Shown here: one piece after another, positions 1-64,000 of the stretch
How positions within the stretch are numbered: position 1 is the stretch's first letter
Layout: each line of letters begins with the position of its first letter
DNA from: a virus
Taxonomy: Duplodnaviria; Caudoviricetes
Virus record (IMG/VR): IMGVR_UViG_3300029305_001653
Span: 1-64,000 of that record
Strand: one strand, 5' to 3'
DNA length: 64,000 nt
Program-made: the position numbers and the translations under genes
The notes under the pieces: model-generated
Databases searched by the model: none
The model's input: the letters and a program-made list of their open reading frames with translations, nothing else
What the model was told of the DNA's origin: nothing

Positions 1-686
1 ATATACTAGATTTCTTATCTATGTATGATAATATCATACCAATCACTACTCCTACAGAGATTGAAGACATGTTGTTTTTACCTTATGGTATAGATCCTAC
101 GGAGTATAGTATGAAAGATAAGATAGTATTTACTCATCATGATATATATGGATCTCAGTTAGCAGGAGGTAAAACTAAAGCATTCTTCGGTATAGACCCT
201 TCGATATTTTCAGAAGCTAAGTTAGTAATGAATGGTCACGTTCATCTGAAGTCCGTAATAACTAATGATATAGTGAATGCAGGCAGTTTATTAGTGAGCC
301 AACAAGGAGAGTTAAAACCAGGAGAGTATCCATTTTATTATACTCTGGATACGCATACGTGTCACATTGCTCCTTACGAGAATACGTATTCTTTGATCTA
401 TCTTACTATTAGTGAGAATGATATCAGTACGCTTTCTAATTCTGAATATGACAAGAATCATCTAGTACTGAAAGTAGAGTATGCAGGAGATCTCCCTGAA
501 GTTGATTTCAATACATTGCATACTAGTTATCGTAAGCTAATATTAAATATCAAAGATGGTAAAGATGAGATTATCAGAGAAAATAATTTCGATTTGAAAA
601 ATTATCTTACTCAATATATAAAAGATGATATTTCTGTATCAGATAAAGAAGAATATATTTCTGTAGGTATGAGGTTGTTAGGATGA
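1..686 (+). CDS. Mre11/SbcD-like (T4 gp47-like) nuclease, C-terminal part; probably begins before the window
   Basis: FTHHDI and NGHVH..(NAGS) metallophosphoesterase motifs; overlaps the start of a Rad50-like ATPase gene. Confidence 0.75.
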   Translation, partial: ILDFLSMYDNIIPITTPTEIEDMLFLPYGIDPTEYSMKDKIVFTHHDIYGSQLAGGKTKAFFGIDPSIFSEAKLVMNGHVHLKSVITNDIVNAGSLLVSQQGELKPGEYPFYYTLDTHTCHIAPYENTYSLIYLTISENDISTLSNSEYDKNHLVLKVEYAGDLPEVDFNTLHTSYRKLILNIKDGKDEIIRENNFDLKNYLTQYIKDDISVSDKEEYISVGMRLLG

Positions 687-2401
687 TAAATTTAAAACGA
701 TTAGAGTTAGATAATTTCTTGTCCCATGTGTCTACTTCGATTGATCTTTCTTCTTATGAAGGATTAGTTCTCATAGAAGGCAAAACTCATGATGGACATT
801 ATAGTAGCAATGGTGCAGGTAAGTCCTCTATCTTAGAGGGCATCGTATACGCTTTAACAGGTGATACTCTGCGAGGAGTATCTGTAAATGATGTAGTGAA
901 TAGAAACTACAAAAAGAATACTAAGGTTTCTTTATCTTTTGACAGTAGTAGCTCTGATTATATAGTAGGTAGGTATCGCAAGGATGATAAGTTTGGAGAT
1001 TCTATCGTACTATTCAAAGATGGCGAAGATATCTCGAAGAGAGTTAATAAAGAAACTCAGAAATCTCTTGAAGATATCTTAGGCATCTCTTATAAGGTGT
1101 TAGTGAGTACTATGTTGTTAGGTGAAGGACTTTCCTCTAGATTCACTCAATTGTCTGATCCTGAAAAGAAATCTCTTATTGAGTCGACTCTTAATTTGAA
1201 TTATGATCTTAATAAGATAAGAGAGACAGCGAATGAGGAACTAAAGAAGCTAAAATTAGACTCAGCTAGAGTGCAAGGAGAAATTGGTGCAATAGAGAGT
1301 ATACTAGCTACAGATATAGATTCATTGTATGACTGTATTTATGATGAACGTCAGTGCATTGAATTGTATAAGACGACAGTTGATGATATCCAAGAGACTT
1401 ACGATAATCTGATAAAAGAGATTGAAGCTATAAATCCTAAGATTACTCTCATTACTGACTCCTTACACAAGGTAGAAGTATTGTCAAAATCTTATACAGA
1501 TATCATGTCTACTAATGCTAAGTGTCAAGAAGAAAGAGATAGAGTACTGAATACTGAGTCTCCTATATGTCATGTCTGTCATCAACCTCTCCAGTCTAAA
1601 GAATCTCTAGGATCTGTAATTGATGACTATAATAGTATGATCAAAGAGAATATAGCTTCTCTAGAGAGGATAGATGAGGAGCTGTCAAAGCTCCCTAACC
1701 ATCAATTGTTGAGCTCAAAGCTGGCTTCTCTAGAGTCTGAGAGACGATCCTTGATGTCTGATTCTAGGAATCTAATGAATGATATCAATGAATATAATGT
1801 TAAAATCGCTAGATCTGAGAAGGATATCGAGTCTATGGAAGCTACTATTAGAGCATCTCTAGATAGTAGTCAGAAGCTAGAAGAGAAGAGACAAGAAGAA
1901 AATAGGCTAGGTAAAGATATTGAGAAGTATGAATATTTCTATAAACTTTTTAGTCCTACAGGTATTATAGTTAACATTTTATCTGAGGCTGTAGAGTACA
2001 TTAATACTAGACTATCTACATACTCTGAGATACTTCTTGAAAAAGATTATAGAATTAATTTCTTAAAAGGTAAGATATCTCTAGTAGATAGTAAAGGATC
2101 TAATTATCAATCACTATCCAATGGTGAGAAGCGTAGACTAGACATTAGTATACAATTTGCTCTCCATGACTATGTGTCTATGTATTGTGGGGTAAAGATG
2201 GATACATTGTTCGTAGATGAGATACTTGATACATTAGATGATATCGGAGTAGATAATATCTTTGATGTACTAAGACTGAAGTTAGAGTATTGTGGTCTAC
2301 ACAGTATCTATGTAATTACTCACAATAATTCTTTAAAGAGCAAATTCGATCAGGTAATCACTATAGCAAAAGACTCTGATGGAAATTCAAAATTAGTTTG
2401 A
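683..2401 (+). CDS. Rad50/SbcC-like (T4 gp46-like) recombination ATPase
   Basis: Walker A SNGAGKSS, long coiled coil with CHVC zinc hook, LSNGEK signature, Walker B LFVDE, H-loop VITH. Confidence 0.93.
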   Translation: MINLKRLELDNFLSHVSTSIDLSSYEGLVLIEGKTHDGHYSSNGAGKSSILEGIVYALTGDTLRGVSVNDVVNRNYKKNTKVSLSFDSSSSDYIVGRYRKDDKFGDSIVLFKDGEDISKRVNKETQKSLEDILGISYKVLVSTMLLGEGLSSRFTQLSDPEKKSLIESTLNLNYDLNKIRETANEELKKLKLDSARVQGEIGAIESILATDIDSLYDCIYDERQCIELYKTTVDDIQETYDNLIKEIEAINPKITLITDSLHKVEVLSKSYTDIMSTNAKCQEERDRVLNTESPICHVCHQPLQSKESLGSVIDDYNSMIKENIASLERIDEELSKLPNHQLLSSKLASLESERRSLMSDSRNLMNDINEYNVKIARSEKDIESMEATIRASLDSSQKLEEKRQEENRLGKDIEKYEYFYKLFSPTGIIVNILSEAVEYINTRLSTYSEILLEKDYRINFLKGKISLVDSKGSNYQSLSNGEKRRLDISIQFALHDYVSMYCGVKMDTLFVDEILDTLDDIGVDNIFDVLRLKLEYCGLHSIYVITHNNSLKSKFDQVITIAKDSDGNSKLV

Positions 2402-2404
2402 ATA

Positions 2405-2449
2405 AAAGTAGCCTAGTATTATAGTGCAACACGTTACTACTTATGTAAG
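2405..2449 (+). promoter_or_regulatory. Class-2 repeated promoter-like element (AAAGTWGCCTA-N15-ACGTTRCT-N5-TGTAA)
   Basis: Same motif and exact 15-nt spacer at 7408 and 30181; intergenic, upstream of dUTPase. Confidence 0.6.
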
Positions 2450-2469
2450 TGTTTAGGAGGAGTAATATT

Positions 2470-3054
2470 ATGAAATTTGAAAAGGTATCACAGGCTCAAT
2501 ATCTCAAAGATTGTCAAGAAGATACATATTATACTGCAGGTAATAGTAATTTTCATACTATGAAAGATTTTTTAGGGTCAAGAGGTGTCATACTTTCAGG
2601 GAGATTTGAGTCTCTGAAATTAGATGGAGGATTAGAAAAAACTTATACTGATATAAAGCTACCTGAAAGATCTACAAAGAAGTCTGCAGGTTATGACTTT
2701 CATGCTCCTTATGATATAGTGCTGTATCCAGGAGATACTATAAAAGTAGCTACAGGTATCAGAGTATTACTAGATGATGATAAATTCTTGATGTGTGCTC
2801 CTAGGAGTGGTCACGGATTTAAGTCCAGGATACAGTTAGATAATACTGTAGGGATAATAGATGCAGACTATTCAGACTCTAGTAATGAAGGTCATATCCA
2901 TGTAAAACTGACTAATGATAGTCGTAGAGGAGATATCCTTCGTATTAAAAAAGGAGATAAAATGTTACAAGCTATCATAATGAAATATTATACTGTAGAC
3001 GATGACAGTGTAGAAACTCTCCGTAATGGAGGATTCGGGAGTACTGACGAGTAG
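2470..3054 (+). CDS. dut: Trimeric dUTPase
   Basis: Motifs SAGYD, PRSG, GIIDADY, RNGGFGST; start reassigned to ATG 2470 after GGAGG. Confidence 0.95.
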   Translation: MKFEKVSQAQYLKDCQEDTYYTAGNSNFHTMKDFLGSRGVILSGRFESLKLDGGLEKTYTDIKLPERSTKKSAGYDFHAPYDIVLYPGDTIKVATGIRVLLDDDKFLMCAPRSGHGFKSRIQLDNTVGIIDADYSDSSNEGHIHVKLTNDSRRGDILRIKKGDKMLQAIIMKYYTVDDDSVETLRNGGFGSTDE

Positions 3055-3081
3055 TTCTATTAAAGAAAGGAGATATCTAAT

Positions 3082-3453
3082 ATGAACAGAGAACAGAGAA
3101 GAAATATTAGTGGAGGGAATAAGAAGATTGATGATAATCTTAAATATTTAGATAGTCCTGTAACTATAACTGAAGCAGTTCAGATAGCTAGAGGTGTAGC
3201 AGAGGATGTAGTTAATGACTATCATAGGAGTGCAGGAACTGTCCAAGTAGCTTTCTCGTTACAATTAGAAGTAATAAAAGAGCTACTCATATCTTCAGGT
3301 ATGATTAGTGAAGATGACTTCAGAGCAAAGTATATCCAGCAGACTGAAGTATATCAGAAGATGCAAGAAGAGATCTTGAGTAAAGATATCAGAGAGAGCA
3401 ATGTACCTAAGATGGAAGTAAGACCTGGTAATATAGGAGTAGAGGTAGTTTAA
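3082..3453 (+). CDS. Hypothetical protein
   Basis: ORF with AAGGAG RBS. Confidence 0.7.
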   Translation: MNREQRRNISGGNKKIDDNLKYLDSPVTITEAVQIARGVAEDVVNDYHRSAGTVQVAFSLQLEVIKELLISSGMISEDDFRAKYIQQTEVYQKMQEEILSKDIRESNVPKMEVRPGNIGVEVV

Positions 3454-3463
3454 GGAGATTATC

Positions 3464-4531
3464 ATGGATATTAAACTGTACAGTAACAAACGATATTATA
3501 CATTAAATGCATCTGAGTATGTAGATATTTTTAAAGGATATACTAGTGGAGGCTACGAAGTTGATGTATCAGTACTGAATCGTCTATCTAAAGATCTAGG
3601 AGTACCTTATGATCTATATCAGACAGTATTCCGTATAAATGAAGACTCTGCATCTGCTATGATCGAATATCTCTCTTTGAAGAATAAGCATCCGAAGGTA
3701 GTACTCCTCCTAGATGATGAGGAGATGAAAGTATTAGACTATTCACTAGATTATGAAAGAACTCCAGTATTGAATGCAGACTTCATAGATAAAGTACAGA
3801 GTTTAGCTAGTACTAGTAGTGATGTAGTAGTATCTGAAGTATACTATCATAAGAGTGATAAGGTCGCTTCTATCATTCTAAAGAAGAAGCAGCCTATTAC
3901 TGTAGAGGAGAAGTATGAGAATAAAGCTTCTAAGTTTACAGACTATGACATAGGTATTCTACTAGTGAATGATGAAACTAATTCAGTGTATACTAGATTA
4001 GTCTGCTATGTGGAAGGACAGCCTTTGTACCTCCCTGCTTCTTATTACAACTCTACATCTACTCGTTATAAGAGATCAACTTCTTCTTCTTTAGAAGCTT
4101 TAGAAGTACTAGTATTAAAGATTATAGATGACATAAGAGATAATGATCTTGTGAGGAAAGTACAAGAGCTGCATTATAAGTATAGAGTGAATAAGGACAC
4201 TCTAGTCACTTATGAAGAATATAACTCCTTAGTTAAGTCTATGAGGAAGATACCTACTATCATAGAAGATAATAGTTTATTAAATGAGATACTTGTACAG
4301 TATGAAGATTTTGAGAATAGATATATCAATATAGAAGATCAGAAGTCATCTTACATCTGGAGATGTACTGCTATAGGTGCTATGACTATAGGTGCTCTCC
4401 TCTCTATTACTTCCAAAGTTCTGAGTGATATCTCTGCTCCAGCTAATGAGTACTATAGTGTAAGAGAACTATTAGGTTCTTACTTAAGTACTGATCGTAT
4501 AGTAGAAGAGATAGCAAAAGAGTCTTATTAG
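3464..4531 (+). CDS. Hypothetical protein
   Basis: 355-aa ORF with RBS, operon context. Confidence 0.75.
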   Translation: MDIKLYSNKRYYTLNASEYVDIFKGYTSGGYEVDVSVLNRLSKDLGVPYDLYQTVFRINEDSASAMIEYLSLKNKHPKVVLLLDDEEMKVLDYSLDYERTPVLNADFIDKVQSLASTSSDVVVSEVYYHKSDKVASIILKKKQPITVEEKYENKASKFTDYDIGILLVNDETNSVYTRLVCYVEGQPLYLPASYYNSTSTRYKRSTSSSLEALEVLVLKIIDDIRDNDLVRKVQELHYKYRVNKDTLVTYEEYNSLVKSMRKIPTIIEDNSLLNEILVQYEDFENRYINIEDQKSSYIWRCTAIGAMTIGALLSITSKVLSDISAPANEYYSVRELLGSYLSTDRIVEEIAKESY

Positions 4532-4550
4532 TAAGGAGGTATTACGTCTT

Positions 4551-5558
4551 ATGGAGCTTTCTTCCTATGATATTTATCTACGTAAGACATGTGATCCTGA
4601 AGAAATAACGAGATTGAGTAATATAGTTTTCGTAGAAGGTCATCTAGATAGACTAGATGATCTCTTGATTTCAATACTCCCTTTAGCAAACATCATATAT
4701 TATAGATATATCAAGTATCTAGACGATAGAGAGTATGCTAAAGAAGATCTCATATCTGATGCAATATTAAGACTCTATCAAGATATGTACCTTAGGTGGG
4801 ATAAATATATACATATAGAATATTATTATGACTATTTCAGTAGAGTGCTGAGAAATGGAATGGTCAGTATGGTACATGGTTACCATAATTATTACATGAT
4901 GGACGATATCGATCCTGAGAATGTAATATATGATGGTATTGTAGATAATACTTATGATGAGATAGAGTCTAGTTTGTTGAAAGCTTCTATCAATAAATCG
5001 ATCATAGCTACAGCAGAGAGGATATTAAAGTGTAGAAGAGTTAATACTAATCTACTATTAAATATCTTGAAGTTAAAATATGTAGAGAAGTCAGGCTTAG
5101 ATAATCTACGTTCCAGAGTTAAAGTATTAGGTATATCAGGGACATTATTCAATTTCTATTGTGAACATGTAGAGTATGTATACAGACTTTCATATAATTA
5201 CCAGTACGCTATACTAGGAGGTAAAGATAAGATGAGTTCTAGAATTTCTAGTGTTATTGATAGATTTGAAGATACAACTTATCGTACATTATCTATTAAT
5301 TATTATGATAGTATCATACCAGAGATATATGCAGAGTTCGGAGCAGAGTTTGCGAAAAAGTTTGTTAAGACTTTCAGTGGGAGAACAGTAGAAGTACCTA
5401 ATTATAGGAATTTCTGCGATGATCTCTTAGGAGGAGTTGTAGTATCTTTAGCTGGAGGAGACAAATCTAATCTATATAGAGTGGCAGAAGAACATAATAT
5501 TCCTTATAAAACTCTTTCGAGGATATATAATAAAGCTACTAAGTTAGGTGATAAATGA
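4551..5558 (+). CDS. Putative transcription regulator: sigma70 region-2-like N-terminus plus Mor-like activator/HTH C-terminus
   Basis: EDLISDAILRLY..W..YFSRVLRNGM resembles sigma region 2; EIYAEFGAEFAKKFVKTFSGRTVEVP resembles the Mor dimerisation motif; C-terminal HTH-like NLYRVAEEHNIPYKTLSRI. Confidence 0.5.
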   Translation: MELSSYDIYLRKTCDPEEITRLSNIVFVEGHLDRLDDLLISILPLANIIYYRYIKYLDDREYAKEDLISDAILRLYQDMYLRWDKYIHIEYYYDYFSRVLRNGMVSMVHGYHNYYMMDDIDPENVIYDGIVDNTYDEIESSLLKASINKSIIATAERILKCRRVNTNLLLNILKLKYVEKSGLDNLRSRVKVLGISGTLFNFYCEHVEYVYRLSYNYQYAILGGKDKMSSRISSVIDRFEDTTYRTLSINYYDSIIPEIYAEFGAEFAKKFVKTFSGRTVEVPNYRNFCDDLLGGVVVSLAGGDKSNLYRVAEEHNIPYKTLSRIYNKATKLGDK

Positions 5559-6261
5559 GAGGAGAGATATAGTTGTGTCTGTAATACCTAGTCAGTGTAA
5601 GTTGTGTACTAATTTTAATATTGATGAGAGTCTATGTAGGATCCACGAGCAGCTCCCTGGAGAGTACGGGAGAGAAAATGTGAAAGACTGTCCTTCCTTT
5701 CTAGAGAAAGGTACTAAAGATGAAGATGACTTAAGATTATTACTACAGTATGTAGATGAAGATCCTGACTCTCTGATAGAAGAAAGTATATCTAAAGCTG
5801 TAGAAAAGATACTTGTAGATTATGAGAGCAAGTATAAAGTCCTCATAGTAGGTATTGCTCGAAGGAAGATCAAGTCTATAATAAAGATGGTAGATATAGT
5901 AGATAGTGTACTAGATAGATTAGGACAAGAGAGTAGTTTAGCTACTATGACATCTTCCCAGTCTATTAGACTACTATCAGAGTTGAATCATTCTATGAAT
6001 AACGATTTAGCATTCATAATGAAATTGATTAATCCTGATACTAAATTAGCAGAGCTGCAGATGTGGATTGATGCAAGATCAGTTAACTTAACTACAGGAT
6101 CTTCTGCTGCTACGGACATGAAAGCAGAAGAGATATTGAAAGTTTCAGGAGCTTCTAGAGATAAGATAAGAGATGCTTTCGATGCATTACTACATCAGAT
6201 CAGTGGCGAGGATGATTTAATAGAAGTAGTAGAGCAGGAGATAGAGGAAGATGAAAGATAA
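5548..6261 (+). CDS. Hypothetical protein with Cys/His-rich N-terminus
   Basis: ORF; CKLC..C.IH..C pattern. Confidence 0.65.
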   Translation: MINERRDIVVSVIPSQCKLCTNFNIDESLCRIHEQLPGEYGRENVKDCPSFLEKGTKDEDDLRLLLQYVDEDPDSLIEESISKAVEKILVDYESKYKVLIVGIARRKIKSIIKMVDIVDSVLDRLGQESSLATMTSSQSIRLLSELNHSMNNDLAFIMKLINPDTKLAELQMWIDARSVNLTTGSSAATDMKAEEILKVSGASRDKIRDAFDALLHQISGEDDLIEVVEQEIEEDER

Positions 6262-6565
6262 TCAATTAGTAGATAAACTCATGCAGAGTCCTAAAGTGAG
6301 AAGATTAGGATTGAAGAAAGACTCTGTACTAGATATCTTGAAAACTTATAATGATATTGCTTTTGATGCACTGTTAGAACAAGGTCATTTAGAGGTAGGT
6401 AATGGTATGATCTTAGAAATAGTACAGTTATTAGATAGAGTACATGTACTAAGAGGAGTACCTTACAAAAGTAGTAGAAAGTATAAGATTAAGTTAACTA
6501 TGGAACAAAGTGTCTATGAAGCTATAGAAAATTATTATGATACTTTGCAGGAGGAGATATTATGA
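6251..6565 (+). CDS. Divergent HU/IHF-like DNA-binding protein
   Basis: ~100 aa; two helices, then a 'DALLEQGHLEVGNG..LEIV' strand pattern and basic arm typical of the HU fold. Confidence 0.5.
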   Translation: MKDNQLVDKLMQSPKVRRLGLKKDSVLDILKTYNDIAFDALLEQGHLEVGNGMILEIVQLLDRVHVLRGVPYKSSRKYKIKLTMEQSVYEAIENYYDTLQEEIL

Positions 6566-6777
6566 GTAAGCTTCCTCTAGAGATATTGAAGGAAAAATAT
6601 ATACCTGTAGAAGAATTCCCTGATAAATATAACGTCAGTGTAGCTAGAGTTATGAGAATAGTACGTACTTATAAGATTAGATATACTGAGTTCAAAGCTC
6701 CAGGTGCTAATAGAAGATCTATGCATGTTAATCCTGAAGATATCCTTCCTATAATTGAAAGGGAGGATAATGCGTGA
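6562..6777 (+). CDS. Small HTH-like protein
   Basis: IPVEEFPDKYNVSVARVMRIVR resembles an excisionase-type HTH. Confidence 0.45.
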   Translation: MSKLPLEILKEKYIPVEEFPDKYNVSVARVMRIVRTYKIRYTEFKAPGANRRSMHVNPEDILPIIEREDNA

Positions 6778-7340
6778 GTCTGATCATAGCTTGTGATTTA
6801 TCTCTAAATTCTACTGGAGTCTGTATAATAGATGTCGAGAAAGGTAGTCCTGTTCACTATGAGAATATATCTTCAGATCTAGAAGGTATTGAAAGATTGA
6901 ATTATAACTACAATAGATATATAAATCTACTATCCTCTTATAGAGATATATCTTACATAGCTTACGAGGCACAGAATGCTCAGATGAGATTCTCTTATAA
7001 TGCAGGTAGTATTCTTTCTTTAGCAGAGAACATAGGTGTATTTAAATTAGCTATTTACCATAGCTTACCTTATTTTGTTTCTGCTCCTGTAGTATTAGGG
7101 ATACCTGCTCAAGATATTAAGAAGTATGCTACAGATAATGGGAAAGCTACTAAGGAAGAAATGATAGCTGCTGTGAATGGAAATCATATCAAGTCTATCA
7201 GGAGAGATATTCCTGAGAAATCAGTCAATGATGTAGCAGATGCTTACCATCTGTCTAAAATGGTTAGAGATATAGTAGTGAATGAAAAAGATTACTCTAA
7301 TTATCTGTTGAAAAATTTTCAATTACAAGGAATTTCTTAG
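6774..7340 (+). CDS. RuvC-like Holliday junction resolvase
   Basis: IIACDLSLNSTGVC, YIAYE, IKKYATDNGKATKEEM, NDVADAY motifs. Confidence 0.85.
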   Translation: MSLIIACDLSLNSTGVCIIDVEKGSPVHYENISSDLEGIERLNYNYNRYINLLSSYRDISYIAYEAQNAQMRFSYNAGSILSLAENIGVFKLAIYHSLPYFVSAPVVLGIPAQDIKKYATDNGKATKEEMIAAVNGNHIKSIRRDIPEKSVNDVADAYHLSKMVRDIVVNEKDYSNYLLKNFQLQGIS

Positions 7341-7379
7341 AGGGAATCTAGTAATTCTTACGTATTATGATAATGTAAG
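7341..7379 (+). promoter_or_regulatory. Class-1 (sigma-H-like) phage promoter, copy 1
   Basis: AGGGAAT-N12-ACGTATTATGATAATGTAAG, upstream of the tRNA island. Confidence 0.8.
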
Positions 7380-7407
7380 GGTAAATTTTGACAAAAGTTT
7401 TTTTAAA

Positions 7408-7451
7408 AAAGTTGCCTAACATGATATCTTGCCACGTTACTTATTATGTAA
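7408..7451 (+). promoter_or_regulatory. Class-2 promoter-like element, copy 2
   Basis: AAAGTTGCCTA-N15-ACGTTACTTATTATGTAA. Confidence 0.6.
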
Positions 7452-7618
7452 TCGGAAAGTAAATAGGCTGATTAGTCCACCTAGAGTGTGACAAGTGAGT
7501 TCATAGCTCATAATCAGCAATAGCACCTCCGTTCCTTTTTAAAATACCATATCGGACAGCTCGTAAAAGTCTGACTGTATGCCGTCGCAGCTCCTGTGCA
7601 ATTCAGGTTGAGCATTAT

Positions 7619-7692
7619 GCGGATGTAGTTTAATGGTAAAACCTCAGCCTTCCAAGCTGATGTCGTGGGTTCGATCCCCATCATCCGCTCCA
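7619..7692 (+). tRNA. tRNA-Gly(TCC)
   Basis: Cloverleaf, anticodon arm TCAGC-CTTCCAA-GCTGA, GGTTCGATCC, CCA end. Confidence 0.95.
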
Positions 7693-7695
7693 ACC

Positions 7696-7817
7696 ACTCA
7701 CTTGATTTAGTCACTAGGAGAGTGAGTCTCGTTGCGTGAAGACTAACACGATGAACGAGGGTGTAAGCTAAGATTCGTACTTACAACGAGCAGGTACCAG
7801 TAGTCAAATCCTGCTCA
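7696..7817 (+). ncRNA. Unassigned four-hairpin structured RNA candidate
   Basis: Consecutive stems ACTCACT/AGTGAGT, CTCGTT/AACGAG, TGTAAG/CTTACA, GAGCAGG/CCTGCTC. Confidence 0.4.
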
Positions 7818-7822
7818 CATAT

Positions 7823-7999
7823 GGTGAGTATAGCTCAGTCGGTAGAGCGAGAGAATGCCTCTGTCACATTGATGATACTGTGCCGTTGGGAGATGATCTT
7901 CAATAGCTAAAGCAAGAGTCTAATCAACTCTTAAGAGATCTCTAGTAAGATTATTGGGAGATGTCACAGGCGTAGGTTCAAGTCCTACTACTCACCTCA
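7823..7999 (+). ncRNA. tRNA-like RNA (His-type G-1:C73 acceptor) with ~120 nt replacing the anticodon and variable arms
   Basis: GGTGAGTA/TACTCACC acceptor, D arm GCTC-AGTCGGTA-GAGC, T arm GTAGG-TTCAAGT-CCTAC, no canonical anticodon arm. Confidence 0.7.
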
Positions 8000-8004
8000 A
8001 ATAT

Positions 8005-8087
8005 GCTCCTGTGGTGAAATTGGCAAACACGATGGATTTAGGTTCCATTGCGAAAGCTTGCAGGTTCAAGTCCTGTCAGGAGCACCA
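8005..8087 (+). tRNA. tRNA-Leu(TAG)
   Basis: ATGGA-TTTAGGT-TCCAT anticodon arm, long variable arm, CCA. Confidence 0.93.
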
Positions 8088-8126
8088 TTCTCTAAGTAAT
8101 TAAATTTAACTAAAAGGAGTGTTAAT

Positions 8127-8510
8127 ATGTCTTGTAAGAATGTAACCACGAACAAGTCTTCAGCAACTATCTTGAGTGAAGTATACGATATCCTAGATGA
8201 TTTAGGAGTTCCTCAGAACTTATCAGGATATAAGTATCTAGGTGTAGGAATTTCCATTATGGTGAATAGTTCTCCTAGATCATTATCATTCACTAAGGAA
8301 CTCTATCCTCTAATAGCAAAGTCTTGTGAGACTACACCTTCTAGAGTAGAAAGAGCTATCAGACATGCAGTAGATACCATATTCTACTTCAGAGATATTG
8401 ATATCTTGTATAAGTATTTTAAGAATTCTGTAGATCCTGATAAAGGAAAGCCTTCGAATTCTCAGTTCATGTGTACTATAACTAATTATATCCTTAGAAA
8501 TCGTGATTAA
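8127..8510 (+). CDS. Spo0A C-terminal DNA-binding (effector) domain protein lacking the receiver domain
   Basis: LGVPQNLSGYKYL, TKELYPLIAK, TTPSRVERAIRHAV and KPSNSQF closely match the Spo0A C-terminal domain. Confidence 0.93.
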   Translation: MSCKNVTTNKSSATILSEVYDILDDLGVPQNLSGYKYLGVGISIMVNSSPRSLSFTKELYPLIAKSCETTPSRVERAIRHAVDTIFYFRDIDILYKYFKNSVDPDKGKPSNSQFMCTITNYILRNRD

Positions 8511-8516
8511 TACTAT

Positions 8517-8592
8517 TCCTCCTTAGCTCAGTCGGTAGAGCATGCGGCTGTTAACCGCAGGGTCGTTGGTTCGAGTCCAACAGGAGGAGCCA
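8517..8592 (+). tRNA. tRNA-Asn(GTT)
   Basis: TGCGG-CTGTTAA-CCGCA anticodon arm, canonical D and T arms, CCA. Confidence 0.95.
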
Positions 8593-8595
8593 CTT

Positions 8596-8666
8596 GATCT
8601 ATTAGCTCAGTCGGTAAGAGTGCCTCACCTGGTAGGAGGTCCCAAGTTCGAGTCTTGGATAGGTCA
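8596..8666 (+). ncRNA. tRNA-like RNA or pseudo-tRNA with a shortened anticodon arm
   Basis: GATCTAT/ATAGGTC acceptor, intact D and T arms, 14-nt CCTCACCTGGTAGG in place of the 17-nt anticodon arm; no encoded CCA. Confidence 0.65.
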
Positions 8667-8679
8667 TTCTAATTACTAA

Positions 8680-8954
8680 TCTCCATTTCTGAGTGGTACA
8701 CCTCATCTTCCATGACGATGGGTAAAAAGGCGAGATCAATGAGAGGCATACTCGTTGATACGTACTAATGGAGAGTAGCGTTCGGGACTACGTTAGTGTC
8801 CAAGTAGAGTAAATGCTGACTCTGCGTGAGGAGTATTATGTGCATCCTTCGACAGTTTGGAGTACGGAAAGGTATAATAAGGTGATCATAGTAAAATAGT
8901 TCGCATATTTCTCTTAGAAGATGATTACCTTGTGAGGTAAAAACTGTCCCTCAC
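8680..8954 (+). ncRNA. Unassigned structured RNA candidate with a possible pseudoknot
   Basis: Stems 8680-87/8767-74, 8735-43/8751-59, 8879-89/8921-31, 8932-37/8949-54; loop-loop complement GACAGTTT 8851-58 with AAACTGTC 8941-48. Confidence 0.55.
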
Positions 8955-9041
8955 GCTGGTGTGATGGAATAGGCAGACATTCAGGACTTAAAATCTTGTG
9001 CTAGTAATAGCGTACGAGTTCAAGTCTCGTCACCAGCACCA
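8955..9041 (+). tRNA. tRNA-Leu(TAA)
   Basis: CAGGA-CTTAAAA-TCTTG arm, long variable arm, CCA. Confidence 0.93.
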
Positions 9042-9115
9042 GAATAGCGACTACACTCTAAGGAGTGTGAGACTATGAAAATCAGTCTTGACAGCTTGGA
9101 AGAGACAAGCAATAT

Positions 9116-9192
9116 CCAGGTGTAGCTCAGTTTGATAGAGTGCATGGTTTGGGACCATGATGTCGCAGGTTTGAGTCCTGTCACCTGGACCA
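9116..9192 (+). tRNA. tRNA-Pro(TGG)
   Basis: CATGG-TTTGGGA-CCATG arm, CCA; T-loop variant TTTGAGT. Confidence 0.9.
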
Positions 9193-9266
9193 TAAGGCAG
9201 ATAACTGAAAAGTAGGACTGTGGTTAAATTCGCAGATAACCGAAAGAGTAAGACTGCCTTTCTTGT

Positions 9267-9342
9267 GCAGGATTAGTGTCAGCGGTTAGCACATCTGCCT
9301 TCCAAGCAGAAAGGGCGAGTTCGAATCTCGTATCTTGCTCCA
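9267..9342 (+). tRNA. tRNA-Gly(TCC), second non-identical copy
   Basis: TCTGC-CTTCCAA-GCAGA arm, GTTCGAATC, CCA. Confidence 0.9.
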
Positions 9343-9454
9343 AGCTTCTTTAGGTTGCTGTCTTCTATAGAAGCATTACTCAAATCCTTTTAATTTATCC
9401 CACGTTATCTGACAAAGCGGAAAGACGCTTGACAGTAGGACAGACTACATATCT

Positions 9455-9529
9455 AGCGGTGTAGCCAAGAGGTTAAGGCACAGGACTTTGACTCCTGCAT
9501 CGTTGGTTCAACTCCAACTACCGCTGCCA
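9455..9529 (+). tRNA. tRNA-Gln(TTG)
   Basis: CAGGA-CTTTGAC-TCCTG arm, CCA. Confidence 0.92.
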
Positions 9530-9611
9530 TGTGTCAGTTCTTAGCAAATAGTACTCTGACAATAAAAACAAAGGTCCGATTCGTAGTTGAGGGACTGTAA
9601 CCTCACCAGAT

Positions 9612-9698
9612 GGAGAGTTGTGATAATTGGTAGTCGGGCAGTCTTGAAAACTGTTGTGCAGAAATGCATTGTGGGTTCGAGTCCCACACTCTCCGCCA
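9612..9698 (+). tRNA. tRNA-Ser(TGA)
   Basis: GCAGT-CTTGAAA-ACTGT arm, long variable arm, GCCA end. Confidence 0.92.
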
Positions 9699-9699
9699 T

Positions 9700-9984
9700 G
9701 AGTAAGTTAATATTGAGATATGTAGCCCGATAAAGACGATAGGTGAAATGTAAGTAGGTACTTAGCTATTATCGAGATAGCAGGAATGATCCTTACCTAT
9801 GCAGTCCTAAAATTCCTGTGTGGTCAAGACTACATATCAATAGTCAGTGGAAACAAATCCGTAAGGTTGTAACTGGCTCTGGATTCTAAATCTATGAGAG
9901 ATAAGTGCGTAAAACAAGCTTTGTGAATTGACCTCATCAATTACCAAACCTGCTAGTGAGTGGAATGCTCACGATAACTTACTC
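9700..9984 (+). ncRNA. Unassigned ~285-nt multibranch structured RNA candidate
   Basis: Perfect closing stem GAGTAAGTTA/TAACTTACTC; internal GATATGTAG/CTACATATC; long-range TAGCAGG/CCTGCTA; lies between two tRNAs. Confidence 0.6.
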
Positions 9985-9994
9985 TTATATATAT

Positions 9995-10085
9995 GGAGAC
10001 GTACTCAAGTTGGTTAAGAGGACTGACTGCTACTCAGTTAGGTCACGTAAGTGATGCGAGAGTTCGAATCTCTCCGTCTCCGCCA
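9995..10085 (+). tRNA. tRNA-Ser(GCT)
   Basis: ACTGA-CTGCTAC-TCAGT arm, long variable arm, GCCA. Confidence 0.92.
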
Positions 10086-10116
10086 CAAATAAATTAATAG
10101 ATGTTAAGGTGATTTT

Positions 10117-10371
10117 ATGAGATTAATCATGATAGGTACTCCTACTTGTGTAAAGTGTAAAAGTATGAAACCTAATATAAGTGAATACTGTAATCGTGTA
10201 GGTATTCCGTTTAAATATTTTGACTTCTCTCCTGTACTTCCTGAGGATATCAAGTCTTTAATTATAGAGAAAGGTATTAGAACAGTTCCTGTCTTTTTAT
10301 TATACAGAGACAATGATACTACTCCTGCTATTATTACAGGAGATGACATATATTTAGAATTAGATATGTGA
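10117..10371 (+). CDS. Thioredoxin/glutaredoxin (NrdH-like) redoxin
   Basis: PTCVKC CxxC motif and GIRTVP cis-Pro motif. Confidence 0.85.
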   Translation: MRLIMIGTPTCVKCKSMKPNISEYCNRVGIPFKYFDFSPVLPEDIKSLIIEKGIRTVPVFLLYRDNDTTPAIITGDDIYLELDM

Positions 10372-10411
10372 TAATACATAAATTTATTTTAAAAATAATT
10401 TTGAATTAAAG

Positions 10412-10450
10412 AGGGAATCCTGAGATTCTCACGTATTATAATAATGTAAG
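10412..10450 (+). promoter_or_regulatory. Class-1 promoter, copy 2
   Basis: AGGGAAT-N12-ACGTATTATAATAATGTAAG. Confidence 0.85.
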
Positions 10451-10497
10451 GGAAAGTCCTTACGTAATCAAATACTAACTTAAAGGAGAAATGAATT

Positions 10498-11391
10498 ATG
10501 ACTAGATTAAGCACATGGGAGACAGTAGGTACTAAGGCGAATACTAACAATTTTAGAGAATTGTTAGCAAAGTCAAATCTTGATTACAATACTGTGACTG
10601 AGGATCTGTTCATAGAACATGCAGGTACTAAGATCCAAGTACCTAATAAGAAAGTAGTATTACGAGAAGATACGAAAGAGATATTCGGCATAGTGAGTGA
10701 TAGATATCAGCTCTGCCAGAATAGAGAAGCGTTAGAGTTCATAGATTATCTTGATAATGTAACTCTTATAAATGCTGGTAGTGTAGGAGGTTTTGTCTGG
10801 ATGATAGGTAAGCTCCCTGAAGTTACTGTTCTTGGAGATACTGTCACTCCTCATCTCATATTTCAGAATAGTCATGATGGAAGTTGTTCTATAAAGACTA
10901 CTATATGCATGTTGCGTATAGTATGTCAGAATCAGTTCGTAGCCTCTTTTAAAGAATCTCCTGCTACTATAAGTATCAGACATCAAGGAGATATGAATGA
11001 GAAATTAATAGTAGCTAGAGAAACTATGCAGGGAGTCTACGATTATGTGAAGAATTATGATAGTGTAGCTTCTGAGTTAGCTACTAAAAAGATTACTTCA
11101 AAGAAATTTAATGAGATAGTAGAGAAATTCTTCATGATACCTGAAGATGCTTCAGAACGTACTACGGATTCTATATTAGAACGTAGAGAAAGATTTCATC
11201 AAGCATATAATGCAGATGATAATCAGAACTTCAAGGGTACTAAGTGGGGTATGATCAATGCTTACAGTGATCTTATCACTCATGAAGAGTACACAAGAAA
11301 AACTTCAAACTGGGAAACTAATAGATTCATAAATAGTCTTAGTCCTACTACTATGAATGAGTTTATGAGATTTATAGGAGCTGCTGCATAA
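10498..11391 (+). CDS. DUF932/DUF945-family phage/plasmid protein
   Basis: GIVSDRYQLCQN, NSHDGS, RIVCQN, IRHQG, GTKWG..NAYSD motifs. Confidence 0.8.
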   Translation: MTRLSTWETVGTKANTNNFRELLAKSNLDYNTVTEDLFIEHAGTKIQVPNKKVVLREDTKEIFGIVSDRYQLCQNREALEFIDYLDNVTLINAGSVGGFVWMIGKLPEVTVLGDTVTPHLIFQNSHDGSCSIKTTICMLRIVCQNQFVASFKESPATISIRHQGDMNEKLIVARETMQGVYDYVKNYDSVASELATKKITSKKFNEIVEKFFMIPEDASERTTDSILERRERFHQAYNADDNQNFKGTKWGMINAYSDLITHEEYTRKTSNWETNRFINSLSPTTMNEFMRFIGAAA

Positions 11392-11432
11392 GCAGCTCCT
11401 CGTACTAATTATATGATAAGGAGATAAAAGTA

Positions 11433-11711
11433 ATGAAAAGTATTAAGAATTATATTCGAGAGTCTCGTAATCAAGAAGTAGACAATCTTCTGAACAATAT
11501 TCTTACATCGTTAGAAGAAGAAGGACTCTCCGTAGAGTTTGGTAAGATAGGGAAGCGTACAACATATGCATTAATACATGATGCATCTAATGATAAAGAA
11601 ATATTAGGTTATACTTTCTTAAAAGATATGACATTCTATAAAGAGAATGTAGGTAAGTTGAAAGCACTTCAACAAGCTATGGCTCGTAAAAAGTTATCTG
11701 ACAGTGAGTAA
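11433..11711 (+). CDS. Hypothetical phage protein
   Basis: ORF with RBS. Confidence 0.65.
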   Translation: MKSIKNYIRESRNQEVDNLLNNILTSLEEEGLSVEFGKIGKRTTYALIHDASNDKEILGYTFLKDMTFYKENVGKLKALQQAMARKKLSDSE

Positions 11712-11737
11712 ATAATACACAAGGAGAGATTTCTTTA

Positions 11738-12034
11738 GTGGAGGACATCTTAGAGTTCATAAAGATTTTCGATAGACCAGAGACTCGAATACTATTTACA
11801 GAGTGTGCTTGTTACTGGTTCTCTTCTATATTAAAAGAAAGATTCCAGGACTCTATTATAGTGTACAATCCTCACGAGGTACACTTCGCTACACTCATTG
11901 AGGGAAGAGTGTATGATATTACAGGAGTAGTAGAAGATGCAAGAGACTATATCAGTTGGGAATACTACTCTACTATGTATCCTCGTGATGCTGAATTAGT
12001 GCATAGTTGCTGTATTACCTTTGAGAGGAGGTGA
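11738..12034 (+). CDS. Hypothetical phage protein
   Basis: CYWF..IL..HF......YDITG pattern; RBS. Confidence 0.65.
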   Translation: MEDILEFIKIFDRPETRILFTECACYWFSSILKERFQDSIIVYNPHEVHFATLIEGRVYDITGVVEDARDYISWEYYSTMYPRDAELVHSCCITFERR

Positions 12035-12038
12035 TATT

Positions 12039-12726
12039 ATGAAGAAATCTGCAGAATATTTACCCATTTATAGGAGATAAAGTTTATATCTACTCTACTT
12101 CATTGAATGAAGTGATAGAAGGTACTATTGAAGGTTATGCTGATGAGAGTAAGAGAAGATATAAAGTACTCCAATTTATTGATTTAGAAGATAGTAATAT
12201 AAGACACATTGTTTCTTATATCTATGTATTCGAGAGTCAAGAAGAAGCCTTACTATGTAAAGAAGAGTATGCTCTTAAGTCTAATATAGATATAAGAGCA
12301 GGGAATGTAGTGTACCTCTTGGATAAATTAAGATTACCTGTTAGTGATAGGTATGGTATCCCTTGCATGTATCAGGTAGTTTCTGTCTATCGTGATACTA
12401 TGAAAGTAGGATTAGTGACTTCTTACGGAGAGTATATAGGATTATACGACATCTCTTGTATACTATATCTAGAAGAAGGACCTATCTTTAAGAAGGAAGA
12501 TTATGAAGTAGGTACTAAGGTAGTATGGATAGATAATGAAGATATCTATGAAGGTGTAATATCTACATTACACGACTCTACCGCTAGTATAAGTGATATT
12601 AAGAAATTGATGTCTGTAGATTATAAAGTTAGAATACCGTACTGGAAAATACCTGAAGGTCGTAAATCTATGACAGAATCGACTTCTCATGTAATCCACA
12701 CCATCATAGGAGACGATCTCGACTAA
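12039..12726 (+). CDS. SH3/KOW-like repeat protein, apparently frameshifted near 12063
   Basis: Strong RBS before ATG 12039; the +1 frame carries FIGDKVYI, then AGNVVYL and VGTKVVW repeats. Confidence 0.5.
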
Positions 12727-12744
12727 TTAAAGGAGAGATTACCT

Positions 12745-13239
12745 ATGTCAACTAAAGCTAATATAATATTAAGAAATGATATGTCCTTGAGAAGAGAAAT
12801 AGTACTCTATCAACACTCTGATGCTCACCCTAACAATATGACACTCTTGTTAGCTGAGATGCTGAGAGACTCTTACTTAGAGTTTAAAGAATTAGGTGAT
12901 ATTGACTGGTTCCTGAATCCTAGTAAGTTAGCTACATTCATGATTGTAAAATCAATACCTTCAGTTACAGAAGATATGAAACAGTTATTGAAGAAGCTTC
13001 CTGAACCTGCTCGTTACCAGTTAGAGAGTAATTACTTCTTAGGCATGCCTACTTTATTAGTAGAGAGTAGTAGAGTCTCTAACTGTAACTATGATTACAT
13101 TATTACACTGTCTGAAGATACAGAGAATGATTTCTTTGGTTATGAGTTAGAGATAAATAAAATGAACTCTAACAAATTAATCTCTACAGTAATGAAACAT
13201 AAAGAGAATTTACTTCGAGAGAAAGTGAAGAATAAGTAA
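12745..13239 (+). CDS. Hypothetical phage protein
   Basis: MSTKANI..LYQHSDAHP pattern; RBS. Confidence 0.7.
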   Translation: MSTKANIILRNDMSLRREIVLYQHSDAHPNNMTLLLAEMLRDSYLEFKELGDIDWFLNPSKLATFMIVKSIPSVTEDMKQLLKKLPEPARYQLESNYFLGMPTLLVESSRVSNCNYDYIITLSEDTENDFFGYELEINKMNSNKLISTVMKHKENLLREKVKNK

Positions 13240-13277
13240 TACTACTATAAATTAGACGATTATCTAACTATCTCATA

Positions 13278-13308
13278 GCATGGAGTAGAAATTCTCTCCA
13301 TGCTTTTT
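13278..13308 (+). terminator. Rho-independent terminator
   Basis: AGCATGGAG/CTCCATGCT stem followed by a T run. Confidence 0.7.
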
Positions 13309-13413
13309 GACTATTTCTACTAATAAATTCTAACACAGAACCCTAGTAGACACTCGCTTTTAGATGTGTCTGCATTGGACTTATATAAAAATGATATAGA
13401 AAGGAGAACAATT

Positions 13414-15210
13414 ATGAAAACTAGTGCAGAAATCATTAACTCATACTTGTATGAGAAAGACTGGAGAGTCAAGGAGAATAGTAATAATATCAAGAGTATA
13501 GGTTCTCTTGGGAAGTATATTATAGGTGAGGTAGGAAAAGACTACTGGCTCAGAGAAGTATACAATCCTAAGGATGAGAATATAGCTGCAGCACATATCG
13601 GAGGTTATATCCATATCCATGATCTCTCAGGAGTACCTACTCTTTATTGCTGTGGATATTCTCTTAGAGAAATATTAGAGAAAGGAGTAAGAGGTGTCTC
13701 TAATATACCTGTCTCCTCTCCTGCTAAGCATTTCATGTCAGCGTTGAATCAGTTAGTGAATCTCACATCTGTATTTCAGAATGAGATCATGGGAGCGGTT
13801 GCTTTCTCTAATGTAGATACATTACTTGCTCCTTATATCAAGAAAGATAAATTATCTTTCGGAGAAGTGAAGCAGCATCTTCAGAATTTTATATATTCTA
13901 TTAACTCTAACTCTCGTGCAGGAGCAGAACCTGCATTCTCTAATATCACATTAGATCTTACTCCTGATACAGGTATGCTCAATAAGAAAGCAGTCATAGC
14001 AGGAGTAGAACAAGAGTTCACTTATAAAGAGTGTCAACCTGAGATTGATATGTTCAATAGAGCATTCTGTGAAATCATGCTATCAGGAGATGCCTCAGGT
14101 AAATCATTCCCTTATCCTATCCCTACATACAATATCCATAAAAGATTTGATTGGGAAAATCCTAATAATGAACTCCTATGGGAGATGGCAGGTAAATACG
14201 GTATTCCTTACTTCGCTAACTTCATTAACTCAGATATGGATCCAGAGGAAGCTCGTTCTATGTGCTGTCGTCTAAGACTAGACATGAGAGAACTCTCTAA
14301 GAGATATGGAGGATTATTCGGCTCAGGAGATTCTACAGGTTCTATCGGAGTAGTTACAATCAATCTCCCTAGATTAGCATATCTCGCAGAGAAAGCTAGG
14401 AAGGAAGAAGACAAGAATAGTATCGAAGAATTCTATAAGCTCCTTACTTACTATATGGACTTAGCTAAAGATTCTCTAGTAATCAAGAGAGAATATATCA
14501 AGAATGAAATCTTAGATGAACATCTATTACCTGCCTTCGAAGAATATGTAGGTACACTAGATAATCACTTCAATACTATAGGATTAGTAGGTATGAATGA
14601 AATGTGCCTCAATCTATTAGGTAAAGATATCAGAGATCAAGAGTCTCATAAATTCTCTCTCGAAATATTAGATTATATGAGAGATAAGCTCTCTGATTAT
14701 CAGGAAGAGACACATCAATTATTCAACCTAGAAGCTACACCTGCTGAGTCTACATGTTATCGCTTAGCTAAGATAGACGTAGAAGAATTTGGAGATAGTA
14801 TCATCACACAAGGTACTATTGATGCTCCTTATTATACTAACTCTTGTCACATGGCAGTAAAAGATGTAGAATCTATAAAGCAGTTATTCGATCATCAGGA
14901 TGAACTACAGACTAAGTTCACAGGAGGAACTGTAGTACATATCTACTTAGAAGGACCTATTACAGGTAAGCAAGCTAAGCAGATAATCAAGACAGTAATG
15001 AATGAGTACTCTGTGCCTTATGTAAGTTTATCTCCTCTCAATACTATCTGTCCTGAACATGGACTCCTTATGAGATCTTCTGATGTCTGCCCTACATGTG
15101 GTAGAGAGACAGAACGTTATCAGCGTATTACTGGATACATTAGAAATGTGAAGAATTATAATCCTGGTAAGACTTCTGAGTTCAATGATAGAAATCAGAT
15201 TAGAGCATAA
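13414..15210 (+). CDS. nrdD: Anaerobic (class III) ribonucleoside-triphosphate reductase
   Basis: HIHDL, SMCCRL, GSIGVVTINLPR, EATPAES, YYTNS, C-terminal CPEH/CPTC and RITGY glycyl-radical motif. Confidence 0.96.
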   Translation: MKTSAEIINSYLYEKDWRVKENSNNIKSIGSLGKYIIGEVGKDYWLREVYNPKDENIAAAHIGGYIHIHDLSGVPTLYCCGYSLREILEKGVRGVSNIPVSSPAKHFMSALNQLVNLTSVFQNEIMGAVAFSNVDTLLAPYIKKDKLSFGEVKQHLQNFIYSINSNSRAGAEPAFSNITLDLTPDTGMLNKKAVIAGVEQEFTYKECQPEIDMFNRAFCEIMLSGDASGKSFPYPIPTYNIHKRFDWENPNNELLWEMAGKYGIPYFANFINSDMDPEEARSMCCRLRLDMRELSKRYGGLFGSGDSTGSIGVVTINLPRLAYLAEKARKEEDKNSIEEFYKLLTYYMDLAKDSLVIKREYIKNEILDEHLLPAFEEYVGTLDNHFNTIGLVGMNEMCLNLLGKDIRDQESHKFSLEILDYMRDKLSDYQEETHQLFNLEATPAESTCYRLAKIDVEEFGDSIITQGTIDAPYYTNSCHMAVKDVESIKQLFDHQDELQTKFTGGTVVHIYLEGPITGKQAKQIIKTVMNEYSVPYVSLSPLNTICPEHGLLMRSSDVCPTCGRETERYQRITGYIRNVKNYNPGKTSEFNDRNQIRA

Positions 15211-15365
15211 ATTGTCTGTACTGTACTGGATATAATAGATATAATATAATAGAGTAGGATATCATACTATGGTACGCATGTATAATAAATCGTGTATCGA
15301 GTCATAGGTATTCCCTAGGTGTCCTACTCTTATATCAATATCTCTAATTGAGGAGGATTAAGAGT

Positions 15366-15974
15366 ATGATTATAACTATATCTGGAGCAGCTTGTACTGG
15401 TAAGACTACATTATTATCTCATATGAGAGATAGATTCTACTATTCTGATGTACCTATATACTACTACGAGGAATTCATCAGGACAGTATTCGATAGTCAC
15501 TATAAGGAGAAGTACGACTCATTTGAAGATCTCTTAGAAGGAGATCCTATAGATATAATAGACATACAAAAGGAAACAGCTAGATTATTTAATGAGATAT
15601 TATGGAGTTCTGAGCCTAATAGTATATTAGTCTTTGATAGATCTCCATTAGATATATCTATTTATCTCTACATGAATATGTCTGATTATCTAACTGACAG
15701 TGTATTACTCGAGAAGTATAGAGAAGCTTCTAAGTATATCTATAGATGTAGTCTTGATTTCATGAATCACAATCCTAAGATATTCTATACTAGACCTTTC
15801 AGTGATGAGATAGAAGATGATGGATTCAGACCTAACTCTCTCATATCTAGAAGATCACTAGAATTATCTTTATTCGATGAGAAATTCTTATCACTACCTG
15901 GAGTGAATATACTACCTGATAGTTTAGGAGATAGATTAAAGGTAATAGAGTCCGTACTTGACTTAGGTAAATAA
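15366..15974 (+). CDS. P-loop nucleoside/nucleotide kinase-like protein
   Basis: ITISGAACTGKTT, VFDRSPLD, DDGFR motifs. Confidence 0.75.
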   Translation: MIITISGAACTGKTTLLSHMRDRFYYSDVPIYYYEEFIRTVFDSHYKEKYDSFEDLLEGDPIDIIDIQKETARLFNEILWSSEPNSILVFDRSPLDISIYLYMNMSDYLTDSVLLEKYREASKYIYRCSLDFMNHNPKIFYTRPFSDEIEDDGFRPNSLISRRSLELSLFDEKFLSLPGVNILPDSLGDRLKVIESVLDLGK

Positions 15975-16058
15975 TCTATTGTATGGAGCTGTAAGTATCT
16001 AATAATCATGTATAATTACTCCACGTATATTGTGTTATACTAAGAGAGGTGATTAAAT

Positions 16059-16850
16059 TTGCATGATTTAGATTTAATATTACATAAAATACCTAGTAGA
16101 GAGATAACTGTTATCCCTGTATCTGACGTGCATCTAGGAGCTATAGAACACTGTCAGAGAGAGTGGGAGAACTTCTGTAATATAGTGAGGGATACTCCAG
16201 ATACTTATATTACACTAGGAGGAGACCTTATCAATAACTCTATCAGATCTAGTGTAGCTAATCCATTTGATGAGATTATGAGACCTAGAGAACAGAAGAA
16301 GAGAATGGTAGAGTATCTTACTCCTATCAGAGATAGAATATTATGTGCAGTATCAGGTAATCATGAAGCTAGGTCAGCTAAAGAAACTGATACAGATATA
16401 ACTTATGATATCATGGCTAAGCTTGACTTAGAAGATATCTATAGAGAGAATGCTGCATTTATTAAACTTTCTTTAGGTAGTAGATCTTCTGGTAGTGATA
16501 GATCATATGTATCATACATATTATGTGTGACTCATGGTACAGGTGGAGGAATCTATACAGGTGCTGCAGTTAATCGTAATGAAAGATTTAGTCATATGAT
16601 AGAAGGAGTAGATTGTTTCTTCATAGGACATACTCACAAAGGTACTGTATCAAGACCTACTAAGTTAGTAGTAGATAGTAATAGTAATAAAATATATACT
16701 AGATCTATAACAGTAGTATCCTCTGAGTCTTGGCTCAATTATGGAGGTTATGCTCTGAAGAAGATGTTGTTACCTAGTGAGGTAGCTAATCCTCAGAGAG
16801 TAATCTTTAAAGGAAGGTATGATAATAAGAAGATAGAAGTAGTATGGTAG
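16059..16850 (+). CDS. Calcineurin-like metallophosphoesterase
   Basis: SDVHLG, GGDLIN, GNHE, THG, GHTH motifs. Confidence 0.9.
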   Translation: MHDLDLILHKIPSREITVIPVSDVHLGAIEHCQREWENFCNIVRDTPDTYITLGGDLINNSIRSSVANPFDEIMRPREQKKRMVEYLTPIRDRILCAVSGNHEARSAKETDTDITYDIMAKLDLEDIYRENAAFIKLSLGSRSSGSDRSYVSYILCVTHGTGGGIYTGAAVNRNERFSHMIEGVDCFFIGHTHKGTVSRPTKLVVDSNSNKIYTRSITVVSSESWLNYGGYALKKMLLPSEVANPQRVIFKGRYDNKKIEVVW

Positions 16851-16879
16851 CTCTTACAATTATATAAATTAAATTTACT

Positions 16880-16938
16880 AAATCCCTCCTAATTTTAGGA
16901 GGGATTTCTTTTTATTTTACGTATTATAATAATGTAAG
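16880..16938 (+). promoter_or_regulatory. Terminator fused to class-1 promoter (copy 3)
   Basis: Hairpin AAATCCCTCCTAA/TTAGGAGGGATTT plus T run; its 3' arm supplies the AGGGATT element, followed by ACGTATTATAATAATGTAAG. Confidence 0.85.
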
Positions 16939-16980
16939 GGTGAAAGAAACACCATAATAACTATTAAAGGAGATAATATC

Positions 16981-17304
16981 ATGAAGTACAGTGAAATGAA
17001 TGATCGTCAGAAGAAAGCATATAAGAATATCAAGTACGCAGCTTACAACCTTATCGGAACTCTTGAGAACAGTCTCTCTGATTATGATGAGTCTGATGAT
17101 TATTACCAGTATGCTGATGAGATGCTCAATGATCACGATGCTCTTGTTAATGAAGTCTACGATATGGCAACTACAGGATACTATCGTGAAGGATTCGAAG
17201 GGTTTGGTCCTCAGTATGAGGAGATGGTACGTGATATCAGATTCTGTGGTAAGGAATTCTTGATGTCCTTAGTAGAAGCTAGAGTATGTGAAGAAGGTTA
17301 TTAA
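16981..17304 (+). CDS. Hypothetical early protein
   Basis: ORF after promoter and AAAGGAG. Confidence 0.75.
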   Translation: MKYSEMNDRQKKAYKNIKYAAYNLIGTLENSLSDYDESDDYYQYADEMLNDHDALVNEVYDMATTGYYREGFEGFGPQYEEMVRDIRFCGKEFLMSLVEARVCEEGY

Positions 17305-17369
17305 TTCTTGTGAGTAGAGGGAGTGGTACTCCCTCTTTAATTAAATATAACTTAAAGGAGAAATGAATC

Positions 17370-17618
17370 ATGAGTAAAATTCAATTAAAGTTTGATAGCG
17401 ACAATCCTAGTATGCTCCGTAACCTGATGAAGGAGTATGGTGATATTGAATATCCTCTCTTCGGTAAGAATGATCAAGGTGAAGATACGGAAATACATAT
17501 CAGTAAGGATAGTATCATCTATAAGACATACCAGAGTAATGGATGGCTTAGAGTGAATTACTACGGTGAAGATGGGTATCCTGAAGGTGAGTCATTCGAA
17601 GGTAAGTGGTCTAAATAA
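17370..17618 (+). CDS. Hypothetical early protein
   Basis: TAACTTAAAGGAG leader. Confidence 0.75.
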   Translation: MSKIQLKFDSDNPSMLRNLMKEYGDIEYPLFGKNDQGEDTEIHISKDSIIYKTYQSNGWLRVNYYGEDGYPEGESFEGKWSK

Positions 17619-17620
17619 GA

Positions 17621-17659
17621 AGGGATTCTTGATTATATCACGTATTATAATAATGTAAG
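17621..17659 (+). promoter_or_regulatory. Class-1 promoter, copy 4
   Basis: AGGGATT-N12-ACGTATTATAATAATGTAAG. Confidence 0.85.
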
Positions 17660-17763
17660 GGTGAAGGAAGACGATATGTGAGAAGATCTCTTATGAGTGT
17701 GAGTACAGAAATCTTCCTTCTATCTCTTGAGTAACTAAAATATAACTTAAAGGAGATAAGAGA

Positions 17764-19812
17764 ATGAAAACTTTAATAGATTATAAAAAGGTAATTAGGG
17801 ACACTGTGAAAGAGATCAATGAGAAGGATTCTAATCATGATTGGAAGTTAGTAGGAGTCACTGAGTCAAGAGCATCTATTAAGTGGTCTTATCTCAATGG
17901 AGAGAAGAATAATTGTTTCTTCCTCTCCCTCAGTTATCATGATACAGAGTTTGAGGATTACTTCCTCACTTGTAGAACTCCTAACGATAATCTTATAGAA
18001 GGTCACTTTGTATGTGAGAATCCTGAGCATTCTTGGGATGAGTCCTTCGAGGGTGGTATTAAGAGAGCGATCTATGAGATCTTAGAGTTTGCTAACAATG
18101 TATATTAATAGGAGGTAATCATATCATGATTTATAATTTAAATGACAAAGAGCAGTTCATCAGGTTAGCAAGAGAGATTCAATCTTTAGTTTACTGGCAT
18201 ACTAGAATGCATATAGGAGATGAAGATGAATCAATATCTCCTACAATCCTCTGGGATATTATAGAGACAGAGGTAACTGAAAAGGGTGCTAAGTCTATTG
18301 AGCTTATAGACAATAGAATAACATTTAAGTATTAATAAGGAGAAAGATATGAAGAGTAATGAATTCTATGGTATCTGTGAGTCATGTGGATCTTTATTAG
18401 AACCTGTCTGGTTCACGGAAGATGAGATTAAAGTGACTTCTGATGGATATCAATATCGTACAGGTAGGAAACGAAGAGCTTGCTCTCATCTAGTATGTAC
18501 AGGATGTTTGAAGAATCACTGTGTTGATGATACATTTGATGGACCTTGGAGAGATAAATAATCTTATAAAGGAGATTGAACTCGTGAAGAAGAAATTAGA
18601 TATGACACCTATTTGTGATAAGTGTGGGAAGGTAGCTCCTATTAATGAAGAGAAATCTAATGAGAGTTGGATTATATATGATGTAAAAGATCTTTGTGAG
18701 TGTGGAGGATAAAGTAATGGCAATTTATCGAAATAGATCTTGTACTACTTGTGGAGGTAGTGGGTATGTCTCTAAATGTGAGGTATGGGAGTATGAGAAC
18801 GGACTAGGAGGAGGTCAATTATGGAGCGAACCATGCCAGACTTGTCATGGTACAGGTATAGTCTCTGTAGCTCTCACTAACTCTGAGAGATTATTAGAGC
18901 TCCGTACTCCTGAAGATCAGCTCAGATTCTTCAGAGGGTTCAAGACTTGGGCTAAGTATGTAGATAATCCTCTGAGATTACTGAATCCAGAAGAGAGTGA
19001 TGAAGATATGTTAATCTGGTTACGTAAAATATCTGATGAGTCAGATGACTGTATATTTGAAAATAGATGAGGTATGTAAATGGTCAGAATGAAACGTTAT
19101 CTCATAGAGTTCACTGCAAACTTTGATACTATGCATACGATAGTACATATCTCAGTAAATACTACGAGCGTATATTCTGCTAAGGAATTAGCTAAGGTGA
19201 GATTAGTGAAAGAGAGACCTGAGGATTATAGTAAATTCATTTTAACTAGATTAGAAGTGGAGGAGAAATAGTATGAAATTGTTTTGTAAACACTCGAATA
19301 ACGAGGTAATCAGTTGGCACTGGACTCATGGTGCCAATAGTAACGATCCTGCATTTATCGAGGTCGAGTTAGAGTGCAGAGATTGCGGTAAGCATCATTA
19401 CATGTACATACATGGCAGAAATAAGTGTAATGAATTTATTGATGAGCATGGAGAGATATGTGATCCGAATCCTGAATACTGGAGAACAATGGAGTTCCCT
19501 GATCTTAAGTATATCAAAGAAGTTACTCCTGTAGTAGATAAAATTATAAAAGAGTTAATAAATAATTATAACAAGGGAGAAAGACATGCATACTTAAATT
19601 CTTCGGATATGACTGACTTAATGACTGGTGTAAGATTTAATCAAGCTTACATAGAAGCTTTATATGCTATGGTGCATCGAAAATTATTAAATAAAGGTTT
19701 CATGCTTGTAGTAGTTCCAGATTATAACCCTCTATCATTAATTCCAGGAGATAAGATAGATACTCATCAGTACAAAGCAGTCCCTGTAGAACCTAGATTT
19801 TATAGAGTATAA
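17764..19812 (+). other. Cluster of small hypothetical genes (17764-18108, 18126-18335, 18349-18561, ~18521-18712, ~18717-19070, 19080-19271, 19273-19812), several Cys-rich or zinc-ribbon-like
   Basis: Tightly packed + strand ORFs with RBSs; CxxC pairs; DnaJ-like CxxCxGxG repeats in the 18717-19070 ORF. Confidence 0.65.
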
Positions 19813-19821
19813 GATAGATAT

Positions 19822-19880
19822 AAATCCCTTCTAATTAAAGAAGGGATTTTCTTTAATATCACGAATTATAATAATGTAAG
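19822..19880 (+). promoter_or_regulatory. Terminator fused to class-1 promoter (copy 5, ACGAAT variant)
   Basis: AAATCCCTTCT/AGAAGGGATTT hairpin plus T run, then N12 and ACGAATTATAATAATGTAAG. Confidence 0.8.
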
Positions 19881-19917
19881 TGAAAATCTCATCATGATTA
19901 ACTTAAAGGAGAAAGAT

Positions 19918-21207
19918 ATGAAATTAGATGTAACTCAAAATGAAATAGTAACTAGCTCTGCTAAGAATATTATAGTATCCGCAGGAGCAGGTTCAGGTAA
20001 GACAAGAGTACTCACAGAGAGAGTCAAGTATCTGTTAGAATCGGGAGTATCTCCTGATAGTATTGTATGTATTACATTCACTAATAAAGCTGCAGATGAG
20101 ATGAAGCAGAGACTCTCTGACGTACAAGGTATAGGTGATGCCTTCATAGGTACTATCCATTCCTTTGCTAATAGAATCTTTAAGAACTCAGGTACTAGTT
20201 ATGAGCTGTTGACTAATGACAAGGAAATAGATATTATCAAAGGTCTCATCAAGTCCTATGGTAAGTTCCTTACTACAGATGAATACATGACATACGTAGA
20301 TATGAAGAAGGATATTGAATTAGGTATCCTCGATAAGAGAGTATTAAATGATACATTCAAACCTAGTAGCTTACATGAGATAGATGTATTCTATGGAAAG
20401 GTATTATCCTCTGAGAAAGAAGAGTATCCTGAGAATATTTATACTATCTGTAATAGACGCAATATCCTTACATTCAGTCAGCTTCTTGATGAGTGCTCTA
20501 AGTACTTCGAGAATATCGGAGGTAATCTTGAGTATCTCCTCGTAGATGAGCTCCAGGATATAGGACAGAATGAATACGGATTCATAATGTCTCTAAATGC
20601 AGATAATAATTTCTTCGTAGGAGATGATTGGCAGAGTATCTATGCATTCAAAGGTGGTGAGGTAAGATACTTTTTATCTCTCATGGAAGCTCCTGATTGG
20701 GTAACTTATCACCTCACTAGGAACTATCGTAATGCTAAGAATATATTAGCAATAGCTAAGACTGTAATCTATCAAGCAGATAATATCATCAATAAAGAAG
20801 TAGAAGCTGTTAGAGAAGATGAAGGTATTGTATGTATAGATACTAAAGCTAATTTGAGAAATTGGTTAGAGCTCCTCAAGAGTGAAGGTAATTATAAAGA
20901 CTGGTTCATCCTCGTACGTTCTAATAAAGATGTACATGAAATATCCACACATCTCCTCTCTATGAATATCCCCTTCGTATCCTTCAAACAAGGTGGTAGC
21001 TCTCACAACGATATCCAGTATCAAATGAATTTAGATGCAGCTAAGGTACTGACAGTACATTCTGCTAAAGGATTAGAGAATAAGAATGTAATCCTCTATG
21101 GTAACTTCCCTATAAGACAGAAGAACTATTTACGTAATTCTGATGAACGTAAAGTAATGTATGTTGGATGTACTAGAGCAGAAGATAGATTAATTATATT
21201 AAATTGA
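19918..21207 (+). CDS. UvrD/Rep-family (SF1) helicase
   Basis: AGAGSGKT, TFTNKAA, GTIHS, VDELQD, VGDDWQSIY, NYR, TVHSAKGLE, YVGCTRA. Confidence 0.95.
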   Translation: MKLDVTQNEIVTSSAKNIIVSAGAGSGKTRVLTERVKYLLESGVSPDSIVCITFTNKAADEMKQRLSDVQGIGDAFIGTIHSFANRIFKNSGTSYELLTNDKEIDIIKGLIKSYGKFLTTDEYMTYVDMKKDIELGILDKRVLNDTFKPSSLHEIDVFYGKVLSSEKEEYPENIYTICNRRNILTFSQLLDECSKYFENIGGNLEYLLVDELQDIGQNEYGFIMSLNADNNFFVGDDWQSIYAFKGGEVRYFLSLMEAPDWVTYHLTRNYRNAKNILAIAKTVIYQADNIINKEVEAVREDEGIVCIDTKANLRNWLELLKSEGNYKDWFILVRSNKDVHEISTHLLSMNIPFVSFKQGGSSHNDIQYQMNLDAAKVLTVHSAKGLENKNVILYGNFPIRQKNYLRNSDERKVMYVGCTRAEDRLIILN

Positions 21208-21216
21208 GGTGATATC

Positions 21217-21321
21217 ATGAAATGGAAGTTTGATTTTATTAGTTTCTGTATAGGAGTATTAACTGGAGCGATAGGAGCATTCGGTGCAATAGTTGCAATA
21301 AATTTCATAATGAGAGGTTAA
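21217..21321 (+). CDS. Small membrane peptide (34 aa), not in the ORF track
   Basis: GAGGTG RBS; MKWKFDFISFCIGVLTGAIGAFGAIVAINFIMRG is a hydrophobic helix. Confidence 0.55.
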   Translation: MKWKFDFISFCIGVLTGAIGAFGAIVAINFIMRG

Positions 21322-21324
21322 AGT

Positions 21325-21537
21325 ATGAATAGAGAAAAGAACATAAAGTATATAAAATCCTTCTTAGTAGGTAATAAAGAATCCAGTCTAGATCGTCTGC
21401 ATCATGCTATCTACTCTTCAAGTACAGAGCATGCTTCTGATGACTCTATTATATTAAAAGCACTTGATATCTACGTAGAAAGTATAAGAGCTGTAGAATT
21501 CTTCGAAGAATTAGTAGATGTAACTTCGTATGAATAA
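21325..21537 (+). CDS. Hypothetical protein
   Basis: ORF with RBS. Confidence 0.6.
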   Translation: MNREKNIKYIKSFLVGNKESSLDRLHHAIYSSSTEHASDDSIILKALDIYVESIRAVEFFEELVDVTSYE

Positions 21538-21550
21538 ATCAATTAAAAGA

Positions 21551-21589
21551 AGGGAATCTAGAAATCTTCACGTATTATAATAATGTAAG
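21551..21589 (+). promoter_or_regulatory. Class-1 promoter, copy 6
   Basis: AGGGAAT-N12-ACGTATTATAATAATGTAAG. Confidence 0.85.
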
Positions 21590-21635
21590 GGTGAAGAATT
21601 CACCTAACTAAATATAACTTAAAGGAGAATGAATT

Positions 21636-22626
21636 ATGTCGATAGGATATGCAATTGTTTATGGCAGTATCGAGGAGTATGTAGTAGAGTCTGTTAAGTA
21701 CGAGCACGGATCTTACGATCCTGATATTGATTATGTAGTTTGGGAAGATTCTAGAGGATGTACGCATGTGACAGAGACTGAGGAATTCATTACAGGTACT
21801 CGTAAAGAGCTGATGGATATTATCTCTCGAGAATATAGAGAAATGAAAGTTAGAGTTGATGAGGCTATAGCTAAGTTCAATTATCCTAAGAAGGATATGA
21901 GGAACGAGATAATCAGATTCCTCATAGAGGATGGATGTTCTCTCGAGGAACTTAATGAAGAACTTATAGAAGATGTATACAGAGGTACCTGCCGAGCATG
22001 CCATTGTAATGCCAACTTCCAGGACGCTTACATGGATTACATGCATTAATAGGAGGAGCTAGCATGAGAGAATATCATCTTTATAAAGAAGAAGTCCCTA
22101 GCAATAGAATTGCTGATTGTAGAGAACTCCAGAAGTATATTAGAGGAGCTTTAGATATCAAGATATCTACATTAGATACATATCATCTATGGCAGAATAT
22201 CTCAGATGATTGGTGTGCGTCATGGCTCTATATTGATACTCACTATGACGACATGACTAGAGAAGAGTTCCTCTTGTATGAGATGGAGAAAAGAGGATAT
22301 TTTGAAGAAATTGATTAAGAGGTAATGATATGTACAGTAGATGTGATAAGTGTGTCACTGATAAAGCTCAGTGTGTAAGATGTCCTGAGAATCCTAAATA
22401 TGCAAACATTTCTAGGTTCTCTTTGTTTCAAGCATATATCCCTACCTGTCCTCGTGGGTATACTGATTGTGTCAATGACCCTGCGTACATAAAGTATTAC
22501 CATTCAGGATGGTATAAAGAGATTTATGGTGATAAGACTCCTGAAGAAGCGGCAGAAAGATGTCGTAAGTTAGTAGAAGAAGACCCTGATATGGATTATT
22601 ATTGTTATGATGATGAAGATAAATAA
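21636..22626 (+). other. Three hypothetical genes (21636-22049, 22064-22318, 22330-22626)
   Basis: ORFs with RBSs downstream of promoter copy 6. Confidence 0.7.
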
Positions 22627-22629
22627 AGA

Positions 22630-22668
22630 AGGGAATCTAGAAACTATAACGAATTATAATAATGTAAG
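22630..22668 (+). promoter_or_regulatory. Class-1 promoter, copy 7 (ACGAAT variant)
   Basis: AGGGAAT-N12-ACGAATTATAATAATGTAAG. Confidence 0.8.
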
Positions 22669-22715
22669 GAAAAGTTCTTACATAATAAAAATATAACTTG
22701 GAGGAGAAGATAACT

Positions 22716-23042
22716 ACGAATAAATTTACTTACAAAGGTCCTTATGGAGAGTATACTAATTGCAGTTTCATGACAGGACATTATCAGAATGGCAATATTG
22801 GAATTGAGATTTGGAGTGATACAGAAGGTCCTATCACTAAAGTGACTGTCAATCCTGATATCATAGTCTCCAGCGATTGTATAGCTATCAAGAATTACTC
22901 TGAGAATGAAGGTATGGTGGATTGGTTAATATCTATGAAGGTGATAGAAGAAACTCCTGTAAAGATTATAGGTTCTGGATTCGTCCAGATTCCTATTCAT
23001 AGATTAACTAAGAGAGGGAATGAGTTGTTAGGTATCGAATAA
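22716..23042 (+). CDS. DUF4313-like hypothetical protein; probable ACG start
   Basis: Y.NG.IGI, GP..KVTVN, IKNYSEN, SGFV motifs; leader GGAGAAGATAACT matches that of gene 25073 but is followed by ACG. Confidence 0.6.
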   Translation, partial: TNKFTYKGPYGEYTNCSFMTGHYQNGNIGIEIWSDTEGPITKVTVNPDIIVSSDCIAIKNYSENEGMVDWLISMKVIEETPVKIIGSGFVQIPIHRLTKRGNELLGIE

Positions 23043-23156
23043 TCTAGTATCATAGTATGGTAGTATAAAGTAAATCTATAATCTCTCACTTGATGATTAG
23101 TTGATTAAAGTCACTATCAAGTGAAAGATTATATTATTGTCAAGGAGGAATATACT

Positions 23157-23954
23157 ATGAGACCTGAATATGTAGATTATAATAATCAGGAAATATCTTA
23201 TGAACGTAAATGCGATCCTAGAGAACTCAATGTAGTAGAGAGGATTAAGAGAGAAGCTGAACTAAAAGCTAGTCTACCTACAGTTAATGATGATCATGTA
23301 GATGTAAATACTCTCAAGATGTATATAAGCACTCTTGAAGAAGAGATATCTACACTAAAGGGTATCACTCTTGTAAATGAATTTAAAGAATCTATAATTG
23401 CAGGAGGAAATATCTTATTAAAGGATAATATGGACATAGGAACAGCTATAGTAATTGATAAAGATGTTACTATAGATCTAAATGGTAAGAAACTTACACT
23501 TCCTGAAGATACTGATGGTTCTGGAGTATTCCATGTAACTAGTGGTACATTGACTATTGAAGGTCCAGGATGTATCGATGGTGTAGGTAAGAACGATTAC
23601 AATATAGCTATCTGGGCAGATGGAGGTAATGTTGTAATCAATGGAGGTATTTTCACTAATGTAGGTGCTACTGCTACGAATGATCCCTCTCACTTCGATC
23701 TTATCTACTCGAAGAATGGATCTACTGTAGAGATTAACGGAGGATTCTTCAGATGTGCTACTCCTAAGTGGACATTGAATAAGCATGACTCTACTCCTAG
23801 TGAGATTATTGTTAGAGGAGGTACTTTCGTAGAGTATGATCCTTCTAACTCTGAGACAGAGAATCCTGTAGCTAACTTCGTAGTAGAAGGTTGTGAGGTA
23901 ATATCTGAAGTTCGAGAGAACGGAGAGATTTGGTATACTGTATTATCTGAATAA
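23157..23954 (+). CDS. Beta-helix (pectin-lyase-like) repeat protein
   Basis: TIDLNGKKLT, GTLTI, INGGIF, INGGFF, VRGGTF repeats. Confidence 0.6.
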   Translation: MRPEYVDYNNQEISYERKCDPRELNVVERIKREAELKASLPTVNDDHVDVNTLKMYISTLEEEISTLKGITLVNEFKESIIAGGNILLKDNMDIGTAIVIDKDVTIDLNGKKLTLPEDTDGSGVFHVTSGTLTIEGPGCIDGVGKNDYNIAIWADGGNVVINGGIFTNVGATATNDPSHFDLIYSKNGSTVEINGGFFRCATPKWTLNKHDSTPSEIIVRGGTFVEYDPSNSETENPVANFVVEGCEVISEVRENGEIWYTVLSE

Positions 23955-23967
23955 AGGAGTTACAATT

Positions 23968-24321
23968 ATGAGAAACACAATTGATAAGTTACATGAACAA
24001 AGACAAATCAAATTAGCTAAAGAAATCTTAGAATCTAGAGGTTATAAGGTAACTAAGAAGGTCAAAGAGGCTACTGAGTCTTACTCTACTCCTGGAGAGA
24101 ATGATATGGTAGTATACTCTGATAGCTCTATGAGTAATGAAGCTCAGATGTTCTATTCCAGTGACGAGGCAGAAATCTTAGAATTTATCAAATCTAATCG
24201 TAGAGCTAAATTTGTATATGATCCTATGATGGATACTAATCTCTCCTTGTTCGACTTCTTAATAGATGTCATCTCGATGAGTGCTAAGGAAGCTGAAGAG
24301 TTCATGAAATTGAGAAAGTAG
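23968..24321 (+). CDS. Putative internal head protein (shared leader)
   Basis: N-terminus MRNTIDKL.E.RQI.LAK.ILES shared with the next gene. Confidence 0.6.
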   Translation: MRNTIDKLHEQRQIKLAKEILESRGYKVTKKVKEATESYSTPGENDMVVYSDSSMSNEAQMFYSSDEAEILEFIKSNRRAKFVYDPMMDTNLSLFDFLIDVISMSAKEAEEFMKLRK

Positions 24322-24361
24322 ATATTAGAGAAAGTAACATATATAATAAGGAGTTACAATC

Positions 24362-24970
24362 ATGAGAAACACAATTGACAAATTACAAGAGAAAAGACAA
24401 ATTGAATTAGCTAAGAGTATCTTAGAATCTAAAGGCTATACTATAAGTAAGGAGAACTCCTTACAAGAAGCCTCTTCATGGACGGATGAGAGTAATCCTT
24501 ATGATAGAGACTCTATCTATTATACTAAGAATAGCGGAGTATTCAATGCTGTAATTAGAAACGTAGGATATGATAAAATACAAGGTATTGTTCAGTCTGA
24601 TAAAGAAGTATTGATGAGGACTGAAGAAATGCCTGCAAGTCAATTATCTCAATGCATGACTAAGATAGATAATTGGATAGACTCTTATGAAGGTATTGAG
24701 GAGAATATGCAGGAATCTACCGAGGTAAGTGAAGACGTAGAGACTAGGAGAGCTGATAATACTAACTGGGATGAAGAGATGAAATCTAAGGTATTTCCTA
24801 TAGGTAAGGATCAGTTAAGAAGTTTTTCCTCTTATCTTAGATCTAGAGGATATTCTAAAGATCAGAATAAGAGACCTGCTGGAGAGAAGATGTACATTAA
24901 TAATAAGACTGGAGAGAAGGTCTTCATCTCTAAGACATGGTATGGTAACTATCACGTAGAAATAGAATAA
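24362..24970 (+). CDS. Putative internal head protein (shared leader)
   Basis: Paralogous N-terminal ~30 aa with an unrelated C-terminus. Confidence 0.6.
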   Translation: MRNTIDKLQEKRQIELAKSILESKGYTISKENSLQEASSWTDESNPYDRDSIYYTKNSGVFNAVIRNVGYDKIQGIVQSDKEVLMRTEEMPASQLSQCMTKIDNWIDSYEGIEENMQESTEVSEDVETRRADNTNWDEEMKSKVFPIGKDQLRSFSSYLRSRGYSKDQNKRPAGEKMYINNKTGEKVFISKTWYGNYHVEIE

Positions 24971-24996
24971 TTCCAGAAAATTTTATGATTGAGAGA

Positions 24997-25035
24997 AGGG
25001 ATTCTCACTTACGTTACGTATTATAATAATGTAAG
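24997..25035 (+). promoter_or_regulatory. Class-1 promoter, copy 8
   Basis: AGGGATT-N12-ACGTATTATAATAATGTAAG. Confidence 0.85.
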
Positions 25036-25072
25036 GGAGGATCCCTTATCTTATATAAAGGAGAAGATAACT

Positions 25073-25261
25073 ATGAAGAATACAGTGCATGCTATTATCA
25101 ATCAAACTATAAGAGAGTCTATCGACCAATACTACTCTAAGAGAGATGCTGACAGCTTCTTCAGACTTGTAGATTTGCTCGAAGACTGCAAGTCTAACAA
25201 CCTTACCAAGGAAGATATCCCTACTCTTATTGAGCTTCAGAACGTCATAGTGATGGGTTAA
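25073..25261 (+). CDS. Hypothetical protein (start reassigned downstream of the promoter)
   Basis: AAAGGAG RBS before ATG 25073. Confidence 0.6.
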   Translation: MKNTVHAIINQTIRESIDQYYSKRDADSFFRLVDLLEDCKSNNLTKEDIPTLIELQNVIVMG

Positions 25262-25277
25262 TAGGAGGTAGTAGATC

Positions 25278-25994
25278 ATGAATACTGATAATATCAAGAA
25301 CAAAATCAAGAAACTCTTAGCTCTTAGTGAAGATAATCCCTCTGATGCAGAATCCTATGCAGCTTTACAGAAAGCTCAAGAGCTCATGGCACTATATAAG
25401 ATAGAGCAAAGAGATATCAACGGAGAAGACAAGCAAGAATGTATACATAAGAAGACCTCTATCAAGTACGGTTCTCGCTCCTCTGATTTCTATCTCATTG
25501 AATTAGCTGACATAATATCAGAGAACTTCTGTTGTGTCACTTACAACTCTCGTATTAGAGGTACTCAGTCTAACTACATCTGCTTCATGGGATTAGAAGA
25601 TGATGTAGCTATAGCAGAAGAAGTATTAATAGCAGCTAATATTGCTATTATAAGAGGATACAATAGAGTATACAAAGTTGCATGTAAGGAGTATGATATA
25701 GATTATCTCCCTGCCAAGTATTTCAATCCTCTTAAGTTAGGTTACATAGAAGGTTATCTTGCAGGATTGAAGATAGCATTAGATAGTCAGAAAGAGTCTA
25801 ATCAAGAGTGGGGATTAGTCCTCGTAGCTCCACAGGAAGCTAAAGATTTCTTATCTGGATTATCTGTGAGAGATTCTTCTCGTAATATCTATATCGACAA
25901 TAGTTATTACGAAGAAGGATATAATGATGGCAAGAACTTCAATTTGAATAAGAAGATAGAGTCTAAAGAGAATAAAAAGATAGAAAATTTTTAG
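25278..25994 (+). CDS. DUF2786-domain protein
   Basis: IKNKIKKLLALS..N....E...AL.KAQELM..Y.I N-terminal signature; C-terminal GY.DG. Confidence 0.8.
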   Translation: MNTDNIKNKIKKLLALSEDNPSDAESYAALQKAQELMALYKIEQRDINGEDKQECIHKKTSIKYGSRSSDFYLIELADIISENFCCVTYNSRIRGTQSNYICFMGLEDDVAIAEEVLIAANIAIIRGYNRVYKVACKEYDIDYLPAKYFNPLKLGYIEGYLAGLKIALDSQKESNQEWGLVLVAPQEAKDFLSGLSVRDSSRNIYIDNSYYEEGYNDGKNFNLNKKIESKENKKIENF

Positions 25995-26003
25995 TACTCG
26001 AGC

Positions 26004-26042
26004 AGGGAATCTAGAAATCTTCACGTATTATAATAATGTAAG
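26004..26042 (+). promoter_or_regulatory. Class-1 promoter, copy 9
   Basis: AGGGAAT-N12-ACGTATTATAATAATGTAAG. Confidence 0.85.
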
Positions 26043-26084
26043 GGTGAAAGAAACACCATAATAACTATCAAAGGAGAAATCATC

Positions 26085-26234
26085 ATGAAAACATTAAGAA
26101 ACAAGTTAATCTCAATAGGGCTCATAATTTTAGGTATCCTCTCTATAATCCCTGAGAAGGATATCACAGCTTTCATATTCTTCTTCATATTCGCAGTACC
26201 CATGTTCTTCGCAAAAGAAGATGTTTTTAAATAA
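26085..26234 (+). CDS. Small two-TM membrane protein (49 aa), not in the ORF track
   Basis: AAAGGAG RBS; MKTLRNKLISIGLIILGILSIIPEKDITAFIFFFIFAVPMFFAKEDVFK. Confidence 0.65.
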   Translation: MKTLRNKLISIGLIILGILSIIPEKDITAFIFFFIFAVPMFFAKEDVFK

Positions 26235-26281
26235 TAGGGACTATTCATAGCCCCTATTCCCGTTATAAAGGAGGAAATGAA

Positions 26282-26569
26282 ATGAGTAAAATTAAGAGTA
26301 TTAAAGACTTGCATGTCATACTATACGAGAGATGGTCTAAGTTAAGAGAGCTCGAAGCAGGTGGTTACTTGAGTGAGAAAGGATTAGCTGCTATGGAAGC
26401 TTACAAGAGTGCTCACTGGAGTACTAGCTTCCACGATAGCTTAGATACTCTTAGAGTAGATGATGAATTTATAGCTCTTATATACAAGGAGAAGATGCAT
26501 TCAGAATATTATAGAATACTTCAAGTAATATTCCGAGCTGTTGGAGTAGATGAGTCTAAGTGGAGGTAG
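26282..26569 (+). CDS. Hypothetical protein
   Basis: ORF with GGAGG RBS. Confidence 0.65.
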   Translation: MSKIKSIKDLHVILYERWSKLRELEAGGYLSEKGLAAMEAYKSAHWSTSFHDSLDTLRVDDEFIALIYKEKMHSEYYRILQVIFRAVGVDESKWR

Positions 26570-26769
26570 TCATAATGTCCGATTCTGTATGCCCTGTTCT
26601 CTCGAGAGTATTTGAAAGAATAACTATAGCGAAGAGAATCTACAAGTTGTGTAAGTATAAATCAACTTGTGATAGAAAGTCTTGTAGATATCTGGAAGGA
26701 TTCTATTATCCTATAGAGATAGAAGAGTCCTCTTGACATAGATATAAGTAAGTATACAAAGGAGTTTTT

Positions 26770-27432
26770 ATGCGTAAGAAAGTAAATAAGAAGAGAGCCT
26801 TTTATATTATTATGATATGGGTTCTCGTCATCGTAGGAATCATCCTACTCTCTGCAGGAGGAAGATGGTTCGTAGCAGCATTAGATAGTAAGGATGTAGA
26901 AGTTGAAACTGTAGAGGTAGTAGAAATTACAGAGTCTCCTGTAGAAGAAGTAGAACCTACTGCTCCTATTGGAGACTCTATCCCTTTATCTTATGAGTTA
27001 CAGCAAGCAGTACTTGATAACTGTGCAGAGTATAATCTAGATCCTTATATAATCTTAGCTATTATCCAGTCAGAGTCTGGATTTAGAGAGACAGCAGACA
27101 ATGGTATCTGCTATGGTCTCATGCAAATACATAAAGGTAATGCAAGTTGGGTAAATACTAATGCAGGTGTAACTGATATCTATGATCCTGCTCAGAATAT
27201 AAGAGCAGGATGTTGGATTCTATATAAAGGATTAGAGATACATGGAGATTTGGAGAAAGCTCTTATCTGGTACAATGCTGGTAGTGTCTATGCAGATAGT
27301 ACACCTTACTCCAGATTAGTAATCAGTAGAGCTTCTGAGTGGAAGAAGGTTGTAATAGAGGAAAGAGTAAGAAGATGTGCTATGGAGTGTATATCTAATG
27401 CTATAGTGATTACTAGGAGTCTATTATCTTAG
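26770..27432 (+). CDS. Membrane-anchored lytic transglycosylase (SLT domain)
   Basis: N-terminal TM; AIIQSESG, GLMQI, NIRAG, ALIWYNAG SLT motifs. Confidence 0.88.
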   Translation: MRKKVNKKRAFYIIMIWVLVIVGIILLSAGGRWFVAALDSKDVEVETVEVVEITESPVEEVEPTAPIGDSIPLSYELQQAVLDNCAEYNLDPYIILAIIQSESGFRETADNGICYGLMQIHKGNASWVNTNAGVTDIYDPAQNIRAGCWILYKGLEIHGDLEKALIWYNAGSVYADSTPYSRLVISRASEWKKVVIEERVRRCAMECISNAIVITRSLLS

Positions 27433-27444
27433 AGGGAGAGTCTC

Positions 27445-27995
27445 ATGAATAGATTAGATATTTTTCAACTTGCTCGTATGATTCTTTATGACCAGTGTCC
27501 TCCAGATAATAGAATGTATATCTGTAATATGGGTGAAGAACCAGAATGTGATTGTACTCTGTGTTGGGATACATATCTCTTCTGGGCAGTAAATGGATAC
27601 AGAGGAGATCCCTATGAGATGGAGAGAAAAAGAGATAAATATTTAGGAGGTAATAATATATGAATTATTGTACAAAACATAATGAGTTATGTGAACTCGC
27701 TAATGCATTTGGATACTGCACTGGCTCTTCTATTGCGTGTATAAAATCAGCAAAGTGGAACAATACCCACTCAGAAAATATACCCAATACTATTACAACA
27801 AATATACCTAATAATCTTACAACAAATATACCTAATAATCTTACAACAGAGCTAAAAAGAGATGACGGCATTTATATTCAGTTGTTTGCTGTAAAGAATG
27901 GAGTAAGATATGACATGAAAGTAGTTAATCTAAAAGATGTGACTACTACATTGACTGGTAGTCTTATGGATGGTATTGAAAAATTATGTAAATAA
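27445..27995 (+). other. Two Cys-rich hypothetical genes (27445-27663, 27660-27995)
   Basis: ORFs with RBS or overlap. Confidence 0.6.
27793..27848 (+). repeat. 24-bp in-frame tandem repeat (2.3 copies; TTNIPNNL)
   Basis: TTACAACAAATATACCTAATAATC repeated. Confidence 0.9.
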
Positions 27996-28101
27996 AATAA
28001 TTTTATGAGGTAAATATGAAATACACTATATTATTAATGTTATTAATGCTATTATTGCTAAAGACATGGTAGTAATGAGTGACTTATTTTGGAGAGTTTA
28101 T

Positions 28102-28357
28102 ATGATAGAAATTTTAGAATATGAATTAAAAGAATTTTGTCCGTTTTGTAAAGGAAAAGGTATGGTTGTGCACGACCATCACTGTCAGGATATGCAGTTT
28201 TGTCCAGATGTAGATGAATATTGGTGTCAATGTTCTAATTGTGGAGTTACTACAGCTCCTGAAAAGATTTTTTGATGCAAGATATAAGCAAAATTTTAAA
28301 GAGCTTTTAGATGAAACAAAATTAAGAGCTATAAAAAGATGGGAAGAAAGAACATAA
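28102..28357 (+). pseudogene. Lar-like (restriction alleviation family) zinc-ribbon gene split by a frameshift in a T6 run
   Basis: CPFC..CSNCG in one frame; the family-like C-terminal AIKRWEER is in the +1 frame after ATTTTTTGAT at 28267. Confidence 0.55.
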
Positions 28358-28382
28358 AATATAGTTTTAAGAGGTGAAAATT

Positions 28383-29144
28383 ATGAATACTGAATTTGAT
28401 ACTATCCTTCAAATACTGGAAGATGGAGGTAATCCTAGTAACTACATACAAAACGGAGGAGGACTCACATCAATTACAACAGATATAAAAGTAGAAAAGT
28501 ATCGTAATAGTACATCTCGTTTACCTACTGCTGGAGAATATAGTGAAGCTGCACAAAAATCTGCTTTTCAATTTACATCTCAATGGTCTGAACCAAAATA
28601 TCAGTGTCCTAACTGCGGTGGTGGAATGTGTAAAAACATGATGGTTGTATTAACATCTTATCCACCTAAATATGAATATCAATGTGATAAGTGCGGTTAT
28701 ATTGATTATCAGTATATGTAGGAGGTAACTATATGATAGGACCTAATAGTATTAATGAAGAAGCTGAGAAGCTCGCTATTACAGCAGAGATGCCTATAGT
28801 ACAGGCTGTACTAGGTACTGCTTGTATTATATGTGGCGAGTCAATACCTCTTACACCAGATGAAATAATAATGTTGGAACGTGGACATCGTATTAGCAGT
28901 AAAGTCTGTGATAAGTGTAAAGCTGCAGTCTTACGTATGAGAAGGGAAATGTAGGATGAGTGATATACTATATTGTTCAAATATAGATTGTCCTTTCAAA
29001 AAGTGTGAGCATCATCTATCACCTTTGAAGAAAATCAAAGACAAGAGTCAGAGAGTAAGAGTCGCAAATCTATCAGGAGTCTGTAGAGATTATATAAATT
29101 ATCTCTTATATGAAATAGAAAGAGGTAAAGATATTCTTAAATAA
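28383..29144 (+). other. Three small zinc-ribbon or Cys-rich hypothetical genes (28383-28721, 28733-28954, 28956-29144)
   Basis: CxxC pairs; RBSs. Confidence 0.6.
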
Positions 29145-29158
29145 TCTTAAAATTTACT

Positions 29159-29217
29159 AAATCCCTTCTAAAATTAGAAGGGATTTCTTTTTATTTCACG
29201 TATTATAATAATGTAAG
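29159..29217 (+). promoter_or_regulatory. Terminator fused to class-1 promoter (copy 10)
   Basis: AAATCCCTTCTAA/TTAGAAGGGATTT hairpin plus T run; ACGTATTATAATAATGTAAG; downstream leader nearly identical to that of copy 2. Confidence 0.85.
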
Positions 29218-29264
29218 GGAAAGTCCTTACGTAATCAAATACTAACTTAAAGGAGAAATGAATC

Positions 29265-29600
29265 ATGACGACAAAGATGAAAAGATGTGTAGTAGGAACA
29301 TTCCCTGCTTATGAGGTAACTATTGATATAGTATCTTCAGTTGAAGATTATGCTTTGAGCTTCTTAGCAATCTTCAACAATGTCAAGACTAGTAAAGAAC
29401 TTATCAGGATTACTAACGATTATGGATCCAAGGTAAGTGTAGTATGCGTAGAAGATGCTCTTGAGTCTGCCAAAGCTTTCTTATCTCAGTTCGGAAAGAT
29501 TGTGAATGTAGATAAAGTCCTCTGTGCTTCTATCGAAGATGATATCGAGTATGACTTCGATGTCTATGAAGATCTCGTAATTGTACCTTATCAGGACTAA
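29265..29600 (+). CDS. Hypothetical early protein
   Basis: ORF after promoter and RBS. Confidence 0.7.
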   Translation: MTTKMKRCVVGTFPAYEVTIDIVSSVEDYALSFLAIFNNVKTSKELIRITNDYGSKVSVVCVEDALESAKAFLSQFGKIVNVDKVLCASIEDDIEYDFDVYEDLVIVPYQD

Positions 29601-29650
29601 TCAATATTGTGGAGGAGAGGATCCTCTCCTCCCTCTTCTTGGAGGATATC

Positions 29651-29878
29651 ATGGAAACTAAGAATGCTTTAGTACGTAGACTTGTAGCAGATAAAGAATA
29701 TAAGAAAGCACTTCAGATATGTAAAGAATGGGGTTATGTGAACCCTACTCATAGAGAGGTTCTAAGATTAGGATATGAGTGTCTGATGTATCCTAGATTC
29801 TATAAGCAGTTAGGATATGATTGCGATAAGTGTTACCATGAAGCTATCACTGTGTTAGAATTAGTATACAAGATATAA
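29651..29878 (+). CDS. Hypothetical protein
   Basis: GGAGG RBS before ATG 29651; P.FY.QLG.D pattern. Confidence 0.6.
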   Translation: METKNALVRRLVADKEYKKALQICKEWGYVNPTHREVLRLGYECLMYPRFYKQLGYDCDKCYHEAITVLELVYKI

Positions 29879-29975
29879 TAGGATTCTCGAGAAGAGGTTT
29901 ATTCTCTTTTCTTGGATCCTTTTTATATAAGGTAACCCTTTTAAGGGAATTATTTTATAAAGCTATAGAGAGGAA

Positions 29976-30170
29976 ATGGAAATGAAGATAGTACTGAATA
30001 AAGACAAAGAGAAAGTAGCTCTTATACGTCAAGCTCTCAAGGAGAATCAAGGATATTGTCCATGTGCTATAATTAAATCAGATGATACAGAGTGTATGTG
30101 TAAAGAGTTCAGAGAACAAACTACTCCAGGTTTATGTCACTGTGAGTTATACGAGAAAATAGAGGATTAA
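29976..30170 (+). CDS. Ferredoxin:thioredoxin reductase catalytic-subunit-like protein
   Basis: GYCPC, CMC and CHC motifs followed by LY, matching the FTR CPC/CPC/CHC pattern. Confidence 0.8.
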   Translation: MEMKIVLNKDKEKVALIRQALKENQGYCPCAIIKSDDTECMCKEFREQTTPGLCHCELYEKIED

Positions 30171-30180
30171 AATCCTCTGT

Positions 30181-30225
30181 AAAGTAGCCTAGGATTGATC
30201 TTTCTTACGTTGCTTAAGCTGTAAG
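30181..30225 (+). promoter_or_regulatory. Class-2 promoter-like element, copy 3
   Basis: AAAGTAGCCTA-N15-ACGTTGCTTAAGCTGTAAG. Confidence 0.55.
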
Positions 30226-30379
30226 CTTTAAGCTTAAAGCGATGCGTAAGCATCAATAAGCAACTCCGTAAATGGGGAGTCCTATTATATAATTATTATA
30301 ATAATTATATAATCAATAATAATGCTTAAGCTGTAAGCTAATTATCTAAGTAATCTCTGGGAGAGATTACTTAGATAAT
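30211..30379. repeat. Palindrome and direct-repeat cluster (possible replication origin)
   Basis: 17-bp direct repeat TGCTTAAGCTGTAAGCT (30211, 30323); 16-bp palindrome 30225-30240; perfect 30-bp A/T-only palindrome 30284-30313; 18-bp-arm inverted repeat 30341-30379. Confidence 0.8.
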
Positions 30380-30401
30380 ATATTATTATTCTGGAGGATA
30401 T

Positions 30402-30866
30402 ATGGATATACATTATAAAGGATTAATACATGAAAGATTCGAAGATGCTCCATGGGTAGGTACTCTATGGATAGCTCCTGACTGTAAGAATAATTGTAAA
30501 GGATGTCATAATCAGCATCTAATAGATAGTCCTACAATAATAGATACTGCAGAGTATATAGTATCTCAGATAGTAGAGAATCCATTCTCTGAAGGTATCA
30601 TATTAGCAGGATTAGATCCTCTTACTTATCAGGATGAGTTAGTGTATCTGATAAGAGAGTCTCTTAAGAAGAGTCTGAAGATTATACTCTATACAGGAGC
30701 TTCTAGTGAAGAGGAATTACTCTCTATCTGTCCTCAGCTCTCTGAATTTAAAGGAAGAGGTATTCTAGTAAAGTATGGTAAGTATATAGAGGATTTAAGA
30801 GTTCATGATTATTATAGCTACGGAGTATTATTGTCTACATCTAATCAGTATATAGACTTACTCTGA
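30402..30866 (+). CDS. nrdG: Anaerobic RNR-activating radical-SAM protein
   Basis: CKNNCKGCHN CxxxCxxC, GIILAGLDP, LYTG, K.G.Y, SNQ motifs. Confidence 0.85.
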   Translation: MDIHYKGLIHERFEDAPWVGTLWIAPDCKNNCKGCHNQHLIDSPTIIDTAEYIVSQIVENPFSEGIILAGLDPLTYQDELVYLIRESLKKSLKIILYTGASSEEELLSICPQLSEFKGRGILVKYGKYIEDLRVHDYYSYGVLLSTSNQYIDLL

Positions 30867-30958
30867 TAGTTGAGTACTATGCTACTAGTTCATAGAGAAT
30901 GTAATACTGTCTCCACCTCTATATTAAAGAATCAAAATTTAGTACGAGAGGGATAATA

Positions 30959-31435
30959 ATGGATACAGATTTACTTATAACCTGCATGCTATCTAGTACT
31001 CTAGCAGCTACTGTGATTACATCTATAAAAGAATTAGTATTGTGGATATTAAATAGAAGAGCTAAAGTTGATGATGATAATAAAGAAGGTAAAGAGACTG
31101 AGATAATAGATATTCTCAGAGAACATCAGAAGTGTATAGAAACTCTTTCTAATACTATAACAGATATGCAGAAACAGATAGCACTTTCTGTAGAGAATGA
31201 TAAGATAATTCTAAAAGATAAGATTAGATATCTAGTATTAAAATATTCTGAATATGAAGAGATTACACTCGATGAGAAGCAAGCTATACAACATATGTGG
31301 CACATATATCATTATGGTCTAAAAGGTAATGGAGATCTTGATGACTATATGGAAATGTTAGACGAGATACCTGTAAAGTATACTGGATCTCATATACACT
31401 GTAATCACCAATGTAGGAGGGAATTTGATGAATAA
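30959..31435 (+). CDS. Membrane-anchored coiled-coil phage protein
   Basis: N-terminal hydrophobic segment; Y..L.GNG....M..L..IP motif common in Firmicute phages. Confidence 0.6.
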   Translation: MDTDLLITCMLSSTLAATVITSIKELVLWILNRRAKVDDDNKEGKETEIIDILREHQKCIETLSNTITDMQKQIALSVENDKIILKDKIRYLVLKYSEYEEITLDEKQAIQHMWHIYHYGLKGNGDLDDYMEMLDEIPVKYTGSHIHCNHQCRREFDE

Positions 31436-32015
31436 TCTAATAGCACAAGAATTAGTACGTAGTCGTATGAAGAGACTTAGAGAAGATTTTTCTCTGGAAG
31501 ATGATCCAGAAGAAACAGAACAGACATATACCTCTGCAGCTACTAGTATTAATAGTAGTAAGCTTCCTGCTTTATTCCATATGGTGACATTCGAGGAAGG
31601 ATCTATCAATCTTGATTACGGCGGAGGTAGATTCGATAACGTAGCTGAGTATCTAGAGGATACTTATGGAGCTACTAATCTAGTCTATGACAAATACAAT
31701 CGTAGTTCTGACCATAATAGAGAAGTCTTAAATACAATTAGGCAGAATGGTGGAGCTGATACAGTTACTTGTTCTAATGTATTAAACGTTATCGCAGAAG
31801 AGTCTGAGAGATTAGCAGTCCTCAGGAATTGTAAGAGATATCTCAAGTCTGGAGGTACTTGTTACATAACTGTATATGAAGGTAATGGTAAGGGAGAAGG
31901 AGCTCCTACTAAGGCAGGATATCAGCTTAATCGTAAGACGAAGGATTATGAGGATGAGATAAAGCAAGTATTCTCCGATGTGACTAGAAAAGGCAAATTG
32001 TACATATGTAGATAG
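31428..32015 (+). CDS. Class I SAM-dependent methyltransferase with N-terminal leader
   Basis: NLDYGGGRFD, YDKYN, DTVTCSNVLNVI, LKSGG..YITVYEG. Confidence 0.8.
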   Translation: MNNLIAQELVRSRMKRLREDFSLEDDPEETEQTYTSAATSINSSKLPALFHMVTFEEGSINLDYGGGRFDNVAEYLEDTYGATNLVYDKYNRSSDHNREVLNTIRQNGGADTVTCSNVLNVIAEESERLAVLRNCKRYLKSGGTCYITVYEGNGKGEGAPTKAGYQLNRKTKDYEDEIKQVFSDVTRKGKLYICR

Positions 32016-32027
32016 TAGAGAGGCATT

Positions 32028-32504
32028 ATGGATACCTTAAAGAAAATAATAGCAGAAGCATTTAAGTATAAATACATCTCCGAGTCTGCCGTAGAGTGGA
32101 TAGGAGGGCATCCATGGGACGATGACTTATTTCATAAGAATGCTGAGAAATTTGGATTGTCCGTAGAACAAGAATTTATATCTGTCCGAGGTAAGTCTCT
32201 AGAATTTGACTATGTAGTACTAAATACTCCTACTGTATTCTATCATGCTACTCCAAAAGAGAATGTAGAGAAGATTAAGAAAGAAGGTCTTCTACTATCT
32301 AATTCTGCGGAACAGTCAAGAGGTAAATATGTAGTAGGTGTATTCTTATCAGGGTCTAGTGAAGGTATCTCCAGATGGAGAGGAGATAATACTGCTGTAT
32401 TAAAGATAATCCTCCCTAGAGGTACTAAAGTATATCAAGATAGACAATCTAATGCAGTTTTCGTTAGAGAAAATATCCCTAGCAAATTTATTTCAGTAAA
32501 TTAA
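32028..32504 (+). CDS. ADP-ribosyltransferase-fold (Tpt1/DUF952-like) protein
   Basis: FYHATPKENVEKIKKEGL, GVFLS, VLKI, IPSKFI motif series. Confidence 0.65.
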   Translation: MDTLKKIIAEAFKYKYISESAVEWIGGHPWDDDLFHKNAEKFGLSVEQEFISVRGKSLEFDYVVLNTPTVFYHATPKENVEKIKKEGLLLSNSAEQSRGKYVVGVFLSGSSEGISRWRGDNTAVLKIILPRGTKVYQDRQSNAVFVRENIPSKFISVN

Positions 32505-32543
32505 AGGGATTCTAGTGTATTCGACGTATTATAATAATGTAAG
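32505..32543 (+). promoter_or_regulatory. Class-1 promoter, copy 11, directly upstream of the sigH-like gene
   Basis: AGGGATT-N12-ACGTATTATAATAATGTAAG. Confidence 0.85.
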
Positions 32544-32564
32544 CAATCCAAGAGGAGGATTAGG

Positions 32565-33674
32565 ATGAATAGTATTAATAATATAGTGAAGAAGCTTCGA
32601 GAAAATCGAATATTAAATGAGCGTGAGGACTATAGTAAGTATCCAAGAGATAAGTTAATCTCTCTAGCACAAGATGGAGATCAACTTGCTGTCGAGACTC
32701 TTATCTCTACTCATGAAGATTTCATAAAGAGAATGAGTAGTAAGTACTTCCTAGGTAGTGGAGATAAAGAAGATGTGGAACAGATAGCTACTATTGCTTT
32801 CTGGGATGCTATCAATACTTACGACCCTAAGATTAGTGGAGATTTCGAAGCTTATGCAGGTAGGACTATTAAACGTAGGATGTCTGATGAGATACGTAAA
32901 GAAGCAACTGATAAACGTCAAGCTAATAACTTAGCTACTTCTCTTGATGAGCCTGTAGCTAGTGATGATGAAGGTGGAGAGAGTACTCTAGGTTCTACAT
33001 TATCTTCTCAGGTATCTACAGAAGAAGAGTATCTAGGAAAGTTTGGAGCTCGAGATATAATGAAGTTCATAGAGAATAACTTATCTGATACTGAAAGAGA
33101 AGTTATAAAGAAGTATATTCAAGGTTATAAAATCCCTGAGATAGTGGAGGAGATGGACATGAAGTATAAGAGTGTAGAGAATGCTATCTTGAGAGTGAAG
33201 AATAAACTTGCAGAGCATATGAGAAGATCTCACAGTGAGTCAAAGAAACTGAAAGAGGATAATTCCTTAGAGTTCACAGAAGAAGAGAAGCAGGTACTCT
33301 CTAGCATCTTCGGTAAGATAGAGGAGAAAATTTCTATCAGTGAATCTGTACGTAGTGAGCTTGCAGCTACTTATGAGAAGTATACAGAAGAGCAGTTCGA
33401 TTATGAATTAGAAGATATCGAGGATGATGTAGAGGAGATATTATCCGAGTTAGAGGATACTGACTATGATAGCAGAGATGATCTAATTGATTCTTTAGGA
33501 GATCTAAGAGTTAAGCTCTTGACTATGGAGGAGTTCCTGAGTGATGAGCAATATGAAGTATCAGAGAAAATATTAAGTAATATTCGTAATGCCGAGAATG
33601 TAGAATTCAGAGGAGATACTCCTGACGTAGATCCTTACAGAGATAGAGGATTACGTCAGTCAGATTTTGTATAA
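32565..33674 (+). CDS. SigH (Spo0H)-like RNA polymerase sigma factor with N-terminal leader and ~140-aa acidic C-terminal extension
   Basis: AQDGDQLAVETLI, KYFLGSGDKEDVEQ, FEAYA..TIKRR, SLDEP, LSDTEREV..YIQG, KSVENAILRVKNKL parallel B. subtilis SigH (YFLIGADREDIVQ; SLDKP; LSDLERKV; KSIDNALQRVKRKL). Confidence 0.88.
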   Translation: MNSINNIVKKLRENRILNEREDYSKYPRDKLISLAQDGDQLAVETLISTHEDFIKRMSSKYFLGSGDKEDVEQIATIAFWDAINTYDPKISGDFEAYAGRTIKRRMSDEIRKEATDKRQANNLATSLDEPVASDDEGGESTLGSTLSSQVSTEEEYLGKFGARDIMKFIENNLSDTEREVIKKYIQGYKIPEIVEEMDMKYKSVENAILRVKNKLAEHMRRSHSESKKLKEDNSLEFTEEEKQVLSSIFGKIEEKISISESVRSELAATYEKYTEEQFDYELEDIEDDVEEILSELEDTDYDSRDDLIDSLGDLRVKLLTMEEFLSDEQYEVSEKILSNIRNAENVEFRGDTPDVDPYRDRGLRQSDFV

Positions 33675-33695
33675 TTCAGGAGGGAGAGATTGATT

Positions 33696-34694
33696 ATGAG
33701 CATTGACAATATAGTGAAGAGACTTAGAGAGTCTAGATTAAATGAAGAATCTAAAAAGTATGAATATAAGTTCGATATTCCGTGGAGAGAATCCATGAGT
33801 AATGAGTATGATGAGATGTATCATTACTATCCTAATATGGAATATGCAGATAGAATCATGAAGTCAGCAATCGCAGATTTCAATGATATAGACTGGTCAG
33901 AGTATACTTCCTCAGATGATCGTACAGAAGATTGTAATATCATCCGTATGACTATGGACTTTGATAGTAAAGGAAACTGCGTCATCACAGTAGTTACTAA
34001 TACTGTATGGGATGATGAACAGATCCAGTCTGTCATGGACTATCTTGAAGGTCAGATGAGTGATGGCTGGGGAGAAGGATTTGAGCAGAGAGAAGTTGCT
34101 CAAGAAACTGACTATGAAGAAGAGTGGGTAGAAGATGAAGAGGAAGAAGATGGAGGATACTATACAGAGAATAGGATTGTAAAGTATTACTATGGTCAAT
34201 TCTGGTGGAGTAGTAGGAGTAATCCGTGGACTATTACACTCCTCAGTACTCCTCATGATAAGAACATGCCTACGAATGAATCTAATAGTATCTCCATGGA
34301 ATTCGCTACAGATTCTGAAGCTCATGAGTGGGCAGAGGAGAATGGTTATCAAGTAGATAAGATTCAGCAAGGTAAGGGAGATAAGTCTTGTATCTGTTGG
34401 ATGAGTAAGATTGAGGAGTCTTCAGATTATCTGAATTCATTTAGTAAAGATGTCATGAGAGCAGTCAATAGTGAAGCTCCTAGTGCTCTTCACTGGAAAG
34501 ATGGAGACCTTGTTCAGAATACTAAAACTAATATAGTAGCTACTTTTAGAGGATATGAAAAGAACTCTATTACAGGTACGTATAGAGCAGTATTTGAGTA
34601 CGAAGATGACGGAGATTCTGTTATTGATAAAATCCCTCTCAAGACATTACAGTCAGATATCAAAAGTAAAATTTTAGTAAAGGTAATGAAATAG
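33696..34694 (+). CDS. Acidic multi-module protein with shared leader (putative internal head protein)
   Basis: MSIDNIVKRLRESRLNEE leader; LEGQMSDGWGEGFEQ motif. Confidence 0.6.
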   Translation: MSIDNIVKRLRESRLNEESKKYEYKFDIPWRESMSNEYDEMYHYYPNMEYADRIMKSAIADFNDIDWSEYTSSDDRTEDCNIIRMTMDFDSKGNCVITVVTNTVWDDEQIQSVMDYLEGQMSDGWGEGFEQREVAQETDYEEEWVEDEEEEDGGYYTENRIVKYYYGQFWWSSRSNPWTITLLSTPHDKNMPTNESNSISMEFATDSEAHEWAEENGYQVDKIQQGKGDKSCICWMSKIEESSDYLNSFSKDVMRAVNSEAPSALHWKDGDLVQNTKTNIVATFRGYEKNSITGTYRAVFEYEDDGDSVIDKIPLKTLQSDIKSKILVKVMK

Positions 34695-34717
34695 ATTGAT
34701 CGTAGGTGGTGGAGGAT

Positions 34718-36631
34718 ATGCGTAATTTAAGTAGTATCCCTCAAATTAAGAATCTTAATGAAGAAGAGAGTAGACTATTCTATGCTATTCTGTCAGCGTC
34801 ATCTAATAGATCTTCCTTAGATCTGTCTCCTATTGAAAATTTGTACAAGGTAGACTATGATGAGATCCCTGTATCTATAGATGAATTCCTAGAGAATGAT
34901 TACTATCTAGGAAAAGTATATAATAATGGTAAAAATATCTATCCTTACTGGAGAAATTTCCTACATAACTTCTTCCATGATAATCCAGAGAAGGCTTTCG
35001 AAGTAGCGTTAACAGGAGCTATCGGTGTCGGTAAGACAACTATCGCATCGATAGCTCTTATCTACTTAATATACAAAACTCTTTGTCTCAAAGATCCTCA
35101 AAAATTCTATGGACTATCTGCTAACTCTCCTATCGTATTCGTAGTAATGAATTTAACTTTAGAGTTGGCTTATAGCGGTCTTTATTCCTTGATAGTAGAA
35201 GCTATTAGATTGTCTCCTTGGTTCTGTGAAAGAGTAGATATAAGAGGTAAGTATGAATTCTCTATCACATTCCCTAAGAATGTAGCACTTATGGCTGGAT
35301 CTCAAACTACTCACACAATAGGTAAGAACGTATTAGGAGCTGTACTCGATGAAGTTAACTTCAGTAGTGCTCCTAAAGGTTCTAAAAATTCAGTGATGGA
35401 TATGTATCGTAATATTCGTAGACGTCTTGAGTCTCGATTCTTGAAGCAAGGTCGTATGCCAGGTATCCTGATGATGGTATCTTCTAAGAATACAGAGTTA
35501 GACTTCTTGGAGCAGTATATACAGAGTATCAAACATCAGAAGACTACATGGGTAGTAGATGAACCTGTATATAATATCAAACCTCCAGAGACATACATAG
35601 GTACTAGATTCAAAGTGGCTGTAGGTGATAAAACTAAAGAAAGTTATCTAGTAAAAGAAACAGATGATATAGATGAGATTTTGAGTAGAGGTTATCGTAT
35701 TATAGAAGTACCTACAGAGTATAGAGTAGCATTTGAGCAGGATATTAATGATGCCTTGAAGGACATAGCAGGTATCTCTGCTGTATCCACTAGTAAATTA
35801 ATTCCATATGCTGGACGTATAGATATATGCTTCGATAGTAAACGAAAGTCTCCATTCTATACAGAAGAGATTCAGTTAGGATTAGATAGTATCGATGATA
35901 TAAAAGACTTCTTGGAGGATCTTTCTATTCTAAGAAGAAATCTTAATAAACCAAGATTCGCTCATATAGATATAGGATTAAAGGGAGACAGATTAGGATT
36001 AGCAATCGCTCATAGTAGTAAGTCTATTACAGTAGATAGATATACAGCTACAGGAGCTATAGATAAAGTATCCGAGAATTTGTACGATATTGATTTAATG
36101 CTTTCTATAAAAGCATTACCTGGTAGCGAGATACCTCTCTTTAAAGTACGTGAATTTCTCATATGGCTCAATTCATATATAGGATATAAATTTAAGAAGA
36201 TTACTTTCGACGGATTCCAGTCTGCTGATAGTATCCAGTTATTGCAGATATCAGGATTACCTTCAGGATTGTTGTCTGTAGATAGGACTGATATCCCTTA
36301 TTTAAATCTTCGAGCTTGTATACTAGAACAGAGATTAGTAGGATACTACAATAGTATTTTACTAGAGGAATTACGTGACCTAGAGTATGACAGGAGAGCT
36401 AAAAAGGTAGACCATCCGATAGTTAAGTACGATGGTAGTCCTGGCTCAAAAGACTTATCTGATGCTCTTTGCGGAGCAGTATATAATGCTCAAGAATATT
36501 ATTCGAAGCAGAAAAATAATCATATCTCTAAAGAGACTAATGTTAATGCAGCTATGGATGCTTTAGCTAGACTAAAGAATCTGCGTAATATAGAGAAGAG
36601 TAAAGAGTATGATTGGGTACTATATGATTAA
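34718..36631 (+). CDS. Terminase large subunit
   Basis: Walker A GAIGVGKT, Walker B VLDEVN, nuclease AHIDIG, TFDGFQS, KVDHP..SKDLSDA. Confidence 0.92.
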   Translation: MRNLSSIPQIKNLNEEESRLFYAILSASSNRSSLDLSPIENLYKVDYDEIPVSIDEFLENDYYLGKVYNNGKNIYPYWRNFLHNFFHDNPEKAFEVALTGAIGVGKTTIASIALIYLIYKTLCLKDPQKFYGLSANSPIVFVVMNLTLELAYSGLYSLIVEAIRLSPWFCERVDIRGKYEFSITFPKNVALMAGSQTTHTIGKNVLGAVLDEVNFSSAPKGSKNSVMDMYRNIRRRLESRFLKQGRMPGILMMVSSKNTELDFLEQYIQSIKHQKTTWVVDEPVYNIKPPETYIGTRFKVAVGDKTKESYLVKETDDIDEILSRGYRIIEVPTEYRVAFEQDINDALKDIAGISAVSTSKLIPYAGRIDICFDSKRKSPFYTEEIQLGLDSIDDIKDFLEDLSILRRNLNKPRFAHIDIGLKGDRLGLAIAHSSKSITVDRYTATGAIDKVSENLYDIDLMLSIKALPGSEIPLFKVREFLIWLNSYIGYKFKKITFDGFQSADSIQLLQISGLPSGLLSVDRTDIPYLNLRACILEQRLVGYYNSILLEELRDLEYDRRAKKVDHPIVKYDGSPGSKDLSDALCGAVYNAQEYYSKQKNNHISKETNVNAAMDALARLKNLRNIEKSKEYDWVLYD

Positions 36632-36651
36632 ACAGGAGGTGAAGATTTTCT

Positions 36652-37599
36652 ATGAATTGTATATCTGAGATACTGCAATCTCTCAGAGAAAGTAGGGTCA
36701 GAGAAACTGTATTCGTCTATAAAGGTGCAGAGTATGAGAATAGATATGGGAATTATTATAGAAATCATAAACCTATCTCTAAGAAAGAGTATCATATTGC
36801 TCGGAGAGGGATACTATCTCAGAAAGACACACAAGGTACTATAGAGTATAGATTGAATTTACCTTACAAAGAATTCGCTAAGAAGATAGAGGATTTTCAA
36901 GAATTCATAGATGAGCTAGAGTATGACAAGGAGTACGAATTACCTAGAGAGACAAGAGGTCATCTTCCTAGGATAGATCCTTATGATGAGTATGAGAGAG
37001 TAGCTCAGATCATGGAAGATACTCAGATGTCTAAATTTGAAGCTTCTCAGGTAAATGATATCCTTTCTAGATATACATCTACTGATAGTTATACTACATT
37101 CTCAGATGAAGAAAAAGAGCTGTTAGATACTTACATAGATACTTCACCTATTTACTCTCCTCCTCCTGTATATAGAGGATTAGGGTTTAGAAAAAGATTA
37201 GGAGACGATAGTCTTAGTGGGTATAAATTGTTCTTAGATTTAGAAGAAGGTAGTGTAATTTCCTCTGAGAATTATTCATCTTTCAGTAGTAATCTTGATG
37301 TTGCAGTAGCATTTGCGAGTACTCACGGAGACTATCATGTGTACATCGTTAATACTAAGAATTTGTCTGGAGTAAGTATAGACCATTTATCTTCTATAGA
37401 CTACAATGAAGATGAGTTAATTTACAAAGCTAATACTAATATGACTGTCTTGAAGAAATTAGTGAAAGACAATATAGTTTATCTTCACGTTATAGAGTCT
37501 CCTATAGAAGAAGATTCAGAGGAAGAGATAATAAAAGTACCTCTACAAGGTAGTATGTTTATAGAGGAAGGAAGAAATTATGCGAGAAATCATAGATAG
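36652..37599 (+). CDS. R-S-E type ADP-ribosyltransferase (T4 Alt/Mod-like) with shared leader
   Basis: VYRG, YSSFSS..VA..F, NEDELI (ExE) catalytic motifs. Confidence 0.8.
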   Translation: MNCISEILQSLRESRVRETVFVYKGAEYENRYGNYYRNHKPISKKEYHIARRGILSQKDTQGTIEYRLNLPYKEFAKKIEDFQEFIDELEYDKEYELPRETRGHLPRIDPYDEYERVAQIMEDTQMSKFEASQVNDILSRYTSTDSYTTFSDEEKELLDTYIDTSPIYSPPPVYRGLGFRKRLGDDSLSGYKLFLDLEEGSVISSENYSSFSSNLDVAVAFASTHGDYHVYIVNTKNLSGVSIDHLSSIDYNEDELIYKANTNMTVLKKLVKDNIVYLHVIESPIEEDSEEEIIKVPLQGSMFIEEGRNYARNHR

Positions 37600-38080
37600 A
37601 CTAAGGACTAGTCGTATAGACGAAGCTAGGAAGAAAGTAGCTTTAGAAGCTCTAGCTACAGAGTTAAAAGATAAGTTATCTAAAGTAGAAGGTTACTCTC
37701 ATCATAAATTATCTATATCTCCGAACTACGATGAAGGATGCGTAGATGTACTATTCAGAGGTACTGATGATGCTTTTAGAGTATACCCTCAGAAGACTAA
37801 GATCTCTAATGAGAATTCTAATAAAGTAATATCTGTATCTTCTATAGATGGAGCTTATATATTAGGTACTAAAGTATATGATGAGGAAGGTAATTTGTTA
37901 GGAGAAGCTTTAGTAAGAACAAAAGCTGTACATAACAAATCAGATTACTCTGAGGACTTAACAAAAGCTGAGTATCGTTTTAATTCTAAGATTACTAATC
38001 TTCAGAAGTTAGAAAAGTATATAGCTAGGGAAGCTATTAATAATATGGAAAAGAACTCTAGAAAGAGAAGGGATTCTTAG
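37580..38080 (+). CDS. Hypothetical protein with shared leader
   Basis: MREIIDRLRTSRIDEA. Confidence 0.65.
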   Translation: MREIIDRLRTSRIDEARKKVALEALATELKDKLSKVEGYSHHKLSISPNYDEGCVDVLFRGTDDAFRVYPQKTKISNENSNKVISVSSIDGAYILGTKVYDEEGNLLGEALVRTKAVHNKSDYSEDLTKAEYRFNSKITNLQKLEKYIAREAINNMEKNSRKRRDS

Positions 38081-38107
38081 TTGTATCACGTATTATAATA
38101 ATGTAAG
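38069..38107 (+). promoter_or_regulatory. Class-1 promoter, copy 12
   Basis: AGGGATT-N12-ACGTATTATAATAATGTAAG. Confidence 0.85.
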
Positions 38108-38139
38108 GGAAACCTTATAATAATAAAAGGAGAGATAAT

Positions 38140-38442
38140 ATGTATATTGAACCTACAAAAGAAGTAAAAGAAGGCTCTATTTTTGATATTCATGAAGATG
38201 CTATGGATATATTACTCTATCCTGCTAGTGAAGACGTACCCTGTCCTTGGGATGCAGATATCATTATCAAAGATGGAGAAGTTATCCTCTCTGGAGGACT
38301 AGGACCTGGATTCTTCGGAGGAGCTAAATGTATCTGTAATTGTACTATAGGTAGATTTTCTCAGTTCTACAAGTTAGAGGTACCTGAAGATAATGAAGAA
38401 CTTATTGATGCTTTAACTTCTGCAGGATGGGAAGTAGTGTAA
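38140..38442 (+). CDS. Hypothetical moron-like gene
   Basis: Has its own promoter and terminator inside the head module. Confidence 0.7.
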   Translation: MYIEPTKEVKEGSIFDIHEDAMDILLYPASEDVPCPWDADIIIKDGEVILSGGLGPGFFGGAKCICNCTIGRFSQFYKLEVPEDNEELIDALTSAGWEVV

Positions 38443-38455
38443 TTCATGTCGATAT

Positions 38456-38488
38456 AAAAGAAGAGTATCAGATACTCTTCTTTTATTT
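38456..38488 (+). terminator. Rho-independent terminator
   Basis: AAAAGAAGAGTATC/GATACTCTTCTTTT. Confidence 0.75.
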
Positions 38489-38502
38489 AAGAAGGAGTGA
38501 TA

Positions 38503-38877
38503 TTGTTGACTATAGAAGAAAAGATTAAAGAAGCGTTCAAGAAAGATAAGTTACTGAAGGAAGCTTCTAAGTGGGATCCTGAAACTCATCCTAATATCTA
38601 TGAATTATCTAATTTCCTGAGGAAGTCAGGATACAAACTAGTAGATATTATCCCTCAGAATACTGAACTATTAATAGAACCTGTAGAGAAAACATATATG
38701 TATCCTGAGATATTACATGACGTACCTACTAAGAGTTTTCATATAAAAGTAGTAGAACATGGATTCTTGGTATCCTCCGATGTAGAGAGTGTAATATCAG
38801 GGTATGAAAATGCTCTAGGAGTAGTACGTCATCTTGAAGCTCTAGATCTTGACAAATTAGAAATTGAAGAGGAGTAG
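38503..38877 (+). CDS. Hypothetical protein with leader
   Basis: TIEEKIKEAFKKDKLLKEAS; RBS AAGGAG. Confidence 0.6.
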   Translation: MLTIEEKIKEAFKKDKLLKEASKWDPETHPNIYELSNFLRKSGYKLVDIIPQNTELLIEPVEKTYMYPEILHDVPTKSFHIKVVEHGFLVSSDVESVISGYENALGVVRHLEALDLDKLEIEEE

Positions 38878-38952
38878 TTACTACTATACTACTTCCTAGC
38901 ATAGCAGATAAGAAAACCATTCACGTAAGTAAAGAAATAAAGGAGGTGAGGA

Positions 38953-40641
38953 GTGAAGATGGGATTATTCAGTAAATCTAAGAAGCCTACTCAATCAAAC
39001 TCTCTCCCTGATGAAGCTTCTCTTCTGAAATATATAGCTAATCTGACTCCTGAAGATATAGATCTTCTGAAAGATGCAGCTATCAATAGATACAATGTAA
39101 ACCCTGAAGAGAGAAGTAAATCTTTAACAGATTATTTTAATCTGTTAAATTCTGTATTTAACAATGTTAATTTCAACTCTACAGGAAATACTCCTCATAC
39201 TAGAAATCAAAGGTATGAGATATATGATGAGATGGATGAGAGTACAGCGTATATCTCTTCTGCACTAGATATCCTTTCTGATGACGCTACACAAGCAGAT
39301 GAAGAAGGTATTATCATACATATTAAGTCTGAGTCAGCTAAGATACAGACTTTAGTCTCTGAATTCTTCGAAGAATTCGAGATAGAAGATAAAATATCTA
39401 AGTGGACAAGAGCAGTTGCGAAGTACGGAGATCTATTCATCAAGGTAGGAGGAGAGTACGGAAGAGGAGTAACTCATGTTAATGATACTATCTATCCTAG
39501 TATCATTGAACGTAGAGATCTGAATGGTAAATTAGTAGCTTTTTCTAATAGTCAAGATTCTGTCTACTCTAATACAGACTTGTACGCTCCTTGGGAGTTC
39601 ATACATTTTAGACACAAGGGAGATATCTATAAGGAAGAGAGTACTCATACACGACTAGGGAATAATGATGATACATTCGATAAGAATTTAACATCTGCGT
39701 ATGGACAGTCTATACTACGTCCAGCTATAAAAGTATACGCTCAGTTAAGATTCGTCGAGAATATGATTCTTCTTTCTCGATTGACTAATAGTATTCGTAG
39801 AAATATATTTTTAATCAATGTAGGAGATGTATCTCCTGATAAAGCTTTTGAGACTATATCTAATTATGCTCGATTATTAAAAAAGGATATTAATTTAAAT
39901 ATTGAAGAAGGTATATACTCATCTTCCAAGCATACTGTAAATTATGATGAAGATATCTTCATTCCTGTAGGAGATCCTCAGAATGATGTACGTATAGAGT
40001 CTGTAGGAGGAGAAGTTAATATACAGGAGCAGTATGATTTAGAGTACCTACTAAATAAATTATTTTCTGCATTAAAAGTCCCTAAAGCTTATCTGAACTA
40101 TGAACAAGATCTAAATGCAAGATCTACTCTCATACAATTAGATATACGATATGCAAGATCAGTAAGTCAGTTACAGACTACTATGACTGCAGGATTACGT
40201 AGATTAGTTAAGATTCATTTAGCTTATCTAGGACTGAACCCAGATGAAGTAGATTTAGATATCACATTGACTCCTGTCTCTGCTATAGATGAAGAAGCTA
40301 GAGCAGAACAGCAGCAAAAACAGATATCTAATGCAAGAGACATGTGGGACGTATTAACTTCTATGAGAGATGGTATAGGAGAGACTGCAGAGCCTATGAA
40401 TATATCAGAAGCTGCAGAGCATATTATGAGTAAGTACCTTGAGTTAGACAAGTCTATTATAGATAAAATCTTTAATAGAGAGTCTGATATAAATCCTCCT
40501 ACTAGAGTATTCAGTCATAGAGAGTATAGAGGTACAGACTATAATGCTATGTATCCGTCTACTAGCAATCAGGAAAGATATGAGCAAATTAGAGAGTCTT
40601 TAATAGACTCTAAAATTAATAATACAGAACAAATTCACTAA
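38953..40641 (+). CDS. Portal protein (T4 gp20-like)
   Basis: Y..YDEMD..ISSALDILSDDA, KYGD.F, FIHFR, YGQSIL, R..F.INVG, EDIFIP, KLFSALKVPKAYL, DIRYAR. Confidence 0.93.
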   Translation: MKMGLFSKSKKPTQSNSLPDEASLLKYIANLTPEDIDLLKDAAINRYNVNPEERSKSLTDYFNLLNSVFNNVNFNSTGNTPHTRNQRYEIYDEMDESTAYISSALDILSDDATQADEEGIIIHIKSESAKIQTLVSEFFEEFEIEDKISKWTRAVAKYGDLFIKVGGEYGRGVTHVNDTIYPSIIERRDLNGKLVAFSNSQDSVYSNTDLYAPWEFIHFRHKGDIYKEESTHTRLGNNDDTFDKNLTSAYGQSILRPAIKVYAQLRFVENMILLSRLTNSIRRNIFLINVGDVSPDKAFETISNYARLLKKDINLNIEEGIYSSSKHTVNYDEDIFIPVGDPQNDVRIESVGGEVNIQEQYDLEYLLNKLFSALKVPKAYLNYEQDLNARSTLIQLDIRYARSVSQLQTTMTAGLRRLVKIHLAYLGLNPDEVDLDITLTPVSAIDEEARAEQQQKQISNARDMWDVLTSMRDGIGETAEPMNISEAAEHIMSKYLELDKSIIDKIFNRESDINPPTRVFSHREYRGTDYNAMYPSTSNQERYEQIRESLIDSKINNTEQIH

Positions 40642-40670
40642 AGACTTTTAGAGAAGAGAGGTAAAATTCG

Positions 40671-42245
40671 ATGAGACGTAATAAACTTTTAGAATCTTTG
40701 AGTGCTAAATCTCAGGAGAATACAATGTTCAGAAGATATAATCTATCTGAGATTATATCTGAGAGTTACAAGACTCTCTACGATAGTGAGAGAGGATCTA
40801 ATCTCCAGAAGCTAGTAGAAGCACATCTCGAAGATGTAAGGAACAATCCTACAGATATTGATAGACTTTCTCGTCAGTTATGCAATCTAAAATATTTATC
40901 GATGATGGTAGAGTCTAAAAAGATGGAGGATGAAGAGCTTTTAGTCCCTGAAGAGGAGTATAGTAAAGTAGTTCCTGACGAGACTATAGAAGAGTCGAAA
41001 GAGGCAGAAGAGAAAGAGGTAGTAGAGGAAAATGACAAAACAGTTGCAGGAGATATAGAACTCTCTGATGAAGAATTAGAGGAATTAGCTAAGCATCTAG
41101 AAGAGATTCGTAAGAATAAGAAAACTAATGAGTCTTCTAGACCTCGTAGATTGAAGAAGTTAGGAGAAGCAGAGGTCTCAGGGTATACCTGGGATAGTGA
41201 GTGGTCTAAAGAATATGGACTCTCTGGACGTACAAAGTATTATATCAATAGAGGAGAATCTCTTGATAATCAGATTATAGGTACTATTTATGAGCCTGAT
41301 GGTGAAGAGTTTTTAGACTACGGTGTTGATATCTACGATACTCGTAAAAATGATATATTAGCAGGTACAGGTTATGATGAAGATGCTAATAGTTTTAGTT
41401 CGGAAGAAGAAGCTAAAAGATGGGTAGAGAATTGGTTCTCTAAAAATCTGAAAGAATCTTCTAGACCTCGTAGATTGAAGAGAACTAATGAATCTTCTTC
41501 ATGGGATAGAATTCCCTTGACTGAGTTCAAGAAGAAGTCGGCTACTAAGGCTTTCGTGAAGACATTCAGAAAGCTAGATAGTAAATTGCGTGAAGGTGCA
41601 GCACTAACTCGTCAAGAGTCTATTGCTCTTTATAAAGCAGCTAATTCTGCTATGACTCAACTCTCCGTAGAGTTAGAATACAATCCTGAATTCCTTAATA
41701 CATTCAGAGAATCTACACAGCTCCTTTCTGTAGATGTATCTAAGTTATTAGGTAGCTTAATGGAAGGTAAAGCTCCTAGTAAAGCTACTATGAAGTCTTT
41801 AGCTAAATTCTCTGAAGCTCTCCTCTATGAAGAGGAAGAAGAGGAGTTACCTCCTATCGAAGACGAAGATGTTAATTCCTCTGAAGAGTCTGAGGAGTTT
41901 GATCAGGAGTATGCAGAGGCGAGAGTAGAGTTACATAAAGAGTTAGCTAAAGAACATGAAGATTCTGAAGATCCTGATGTCCAAGAGAAACTCTCTCAGG
42001 ATGCAGAGGAAGTAACATCTTTACCTGGAATCACTGAGGAGCAAGTTGCTGAGATCGTAGGAGAAGAAGAATCAGAAGAAGAAGAAGCTCCTGTAGAAGA
42101 TGAATCTGACTCAGAGCTAGAAGAGGAAGAAGATATTACAGATGAGGAATTAGCTGCTCTCAAGAAACATCTCAAAGAGATGAGAGACACTAAGAAGAAT
42201 CCTGTAGAAGAGTCTACTAAACCTCGTAAATTACTTAAGAGGTAA
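40671..42245 (+). CDS. Acidic prohead core/scaffold-like internal protein
   Basis: Between portal and protease; Glu-rich; many (I/L/V)xE sites; internal repeats. Confidence 0.6.
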   Translation: MRRNKLLESLSAKSQENTMFRRYNLSEIISESYKTLYDSERGSNLQKLVEAHLEDVRNNPTDIDRLSRQLCNLKYLSMMVESKKMEDEELLVPEEEYSKVVPDETIEESKEAEEKEVVEENDKTVAGDIELSDEELEELAKHLEEIRKNKKTNESSRPRRLKKLGEAEVSGYTWDSEWSKEYGLSGRTKYYINRGESLDNQIIGTIYEPDGEEFLDYGVDIYDTRKNDILAGTGYDEDANSFSSEEEAKRWVENWFSKNLKESSRPRRLKRTNESSSWDRIPLTEFKKKSATKAFVKTFRKLDSKLREGAALTRQESIALYKAANSAMTQLSVELEYNPEFLNTFRESTQLLSVDVSKLLGSLMEGKAPSKATMKSLAKFSEALLYEEEEEELPPIEDEDVNSSEESEEFDQEYAEARVELHKELAKEHEDSEDPDVQEKLSQDAEEVTSLPGITEEQVAEIVGEEESEEEEAPVEDESDSELEEEEDITDEELAALKKHLKEMRDTKKNPVEESTKPRKLLKR

Positions 42246-42256
42246 GTAAGAGGAGT

Positions 42257-42643
42257 ATGGAGTATATAGTTAGGCGTCTAATAGAGTCTCGTAGACTCGA
42301 AGAAGCTAGAGGAGATACGACATTAAGACAAACTCTTGAGATATTAGCTGATGAATTTAATATAGAGAATTATGACTCTACTATAGAGTACTGCCTTCAT
42401 CATAAAAATGGTAACCATGATGAAAATAAGTTATACAATCTAGTACTTATGCCTAGTAGACGTCACAATAGTTATCATACTAAACTCAATCGTAGAGGTA
42501 TAGATAAACAGTCTAAAGAAGCTCTAGAACTCTTCGATAAAGAGTATGCAAACGACTGTGTATTCGTAGGAGAATTTCTTTACAGTAAGTTGATATTAGC
42601 TACTCAAGAAGTAAAAACAGCAGATAGTGAATGTCTAGAATAA
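42257..42643 (+). CDS. HNH-motif protein with shared leader
   Basis: LHHKNGNHDENKLYNLVLM..RHNSYH; leader MEYIVRRLIESRRLEEA. Confidence 0.75.
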   Translation: MEYIVRRLIESRRLEEARGDTTLRQTLEILADEFNIENYDSTIEYCLHHKNGNHDENKLYNLVLMPSRRHNSYHTKLNRRGIDKQSKEALELFDKEYANDCVFVGEFLYSKLILATQEVKTADSECLE

Positions 42644-42657
42644 GATAATACTCTTTG

Positions 42658-42695
42658 ATACTGAGTGTAGTCAGTACTACACTCAGTATTTCTTT
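42658..42695 (+). terminator. Hairpin terminator
   Basis: ATACTGAGTGTAGT/ACTACACTCAGTAT followed by TTCTTT. Confidence 0.65.
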
Positions 42696-42744
42696 AGATA
42701 TTTATAATAATACACATAATTAACAAGAAATGAGGTGAAACTCT

Positions 42745-43860
42745 TTGCAGCTTGTAGAAAAATCTATAGGTCCTTTATCAACTCAAGGAAAGAAAATCTT
42801 ATCAGGACTTTTTGCTGAGCTAGGTACACTTAATCAAAATGGCAGACGCTATCCTGATGACATATACGAATCTGCGTATGAAGAGTTGATACCAAAGATA
42901 AAAGATAAAAGATTGTTAGGTGAATTAGATCACCCTGTAGACTACGATGAAGTTAGATTATCTAATGTTTCTCATGTCATTACAGACTGTGAGATTCTAG
43001 AAGATCAAGGAGTCAAGAAAGTATATGGCTCTGTCGAATTATTAGATACTCCAGCTGGATTGATAGCTCAGTCTTTAGTAGAAGCAGGTATTCCTTTAGG
43101 CATCTCTTCTAGAGGAGTAGGCTCTACAAGACAAGTAAGAGATGGAGTAGAAGTTACTGACTTAAAACTTATCACTTATGATTTAGTAGCTGATCCGTCA
43201 TTTGCTAATGCGGTACTTTCTCCAGATCAGTCTAAAAAATTATCAGATAGTCTAGAATACATTGAGTCTAAACTACCTCTAAATGAATCTTTAGAGCATA
43301 ATAGCATAAGAGATATGATACATAATATTCGTGAATCTCTCATTAGTAAGAAGACTACTCCTACTAAAGAGATTAGTATAAATAAAGCAGAGACTGATAA
43401 TCTAAAAAGATTATTAGAGACTGCAGAGTCTACTATTAAATCAGATACAGAGAAGATGATAGAGTCTCGTAAAGAGATTAAATCTTTGAGAAGAGAGCTC
43501 ATGAGTGCTAATAAGAAGTATGAAAGCTTATTAGAAAATATGTTTAATCTACAAGAAGATTATAATAGATTGAAAGAAGCCTCTACCTATAAAGAAAAGA
43601 TTAATTCTCTTGAGCTAGAAATCGTAGAGCTAAGAAAAAATTTAGCTGTTGAAAAGAGAGGTATGTCGTACTCTCAAGTATCTGAATTACTAGAAGGAGC
43701 TAATACTATAGATGAAATCGAGAATAGACTGAATTCTCTATCTTCTGTAGGACGGAAACGTCAGACTACCATCAATATACAGTCTAATACTTTGACTGAG
43801 AGTACTAAGACTGAAAATCCTAGATTGTCTGGATTAGCTGCTATAGTATCTAGAGTTTAG
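42745..43860 (+). CDS. Prohead protease (T4 gp21-like) with C-terminal coiled-coil scaffold-like region
   Basis: NQNGRRYP, LGELDHP, VSHVI, LDTPAG, GISSRGVGS, TYDLVADPS. Confidence 0.93.
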   Translation: MQLVEKSIGPLSTQGKKILSGLFAELGTLNQNGRRYPDDIYESAYEELIPKIKDKRLLGELDHPVDYDEVRLSNVSHVITDCEILEDQGVKKVYGSVELLDTPAGLIAQSLVEAGIPLGISSRGVGSTRQVRDGVEVTDLKLITYDLVADPSFANAVLSPDQSKKLSDSLEYIESKLPLNESLEHNSIRDMIHNIRESLISKKTTPTKEISINKAETDNLKRLLETAESTIKSDTEKMIESRKEIKSLRRELMSANKKYESLLENMFNLQEDYNRLKEASTYKEKINSLELEIVELRKNLAVEKRGMSYSQVSELLEGANTIDEIENRLNSLSSVGRKRQTTINIQSNTLTESTKTENPRLSGLAAIVSRV

Positions 43861-43880
43861 TTAATTAGGAGGATATTTTA

Positions 43881-45386
43881 ATGAAGTTCAATAATAACAA
43901 GACTCTCGCTGAGAGTGTAATTATGAGAGGTCTTGATCTCTCTGAGTCTCGTAGATGGAAAGACTACACAACTGCTATCCGTGAAGGTTACAAGCAGAAG
44001 CACAAGTCTTCTATTCCGGACAATATCATCGCTACTACTGCTACTCTTCTTGAGAATACTTATCAGTATGCAGCTCGTATGGATGAAACAACTAGAGCAG
44101 TAAATCTCGGTACTTTCATCGACTATGGTTTCGATGTTATCTCCGCTACTGTTCCTAACCTTATCGCTCATGATATCGTATCCGTTCAGCCTATGAACGC
44201 TAAGCATGGTGCTATCTTCTATCTCCAGTACCTCTACGGTAACAACAAGGGTACTATCACTGCAGGTACTGAGATGAATTCTCCGTTCACTGGTATCAAT
44301 GGTAACTCCTTCAACTTCTCTAATGACGTAGTTGATGGTGAGTCCATTGGTCTTGGTGATGGTGCTACTACATCTTTCTCTACTACATTAGGTTACACTC
44401 CTGTACGTTCAGGTGCTACTGTAATTTATGTAGGCGGTGTTGAAGTTGCTAGAGTAGTTAGCTCTGCAAATGGTGTAGATACACTCGCAGCAATCGCTGG
44501 TTCTGGTGTATCGGGTACTGTAAACTTAGCTACTGGTGAAATTTCTCTTACTCTTGCAAATGCTCCTGCAGCAGATGCAGCAATCACTGCAGTTTATCGT
44601 TATGATATGGATCTAACTACTGTAGGTTACTCTCAGGTAGATCTTGATCTCGCTTCTATCTCTCTTGAAGCATTCCCGAGAAAGCTTCGTGCTCGTTGGC
44701 TCCTTGATGCTGGCTTCGAACTTCAGAAGATGAAGGGTATCGATGCTGAGTCTGAACTTGTTACTGCTATGAGCAATGAGATCAAGTTTGAAATCGATGG
44801 TGAGCTTCTCAAGGAACTCTATGCTAAGGCTGCTTGGACTGGATTCACTTGGGACTGCCAGATGCCTGGTAATCAGCTTAGCTACATGGAATACAAGCGT
44901 ACTATTATCGATCTCTTTACTGAAATGAGTAATAAGATCTTCACTGGTACAAAGCGTGTAGGTGCAAACTTCATTGTAGCTGGTGTTAATGTATGTAATA
45001 TCATTGAGACACTTCCTGAGTTCTCTGCTGATAACCTTGGTACTAAGTCTATCAATGGTCCTCACAAGATCGGTCGTCTCTCTAACAAGTGGGATGTTTA
45101 CAAGAATCCGTTCTACAATGACAACAACTTCGTACTTGGTTACAAGGGTAGCTCTTGGTTAGATGCTGGTTTCGTATACGCTCCTTACATGCCTCTCTAC
45201 GCTACTCCGACTCAGGTACTTGATGACTTCATCTTCCGTAAGGGTCTTGCTACTTCTTATGGTCAGGTGATGCTCAACAACAAGCTCTATGCTAAGGGTA
45301 GTATTACTAACTTCACTGCATCTCGTATGGTTAGTGATGCACTCACTGTTTCTCCTGCAGAAGGCTCTATCTGGGCTAATGCTTAA
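43881..45386 (+). CDS. Major capsid protein (T4 gp23-like)
   Basis: PNLIAHDIVSVQPM, RKLRARW, EI..EIDGE, GYKG...LDAGFVYAPYMPL; highly biased codon usage. Confidence 0.96.
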   Translation: MKFNNNKTLAESVIMRGLDLSESRRWKDYTTAIREGYKQKHKSSIPDNIIATTATLLENTYQYAARMDETTRAVNLGTFIDYGFDVISATVPNLIAHDIVSVQPMNAKHGAIFYLQYLYGNNKGTITAGTEMNSPFTGINGNSFNFSNDVVDGESIGLGDGATTSFSTTLGYTPVRSGATVIYVGGVEVARVVSSANGVDTLAAIAGSGVSGTVNLATGEISLTLANAPAADAAITAVYRYDMDLTTVGYSQVDLDLASISLEAFPRKLRARWLLDAGFELQKMKGIDAESELVTAMSNEIKFEIDGELLKELYAKAAWTGFTWDCQMPGNQLSYMEYKRTIIDLFTEMSNKIFTGTKRVGANFIVAGVNVCNIIETLPEFSADNLGTKSINGPHKIGRLSNKWDVYKNPFYNDNNFVLGYKGSSWLDAGFVYAPYMPLYATPTQVLDDFIFRKGLATSYGQVMLNNKLYAKGSITNFTASRMVSDALTVSPAEGSIWANA

Positions 45387-45415
45387 TCTCTAGAGAATAG
45401 AGTATATACTGAGTA

Positions 45416-45443
45416 AGGGAGGAGGAGGAATCCTCCTCCCTTT
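45416..45443 (+). terminator. Terminator after the major capsid gene
   Basis: AGGGAGGAGGA/TCCTCCTCCCT stem plus TT. Confidence 0.65.
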
Positions 45444-45472
45444 ATACATTTATAGAAAGATGAGGTGATCGT

Positions 45473-46168
45473 ATGCTACTATCTGAATTAGTAGAAGAGA
45501 TTAAAGTCGACTTAGGGTGCGATATAAATTCTTTAGGTATCAGTGATGAGTCTATAGCAAGAAAAGTACATGAAGCACTTAGGAAGATTAGTATATATGC
45601 TCCTTATGTTTGCGTAGAGAACTTTACTGTAGAAGGTAACTCTGTACAATTACCTAAAGATACTACAACTGTAGTCGAAGTACTTAATCTAGATAAACCT
45701 TCTGCTACTAGAGCTAGAGTAGTAGCAGATGACACTGATCTATTCTCTGTGAGTAGGTATTTGTACAACTATAATGATCTTAGTGACCCTTATATCTTCT
45801 TGATGCAAAAGAATGCAGTGAGCACTCTCCAGAATTTTGTAAGACTCACAGATACAAGATTTGAGAAGTCTGAACATAAATTATATCTTAGTAACGTTGA
45901 TGTAAAGAATCTATGTATTAAATATCTCAGGAACTACAGATCAGTAGAAGAAATAGAGGATAATGATGTATTACAGAGAGTGAAAGAGTACGCACTAGCT
46001 TTATGTAAGATAATAGAAGGGAATATCCGTAGAAAATTACAGTCAGCTCCAGGAGCTATTCAGTTAGATGGAGATAGTCTAGTATCTGAAGGCATGGAGG
46101 AGAAACGCAATATAGAGGAAAGACTAGTTTCAGAATTCCAGAACATAAGATTTGGAATTAGATGTTAG
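45473..46168 (+). CDS. Neck/head-completion protein (T4 gp13-like)
   Basis: Position after the capsid gene; VKEYALALCK..G.IRRK..PG..QLDG..L..EG. Confidence 0.75.
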   Translation: MLLSELVEEIKVDLGCDINSLGISDESIARKVHEALRKISIYAPYVCVENFTVEGNSVQLPKDTTTVVEVLNLDKPSATRARVVADDTDLFSVSRYLYNYNDLSDPYIFLMQKNAVSTLQNFVRLTDTRFEKSEHKLYLSNVDVKNLCIKYLRNYRSVEEIEDNDVLQRVKEYALALCKIIEGNIRRKLQSAPGAIQLDGDSLVSEGMEEKRNIEERLVSEFQNIRFGIRC

Positions 46169-46181
46169 GTGAGAGGTACCT

Positions 46182-46673
46182 ATGGAAAGAAGATTAGATG
46201 AAATTACTCGTAAAGATATGATAAGTGATACGGATTCATGGACTAAAGACAAGGCAAAATTAGTCAAGAGAGCTGTATACTTAGGTATTACTGAGGACTA
46301 TACAGCATTCTTCCGAGTACCTTCTGTCACGGCTGATCCTCCTACTACTTACACTGTGAAGATTAAATTATCTGAGTATCCAGATATAGAAGATTCTGAA
46401 GATCTGGATGTTAGAGAGAAAGTCAGATTAGCTATAGCAGGAGACCTACATATTAGTTGTACTTGTCCTGCTTATTTATATTTCGGATATAAGTACATAC
46501 TTACTCAATTAGATGCTAATGAGTCAGAAGATGAGAATAGATTCCCTAAGATTAGGAATCCTAAATTACAAGGAGTCATGTGTAAACACTGTTATACTGC
46601 AATGAATGCGTTCCCTCTAAACTGGTCTTCTATCGCGAGAGATATCTCTAGCAAGAAGTTCCTTAGGAAGTAG
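46182..46673 (+). CDS. SWIM-like zinc-finger protein
   Basis: SCTCPAYLYFGY..P.IRNP..G..CKH. Confidence 0.65.
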   Translation: MERRLDEITRKDMISDTDSWTKDKAKLVKRAVYLGITEDYTAFFRVPSVTADPPTTYTVKIKLSEYPDIEDSEDLDVREKVRLAIAGDLHISCTCPAYLYFGYKYILTQLDANESEDENRFPKIRNPKLQGVMCKHCYTAMNAFPLNWSSIARDISSKKFLRK

Positions 46674-46683
46674 GTGAGTAGTT

Positions 46684-47160
46684 GTGGGGTTACAGATCTC
46701 TAAGAAAGAAGTTCTCTACCATCGTAAGCAGATGTATGAAAATATGAAGGTACATGGAATCTCTGCAGTTATTGATTCTATAAAGGATAGTTATCTTGAT
46801 ACTTATGATTTCTATAATGATATCGTAGGAGAAGAAACTTCTTTTGACAGAACTATTAATACATTTATTACATATGAGGAAGTCCCTAGTATAAGAACTC
46901 TTAAGTCTTTAGGGTGGTATGTGGAGACAGAGGAATTCCCTGTAGTAGCTTACATACCTGTACTTTATATTAGAGAAAGTGGAAAACCTGCAGATTTTAG
47001 ACCTGCAGTTGATGATAAAGTAACTTTGGTGTCTAATCCTATAGATGATAATAGTAGTACAAGAAGTTTCCTTATAAAAGATTTTAAAGGTAATGGATTC
47101 CCTAATACTATATATTATACTGTAAAATTAGTACCTTTCAGAGCTGACAACTATGAGTAA
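46684..47160 (+). CDS. Putative head-closure/neck protein
   Basis: Position; TLKSLGW motif. Confidence 0.5.
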   Translation: MGLQISKKEVLYHRKQMYENMKVHGISAVIDSIKDSYLDTYDFYNDIVGEETSFDRTINTFITYEEVPSIRTLKSLGWYVETEEFPVVAYIPVLYIRESGKPADFRPAVDDKVTLVSNPIDDNSSTRSFLIKDFKGNGFPNTIYYTVKLVPFRADNYE

Positions 47161-47635
47161 TTTTGATATACGTATAAGTATTAAAAAGTTATCGAACTAT
47201 AGTGCATCATTAGATAATACAGAAGATAAAAAGACTTTATTACTGATGATTAAATCATTCTCTTACTATATCTCCAATCTCTATCTACGACTTATAGAAG
47301 AGAGTATTAATTCTAGGAGATATAACGGAGATTGGGAGCCTGTCGAGGACAAAGAGTATAAGAATTATATAGGTACAGTCCCTACTACAGATATCCTATA
47401 CGTAATAGGAGATGCTCTAGAAGTAGTTAAGATAGGTCACAATTTTGTAGTAAGAGTGAGTCCTAAGTACAAGTATCCAGGGACTAATATCCCTCTAATA
47501 AGAGTACTTAGAGCAATAGAGTACGGGACTTCTAAGTTCAATGCTCGTCCTCTCCTAGCGAAGAATTCTCAGCATATTAATCGTAGGATACTAGATTTGT
47601 GGAGAGGTTATTTGATGATGAAGGGAGTGATCTAG
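47153..47635 (+). CDS. Putative neck/tail-completion protein
   Basis: AIEYGTSKFNARPL, resembling the HK97 gp10-like EYGT..PARP motif. Confidence 0.55.
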   Translation: MSNFDIRISIKKLSNYSASLDNTEDKKTLLLMIKSFSYYISNLYLRLIEESINSRRYNGDWEPVEDKEYKNYIGTVPTTDILYVIGDALEVVKIGHNFVVRVSPKYKYPGTNIPLIRVLRAIEYGTSKFNARPLLAKNSQHINRRILDLWRGYLMMKGVI

Positions 47636-47636
47636 T

Positions 47637-48242
47637 ATATCTAACAGTCATACAGATATAGAGAAGTACGATAGAGCTGTTTTCGAGTATCTATCCTCTA
47701 TCTCTAGTAAAGTTGTCTATGCTCCTACACAAGTAGCTATAAGAACTATTACAAAACAAGAGAAGTATTCTGATAAGAAACCTTGGAATTTCATCAGCTT
47801 TTATCGTAGTTCCTCATTTGATATAGACTGGAATAGGATGAATAATCCTGCTACTGTATCAGGTGACTTAGTCAGTATGTCCCTCTTAACTGAACAACTT
47901 AGAGAAGCTAAGTATGTAAGGAATATCCCAGTTAATCTTACTTACAATGTGGAGATATGGGCATCTAAAGAGATAGAAGTACAAAATTTAGCTGTAGCTC
48001 TCATCTCCAAGATTTTCATGCAGGAACAAGTACTATTAGTACCTATAAATCCTGGAGGAGAGGTAGGTAGATTCCATATACTAGATGTATCCTGGAATGA
48101 TAACTCCGACCTAGAAAGAGAAACAGAGATAGGAAGGATATATAGACACACTATAGGATTTACTATAGACGCTAGAATAACTCTAACAGTAGATGTAGAG
48201 ACTGAGAAGTTCCCTATCATCCCTGTAGATATATATGAATGA
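47637..48242 (+). CDS. Putative tail terminator/sheath stabiliser; probable ATA start
   Basis: Frame open for 67 codons upstream of ATG 47838; RBS GGGAGTGA 6 nt before ATA 47637; immediately precedes the sheath region. Confidence 0.55.
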   Translation: MSNSHTDIEKYDRAVFEYLSSISSKVVYAPTQVAIRTITKQEKYSDKKPWNFISFYRSSSFDIDWNRMNNPATVSGDLVSMSLLTEQLREAKYVRNIPVNLTYNVEIWASKEIEVQNLAVALISKIFMQEQVLLVPINPGGEVGRFHILDVSWNDNSDLERETEIGRIYRHTIGFTIDARITLTVDVETEKFPIIPVDIYE

Positions 48243-48277
48243 GTATAAGATACTAATCATCGAAAGGAGGAGTAAGA

Positions 48278-48664
48278 ATGAAGATTAAAAATCTAACTCC
48301 TGTAGTACAACAAGTGAAGATAGTAGAGATTATAGGAGGAAGAGAATTTACTATCTATATTGAAGGTAATGGATGCACTGAATTACAAGGATTCTATCTC
48401 TCAGATACAAATAAATTGAGAGGTATCATTGAAGTAGTCGGAACATCTCCATTTACTCATAGTGAAGAATTCATCAGTGAAGATGACTTTTCTAGTGAAG
48501 AAGAATTAGATCTCAGTGAAGATTCTCCTGAGGAAGAGGAAGTAACTCCTGATGAAGATGATCCCTCTAGTGTAGATAAATTTATCTGTGAAATTTGTGG
48601 AGCAGAATTTGCATCTGCTAGAGGATTAACTTCTCATAGAAGTAGATCTCATATAGAAGAATAA
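48278..48664 (+). CDS. Small acidic protein with C-terminal C2H2 zinc finger
   Basis: FICEICGAEFASARGLTSHRSRSH. Confidence 0.7.
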   Translation: MKIKNLTPVVQQVKIVEIIGGREFTIYIEGNGCTELQGFYLSDTNKLRGIIEVVGTSPFTHSEEFISEDDFSSEEELDLSEDSPEEEEVTPDEDDPSSVDKFICEICGAEFASARGLTSHRSRSHIEE

Positions 48665-48683
48665 TACAAGGAGGGTTATTAAT

Positions 48684-50177
48684 ATGCAAATAGGAGCTTA
48701 TCCAATAGAAAGAGATTACTCTCACTATGTCGCATATGCTGCAAAGACAGTATTTGCTGTAGTAGGTACAGCTACTAAAGGTCCTATCGGAGTAGCGACA
48801 GTATGCACTAGTGCACAGGATCTTGTGAATAAATTCGGTCCTTTACACTCTAAGTGCTATGGACTATATGCAGGACAGTATTTCTTAAGTCAGTCATCTA
48901 AATTATATTTCGTAAGAGCAGCTTCTGAGAGTGCTACAGGATCTACTGTATCAATCTCTGGAGTAGATGCTGAAGGTAAAGAAGTGAGTGCCATCACTCT
49001 GAGCTTCATAGAGTCAGGTACTTACTATGATGGATACACAGTAGTCGTAGGCAAAGGAATTCCTAAAGTCATCGAAGGTGAGTCTATTGACACATACAAG
49101 TTCGCTATTAAGTCTAAAGCAGGTACTACACTAGAGACTATAGATAATATCCTGATAGAAGATATAGGTACTAAGTTCGTATCTAATTATGTCTCTGTAA
49201 CATATATGAATCCTGCTGTAGTAGCTCTAACTGAAGATGTGTACACATTTACTGGAGGAGCAGATGGTATAGAAGATATCTCTGAAGCAGACTATATAAA
49301 TGCTGCTCAAGTACTCGCTTCCGATACTATCGATATGAACTTATTCGCAGTACCTGGAGTTTCTGAAGCTCCTGTAGTAACTGCGATGTTAGCTTTAGCA
49401 GAATCTAGAGGAGACTGTCTCTATTTAGTAGATCCTCCTGCAGGATTGACTAAGGAAGGAGTAGCTCAGTGGCATAATGGTGCAGGAGAGTATCAGCATA
49501 CTGCATTTAATTCTAGTTATGGAGCTCTTTATTATGACTGGATTACTATCTATGATCCTATCAACAAGACAAGAGTGAATGTTCCTCCGAGTGTACTAGT
49601 AGCTGCAAGTTATGCTTATAGTGATCGTATTACTGAAGTGTGGTATGCACCTGCAGGTCTCAATAGAGGAATTATAAGAGGAGCATTAGATTCAGTAACT
49701 AAGTTAGGTAAGACAGACACAGAATACCTCTATACAGGAGACAATAGTATAAATGCTATTTATGATGATCCTCAGGTAGGACTCGTTATATGGGGTCAGA
49801 AGACTTTACTTAGAGCAGATACTGCATTAAATAGAGTAAATGTACGTAGAATGATGAATTACTTGAAGAGAGTCATCACTGCTGCATGTAATTATCTAAC
49901 ATTCGAACCTAATGATAGAGTTACATGGAATAGCTTCACTCTGAAAATATTACCTGTACTTAAGAATATCCAAGCAAAGAGAGGTATCTATGAGTTCAGA
50001 ATTATCAAGGGTGAGACTATTGTCACAGAAGAAGATATCGATAACTACAAGATGCCTTGTATGGTAATGATTAGACCTACGAAGTCTGCGGAGGAAATTC
50101 CGATTTACTTCACGATCACTAGCACAGGTGCTGACTTCAATGAAGTACTTGAAGCTAATGGTATCATTACAGAATAA
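48684..50177 (+). CDS. Tail sheath protein
   Basis: GTATKGP, VPPS, WYAPAGLNRG, IWGQKTL, RVNVRR, FEPND. Confidence 0.95.
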   Translation: MQIGAYPIERDYSHYVAYAAKTVFAVVGTATKGPIGVATVCTSAQDLVNKFGPLHSKCYGLYAGQYFLSQSSKLYFVRAASESATGSTVSISGVDAEGKEVSAITLSFIESGTYYDGYTVVVGKGIPKVIEGESIDTYKFAIKSKAGTTLETIDNILIEDIGTKFVSNYVSVTYMNPAVVALTEDVYTFTGGADGIEDISEADYINAAQVLASDTIDMNLFAVPGVSEAPVVTAMLALAESRGDCLYLVDPPAGLTKEGVAQWHNGAGEYQHTAFNSSYGALYYDWITIYDPINKTRVNVPPSVLVAASYAYSDRITEVWYAPAGLNRGIIRGALDSVTKLGKTDTEYLYTGDNSINAIYDDPQVGLVIWGQKTLLRADTALNRVNVRRMMNYLKRVITAACNYLTFEPNDRVTWNSFTLKILPVLKNIQAKRGIYEFRIIKGETIVTEEDIDNYKMPCMVMIRPTKSAEEIPIYFTITSTGADFNEVLEANGIITE

Positions 50178-50193
50178 TTGAAGGAGGGGTATT

Positions 50194-50739
50194 ATGCCGT
50201 CTAATATAGAATCTTTAGGAGCTTCTCATCTTGCGAGTGCAGGATTCGAAGTACAACGTACTAATAACTTTGAAATCCAGATTGATAATGTTTCTAAAGT
50301 AAGACCTTTAATTCTTGCTGTAGTATCTGGATTCTTACCTAATGAGTCGAATGAAGTTATCTCCTTGAACTATGGTAATACTACTATCACAGTAGCTGGT
50401 AAAGCTAACGCTAATGGTAGTGGTTCTCTCGTAGTAAGAGACTTTGTACAAGAAGATATAGAGCAAGTTATCGACGAATGGAGAAAGACTGTTTACGACA
50501 AAGATACAGATGCTATCGGATTCGCTGCGGATTACAAGAAGCCTGCATATGTTACTCAGTATGCTCCAGATGGATCTCTTCTACGTGTATGGACTCTTGA
50601 AGGTGTCTGGCCATCTGCAGTAGACTATGGTCAGGTAAGTTACGATAGTCCTGGAGTAAAGACTATCAATATCACACTTCAGTATGATAAAGCTACTATT
50701 AATAGAGACAATTATCAGACTGAGAAGGTTACTAGATAA
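50194..50739 (+). CDS. Tail tube protein (T4 gp19-like)
   Basis: Follows the sheath; YKK....QYAPDG....W.LEGVWP, LQYD. Confidence 0.88.
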   Translation: MPSNIESLGASHLASAGFEVQRTNNFEIQIDNVSKVRPLILAVVSGFLPNESNEVISLNYGNTTITVAGKANANGSGSLVVRDFVQEDIEQVIDEWRKTVYDKDTDAIGFAADYKKPAYVTQYAPDGSLLRVWTLEGVWPSAVDYGQVSYDSPGVKTINITLQYDKATINRDNYQTEKVTR

Positions 50740-50795
50740 TCATACTTCCTCTATAATCTCATTCACTATGATGTGTATCGAGATATATAAATTGA

Positions 50796-50828
50796 AAGAA
50801 GCCTTAGGAGATCTCCTAAGGCTTCTTT
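50796..50828 (+). terminator. Terminator after the tail tube gene
   Basis: AAAGAAGCCTTAGGAG/CTCCTAAGGCTTCTTT. Confidence 0.75.
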
Positions 50829-50962
50829 AGTATTATACTAATATCAGATAATGAGGAGTATATTAGAGAAGACTTAATGTCTGAATTCCATCAGAAGATG
50901 TTGTTTAGATATCTCATCTATAGAGGGTGGAGATTGAAGGATATGAAAGAGAGGTATTATCA

Positions 50963-51736
50963 ATGTCAACTAATTATAATTTTACTCAAGAAGTCACATT
51001 ACCATCTCAAGGTTTGCTAAATCCTGAGATACCTGGAGGTGTAGTAGTCCAGAGATGTATGATGGTAGCAGATCAGAAATATCTGTCAGGAGCTAGTCAA
51101 GCTGCGTCATCTTCTATACATCAGCTACTACAGCGTACCATAACTTCTCCTGAGAATATCGATGTATCAGCATTAACATTACCTGATACTCTATATCTAT
51201 TATTCAAATTAAGAATTCTATCTTATGGTAGTGATTACAAGTTCCGTACTAGATGTCCTGAGTGTGGTAAAAAGATAGATATCACAGTTGATTTATCGGA
51301 ATTGCCTGTAGAGATTCTAGATGAAAATTATTTAGATGAGTTAAAAGTAAAATTACCTCACAGAGGAGATACAGTATATACTAAATTACCTACAAATGCT
51401 GATATCGAAGAGATAGATAGAGAGATCAAACGTAGAAAGAGAAGAAATGCTAATGACGAGTCTGAGTATATAGTACGTATCGTGAGATCTATCGAAAAGA
51501 TCGAGCTCGCATCTCCGAACAAAGATGGGAAGAAAGAATTGACAAATCTCGTAGAGATTGAAAGATATGTAGGAGCTCTTACTAACTTAGATGCATCTGT
51601 CATACTATCTACTAGAGAGAATATAAGATTCGGAGTAGTTCCTAGTATTGAATATACTTGTCCTGAATGTAGACAATATATCGATGTAAATATACAGTTC
51701 TCTCCAGAATTTTTTCGTCCTGTCTTTAGCAGGTAA
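50963..51736 (+). CDS. Baseplate-hub/tail assembly chaperone (T4 gp26-like)
   Basis: TLPSQG, D..YLL..LRI.SYG, two CPEC, C-terminal FFRP. Confidence 0.75.
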   Translation: MSTNYNFTQEVTLPSQGLLNPEIPGGVVVQRCMMVADQKYLSGASQAASSSIHQLLQRTITSPENIDVSALTLPDTLYLLFKLRILSYGSDYKFRTRCPECGKKIDITVDLSELPVEILDENYLDELKVKLPHRGDTVYTKLPTNADIEEIDREIKRRKRRNANDESEYIVRIVRSIEKIELASPNKDGKKELTNLVEIERYVGALTNLDASVILSTRENIRFGVVPSIEYTCPECRQYIDVNIQFSPEFFRPVFSR

Positions 51737-51749
51737 TTTAGAGAATATC

Positions 51750-51941
51750 GTGGAATCTTCATTCTATCTGTCTTACTATGCAGGTATACAGCCTTCAGAA
51801 GTAGACAACTTATCTACTTATGAATTCCGTAAATATGTAGAGTTGCTTAACTCTCAGTTAAAATCAGATAGAGAGTATGATGAATCTCTAGCTCAGATGT
51901 ATGGAGGAGCTAGAGGTAGAAAACAAATGAATAATATATAA
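51750..51941 (+). CDS. Small tail-assembly-chaperone extension ORF
   Basis: Between chaperone and tape measure; weak RBS; frame open from 51690. Confidence 0.55.
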   Translation: MESSFYLSYYAGIQPSEVDNLSTYEFRKYVELLNSQLKSDREYDESLAQMYGGARGRKQMNNI

Positions 51942-51980
51942 AGGGAATTAAGATAATTCCACGTATTATAATAATGTAAG
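51942..51980 (+). promoter_or_regulatory. Class-1 promoter, copy 13
   Basis: AGGGAAT-N12-ACGTATTATAATAATGTAAG; leader matches that of copy 3 up to the RBS. Confidence 0.85.
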
Positions 51981-52022
51981 GGTGAAAGAAACACCATAAT
52001 AACTATTAAAGGAGAATGACTT

Positions 52023-52346
52023 ATGAAGAATAAAATATTCACTACTGGCGAGATACTGACTATCAAGACTAATCTTAGAGAAATTGAAAAGAATTTAGGA
52101 GGTCCTATCCCTGGAGGAGTAATTGATGTAGATGATTTGAAAGATCATATATTACGTCCAGGAGAAGTAGTTACAGTATGTAGCAATTTGAGAGCTTTAA
52201 ATAAGAGAGATTCTTCCTATAAAGGTAGTACTCCTTACGGAAGCAAGACTACACCAGGTAGTGCTATAAAAGCTATAATATTCTTACTAGCAGTATCTGG
52301 GATAATATTCATAATAGAGAAAATATTAGGTCTGACTATATTATAA
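52023..52346 (+). CDS. Moron-like membrane protein inserted before the tape measure gene
   Basis: C-terminal TM helix; own promoter. Confidence 0.7.
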   Translation: MKNKIFTTGEILTIKTNLREIEKNLGGPIPGGVIDVDDLKDHILRPGEVVTVCSNLRALNKRDSSYKGSTPYGSKTTPGSAIKAIIFLLAVSGIIFIIEKILGLTIL

Positions 52347-52372
52347 CGCATTAATCGAGGAGGTGATAGCTC

Positions 52373-55351
52373 TTGGCAGTATTAAAAACTGAATTAAATT
52401 GGAGTACTTATCAACAGAAGCAGTTATCTATACTACAAGACTTAGAGAAGTCTTTCGCTAGAAGCTTGAGGATAAGTGAACACTTAGCTACTACTATGAA
52501 TAAAGTAGAGTACTCCATAAAATCTATCGCTATTGCCTCTGAGAATTCTGCGAAGAATATTCAATCTATAACTCAGAAACTTCTTAAAAATTATGAGACT
52601 CTAGAGCAGACTACAGCCTCTTATGAAGCTAAGATGAGAGAGGCAGGAAAGTCCCTAGGAGGATTCAGTGTTCGCATTAATTCAGCTGGGGAAAGTGCTG
52701 AGAGAAGTGGTAGACAGGTAGAACAGGCAGGTGGAAGATTTGCATCTGTCCTTGATAGTACTAGCAATTTATTATCTAACTATTGGGATCATCTAGGAAG
52801 ACTTGAAGGAGTAGGTAGGGAAATAGATAAATTCTCTGACGCTAGTAATCAGATGATTAAGTTATCTGGTATGTCCGGAGATATAGTAAGAGAGTTCCGA
52901 GGAGAGATAATGAGCACAGTAGCAGAGCTGAACGTAGCTACAGGTTCAGCTTTCAGTCCTCAGGAATCCTACGGACAGATCATATCTATTTTCCAAGGAG
53001 TAACTAGTAATCTAGATGCTATCGAAGAGATGGCGAAGCCTATGCTCCTCACTCAAGAAACACTAGACGTTAATATTAATACAGTAGCAGATATCTTTAA
53101 TAAATTCTATACTAGATATAATTTCTCCTCTATGCATATGGAAGATGCGTTAGACGAGATTAGAGGTAATACTGCAGGTAATTCAGCTAATGCTGAAGCT
53201 ACGCTAGAGAATCTGAAGACTCTAGAACATTGGATTAACAATTATGCTGGAGACAATAATGAACTTAGAGAGGAACTGATAGAACGTACTTCACACTTTA
53301 CTTCATGGTTAGAGAGTATGAATATGGACTCAGGTCCTTTTGCTGCATATATGAAGAATGTAGCAGATAGTGTCTCTAATGTAAGCCAAGACGGGTTACA
53401 ATTGATACTCAGTAGAGTAGGTATAGGAGCTTTAGAAGCTCAGAACTTAGCTAGATCTGGAGAGTATGAATATCTAACATCTAATATAGTAGAAGGTATC
53501 TACGCAGTCATGTCAGATTTTGACAGTAATAGAGATGGTAGATTCGGAGAAGGAGAAGCAGTTAATCTAAGTAAGATGCTAGAGAATTACGGTATAAGTA
53601 TGGATCTAGCTATGGAAGTATGGAATCTGAAGAATTCTGATGGATGGACTTCATTAGAAGATTTCATAGAGAAAAATTCTGATAAATCTTCAGCAGAAGA
53701 GTTAGTAGCAGATAAATATGTATCTATGGCTAATAAGACTAATCATTGGTTAGAGCAGATATACGCAGTAACTGCTAGTATCCAAGAACTTCTCCCATTC
53801 GGCTTCTCTGATATAGCATTAGCTATCGCTCTACTAGGAGGTACAGGATCAGGTGGAGGTCTCGGAGGTAGAGCTGTATCAGGTATGAGAAGTATAGGCA
53901 TGCAGAGTATGTATAGAGGTATTTTCTCTACTCCTAGAAGTCTAGGAGGAGTTACTCAAGGTCTATCTAGAGTAGCAGGTATCGGAGGAGGTATCGGAGG
54001 AGCTGCTATGCTCGGAGGAGGAGTAGTAGCAGGAGGAGCTCTAGCTTTCGACGGATTCTCTGACATGGTAGATACAGGAAATAGTACAGGTACTAGAGTA
54101 TTAGGAGGACTTGAAGGAGGACTCGGAGTAGCTGGTGCAGGTACTCTACTAGCTGCAGGTGTTACGAATCCTGTAGGATGGGCTCTACTAGCAGCAGGAG
54201 GATTAGCTGCATTAGGTAAGGTTGCTTACGAGAATGCTACAGCTCTTGGAGGAAATGCTCAAGCTGCAGTAGATGAATTAGCTAAGATAGAAAAAAGTCT
54301 ACAAGAAGAGAATCAACAAAGATTCACTGATATCCTAGATCTTTCTTATAATTTCAATAAAGAAACAGATATAGAAAAACAGAGACAATTACTCCTAGAA
54401 GCAGGCATAGCGGAAGAAGAAGAATTACGTAGCATGCAGAAAGATCAGATGAGTAATCTTATAAAAGAGTATCAATCTGCGGCTTCTGCTATGACTACTA
54501 TCACAGATAATATTCTAGGAGAAGCTGAAAGATATACTACTGAGAAACATAAAGAACAGCAGAGTAAGTTTTTACAGATGGTAGAGCAGCAGGCAGATAC
54601 TCCTGAAGAGAGACTACAGTTCCTCAATATGATCAAATCTTCGGTTACTGACGAAGATACTCGTAACAAGATAGATAAAGTAGTGGAGAGAGGATGGATC
54701 TCAGATGATCAATGGAATGATATCCTCATGGGAGGACAGAACTGGCTTTGGGATAAGCATCATCTAGGGAATACTACTATCAATGCCACAGATATGAATA
54801 GAGCTGCTACATATTTAGGAGGAGAAGCTAATTACAGCAATTTCGACGAAATAGATGAAGCAACTGAATTATGGAATAAATATCAGGAAGCGATTATATA
54901 TAAAAATAGAAAATCAGCTGATGAGATATGGAAAGAGATATTAGATAAGGATTACGATGATGAAGTAGCAGAGATGTTCGGAGCAACTGGTCCTGAACAT
55001 TTACATCTCCCTGCATATAGACAAGGTACTAATTACATCACAAAAGATCATATAGCTCTTCTCCATGAAGGAGAGGCTGTAGTACCTAAGAAGTATAATC
55101 CTGCAGTAAATAGTAAAGAATTACAATACTTAACTGAATATTTGACAAGAGAGCAAGAAAATACTCAGAGAGAGTATCAAGAGAGTAAAGAGTACTTAAT
55201 ATCCTTTATAGAAGAGATGAGAGAGATAAGGATGTTCTTATCTCTATGGAAAGAAGAGAATAATCTGAAAGAGAGATTATCGAGTGCACACTCAAAACAT
55301 AATGATATAAATAAAGTACTCTTAAGACAGTATTTAAGTATGAATACTTGA
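52373..55351 (+). CDS. Tape measure protein
   Basis: 992 aa, helical, Gly/Ala-rich hydrophobic middle; C-terminal GTNY....ALLHEGEAVVP. Confidence 0.85.
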   Translation: MAVLKTELNWSTYQQKQLSILQDLEKSFARSLRISEHLATTMNKVEYSIKSIAIASENSAKNIQSITQKLLKNYETLEQTTASYEAKMREAGKSLGGFSVRINSAGESAERSGRQVEQAGGRFASVLDSTSNLLSNYWDHLGRLEGVGREIDKFSDASNQMIKLSGMSGDIVREFRGEIMSTVAELNVATGSAFSPQESYGQIISIFQGVTSNLDAIEEMAKPMLLTQETLDVNINTVADIFNKFYTRYNFSSMHMEDALDEIRGNTAGNSANAEATLENLKTLEHWINNYAGDNNELREELIERTSHFTSWLESMNMDSGPFAAYMKNVADSVSNVSQDGLQLILSRVGIGALEAQNLARSGEYEYLTSNIVEGIYAVMSDFDSNRDGRFGEGEAVNLSKMLENYGISMDLAMEVWNLKNSDGWTSLEDFIEKNSDKSSAEELVADKYVSMANKTNHWLEQIYAVTASIQELLPFGFSDIALAIALLGGTGSGGGLGGRAVSGMRSIGMQSMYRGIFSTPRSLGGVTQGLSRVAGIGGGIGGAAMLGGGVVAGGALAFDGFSDMVDTGNSTGTRVLGGLEGGLGVAGAGTLLAAGVTNPVGWALLAAGGLAALGKVAYENATALGGNAQAAVDELAKIEKSLQEENQQRFTDILDLSYNFNKETDIEKQRQLLLEAGIAEEEELRSMQKDQMSNLIKEYQSAASAMTTITDNILGEAERYTTEKHKEQQSKFLQMVEQQADTPEERLQFLNMIKSSVTDEDTRNKIDKVVERGWISDDQWNDILMGGQNWLWDKHHLGNTTINATDMNRAATYLGGEANYSNFDEIDEATELWNKYQEAIIYKNRKSADEIWKEILDKDYDDEVAEMFGATGPEHLHLPAYRQGTNYITKDHIALLHEGEAVVPKKYNPAVNSKELQYLTEYLTREQENTQREYQESKEYLISFIEEMREIRMFLSLWKEENNLKERLSSAHSKHNDINKVLLRQYLSMNT

Positions 55352-55372
55352 TAGAATTGAGGTGAGACTAAA

Positions 55373-56932
55373 TTGAGTGTTCAAGATCAAATCTATCGTT
55401 ACGTAATTGATGAGTTAGGATTCAATCATGCTATAGCTTGTGGTATATTAGCTAATGCTCAAGCAGAGTCTGGATTTAGACCTAATGCTGTAGGAGATAG
55501 TGGAGATGCTTACGGACTATTCCAGTGGAACTCTAGAAGAGAGGAGCTATTCTCCTATGCAGGGACTAGAAGTCCTTCTGTAGCTCAACAATTAGAGTTC
55601 CTCGGATATGAACTTTACAATTCTGAGTATGTTGCTAGATCTCATATAGAGGATTTAGAAGATACTAGAGATGGAGCATACGAAGCAGGATATAATTTCT
55701 GCGTATATTATGAACGTCCATCTAATAAAGAAGAGAAAGGTGATATTAGAGGGAAAGCAGCTCAGACTCTATTTGATAGATATACACCTACATCCTCTCC
55801 TGTTAGCTCTAAAGGAAAGAGTATCGTGTCTATAGCTCGCACAGTAGTTGAGAAGAAAATCCCTTATATCAAGGGAGAGTCTTTGTATGACAATGATCAG
55901 AGAGGTACAGATAGTCCTGGACTAGTTTACTACGCTTACAGAGAAGCTGGAGTAGATATACAAGAGTATTCAGCTAGTGAGTATTACTACAAGTATAAAG
56001 ATAGAGCTAGGAAAGTCACTACTTCTGAATTAGCTCCTGGAGATTTACTATTCTATGATTACCACAATCAAATAATTGATGTAGCTATAGCTACAGGTGA
56101 GGGTACTCGTATCTACTCTAAAGAAGGAGTAGGTGTAATAGAAGAGACTAGTATAGGTAGTCCTATATATGTTTTGAGATTACTCTCTAGTGCTGAAACC
56201 TCTATAGGAAGAGATTCAGAGGCTACTCATACTCCAGGGTTCGAGTCTATATCTCCAGAGGAGTATATTGCACTCTCTTCTCTAGATTTTAATGCTGCTA
56301 AAGTAGCTAGTAGATTATCAGAATTATCTACTACAGGATTTGATTATGGTTATCTCATAGATATTACTCATAATGAAGAGTTTAGATTTTATATACCTGA
56401 ATTCTCTGAACAAGCAGGAGCTCAATGGAGTGATGTAGAGATAAGAGGGAGATCTGTCTCTGTGAAGTCTTATGAGTCTACTAACTCTAGAGTAGTGAGT
56501 CTATCTTTAGACCTATATGCAGGTGTAGGTCTTTACGCTCCTACCTCAGGAGAGAGCAAGGAAGAAACTTTAGATAGAATGTACAAGGATATAAATTTTG
56601 TGAAATCCTTAGAATATCCTGACTACTCTAATCCTATCATCAAACCTCCTCCTACAGTACACTTAATACTAGGTCCTACTCTGAGTATAGTAGGCGTAAT
56701 TAGTAATGTGAGTGTGGAGCATCTCAAACCTTTTGATGAACAGAAGAGAGCTATGTATGTGAAATTGAATTTCACAGTTACACAGATAGCTGTTAATCCT
56801 CCAGATTATAGAGATATTAGATCAGGTCCGACTTCTGCACTTAGTACTTCAAATACAGCTTCTCTTTATACTGCAGGTACTACGATAGAAGGAGACCCTA
56901 CTAATGTACCTACTTACTCAGAAGGAGAGTGA
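55373..56932 (+). CDS. Tail lysozyme + NlpC/P60-like + tube-initiator multidomain baseplate protein
   Basis: GILAN.QAESG, YGLFQW, YERP (phage tail lysozyme); D.PGLVYYAY..PGDLLF (NlpC-like); W....I.GRS, PP.V.L..G (tube initiator). Confidence 0.8.
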   Translation: MSVQDQIYRYVIDELGFNHAIACGILANAQAESGFRPNAVGDSGDAYGLFQWNSRREELFSYAGTRSPSVAQQLEFLGYELYNSEYVARSHIEDLEDTRDGAYEAGYNFCVYYERPSNKEEKGDIRGKAAQTLFDRYTPTSSPVSSKGKSIVSIARTVVEKKIPYIKGESLYDNDQRGTDSPGLVYYAYREAGVDIQEYSASEYYYKYKDRARKVTTSELAPGDLLFYDYHNQIIDVAIATGEGTRIYSKEGVGVIEETSIGSPIYVLRLLSSAETSIGRDSEATHTPGFESISPEEYIALSSLDFNAAKVASRLSELSTTGFDYGYLIDITHNEEFRFYIPEFSEQAGAQWSDVEIRGRSVSVKSYESTNSRVVSLSLDLYAGVGLYAPTSGESKEETLDRMYKDINFVKSLEYPDYSNPIIKPPPTVHLILGPTLSIVGVISNVSVEHLKPFDEQKRAMYVKLNFTVTQIAVNPPDYRDIRSGPTSALSTSNTASLYTAGTTIEGDPTNVPTYSEGE

Positions 56933-56937
56933 AGTAA

Positions 56938-57288
56938 TTGAATACTAGAGAGTTCTATGAAGAGTCAAAGAATTCTTCGAAATCTTACTCAGATAGATAC
57001 AAGAATTGTAAAATATTGAAAGACATAGAGACGAAAGAAGTATTACTGTCTACGAGGGAGATAGTAGATATACCTAGTCATCCTAATGATTTATATCATA
57101 GAGTGAAATCTAATGAAGTATCTAGATTAGATTTACTAGCTCACAAGTATTATAGCAATCCTCTACTATGGTGGGTGATAGCTCAAGCTAATGATATCTA
57201 TGACCCGATGACTATGTTACTACCAGGTACTCTATTGAGGATACCTTCTCTAGAAGTACTGTATGGTAATAATGGAATACTTCTATAG
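56938..57288 (+). CDS. LysM-like baseplate protein (gp53/tail X-like)
   Basis: RLDLLAHKYY.NP.LWWVIA.AN.I.DP....PGTLLRIP. Confidence 0.85.
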   Translation: MNTREFYEESKNSSKSYSDRYKNCKILKDIETKEVLLSTREIVDIPSHPNDLYHRVKSNEVSRLDLLAHKYYSNPLLWWVIAQANDIYDPMTMLLPGTLLRIPSLEVLYGNNGILL

Positions 57289-57304
57289 GTCATAAGGAGG
57301 AACT

Positions 57305-59026
57305 ATGGAATTTGTATATAAAAATAATCCTCTTAATGATGGTACATATACTGTAACTAGTCCTTACGGGCAGAGAGGTAGTGGATTCCATGGAGCTATA
57401 GATCTAGGCACGTATGGAGGAGCAGCAGAGCCTATATTCGCAGTAGCAGATGGTACAGTAGCTCGTGTAGGTAGTGATCCTGATGGTTATGGATACTACG
57501 TATATCTGGATCACGATGGAGGAGTACGTACTGTATATGCTCATATGATAGAAAAGAGCCAGCTGATAGAAGGCAATCCTATAAGTGCAGGAGAGCAGAT
57601 AGGTAATGTAGGTAGTACAGGAAATAGTACAGGACCTCATTTACATTTCGAGATAATAGTAGGAGGGGATAAAGTAGATCCTACACCTTACATAGAACAT
57701 GGAGGACCTACTTATCTTTCAGCATCTTACACTCCTGGATCTAACTTAAATTTAGAGGATGTACTATTAGAGGATATACACAAATCTTATCACAGTGTGG
57801 TAGATGCTGGAGGTACTACTGTAGGACAGAGAGTATCAGGAGCAACCCCTCAACCTGTTCATGCATTCGTAAATATCTATGTAGGGGATAATCAAACTCT
57901 ACTAGCTACGAATCCAGCTAGACCTAACTTCATCCAATCTTTCGAATACAGTAGATTAGACGGAGCAGGAGAGTCCGTTATATTTACTGTATTCGATGAT
58001 AATTGGCAAGAGATGGAGAAAGTACTTGCTGCTAATTACAACAATATCTATATAGAGTACGGATACTATGGTATAGGAGTAAAATCAAAGAGAGTTAAAT
58101 TAATGCTACTAAATTATAGTTTATCTTTCGAAGATACAGGTACTATCCTCTCAGTAGAAGCTGTAACAGAAGGTGTAGTGGATAATTTAACTCAGACTAG
58201 TATAGTATTAGATACGTATAATCCTACAGAAGCTGTAAAGAAGATATGTGAATATCTTGGATATACTGTACTAGATGAAAACTTCGATGAATCCCAAGAC
58301 GTACAGGCAGACAATCCTTTTAATATAATAGAAGATTTTCCTATCACTTACATCTATGATACTATTATCCCACAAGCTTCACAAGTAGGAGAAGAATTAT
58401 TCAGTTTCGATATAGACTCAGAAGGAGTAGCTTACTTTAAAAGAGAAGGATACAGTACTACTAGGACAGATAATCTTCGTACTTATATTGTAAGAAAAGG
58501 ATATGATAGTTCAGTAATAGACTTCACTGTAGATATAAAAGGAGTATTCGGAGGTAGTGGTACATTCGAAATAGCTACTGAATACAGAAGTTCTGTATTC
58601 GATACTAAGACGAAGAATCAAGAGTACTATGAAGTTAATAAAGGAGATACTATCACTACAGCTACAGGAGATATAGTTCATACTAAGTTCGACCAGTCAA
58701 GTGTACTAGTAGAACAGTCAGGGTACACACCATCGCAGACGAAGAGTAGAGTGTATTATGATATGAAGTCCATGATACATGATGGTTACTCTGCTACCTT
58801 GACTATATTAGGTGATCCTACTATACAGATACATGACTTTGTTAGAGTAATTAATATGACAGACTCAGGACATCTACATCATACTTCAGGAGTCTACTGG
58901 ATCCAAGGTATTACAGATTCTATCCAAGGTGGTAGTATGACTACAACACTGAAGTTGCTGAAGAATGCAACTGCAGGAGATATAGATGGATTAGAGATAC
59001 TCCACTCTAAGCCTATACTGAAATAG
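57305..59026 (+). CDS. M23 peptidase fused to a baseplate hub-like domain
   Basis: H.AID, YAHM, GSTGNSTGPHLHFE; C-terminal A.LTILGDP..SGVYWI..ITD.I...MTT.LKL. Confidence 0.85.
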   Translation: MEFVYKNNPLNDGTYTVTSPYGQRGSGFHGAIDLGTYGGAAEPIFAVADGTVARVGSDPDGYGYYVYLDHDGGVRTVYAHMIEKSQLIEGNPISAGEQIGNVGSTGNSTGPHLHFEIIVGGDKVDPTPYIEHGGPTYLSASYTPGSNLNLEDVLLEDIHKSYHSVVDAGGTTVGQRVSGATPQPVHAFVNIYVGDNQTLLATNPARPNFIQSFEYSRLDGAGESVIFTVFDDNWQEMEKVLAANYNNIYIEYGYYGIGVKSKRVKLMLLNYSLSFEDTGTILSVEAVTEGVVDNLTQTSIVLDTYNPTEAVKKICEYLGYTVLDENFDESQDVQADNPFNIIEDFPITYIYDTIIPQASQVGEELFSFDIDSEGVAYFKREGYSTTRTDNLRTYIVRKGYDSSVIDFTVDIKGVFGGSGTFEIATEYRSSVFDTKTKNQEYYEVNKGDTITTATGDIVHTKFDQSSVLVEQSGYTPSQTKSRVYYDMKSMIHDGYSATLTILGDPTIQIHDFVRVINMTDSGHLHHTSGVYWIQGITDSIQGGSMTTTLKLLKNATAGDIDGLEILHSKPILK

Positions 59027-59036
59027 AGGTGAGTAT

Positions 59037-59618
59037 ATGTTTAAGAACGCTTACACGAGAACCTACTCGTCTATTTATAGAGGAATAGTAGAAGACAATA
59101 TAGACCCTGAGAATTTAGGGAGATGCAAGATTAGAGTTCCTTCAGTACATGGAGAACTTACTTATCCTGTAGAGATACTACCTTGGGCTAGACCTATAGT
59201 CTTATCTCCTATAAGTAAAGAGCGAGGAAGTGTTCACATACCTGATAAAGGAGATATAGTATGGGTATTCTTCGAAGGTGCAAATAGAGATTTTCCTGTC
59301 TATATAGGAGGTACTTATGGTATAGGAGATATAGAAATCAAGAATGACGTAATAGATTTCTATATAGAAAAAGATAATAAAATTTCTTATAATAGGAGTA
59401 CTAACACCTACCATATCATGATAGGAAATAATTCCATTACAGTAAGTCCTAAGAATATTACTATTGAAGGTAGTGTCTTAGTAAAAGGAGATATGAAAGT
59501 CTCCGGAGTTATTGAATCTGATACTGATGTATTATCGAATGATATTAGTCTTATATCTCATAGACATGGTGGAGTAATGCTAGGAGTAGGATCTACTGGA
59601 GGTCCTAGAGGGAGGTAA
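59037..59618 (+). CDS. Baseplate spike (gp5 OB-fold/gpV-like)
   Basis: RGIVEDNIDP..LGR.K.RVP, LPWA, P..GD.VWVFFEG, C-terminal SL.SHRHGGV. Confidence 0.88.
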   Translation: MFKNAYTRTYSSIYRGIVEDNIDPENLGRCKIRVPSVHGELTYPVEILPWARPIVLSPISKERGSVHIPDKGDIVWVFFEGANRDFPVYIGGTYGIGDIEIKNDVIDFYIEKDNKISYNRSTNTYHIMIGNNSITVSPKNITIEGSVLVKGDMKVSGVIESDTDVLSNDISLISHRHGGVMLGVGSTGGPRGR

Positions 59619-59621
59619 TAA

Positions 59622-60050
59622 ATGGCACAGTCTAATAACTTAATAGGTAGAGGTCCTTCATTTCCTTACAATAAATCTTCTTCAGGAGGACTAGAGTATA
59701 CTGAAGATATAGCTCGTATCAATCAAAGTTTATTTCTGATATTTGAAACTCCTAAAGGTAGTAGATTGATGATGCCTGAATTTGGATCTGACTTACGAAA
59801 GTATAAGTTCGACCCTCTAGATAGAGTACTGATGGAAAAGGTTAGATACACTATAACTGAAGACATCAAGAGATGGGAGCCTCGTATATCATTGTCTAGT
59901 ATAGAATTTTTACTGGATGACGATGTCATTGATAATAACATACTCTATGTATCTATAAGCTATAGAGTAATAAATACTAATGTACCTGCTAATTATGTAT
60001 ATCCTTACAGATTAGGTACGTATGATACAAATGAAATAAGCTATAACTAA
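59622..60050 (+). CDS. Baseplate wedge protein (gp25/GpW-like)
   Basis: T.KG.R.M.PEFG..L....F.P, I..WEPRI. Confidence 0.9.
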   Translation: MAQSNNLIGRGPSFPYNKSSSGGLEYTEDIARINQSLFLIFETPKGSRLMMPEFGSDLRKYKFDPLDRVLMEKVRYTITEDIKRWEPRISLSSIEFLLDDDVIDNNILYVSISYRVINTNVPANYVYPYRLGTYDTNEISYN

Positions 60051-60065
60051 ATAAGGAGGTACAGG

Positions 60066-61499
60066 ATGTCAGAGAATAATATATTTTCTTATACGAGACG
60101 TGATTATGAGAATTCACGTCAAGAAGGAATATCTAAAATCCCTATTATCAGTAATGGAAAATGGACAGACTTGAATGTGACTGATCCTGGTATAATCATA
60201 CTAGACTATGTACATGCATTAGTGGATATGATGCAATATTATCAAGATCATCAAGCATTAGAAGCTTTCATCACTACTGCAAAAGAGAGAGCTAACATAT
60301 TCAGACTAGCTAAGCAGCTATCCTATGATATTAGGTCATCTAAAGGAGCTATATGTGATGTAGAGTTCACTAGTTCATCTATATATGGACATACAGTAAA
60401 GATACCTAAACATACATCTCTTTCTACAAAGTCAGGTATAAAATATTTGACTATGCAAGATGCTTATTTATTAGCAGGAGAACATAGAGTAGTAGTGCCA
60501 TGTTATCAAGGTAAATTAGTGACTATTAACTATAAAGGTACTGGAATCTCTAGATTCAGTAACGTAGTAGGTGCTAAGAATCAAAGTATTAGATTAGTAG
60601 ACAATAATATAGATATAGAGTCTATTGAAATAATTGATGATAGAGAAAGATTATGGAGTCCTATTGATTATATCATATTCTCTACAGAACTAGATAGAGT
60701 TTATCAATCAGAGTTAAATACAGACAACTCTATCACTATTTATTTTGGAGATGGACTGAGAGGTATAATTCCTAGTACTGAAGATGATCTTACTATTTCA
60801 TACATATCTACTCTAGCTGAGGAAGGAAGAGTTGAGAGTAATAGTATAACAATCCTCGAGACAAGTATAAAAGATGATACTGTAGGATATATAGAATTCT
60901 CAGTAAATAATAACAATCCTAGTACAGGAGGTTCCTCTTCACAATCTAGTAGAGAAATTAGAGAGACAGCTCCAGGAGCTATCAAAGCTCAAGGAAGAGC
61001 AGTTACTTTAGGAGATTATGAAAGTTTAGCTAAGTTAGTAGATGGAGTTGCAGATGCTAAAGCTTATGATATCAATACACTACCTGATCTCTGTCTCTAT
61101 CATGAAGTGAAGGTAATAGTAGTTCCTAAAAACTCAGAAGATTCCTTAGATACATTAAAAAAGATAGTATATGACTATCTATCTAGGAGAGCTATTCCTC
61201 CTGTAAATGTACAAGTAATTACTCCTTCTTACATTTACTTAGATTTAAGTGTAACAATAGAGAAAAGATATAATAATATATCTGATAGTAGACTCCAGTA
61301 CAATGTAACTCAAACTATAATAGACTACTTCAAGTCTAGAGAAAGAGATATAGGAGAATCATTCTATCCACTGAGTTTAGCTACTACTATTATGAGTATA
61401 GAAGGAGTTAAAGATGTGGCGATCACTCCTAATGAAGTATATCATATCGGAGAATTCTCAGCTATAAAATTAGGTAAATTAGATTTACATATAAGATAA
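60066..61499 (+). CDS. Baseplate wedge protein (gp6/J-like)
   Basis: WTD....DPG, FGDG.RG.IP, GG.......IR..AP, RAVT..DY. Confidence 0.9.
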   Translation: MSENNIFSYTRRDYENSRQEGISKIPIISNGKWTDLNVTDPGIIILDYVHALVDMMQYYQDHQALEAFITTAKERANIFRLAKQLSYDIRSSKGAICDVEFTSSSIYGHTVKIPKHTSLSTKSGIKYLTMQDAYLLAGEHRVVVPCYQGKLVTINYKGTGISRFSNVVGAKNQSIRLVDNNIDIESIEIIDDRERLWSPIDYIIFSTELDRVYQSELNTDNSITIYFGDGLRGIIPSTEDDLTISYISTLAEEGRVESNSITILETSIKDDTVGYIEFSVNNNNPSTGGSSSQSSREIRETAPGAIKAQGRAVTLGDYESLAKLVDGVADAKAYDINTLPDLCLYHEVKVIVVPKNSEDSLDTLKKIVYDYLSRRAIPPVNVQVITPSYIYLDLSVTIEKRYNNISDSRLQYNVTQTIIDYFKSRERDIGESFYPLSLATTIMSIEGVKDVAITPNEVYHIGEFSAIKLGKLDLHIR

Positions 61500-61510
61500 G
61501 GAGGATACTC

Positions 61511-62848
61511 ATGACTGATATAAGTTCATTTATTAGGTCTCACTTACTAGAACCTTTGAAACAGTATCCTACAGTTATACAGGATACTTTAATAGAGATA
61601 ATTACACAGAAATTACAGACTCTATATGAGTACACTGTAAGATTCCCTGAAATTGTTTCTCCTTCTAGTAATAGATTAGATATTCTGAAGACTATAGCAG
61701 AACAATTCCTCTTTACTATTAGAGAAGATGCAGATATAGAGGAACAGATAGCTATCTTAGATAATATACTGTATGTGTACAAGATGAGAGGGTCTGTGGA
61801 CACTATAGAAAATATGTGGAAGTATTATGGAGGTACTCTCCCTAAAGATGTAAAAGTAATAATACCTTCATATACTATATTCAGATATAGTATGTCTAAG
61901 TTGTCAGGTACTCATAAATTCATAGATGGAAGATCTAGTTATGTAGAATTAGACACTCCTGCTCCTGAGAATATTCCTTCAGGTACTTTAGTATACGATA
62001 TATACAGTGATAATTATAAAGCTACTCTAGGAATATTGGAAAATACTACTCGAGTACTCCTCACTAATATTGATAATTTAAATATAGGAGATATACTACG
62101 AATAGGAGATTATTATGAAGGTAAGATAGTTAGTCTCTATGAGAATAAAACTCCTACTATGAATCGTTCAGGAGTCTACGAGATAAGACTCACTAATAAT
62201 ACATACCCTATACCTGACTTGAAAGAATTCTTAATAAAAGAATTAGTAGCAGCAGGTAATTATATTTATTTCACTAACACTCTCCATATGGATGTTAATC
62301 AAACGGATGAGAATTCTAATTACTATAGGTACTCTGTTAATGAACATACATTATTACAGATACAGTTAGATGTATTAAAGGCAAGACAAGGACTTATGTT
62401 GAGTGGATATAATCCCTTAAGTCCTAATCCTAAATTCTCTGAAGAAGAGATAAATGAGATGCTCCGACGAGGGTTTACTGAGACAGATATAGAGAGGATG
62501 ACAACTCCTAGAGATGCTAATGACTCTCTATGGTCAGGTAGAAGATCTATATTCTTAGAATTGACTAGACTTATAAATCTCCCGATGATAGAGCTAAATA
62601 ATTACAGTCCTTATAAATTCTTAGGAATTTCTATGACTATGTTCCCTGATATAGAAAAGATAGTCTATAGTATAAATAGTAATAAAAGTTATGATCGTAT
62701 CATAGAATCAATTCTGTACTGTACTCCTAGTACGTCTTCATACTATATGTCTCGTCACTTATATAATAGAAATGGAGAACTGTTAGAATCTAATTATCCT
62801 GGATATTTCATATTAGGAGAATCTCTTTTAGGAGAAGCTATAAAATAA
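61511..62848 (+). CDS. Baseplate protein (tail protein I/gp7-like)
   Basis: Follows baseplate J; YKMRGS...IE and LVAAG motifs. Confidence 0.6.
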   Translation: MTDISSFIRSHLLEPLKQYPTVIQDTLIEIITQKLQTLYEYTVRFPEIVSPSSNRLDILKTIAEQFLFTIREDADIEEQIAILDNILYVYKMRGSVDTIENMWKYYGGTLPKDVKVIIPSYTIFRYSMSKLSGTHKFIDGRSSYVELDTPAPENIPSGTLVYDIYSDNYKATLGILENTTRVLLTNIDNLNIGDILRIGDYYEGKIVSLYENKTPTMNRSGVYEIRLTNNTYPIPDLKEFLIKELVAAGNYIYFTNTLHMDVNQTDENSNYYRYSVNEHTLLQIQLDVLKARQGLMLSGYNPLSPNPKFSEEEINEMLRRGFTETDIERMTTPRDANDSLWSGRRSIFLELTRLINLPMIELNNYSPYKFLGISMTMFPDIEKIVYSINSNKSYDRIIESILYCTPSTSSYYMSRHLYNRNGELLESNYPGYFILGESLLGEAIK

Positions 62849-62874
62849 ATGTTTAAGATGAAGGGGAGGAGAAT

Positions 62875-63060
62875 ATGGATTTCACAATAGGTGAAAAACT
62901 CCAGCATACTTACACTAAAGAAGTACTTTGGGTACTCCGTATAGGTAATGAGCAGATATTATGCAGAACTAAAGATTTAAGAGAGATATGGTTCTATCCT
63001 TATGAGTTAGAGAGAATAGATTCTGTAACTGAGAGTAGACGTAGTAAAAGATTTTTATGA
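62875..63060 (+). CDS. Small hypothetical protein
   Basis: RBS; F.IGE..W.YPYELE SH3-like pattern. Confidence 0.55.
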   Translation: MDFTIGEKLQHTYTKEVLWVLRIGNEQILCRTKDLREIWFYPYELERIDSVTESRRSKRFL

Positions 63061-63085
63061 TTCAAGGTAGATAGTAGGTGAAATT

Positions 63086-63685
63086 TTGATTTCTATAGTA
63101 GGTACTAGAATATACATATATCAGAGTATAGATTATGCTTTTAGAGTCAAGTATAGAAATTCAGAAGGAGATATCTTTAACTTTACTCCTACAGATACTA
63201 TAACTATGATAATCCGTGATAGAGATACTGAAAAGATTATTCTCTCTAAAGTAGCTGAGTCTATAACTATAAACGATGAACCATGTTCTATAATCGTATT
63301 TACTTCTCGAGATATGATACCTAAAGGAGACTATAAGTATGATCTAATACTAGGTACTATAGATGACTCCAAACATATGTTGGTTAGTAAAGCTGATTTA
63401 AATGTACTAGAGGATAGAACCCTTACAAGAGATCTACCTCAATTAGGAGAATTCGAACCTCATTCTTTAGAAGACATAAATAGCAATACTATGTCTCTCA
63501 GTAAAGATGAACTAATATGTAATTTTACTCCTATCATAATTAATAAGGAAGAAGCAGAAGGAACTCTCATATTATTCAATAAGATAAATAAAGTTGATGA
63601 TACAGACGAAGATACTACTGAAGGTGATTTAATACTATTTGACCCTAAAGTAGAAAATTCTGAAGATACTCTAATATTATTCTAG
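63086..63685 (+). CDS. Putative baseplate/fibre-associated protein
   Basis: Position; G.Y.YDL motif. Confidence 0.5.
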   Translation: MISIVGTRIYIYQSIDYAFRVKYRNSEGDIFNFTPTDTITMIIRDRDTEKIILSKVAESITINDEPCSIIVFTSRDMIPKGDYKYDLILGTIDDSKHMLVSKADLNVLEDRTLTRDLPQLGEFEPHSLEDINSNTMSLSKDELICNFTPIIINKEEAEGTLILFNKINKVDDTDEDTTEGDLILFDPKVENSEDTLILF

Positions 63686-63701
63686 GAAAGGAGAGAGTTA
63701 T

Positions 63702-64000
63702 ATGGCTAATTACAAAGTAGCTTACGGTCATAAAGATAATATAGACTTAGCTATTACCTTAGGAGTTATACCTCCAGGTAGTATAATACTCACAGAAGAT
63801 TCTAATGAAATTTTCTTCTATGACCTTAATAATAGAATAAAGACTTATGAACAAAGATATAAATTTGAGTCCTATGAGGAAGCTGAGTCCTGGGTACAGA
63901 GATACAATTGTCAGGGGCAGATTCTTTCTGTCCATGAAGTTGATAAATGTAATCTGTATATAGTAGAGTACGATAACCAGTTACGTAAATTAGGTGCAGA
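63702..64000 (+). CDS. Hypothetical protein, truncated by the window end
   Basis: AAGGAG RBS, ATG 63702, open to the end. Confidence 0.6.
   Translation, partial: MANYKVAYGHKDNIDLAITLGVIPPGSIILTEDSNEIFFYDLNNRIKTYEQRYKFESYEEAESWVQRYNCQGQILSVHEVDKCNLYIVEYDNQLRKLGA

Follow-up and report, generated by a model that had tools for sequence, protein, structure and literature searches.

A SigH-type promoter motif and a SigH-like sigma factor encoded together on an uncultured phage

A 39-nt motif resembling a SigH promoter recurs, almost unchanged, in the genome of an uncultured phage that also encodes a SigH-like sigma factor, which raises the question of what these sites do and which RNA polymerase holoenzyme reads them. 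The window analyzed here is the first 64 kb of the 112,222-bp phage record IMGVR_UViG_3300029305_001653. The whole record was scanned for further sites, and the comparison set consisted of this phage and ten related uncultured phage contigs (11 sequences).

Sites, placement and leaders of the class-1 motif

The repeated SigH-style motif, here called class 1, was confirmed as first described. Searching the window with the pattern AGGGAWT-N12-ACGWAT returned exactly the 13 sites of the original prediction and no others, with 0 mismatches and all on the plus strand, against a chance expectation from shuffles of 0.24 sites (maximum 2). Five further copies lie beyond the window (at 83901, 90800, 92634, 105344 and 110677), bringing the record to 18, and 18/18 are on the plus strand. 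The distance from AGGG to ACG is 15 nt in 13/13 window copies, and the downstream 20 nt are the same in 12 of the 13, save for the W at motif position 23; ACGAAT is found in the copies at 19842 and 22630 and ACGTAT in the remaining 11, so both the invariant spacing and the two variants noted earlier were recovered. Across the record, the -10 region reads GTAT, one base off GAAT, in 16/18 copies and GAAT in 2/18, and a perfect TATAAT occupies motif positions 26-31 in 15/18. Published SigH promoters have a -35 of AGGA, a -10 of GAAT and a spacer of 17-18 nt (PMC12456013), and the SigH-like layout that had been proposed is matched here by AGGG, 17 nt, and then GAAT (in the relatives and in two of the 18 copies) or GTAT. 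The -35 element would be AGGGA (motif positions 1-5) and the -10 element GWATTA(T) (positions 22-28, 17 nt after AGGG), followed by a putative discriminator that is A/T-rich and invariant.

Nearly every plus-strand transcription unit is headed by a class-1 copy, structural operons included. The previous ORF ends 0-60 nt before each copy, one copy overlapping the ORF end, and downstream of most copies lies an ORF with a Shine-Dalgarno sequence at 26-52 nt (109 nt in one case); the exceptions are copy 1, which leads a tRNA operon, and copy 7, behind which an automatic start search gave no ORF. Copy 1 (7341..7379, with G for A at motif position 29) stands before the tRNA operon at 7619-10085 and also leads the ORF at 8127-8510, which encodes a Spo0A DNA-binding domain without a receiver. 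Copy 2 (10412..10450) leads the operon from 10498 on, which encodes a DUF932 protein, NrdD and others. For copy 3 (16900..16938), the -35 falls within the 3' arm of a terminator hairpin situated upstream (-18 kcal/mol), and the -35 elements of copy 5 (19842..19880, an ACGAAT variant that precedes a helicase gene) and copy 10 (29179..29217) also lie in terminator arms (-17 and -15.6 kcal/mol, respectively). Copy 4 (17621..17659) begins 2 nt past the stop codon of the previous ORF and has the longest leader, at 109 nt. Copies 6 (21551..21589), 7 (22630..22668, the other ACGAAT variant), 8 (24997..25035) and 9 (26004..26042) lie between copies 5 and 10. Copy 11 (32505..32543) sits 21 nt upstream of the sigma gene (ATG at 32565), just as predicted, and pairing of AATCC with GGATT is possible around the Shine-Dalgarno sequence of its leader. 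Copy 12 (38069..38107) overlaps the 3' end of ORF 37580-38080 and heads the operon for head and tail proteins (portal, protease, capsid protein and sheath); behind copy 13 (51942..51980) come the genes for tape measure and baseplate and the later tail genes. Duplication extends to entire cassettes of promoter plus leader: copies 3, 9 and 13 are almost the same, and copies 2 and 10 have an identical leader.

Leader hairpins have the conserved GTAAGG as their 5' arm. A hairpin starting at G35 or T36 was found in 10 of 33 distinct leaders compared with 1.6 +/- 1.2 in shuffles, and 0/500 shuffles reached 10; in copies 2, 7 and 8 the leader hairpin begins at the G of GTAAG. Since the hairpins begin with GTAAGG, transcription would start at or before that G, and the G of GTAAG (motif position 35) is the most likely start. 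The RNA would then often open with such a GTAAGG hairpin, which probably shields the 5' end from decay.

Two items went beyond the original account: a second sigma-like gene in the record (83980-84585, discussed below) and a second promoter class. A class-2 promoter at 7411..7452 on the plus strand, in tandem with copy 1 and 32 nt downstream of it, consists of GTTGCCTAAC, 14 nt, CGTTAC, 7 A/T-rich nt and GTAAT. A class-2-like promoter with a variant -35 lies at 30184..30226 (plus strand) and is followed by a conserved structured element of ~130 nt. By their sequence, the class-2 boxes (AAC ... CGT) are ECF-like.

A SigH-like sigma factor conserved with the motif

The gene behind copy 11 (32565..33674, plus strand; 369 aa) encodes a sigma-70-family protein with detectable regions 2 and 4, and its best matches are to SigH, as had been claimed. 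In an NCBIfam search the top five models were all SigH/PRK08295 (E 2.5e-28 to 5e-28); next in rank came the generic ECF superfamily model and, behind it, SigI and SigK (E 1e-14 or weaker). The best PDB sequence match was the Fusobacterium sigma-H entry 3mzy (1.2e-15), and the sole Foldseek match at E <= 0.001 was B. subtilis SigH (9a4r). The region 4.2 helix, which reads the -35, is KSVENAILRVKNK in the phage protein, KSVDNAIQRIKNK in Lachnospiraceae SigH and KSIDNTIQRIRKK in 3mzy; 10/13 residues are the same as in Lachnospiraceae SigH, the match to 3mzy is similar, and the helix is nearly invariant across the 38-member phage family. This ORF encodes a real sigma factor, and SigH proteins are its closest kin in sequence, solved structure and fold alike.

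The protein scored below the curated equivalog cut-offs (97.8 bits vs 294.8 for TIGR02859 and 99.1 vs 212 for PRK08295.1-4), and to judge by sequence it is a divergent SigH relative, not an equivalog. Compared with the compact SigH form of ~200-220 aa, it is longer by a leader of 19 aa at the N terminus and by ~140 aa at the C terminus; the aligned bacterial SigH has neither. The leader (residues 1-19) is a helix with LNE at its end, and behind it come sigma-2 (~28-127), a disordered acidic linker, sigma-4 (~152-222), a disordered stretch with an L-K-E site (224-231), a helical bundle (239-345; model pLDDT 80-94) and a conserved C-terminal tail.

In the ten related contigs, homologs of the sigma share 40-60% identity, are of the same length and occupy the same place, with the terminase and portal genes downstream; in 11/11 sequences the sigma is a core gene at a fixed position adjoining the head genes. 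The class-1 pattern gave 55 regex matches in the 11 sequences, of which one, at 7277 in this record, arose by chance and was left out. The 54 real copies, which have the canonical GAAT in the relatives, show their highest information content at AGGGA and positions 20-28, and the motif is conserved at the same gene junctions. In this phage and in L004, L010, L013, L016 and L021 it immediately precedes the sigma gene; in L006, L008 and L023 it lies one or two genes farther upstream.

Candidate readers of the class-1 promoters

The phage combines a sigma-70-family protein of its own with a conserved non-sigma-A promoter before its genes, and we consider it probable, with some reserve, that its main promoters are the 18 SigH-type sites and that host core RNA polymerase reads them with the phage SigH-like sigma bound. 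This pairing is suggested by the resemblance of both partners to SigH and by their joint conservation in the 11 sequences, which also lends support to the earlier proposal that the sites belong to the phage sigma. The proposal needs correction in its extent, in that there are 18 copies, not 13, and class 1 is the phage's general promoter, not a sub-regulon; taken as a whole, the original interpretation is partly supported. Because the sigma gene sits behind copy 11, its expression would feed back on itself. Such positive feedback raises a bootstrapping problem that the original prediction did not address: the first sigma molecules must come from elsewhere, either from the virion or from host SigH or sigma-A acting weakly at the sites. 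Since the motif drives early-type and structural operons alike, this explanation includes no temporal control; the record may be incomplete (CheckV 69%), so there may be an unseen early region with sigma-A promoters. It also counts against phage sigma as the reader that the -10 in this phage is mostly GTAT rather than the canonical GAAT, that the embedded TATAAT is explained only as a discriminator, and that a second sigma-like core gene is an alternative candidate. Furthermore, the specificity of the sigma could differ from that of SigH, given a score far below the curated cut-off (98 vs 295 bits).

Host SigH would solve the bootstrapping problem were it the main reader, the phage having copied its host's transition-phase promoter type, and the phage sigma would then mainly disturb host sporulation, a role that has been proposed for other sporulation sigmas of phages, or only boost host SigH. 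In consensus and spacing the motif agrees with bacterial SigH promoters, the relatives have canonical GAAT, and the phage carries the receiver-less Spo0A domain, a gene type read as sporulation manipulation (PMC10294663, PMC9429907). We nevertheless regard this as unlikely, given a 39-nt invariance far beyond that of bacterial SigH promoters and a sigma fixed beside the head genes in all 11 sequences, usually behind the motif, a position that fits a factor needed for phage transcription; moreover, a phage whose every operon relied on a growth-phase-limited host sigma would be able to infect only within a narrow range of host conditions. Use of the embedded TATAAT by host sigma-A, which the original prediction had allowed and under which AGGGA and ACG would be phage-activator sites or UP-like elements, is disfavored and looks distinctly doubtful. 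No TTGACA-like hexamer lies at 16-18 nt (GGAWTC, GGGAWT and GAWTCT are there), the bases at -15/-14 are T and A and not TG, and positions 22-28 carry the most information, with less at 29-31. The hairpins start 4 nt past the hexamer, which would imply an earlier start than the 6-8 nt downstream that is usual for sigma-A, and class-2 promoters share this start context with upstream boxes that differ greatly. These points are set against a TATAAT that is perfect in most copies and kept even in L014, the most distant relative, against the scarcity of near-consensus sigma-A promoters elsewhere in the genome, and against the need for some host-readable promoter at the start of infection.

We give little credence to a division of labor in which the second sigma-like core protein (83980-84585) reads class 1 and the SigH-like protein reads something else. 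Across the family the second protein is better conserved than the SigH-like sigma (~70% vs ~52% in the two 115-116 kb relatives), and so is the motif; the model of the second protein resembles two-domain ECF sigmas; its fold matches are weak, however (Foldseek E >= 0.14, Z <= 6.8), it was undetected by Pfam and NCBIfam, and its own gene, here as in L026, is preceded by a class-1 copy. ECF-like boxes are moreover those of class 2, whereas the two boxes of class 1 and the spacing between them are those of SigH. It is very improbable that the class-1 sites are not promoters at all and act instead in recombination, packaging, replication or RNA processing. A 39-nt invariance is unusual for sigma-dependent promoters, and the duplicated cassettes (copies 3, 9 and 13; copies 2 and 10) would suit such a role, but all copies lie on one strand, are strictly intergenic, keep a fixed distance from ribosome-binding sites, follow terminators and show a two-box layout with a variable spacer, and the same gene junctions are kept in the relatives.

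Possible virion delivery and comparison with known systems

If the phage sigma is the reader, one source of its first molecules could be the virus particle. A short N-terminal leader is common to five ORFs of the head gene block: the sigma gene (ending LNE), 33690..34694 (LNE; candidate head cargo), 36652..37599 (VRE, the one with V; weak PHROG match to a minor head protein), 37580..38080 (IDE) and 42257..42643 (LEE), all on the plus strand. The leader is conserved in the relatives and is among the best-conserved parts of the sigma, and the sigma model is disordered at residues 15-20. A T4 gp21-type prohead protease (42745..43860, plus strand; S77 family in relatives) would be predicted to cleave behind (L/I)-x-E, the site at which gp21 cuts (PMC9026906). 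This T4-type, capsid-targeting-like leader suggests virion delivery, and by analogy the sigma may travel inside the virus particle. As with the T4 capsid-targeting sequences and cargo (IPI-III and Alt), a leader ending in (L/I)-x-E is found on head-block proteins (PMC9026906), and a gp21-type protease, gp20-type portal and gp23-type capsid protein are present; Alt itself, a T4 protein trimmed at both ends, is injected and retunes host RNA polymerase (PMC9026906). Unlike in T4, the putative cargo here, as read from the genes alone, is a sigma factor, and the leader is ~19 aa instead of ~10. The Gp10 sigma factor of Salmonella phage Arash was found in virions by mass spectrometry (PMC10585845), a precedent for a sigma factor as a virion component, which in the present phage is a candidate only. 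Arash packages its own beta and beta' subunits, whereas no phage RNA polymerase gene was detected here among the 20 large ORFs scanned in this possibly incomplete record, so a packaged sigma would have to capture host core enzyme.

In cascades of the SPO1 and T4 type, strong sigma-A promoters lie on early genes and the phage sigma serves middle or late classes (see also PMC9429907). The present phage is like SPO1 (gp28, gp33/34) and T4 (gp55) in encoding a sigma-70-family protein that would redirect host core to a conserved non-sigma-A promoter, and unlike them in that class-1 sites also stand before early-type genes and the sigma gene, and in the SigH lineage of that sigma. With Bacillus and Clostridia SigH (Spo0H) it shares the AGGA-like -35, the GAAT -10 and 17-18-nt spacing (PMC12456013), together with a SigH-type region 4.2 helix in the presumed reading sigma. 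It differs from them in the AGGGA -35, the mostly GTAT -10, the 14 further invariant nucleotides downstream, the phage-borne placement before nearly all operons, and the leader and C-terminal extension of the sigma. Phage-carried sigF/sigG-like sigmas and truncated spo0A have been read as tools to alter host dormancy (PMC9429907, PMC10294663). The SigH-like sigma and the lone Spo0A effector domain place this phage beside those cases, from which it is set apart by 18 matching promoters on the phage itself, which point to a role in phage transcription. The hosts of this 112-kb phage are anaerobic spore-formers. With a nearly invariant SigH-style promoter before nearly all operons and a matching SigH-like sigma on one and the same genome, the phage probably re-programmes host RNA polymerase with a specificity subunit of its own.

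Class-1 promoter sites and their layout

A search for AGGGAWT-N12-ACGWAT returned exactly 13 sites in the window, 13/13 on the + strand and with zero mismatches, where 0.24 were expected by chance in shuffled sequence. These predicted 39-nt promoters of SigH type (class 1; copies 1-13 by position, 7341 to 51942) are exactly the sites named in the original prediction, and its constant 15-nt gap between AGGG and ACG, its two ACGAAT copies and its 21-nt distance from copy 11 (32505-32543) to the SigH-like sigma gene (32565-33674, + strand) were likewise confirmed. Aligned copies were identical over the downstream 20 nt except for the W at motif position 23 and an A-to-G change in copy 1, and the spacer was constant in length and variable in sequence. 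Further copies were found beyond the window at 83901, 90800, 92634, 105344 and 110677, bringing the whole 112,222-bp record to 18 class-1 copies, with 0 on the minus strand. Every long ORF in the window is encoded on the + strand.

The distance from the preceding ORF to the start of a copy is 0-60 nt, and the G of GTAAG is separated from a downstream ORF with a Shine-Dalgarno sequence by mostly 26-52 nt (109 nt for one copy); for copy 7, no downstream ORF was called by the automatic start search. The units into which the 18 copies divide the + strand comprise tRNAs (copy 1 heads the tRNA operon), numerous small genes of early type, nucleotide and DNA enzymes, the sigma gene itself, and the operons for head, tail and baseplate. 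Near-consensus sigma-A promoters were rare in the genome and located away from operon heads. Because class-1 units span the genome and sigma-A-like promoters are rare, class 1 was assigned as the general promoter of the phage. A sub-regulon was thus rejected; of the earlier proposal that these sites form the regulon of the phage sigma, the pairing with the sigma was retained as the best-supported reading.

In three class-1 copies, the -35 box is the 3' arm of a strong upstream terminator and the terminator T-run is the promoter spacer (hairpins at window 16872-16918, 19814-19860 and 29151-29197; -15.6 to -18 kcal/mol). Near-identical cassettes of promoter, leader and Shine-Dalgarno sequence, ~85-100 nt long, fell into three groups (leaders after 16900, 26004 and 51942; after 10412 and 29179; and after 19842 in the window together with 83901 and 110677 in the record), a pattern suggestive of cassette duplication or gene conversion. 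Late-region sites of TATAAT type, A/T-rich and with no upstream box, were observed 3' of terminators (window 42690-42720; record ~67375-67410 and 79314-79345), preceding the protease and capsid genes, a 1392-aa gene and 79409; they could represent a third type of promoter with a -10 alone, or could have arisen by chance. T4-type late promoters (TATAAATA) were rejected as candidates because they do not precede genes (of 7 in the genome, a single one is near a start codon), as was a Spo0A box (TGNCGAA) overlapping ACGAAT, because the ACGTAT of the window does not fit and a box at the -10 would repress.

The SigH-like sigma and the reading of class 1

The 369-aa product of ORF 32565-33674 contains sigma regions 2 and 4, and its five best NCBIfam models were all SigH/PRK08295 (E about 1e-28 to 1e-24); because the score fell far below the curated cut-offs, the protein was classified as a divergent SigH relative and not an ortholog. 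The best sequence match among solved structures was the sigma-H entry 3mzy (1.2e-15), and the only Foldseek match to the predicted structure with E ≤ 0.001 was B. subtilis SigH (9a4r). By alignment, the -35-reading helix is nearly identical to that of a Lachnospiraceae SigH, and it is almost invariant in the phage family. Foreign to bacterial SigH are a 19-residue N-terminal helix and a C-terminal region of ~140 residues; the latter was modelled as a confident helical bundle, and disordered stretches predicted at 15-20 and 224-231 would set leader and bundle apart from the sigma core. A fold search of the bundle in Atlas returned generic helical matches only.

A protein search recovered ~50 sigma homologs of the same length and with the same leader at 40-60% identity. 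Ten contigs of related uncultured phages, sourced only from ENA and Logan assemblies via protein search, were read as ~20-kb slices. In 10/10, the sigma gene lies just upstream of the terminase-like gene, portal, protease and capsid protein. The relatives carry the class-1 motif with the canonical ACGAAT. A loose pattern gave 55 matches in 11 sequences, of which the match at 7277 in this record was attributed to chance, leaving 54 real copies; across these sites, information content was 1.6-2 bits at AGGGA, T7, ACG and positions 24-28, falling to 1.2-1.7 bits over 29-38. In the most distant contig (L014), AGGGA, GAAT and TATAAT were kept and C21 and AATGTAAG were lost. The motif directly precedes the sigma gene in this phage and in contigs L004, L010, L013, L016 and L021, and lies one or two genes upstream of it in L006, L008 and L023.

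Exact-motif scans of IMG/VR and JGI metagenome contigs, a sigma protein-pattern scan of IMG/VR, and megablast of 32-40 kb against GenBank phages each returned no match. Judged by capsid protein, the closest cultured phages are Listeria LIS04, Bacillus SP-15 and Bacillus HSE3 (about 40% identity), and they lack this sigma among the head genes. GenBank MT835476, which gave the top tblastn match to the sigma (27% identity), was set aside as uninformative: it has 49% GC, its sigma is without such a leader, and it resembles a common SigH locus of bacterial type more than a relative. A further sigma-70 region-2 protein (162-253 aa) is encoded in L006 (3969-4730), L014 (1743-2489) and L015 (1059-1547), and this record has no homolog of it.

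R-T at residues 99-100, where region 2.4 begins, is peculiar to this sigma; ~40 relatives have M-I, M-V or similar. This phage is also alone in preferring GTAT over GAAT at the -10; the two may reflect a specificity change, as a single case. Covariation of region 2.4 with the -10 base was considered, but GAAT is retained where the sigma has M-T (L021) or R-I (L016), which reduces the case to one instance.

SigH promoters of Bacillus, C. difficile and Sporomusa have a -35 of AGGA and a -10 of GAAT with 17-18 nt between (PMC12456013, a transcript-start study); in class 1, AGGG (1-4) and GWAT (22-25) are spaced by 17 nt. GTAAGG is conserved downstream, and its complement often follows within a few bases. 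Hairpins beginning at the G or T of GTAAG (dG ≤ -3) were found in 10 of 33 distinct leaders, compared with 1.6 +/- 1.2 in shuffled leaders (10 reached in 0/500 shuffles), and hairpins within the first 7 nt in 15 of 33 versus 3.5 +/- 1.6, counts that are only partly independent because the leaders are related to one another. These hairpins imply that the G is transcribed and that the start lies at or before it. The leader of the sigma gene (window 32539-32567) is without a 5'-terminal hairpin; AATCC can pair there with GGATT around the Shine-Dalgarno sequence, which may limit translation of the sigma.

A near-fixed promoter and a fixed DNA-reading helix, in proteins drifting to 50% identity, would be expected of a cognate pair (a correlation, not proof), and we consider it probable on this sequence evidence that class 1 is paired with the phage SigH-like sigma. 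Boxes and spacing of this kind belong to bacterial SigH promoters as well, and the host SigH might read the sites, which we regard as unlikely. The TATAAT at motif positions 26-31 would suit sigma-A; the G of GTAAG, however, falls 4 nt past that hexamer, which would be too close for a sigma-A start, and 7 nt past GWATTA, a normal distance, and no TTGACA-like box or TG element was found at sigma-A distances in the class-1 copies. From start distance and missing boxes, the -10 is therefore read as GWATTA(T), with TAATAAT serving as discriminator, and reading by sigma-A is quite improbable. Least of all would we expect class 1 to be read by the second sigma-like protein of this phage (ORF 83980-84585), for which the class-2 promoters are the likely target.

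A second promoter class and a second sigma-like gene

Class-2 promoters are intergenic and have the form GT(A/G)GC..AA(C/G), 14 nt, CGTTNC, 7 A/T-rich nt and GTAAG. They were located on the + strand at 7411-7452 and, in variant form, at 30184-30226, and near 90.58, 99.82 and 108.19 kb of the record; a minus-strand copy near 90.55 kb heads the only minus-strand operon, which encodes HD/YfbR-like, PIG-L, hexapeptide transferase, AMP-binding and radical SAM proteins. From their positions, the divergent copies, which flank a dyad, would drive this operon and the topoisomerase gene. Both are kept in L026 (16630-16730), a contig of a related phage, with compensatory changes in the hairpin starting at GTAAG. 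The AAC ... CGT boxes are ECF-like. Different boxes in front of a common start context fit a pair of sigmas that serve a single core enzyme, and they also support the -10 and start reading given above for class 1.

A conserved non-coding element of ~130 nt was observed at window 30208-30345 and at about 90.61-90.76 kb of the record, and in the relatives at L026 16708-16830, L004 about 6640-6700 and L010 about 1-60. It contains a perfect hairpin starting at GTAAGC, with compensatory changes in L026; next come a GC-rich stem, palindromes of A/T (ATTATTATAATAAT type) and the GCTTAGCATGTAAGC box in a second copy. An origin, a regulatory region or a small RNA are possible roles.

ORF 83980-84585 (980-1585 of record slice L002; 201 aa) lies downstream of a class-1 copy both here and in L026. 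The gene belongs to the core of the family: 113 homologs were found, and the contigs that carry them, 112-122 kb long, come from the gut and other anaerobic environments. No match was found in Pfam, NCBIfam, PHROGs or a PDB profile search. The protein has a DLxQE motif like that of sigma region 2.2 and was modelled as two helical domains; its top 13 Foldseek rows were all ECF sigmas, weakly matched (E ≥ 0.14), and ~20 of 50 VIA rows were sigma-2 or sigma-4 domains, also weak (Z ≤ 6.8). These models make it a probable second, very divergent sigma.

The phage, its host and the source of the first sigma

By PHROG and Pfam matches, the phage has a contractile tail and head genes of T4 type (portal, gp21-type protease and gp23-type capsid protein). 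Its other products include a sheath, SbcC, NrdD (anaerobic ribonucleotide reductase), helicases, topoisomerase II, DNA polymerase and NAD-dependent ligase, and it carries 9-11 tRNA genes. Two tRNA-like genes were detected by Rfam only and missed by ARAGORN (window 7824-7996 and 8596-8666), the first of which, spanning 173 nt, carries a long insert. A stand-alone Spo0A DNA-binding domain inside the tRNA operon (window 8127-8510) matched residues 138-253 of TIGR02875 (E 7.6e-30) and resembles the truncated phage spo0A genes described previously (PMC10294663). Its nearest bacterial counterparts (31-37% identity) are in Lachnospiraceae and Faecousia genomes assembled from metagenomes; together with NrdD and Spo0A itself, these suggest that the host is probably one of the Clostridia, placed no closer. 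There is no close cultured phage, and none of the related phages is cultured. The record is linear and rated 69% complete; relatives of 112-122 kb suggest that it is nearly whole.

A sigma whose gene would rely on the very promoter class it reads must have another first source: host SigH, weak sigma-A use of class-1 sites, or sigma borne in the virion. The N-terminal leader of the sigma is shared with four ORFs located among the head genes (33690, 36652, 37580 and 42257), and all these leaders end in (L/I/V)-x-E. The cleavage motif of T4 gp21, a homolog of which the phage encodes, is (L/I)-x-E, and the disordered stretch that follows sigma-4 often contains such a site as well. In T4, internal proteins enter the head by means of N-terminal capsid-targeting sequences; Alt, which retunes the host polymerase, is packaged too, has both ends trimmed by gp21 and is then ejected (PMC9026906). 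A sigma factor was detected in virions of Salmonella phage Arash (PMC10585845), there alongside the phage's own polymerase subunits, whereas here no RNA polymerase gene was found among the 20 large ORFs scanned.

We tentatively propose, as a joint scheme that is possible but doubtful, that a virion-delivered SigH-like sigma starts the 18 class-1 promoters and that a class-1-driven ECF-like sigma reads class 2. The capsid-targeting-like leader would load the sigma into the prohead, where the T4-type head protease would trim it after LNE and perhaps a second time at an (L/I)-x-E site between sigma-4 and the C-terminal bundle. Ejected with the DNA, the trimmed sigma would capture host core RNA polymerase and start all 18 class-1 promoters, its own gene's included, without any host sigma; a class-1 promoter would then switch on the ECF-like sigma (83980-84585), the reader of class 2. 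If true, this would be a virion-delivered sigma acting on host polymerase within a self-contained two-sigma programme, to be placed between T4 Alt, an injected modifier, and the polymerase injectors N4 and phiKZ; a sigma travelling in the capsid would be a new phage route to take over host polymerase.

A phage sigma with cognate promoters is of a known kind; new are the SigH lineage, the near-total coverage of the genome by one class, including the sigma's own gene, the shared start-and-hairpin design and, possibly, capsid delivery. Phage copies of sporulation regulators have been read as tampering with host dormancy (PMC9429907, PMC10294663); a SigH-type sigma with a full matching promoter set points to the running of the phage's own transcription. 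If they work together, the 39-nt promoter and small sigma would be a compact orthogonal expression pair for Clostridia, drawn from a phage family that is large, with >100 homologs of the core gene ORF 83980-84585.

Follow-up and report, generated by a model that had tools for sequence, protein, structure and literature searches.

Several proteins encoded beside the head genes of this phage, unrelated to one another, begin with the same short peptide, and one of them is a SigH-like sigma factor. What does this leader do, and does the phage bring its own sigma factor into the next cell? We analyzed a 64,000-nucleotide stretch (the window), its 112-kb genome, and related metagenomic phages; none of these phages has been cultured. 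The initial annotation had read the locus as a capsid-packaged, protease-matured sigma factor and effector cargo that start the phage's own early promoters. Its portable leader on unrelated proteins, including a SigH-like sigma factor and a probable ADP-ribosyltransferase (ART), and its gp21-family protease held up; its early promoters held up less well. The features are collected in Table 1.

Table 1. Features of the locus, with positions counted from the first nucleotide of the window
Feature	Position	Strand	Evidence
Leader-variant protein, 117 aa	23968..24321	+	TIDKLHEQRQ and IKLAKEILESRGY; PSSM 15.4 bits
Leader-variant paralogue of 23968, 202 aa	24362..24970	+	PSSM 13.8 bits
Methyltransferase (MTase)-like, 195 aa	31428..32015	+	variant leader LIAQELVRSR, partly deleted; PSSM 7.1 bits
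SigH-type promoter copy directly 5' of sigma gene	32493..32543	+	AGGGAWT-N13-ACGTATTATAATAATGTAAG
SigH-like sigma factor, 369 aa	32565..33674	+	PF04542; TIGR02859; 9a4r_A; leader
Sigma leader MNSINNIVKKLRENRILNE	32565..32621	+	PSSM 33.9 bits; aa 1-19
332-aa leader protein, function unassigned	33696..34694 (start listed as 33690)	+	PSSM 32.8 bits
Probable large terminase, without leader	34706..36631	+	Walker A motif GAIGVGKT; weak phrog_2 match
Leader-bearing probable ART, 315 aa	36652..37599	+	motifs; PSSM 16.4 bits
166-aa leader protein, function unassigned	37580..38080	+	PSSM 17.3 bits
SigH-type promoter copy 5' of portal-protease-capsid operon	38057..38107	+	same motif, AGGGAWT-N13-ACGTATTATAATAATGTAAG
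Portal, T4 gp20 type	38953..40641	+	PF07230 2e-41
Acidic 524-aa candidate prohead-core protein	40671..42245	+	N-terminal KLLES; repeats; position
HNH-like leader protein, 128 aa	42257..42643	+	PSSM 28.9 bits; phrog_7545 HNH 9e-8
Prohead protease S77, gp21 family	42745..43860	+	PF03420 56 bits (cut-off 27), residues 18-161; phrog_207 7e-40
Major capsid protein, gp23 type	43881..45386	+	PF07068 4e-56

The leader consensus was I-V-K-K-L-R-E-N/S-R-x-L-x-E in the profile from the related metagenomic phages and I-V-K-K-L-R-E-N-R-I-L-N-E over 99 distinct leaders of relatives. A PSSM trained on 31 leaders that all came from related loci, with this genome excluded, was applied with a threshold of 12 bits. 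Seven N-termini in the 112-kb genome reached it (seven to eight leaders are counted overall), and none of the 30,398 internal positions did (maximum, 8.2). The initial annotation had staked its proposal on the motif being more frequent than in shuffled N-termini, and against the seven observed, 500 shuffles gave 0.04 matches on average and never more than 1. A strict pattern, [ILVM][ILVM]xx[LIVM][RIK][ET][SN]R, matched seven times in the six-frame translation of the whole genome. Two matches lay in noncoding frames and five were the N-termini of the open reading frames (ORFs) at 32565, 33696, 36652, 37580, and 42257, so that both searches confirm the leader where it had been proposed. We conclude that the shared N-terminal leader is real and far beyond chance. 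It was modelled with low confidence in the AF2 model of the sigma factor, and its amphipathicity was no greater than that of its shuffles.

Other proposed members of the set fared less uniformly. The MTase-like protein does have a variant leader, also seen as IAERLxxxRR in relatives, but its N-terminus stays below the threshold and arose when about 150 aa were deleted: L002 and L010 encode proteins of 340 to 353 aa with an IAERLxRxR leader, and their last 179 aa match the MTase-like protein at 85% identity. It matched Methyltransf_23 weakly. The paralogues at 23968 and 24362 carry a leader variant at the very N-terminus (TIDKLHEQRQ and TIDKLQEKRQ), not at the later ILES..VKEA segment to which it had been assigned. 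The proposed KIxEAFK variant of 32028 and 38497 is a two-sequence resemblance that the leader profile does not detect.

Across eight phages, five different codons are used for L11 of the sigma leader and five for L17. Because the leader codons differ synonymously, the peptide is selected, not a DNA repeat. The leader region is mosaic, with modules exchanged between leader proteins. It could be argued that the leader is a functionless shared 5' gene end, spread by recombination as genes inserted into a plastic region. This mosaicism and module exchange would fit, as would the MTase leader rebuilt by deletion and the 71% DNA identity over 58 nt at the starts of the sigma gene and the next gene. 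Nevertheless, we regard such an origin as extremely improbable, since core positions are held through up to five synonymous codons and at 41 to 60% overall identity, the upstream DNA is not conserved, and the motif is never internal in its own genome.

Conservation in relatives was consistent with a selected peptide. Of 52 sigma homologues, 49 had the leader, at identities from 60% down to about 41%, and in 46 homologues the conservation of I7, L11, R12, and E13 was 90% or higher. Variant forms of the leader are kept by most of the more divergent sigma representatives inspected (from 27 clusters at 50% identity with E below 1e-30); it is missing from the nearest cellular SigH proteins. The motif begins 3 to 8 residues after Met in 105 of 108 proteins, and 95 of the 99 distinct leaders have, at the sequence level, E at the L-x-E position or in a downstream [LIVMF]-x-E.

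The cargo behind the leader is variable. Once the leader is removed, the cargo falls into at least 12 clusters, and relatives carry it on at least a dozen unrelated, fast-changing proteins adjoining head genes. In eight related loci it heads DUF5662 proteins, in which the Pfam match begins at residue 25, as well as a nucleotidyltransferase-like protein, an MTase, an HNH protein, and many unknowns. The same loci show cargo turnover: the ART recurs in none of the eight, the 166-aa protein, with leader, in L002 and L004 only, and the HNH-like protein in one (L006), where it has the leader and another place in the head module. In the window, the HNH-like gene lies between the core protein and protease genes. 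The 332-aa protein, the C-terminal part of which is modular, adjoins the sigma factor in most relatives; its homologues have the leader in L002, L004, and L010 and an N-terminus without it in L014. Many cargo proteins are small and without enzymatic signature. Thus, cargo swaps between relatives while the leader persists. Leader genes all adjoin the gp20/S77/gp23 head module, and six of eight are clustered in an 11.2-kb part of the 112-kb genome (binomial P = 2e-5). The genes 23968 and 24362 are in an early-looking region, which counts against a role in head loading; L004 relatives of the 23968 protein are inside the head module. The analogy drawn earlier with the T4 capsid-targeting sequence (CTS) is strengthened by these relatives, in which cargo varies, the leader is constant, and all stand beside head genes.

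The product of 36652 is probably an ART. Y174-R175-G176, S210-F-S-S213, and E253-x-E255 occur in order and, like the leader-terminal E18, are invariant in six homologues. A small beta domain (aa 18 to 55) separates the leader from the R-S-ExE ART domain. There was no Pfam match; PDB profile matches were to Vis ART (E = 0.037) and ExoT (0.25), and atlas neighbors were ADPrib_exo_Tox (feature score, 0.93; TM of about 0.5 to ART clusters). The AF2 model, with a mean pLDDT of 49, was too poor for a structure search. The protein also matched phrog_16619 "minor head protein" (6e-9). The leaderless product of 34706 is a probable large terminase, with PF27249 on all homologues and a conserved place between sigma and portal.

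The sigma factor consists of the leader (aa 1 to 19), a sigma2/sigma4 core (about aa 28 to 219), a linker, and a helical C-terminal tail (aa 239 to 343). Region 2 was recognized by PF04542 (3e-12; 46.6 bits; cut-off, 24), region 4 by PF08281 slightly under its cut-off (25.2 versus 25.7 bits), and the protein also matched TIGR02937 (68 bits; cut-off, 42.9). The SigH profile TIGR02859 aligned over model positions 6 to 197 of 198 with 97.8 bits, below the equivalog cut-off of 294.8, and the protein is therefore not a SigH orthologue. We classify it from sequence as SigH-like, not as SigH. Both sigma2 and sigma4 helices are present in the AF2 model, and the top PDB matches were sigma factors, the best being the Bacillus subtilis SigH model 9a4r_A; pro-sigmaK (8vjl_B) was among the structural matches. 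The nearest cellular sigma factors are of the Clostridia-type SigH, and the host is probably a Firmicute. The linker motif H-S-E-S-K-K-L-K-E (consensus, R-E-S-K-K-[IL]-R-E) is a conserved feature of every phage homologue, and cellular SigH lacks it. With pLDDT below 50 at residues 13 to 20 and 224 to 231, two conserved site clusters that are predicted to be flexible bracket the sigma core at about residues 20 to 225.

Similar sites are found in the head proteins. The capsid N-terminal propeptide contains the candidate sites LAES, LSESRR, IREG, and TLLE↓N; the first three are invariant in four aligned relatives, and the N-terminal 60 aa are nearly invariant in five phages. The C-terminal half fused to the protease is scaffold-like and predicted to be helical; it carries conserved LNES, IRES, LLES, LKES, and LTES, among which LNES, IRES, and LTES are invariant in six aligned relatives (alignment of seven phages). 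The earlier listing of capsid and protease/scaffold sites was thus correct. The scaffold half and the 524-aa core protein are rich in [LIVM]xES, with a density in the latter among the highest of the larger proteins. This protein also has three repeats of (N/K/E)E-S-S/T-R/K-P-R-R/K-L-K/L-K/R (also DNA repeat D9) and separates portal from protease in all relatives, its length varying. The L-x-E-S-R/K core of the leader is also conserved in the capsid propeptide (LSESRR), and the head proteins contain [LIVM]xE[SN][RK] 4 times in 1,396 aa, versus 13 times in the 31,422 aa of proteins that belong to neither the head nor the leader set. Beyond L-x-E-S-R, the leader was without similarity to the N-termini of the phage's own head proteins, and the leader profile gave the capsid N-terminus a score of -1.4. 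This counts against a role in head loading, as does the low information content of hydrophobic-x-Glu.

We propose that the leader is the analogue of the T4 CTS and that its cargo, including the sigma factor, is loaded, trimmed, and ejected with the DNA to open SigH-type promoters, a reading to which we give slightly better than an even chance. The leader of about 13 to 19 residues would be a capsid-targeting propeptide, a functional analogue and not a sequence homologue of the T4 CTS. Leader proteins would be made along with the head genes and enter the prohead core as it assembles, with the S77 protease-scaffold fusion and the acidic 524-aa protein as its basis. Cuts by the prohead protease would then fall after hydrophobic-x-Glu, at L-R-E↓N/S-R and/or at an [LIM]-x-E 4 to 6 residues downstream. 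A second cut in the sigma factor may fall in the linker (R-E↓S-K-K-[IL]-R-E), just behind region 4, and some cargo may have a C-terminal propeptide besides the leader. The matured cargo, comprising a SigH-like sigma core of about 200 aa, the probable Arg-specific ART, the HNH protein, and several unknowns, would stay in the head and exit with the DNA. Once delivered to the next cell, the sigma would associate with the core RNA polymerase of the host and activate the phage's SigH-type promoters, including that of its own gene. We infer targeting, packaging, cleavage, virion presence, ejection, and post-ejection activity of the leader proteins from this architecture. Since the leader is built like the load-then-cut tag of T4 and is found on a sigma factor as well as on unrelated proteins, the phage probably delivers its own sigma factor together with its DNA.

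The same protease-like sites at the end of the leader could serve a different purpose. Pro-sigmaE and pro-sigmaK of sporulating Bacillus are models for a pro-sequence that would keep the sigma factor, ART, nuclease, and MTase inactive or tethered until cytoplasmic cleavage, with no packaging. The relation to sporulation-type sigmas, with pro-sigmaK 8vjl_B among the structural matches, is in line with this, and several cargo enzymes could harm the producing cell. However, the leader is not hydrophobic, unlike sporulation pro-sequences, many cargo proteins are small and have no enzymatic signature, no other protease gene was found beside the leader genes in the ORFs scanned, and the link to the head module is left unexplained. 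Furthermore, T4-family prohead proteases work inside assembled proheads (PMC9026906). Taken together, a cytoplasmic pro-sequence appears distinctly improbable. We think still less of a docking or turnover tag, by which the leader would bind a non-prohead partner (a Clp-type unfoldase, a chaperone, or RNA polymerase) and give its bearers a shared lifetime or location. Short, strictly N-terminal, and placed on unrelated proteins, it does resemble N-terminal degrons, but there is no independent hint of such a partner, and the head-gene link, the E-S-R/K core in capsid propeptide and scaffold, and the cluster behind region 4 would all be coincidences.

Head loading of the sigma factor leaves the question of how infection starts. 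The window contains 13 SigH-type promoters, as counted before, versus 0.02 expected, and the genome contains 17, all with invariant spacing. Their -35 (AGG(G)AWT) and -10 (G(A/T)AT) elements are SigH-like, as is the spacing, and in L002, L004, L006, and L011 the -10 element is CGAAT, the consensus of cellular SigH. The phage sigma would serve these promoters. Copies directly precede the sigma-terminase (32524), portal-capsid (38088), and tail (51961) operons, and because structural operons are among them, the promoters are not specifically early, contrary to the initial annotation. The copy in front of the sigma gene makes autoregulation possible, and since the promoters fit SigH geometry, host SigH might prime them. 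In addition, a near-consensus SigA promoter, TTAACA-17-TATAAT, lies at 90705 in a large divergent intergenic region. An injected sigma is thus not required: host SigH or this SigA promoter could start the cycle.

These promoter data suit a scheme in which the first phage sigma is made with host SigH, or with SigA acting at a few promoters of host type, and thereafter boosts its own synthesis through the promoter of its gene, whether or not it is packaged. The leader would then remove surplus sigma and enzymes from the cytoplasm late in infection or deliver only non-sigma cargo usefully. The SigH-like elements, the CGAAT variants, the copy before the sigma gene, the site at 90705, and the use of SigH-type promoters for terminase, capsid, and tail operons all speak for it. 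Yet SigA-like sites show no coding-strand excess (29, versus 40 on the other strand) and are mostly intragenic, and neither the retention of the leader on nearly every sigma homologue over deep divergence nor the conserved site clusters bracketing exactly the sigma core is explained. We therefore consider a host-driven start unlikely.

The proposed delivery of a sigma factor by a cleavable leader can be compared with known systems. In T4, unrelated internal proteins reach the core by means of propeptides of 10 to 19 residues, which gp21 cleaves off, and the Alt ART, too, is packaged, processed at its two termini, and ejected (PMC9026906, PMC3012670). The phage leader is likewise a short N-terminal candidate propeptide (about 13 to 19 aa) on unrelated, fast-evolving proteins, ends in hydrophobic-x-Glu, accompanies gp20, gp21-family, and gp23-family head genes, and is constant while the cargo set differs between close relatives. 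The probable phage ART shares with Alt the R-S-ExE type, a T4-type head, and a short N-terminal piece ending in a protease-type site, and trimming at two ends is proposed here for the sigma factor. In contrast to Alt, it has 315 aa, no detectable sequence relation, and a generic leader plus small beta domain. The leader and the T4 tags are without sequence similarity, the hydrophobic-x-Glu end alone being common to both. Further differences from T4 are the probable Firmicute host, the fusion of the protease to a scaffold-like region, and the sigma factor among the proposed cargo.

N-terminal parts also load enzymes, ARTs among them, into the heads of other phages. For the packaging of P1 DarB, 30 N-terminal residues are enough, their proteolytic removal being unreported in the paper (PMC9024508), and polymorphic toxins are fused to MuF, a whole domain of a structural protein (PMC5576092). 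The P1 signal, at 30 aa, and MuF, which is not a cleavable peptide, differ in this from the leader.

Virion RNA polymerases (vRNAPs) are delivered with the genome by N4 and, as multisubunit enzymes with some subunits cut by the prohead protease, by phiKZ, SPN3US, and AR9 (PMC7598289, PMC9026906). As proposed here, transcription machinery in the particle would similarly allow early transcription without prior phage protein synthesis, but only the specificity subunit would be delivered, reprogramming the host core enzyme. Our literature search found no description of such delivery of a specificity subunit alone, nor of a deliberately packaged sigma. We know of no precedent for a sigma factor working after passage through a phage tail. 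A Twort-like phage sigma was detected in virion preparations and judged by the authors to be a copurifying contaminant (PMC5618024).

Like cellular SigH of B. subtilis and Clostridia and phage sigmas such as SPO1 gp28, the phage sigma is a two-domain factor with regions 2 and 4, and SigH models are its best sequence and structure matches. Unlike cellular SigH, it is extended at both ends, by the leader at the N-terminus and by about 145 aa at the C-terminus. The phage sigmas described so far are, to our knowledge, all made after infection; if our proposal is true, this one instead arrives in the next cell with the DNA.

The initial annotation had proposed that several unrelated proteins of this phage share a short N-terminal leader, and this was borne out by a profile built from 31 leaders of related contigs, none of them from the scanned genome to avoid circularity. 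Seven N-termini of the phage scored 13.8 to 33.9 bits, and none of the 30,398 internal positions passed the threshold (maximum, 8.2 bits); the N-terminus of the MTase-like protein reached 7.1 bits. Shuffled N-termini passed 0.04 times per proteome, compared with the seven real ones. In a six-frame translation of the whole genome, a strict leader pattern also matched seven times: five matches were the N-termini of the SigH-like sigma factor (32565), p332 (33696), the probable ART (36652), p166 (37580), and the HNH protein (42257), and the remaining two fell in non-coding frames. The "variant leader" suggested for 32028 and 38497 was not supported: it comprises two sequences, and the profile recovered neither.

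In the sigma genes of eight phages, leader residues L11 and L17 are each encoded by five different codons and I7 by three, and the DNA upstream of leader genes is not conserved. Therefore, selection acts on the leader peptide. The codon evidence ruled out a DNA repeat or a downstream box. Leaders had no higher helical hydrophobic moment than their own shuffles, and thus we do not claim an amphipathic helix. The common core of 99 distinct leaders is hydrophobic-hydrophobic-x-x-L-x-x-x-R, and [LIM]-x-E comes no more than a few residues later; Glu is present at the first L-x-E in 75 of them, a downstream site is present in 88, and 95 have either one. Furthermore, six of the eight leader genes lie inside 11.2 kb adjoining the head genes (P about 2e-5). 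If the leader were a functionless recombination scar, or a tag for some other partner, this linkage above all would be poorly covered, and both readings explain less of the evidence. By analogy with the capsid-targeting sequence of T4 internal proteins, to which it is not homologous, the leader is probably a capsid-targeting propeptide that is removed by the protease.

The phage contig (112,222 bp; G+C about 35%) is coding almost wholly on the plus strand, and the window represents its first 64 kb. Its first 126 bases are repeated near the opposite contig end, inside the last 164. An Rfam search over the window returned tRNAs only; 11 clustered matches are located at 7619-10082, one of which spans 173 nt (7824-7996), far above normal tRNA length. 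Judged by sequence, the head module is of the T4 type (see the table). It had no megablast match among cultured phages. The closest cultured capsid proteins (about 39 to 41% identity) are those of Listeria phage LIS04, Bacillus phage SP-15, and the B. cereus phage vB_BceM-HSE3, and no common leader was found in the head region of the last. The host of the clade is probably a Firmicute.

Head-module genes of the phage
Feature	Positions	Match or remark
Probable large terminase	34706-36631	
gp20-type portal	38953-40641	PF07230, 2e-41
Acidic 524-aa candidate core protein	40671-42245	
S77 (gp21-family) protease	42745-43860	56 bits versus cut-off of 27; C-terminal 200 aa resemble a helical scaffold
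gp23-type capsid protein	43881-45386	4e-56

Eight related loci keep the gene order: variable genes, sigma, a variable gene, terminase, small genes, portal, core protein, protease, and capsid. In one of them (L010, 10192-13392), the terminase gene encodes 1066 aa with an intein bearing an HNH domain. A metagenome scan with the portal revealed a further relative at greater distance, L014. Over the 5.8 kb of upstream sequence available for it, no protein starts with the leader, and the sole trace is an internal leader-like IRESKIKKLHES in a p332-like protein. Upstream of the gene for this protein, L014 harbors about 10 tandem non-coding repeats of roughly 60 to 70 nt each (positions 1-700).

Of 51 sigma homologues in public metagenomes, with overall identity down to 41%, all but three start with the leader, and two of these three are cellular SigH-like proteins on bacterial contigs. 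An exhaustive search yielded, for E below 1e-30, 27 sigma clusters (50% identity), and the divergent representatives that we inspected mostly keep variant leaders, e.g., I-A-N-R-L-L-R-R-R-L-T-E-A and I-T-K-Y-L-F-K-K-R-M-N-E-A. The cargo behind the leader is plastic. In the eight related loci, it includes DUF5662 proteins, a nucleotidyltransferase-like protein, longer MTases, an HNH protein, and many small unknowns. The ART has a homologue in none of the eight, p166 in two, and the HNH protein in one; the leaderless genes p126 (8/8) and p100 (6/8) are near-universal. Leader proteins also exchange modules, and in L001 and P0109 the sigma tail is encoded separately. The MTase-like gene (31428-32015) is a deletion derivative, with about 150 aa lost, of 340- to 353-aa genes in L002 and L010, and its deletion junction rebuilds a leader-like N-terminus. 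The sigma tail (33300-33674) is acidic and helical; where sigma is short (about 260 aa), it forms its own 128-aa gene (L001, 1152-1538; P0109). That gene opens with R-L-A-K-K-I-L-x-x-x-G-Y-x-V, a motif that also follows the leader in the proteins at 23968 and 24362.

Sites of the hydrophobic-x-Glu type recur in the head proteins (arrows mark the presumptive cut). The capsid propeptide, nearly invariant among five phages, contains LAE↓S, LSE↓SRR, IRE↓G, and TLLE↓N, the last of which is spaced from the conserved VPNLIAHD block as we would expect, from T4, for a gp23-type maturation cut. The scaffold half of the protease retains LNE↓S, IRE↓S, LLE↓S, LKE↓S, and LTE↓S. In the core protein, KLLE↓S lies close to the N-terminus, and E↓S-S/T-R/K-P-R-R/K occurs in three repeats. 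Because the same sites recur in these three places, the leader core L-R-E-S/N-R looks like the preferred context of the phage's protease, although the shortness of the motif makes this only suggestive: [LIVM]xE[SN][RK] occurs 23 times in the proteome, namely, at 6 leader sites, 4 times in three head proteins (1,396 aa), and 13 times elsewhere (31,422 aa). Neither a recombination scar nor a tag for another partner covers the shared E-S-R/K core well. The core-protein repeats, in full (N/K/E)E-S-S/T-R/K-P-R-R/K-L-K/L-K/R, correspond to a DNA repeat at 41127-41157, 41451-41481, and 42207-42237; each is preceded by Glu, as if protease cuts released short basic peptides. In relatives, the core protein is 482 to 770 aa long.

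SigH models cover residues 28-219 of the sigma factor end to end with about 98 bits, which is below equivalog level, and the B. subtilis SigH model 9a4r_A matches its structure best. A second sigma gene was not supported: PF04542 had no other match in the whole genome. Immediately after region 4, the point at which cellular SigH ends, R-E-S-K-K-[IL]-R-E is conserved in every phage homologue; a conserved helix and a further [LI]-[RK]-E-S come next. A cytoplasmic pro-sequence, as another reading of the leader, covers this second site cluster poorly and explains less. In the AlphaFold2 model (mean pLDDT, 78), a confident core of sigma2, linker, and sigma4 is bordered by two stretches with values below 50 (residues 13-20 and 224-231), and residues 239-343 form a confidently modelled helical bundle; an Atlas search with the tail (aa 226-369) returned generic helical bundles only. 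Trimming at both low-pLDDT places would leave a minimal SigH-like protein. For the joint reading, with the leader as such a propeptide and sigma as genuine virion cargo, we consider the odds to be slightly better than even.

The 315-aa protein at 36652 contains invariant Y-R-G, S-F-S-S, and E-x-E, in that order. Its neighbours in the Atlas are ART families, several of which are fusions with MuF or minor-capsid domains; the Vis ART gave a weak profile match, PHROG a match to "minor head protein," and Pfam no match. We regard it as a probable ART. The AlphaFold2 prediction for the family was poor (mean pLDDT, 49), its sole confident part being a small beta domain between the leader and the enzyme domain. 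This domain also follows the leader in P0166 and in some sigma fusions (P0067, P0070, P0073, and P0080). It is a beta-hairpin domain (36703-36816; ART aa 18-55) with the pattern F/Y-x-V-G-x-x-x-Y ... I-S-x-x-E-Y-x-x-A and may be a second module common to leader proteins. PADLOC gave no significant match for the cargo proteins. Immediately upstream of the sigma promoter, 32028-32504 encodes a 158-aa protein without canonical leader that is weakly similar to RNA 2'-phosphotransferase (Tpt1/KptA), likewise a fold that uses NAD.

The window contains 13 copies of AGGGAWT-N13-ACGTATTATAATAATGTAAG, against 0.02 expected, which confirms the earlier count of SigH-like promoters; the genome as a whole has 17, all on the plus strand and with invariant spacing. 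The copies lie within 7360-51980 and at 83920, 90819, 105363, and 110696. Relatives retain the motif with CGAAT where this phage mostly has CGTAT; we take the -35 element AGG(G)AWT, the spacing, and the CGAAT of relatives to fit the cellular SigH promoter. Copies are found upstream of the sigma-terminase-ART operon, the portal-capsid operon, a tail operon, and many small early-looking genes. Since structural operons are also preceded by copies, the class is not specifically early, contrary to what had been supposed. Canonical SigA promoters showed no enrichment on the coding strand; a single site close to the consensus is located at 90705, in the large divergent intergenic region. A second promoter-like class, GCTCAAC-N14-CTT(G/A)CGTTnCTTATAATGTAAG, was noticed at about 30190, 90590, 99830, and 108170; it has the downstream TATAATGTAAG in common with the first class and a different upstream element. 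A conserved element of about 200 nt, with AT-rich repeats and palindromic arms rich in AAGCTT, is common to the long intergenic regions at 30171-30401 and 90507-90864, the latter of which separates divergent operons. The element may represent a replication origin, a control region, or an RNA; the window copy had no Rfam match.

With promoters mostly dependent on the phage sigma, its own included, a starter is needed; candidates are the delivered sigma, host SigH, and a few host-type promoters. Priming of infection by the host explains less and, like the three other rival readings, leaves head-module linkage, the E-S-R/K core, and the second site cluster poorly covered. That the delivered sigma is what starts transcription is a tentative proposal, with somewhat less than an even chance. 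At the lower end of that range we place a reading in which a single phage sigma, carried in the capsid to solve the bootstrap, recognizes the one SigH-type promoter class behind most or all transcription of the clade. Our literature search found no paper on a deliberately packaged sigma; one virion proteome listed a phage sigma, which its authors judged to be carry-over (PMC5618024).

In the proposed mechanism, the portable leader would load sigma into the capsid, and the prohead protease would cut both ends, yielding the minimal core. The particle would then deliver a promoter-specificity subunit that reprograms the host core polymerase on arrival, and the single promoter class would serve the structural operons and the sigma gene itself. 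To our knowledge, T4 and its close kin are the only phages in which capsid loading through a short, removable tag has been worked out in detail. Here, the same loading logic would operate with an unrelated tag, in a distant clade, and on a large, fast-changing cargo set. If so, tag-based loading would be a general, evolvable feature of T4-type heads, and a simple sequence rule would list the injected proteome of a phage. Besides virion RNA polymerases and modifiers of the host enzyme such as Alt, a delivered sigma would give phages a third means of controlling transcription in its first minute, and it would explain how a genome can start up when every one of its promoters requires the phage sigma. 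As a tool, the leader is a candidate for loading foreign proteins into Gram-positive phages. Both termini of T4 Alt are trimmed (PMC9026906), and we propose a counterpart in the sigma of this phage. T4 internal proteins combine a constant tag with changing cargo and are encoded near head genes (PMC3012670, PMC9026906); this clade is like them in its constant tag on varying cargo beside the head genes.
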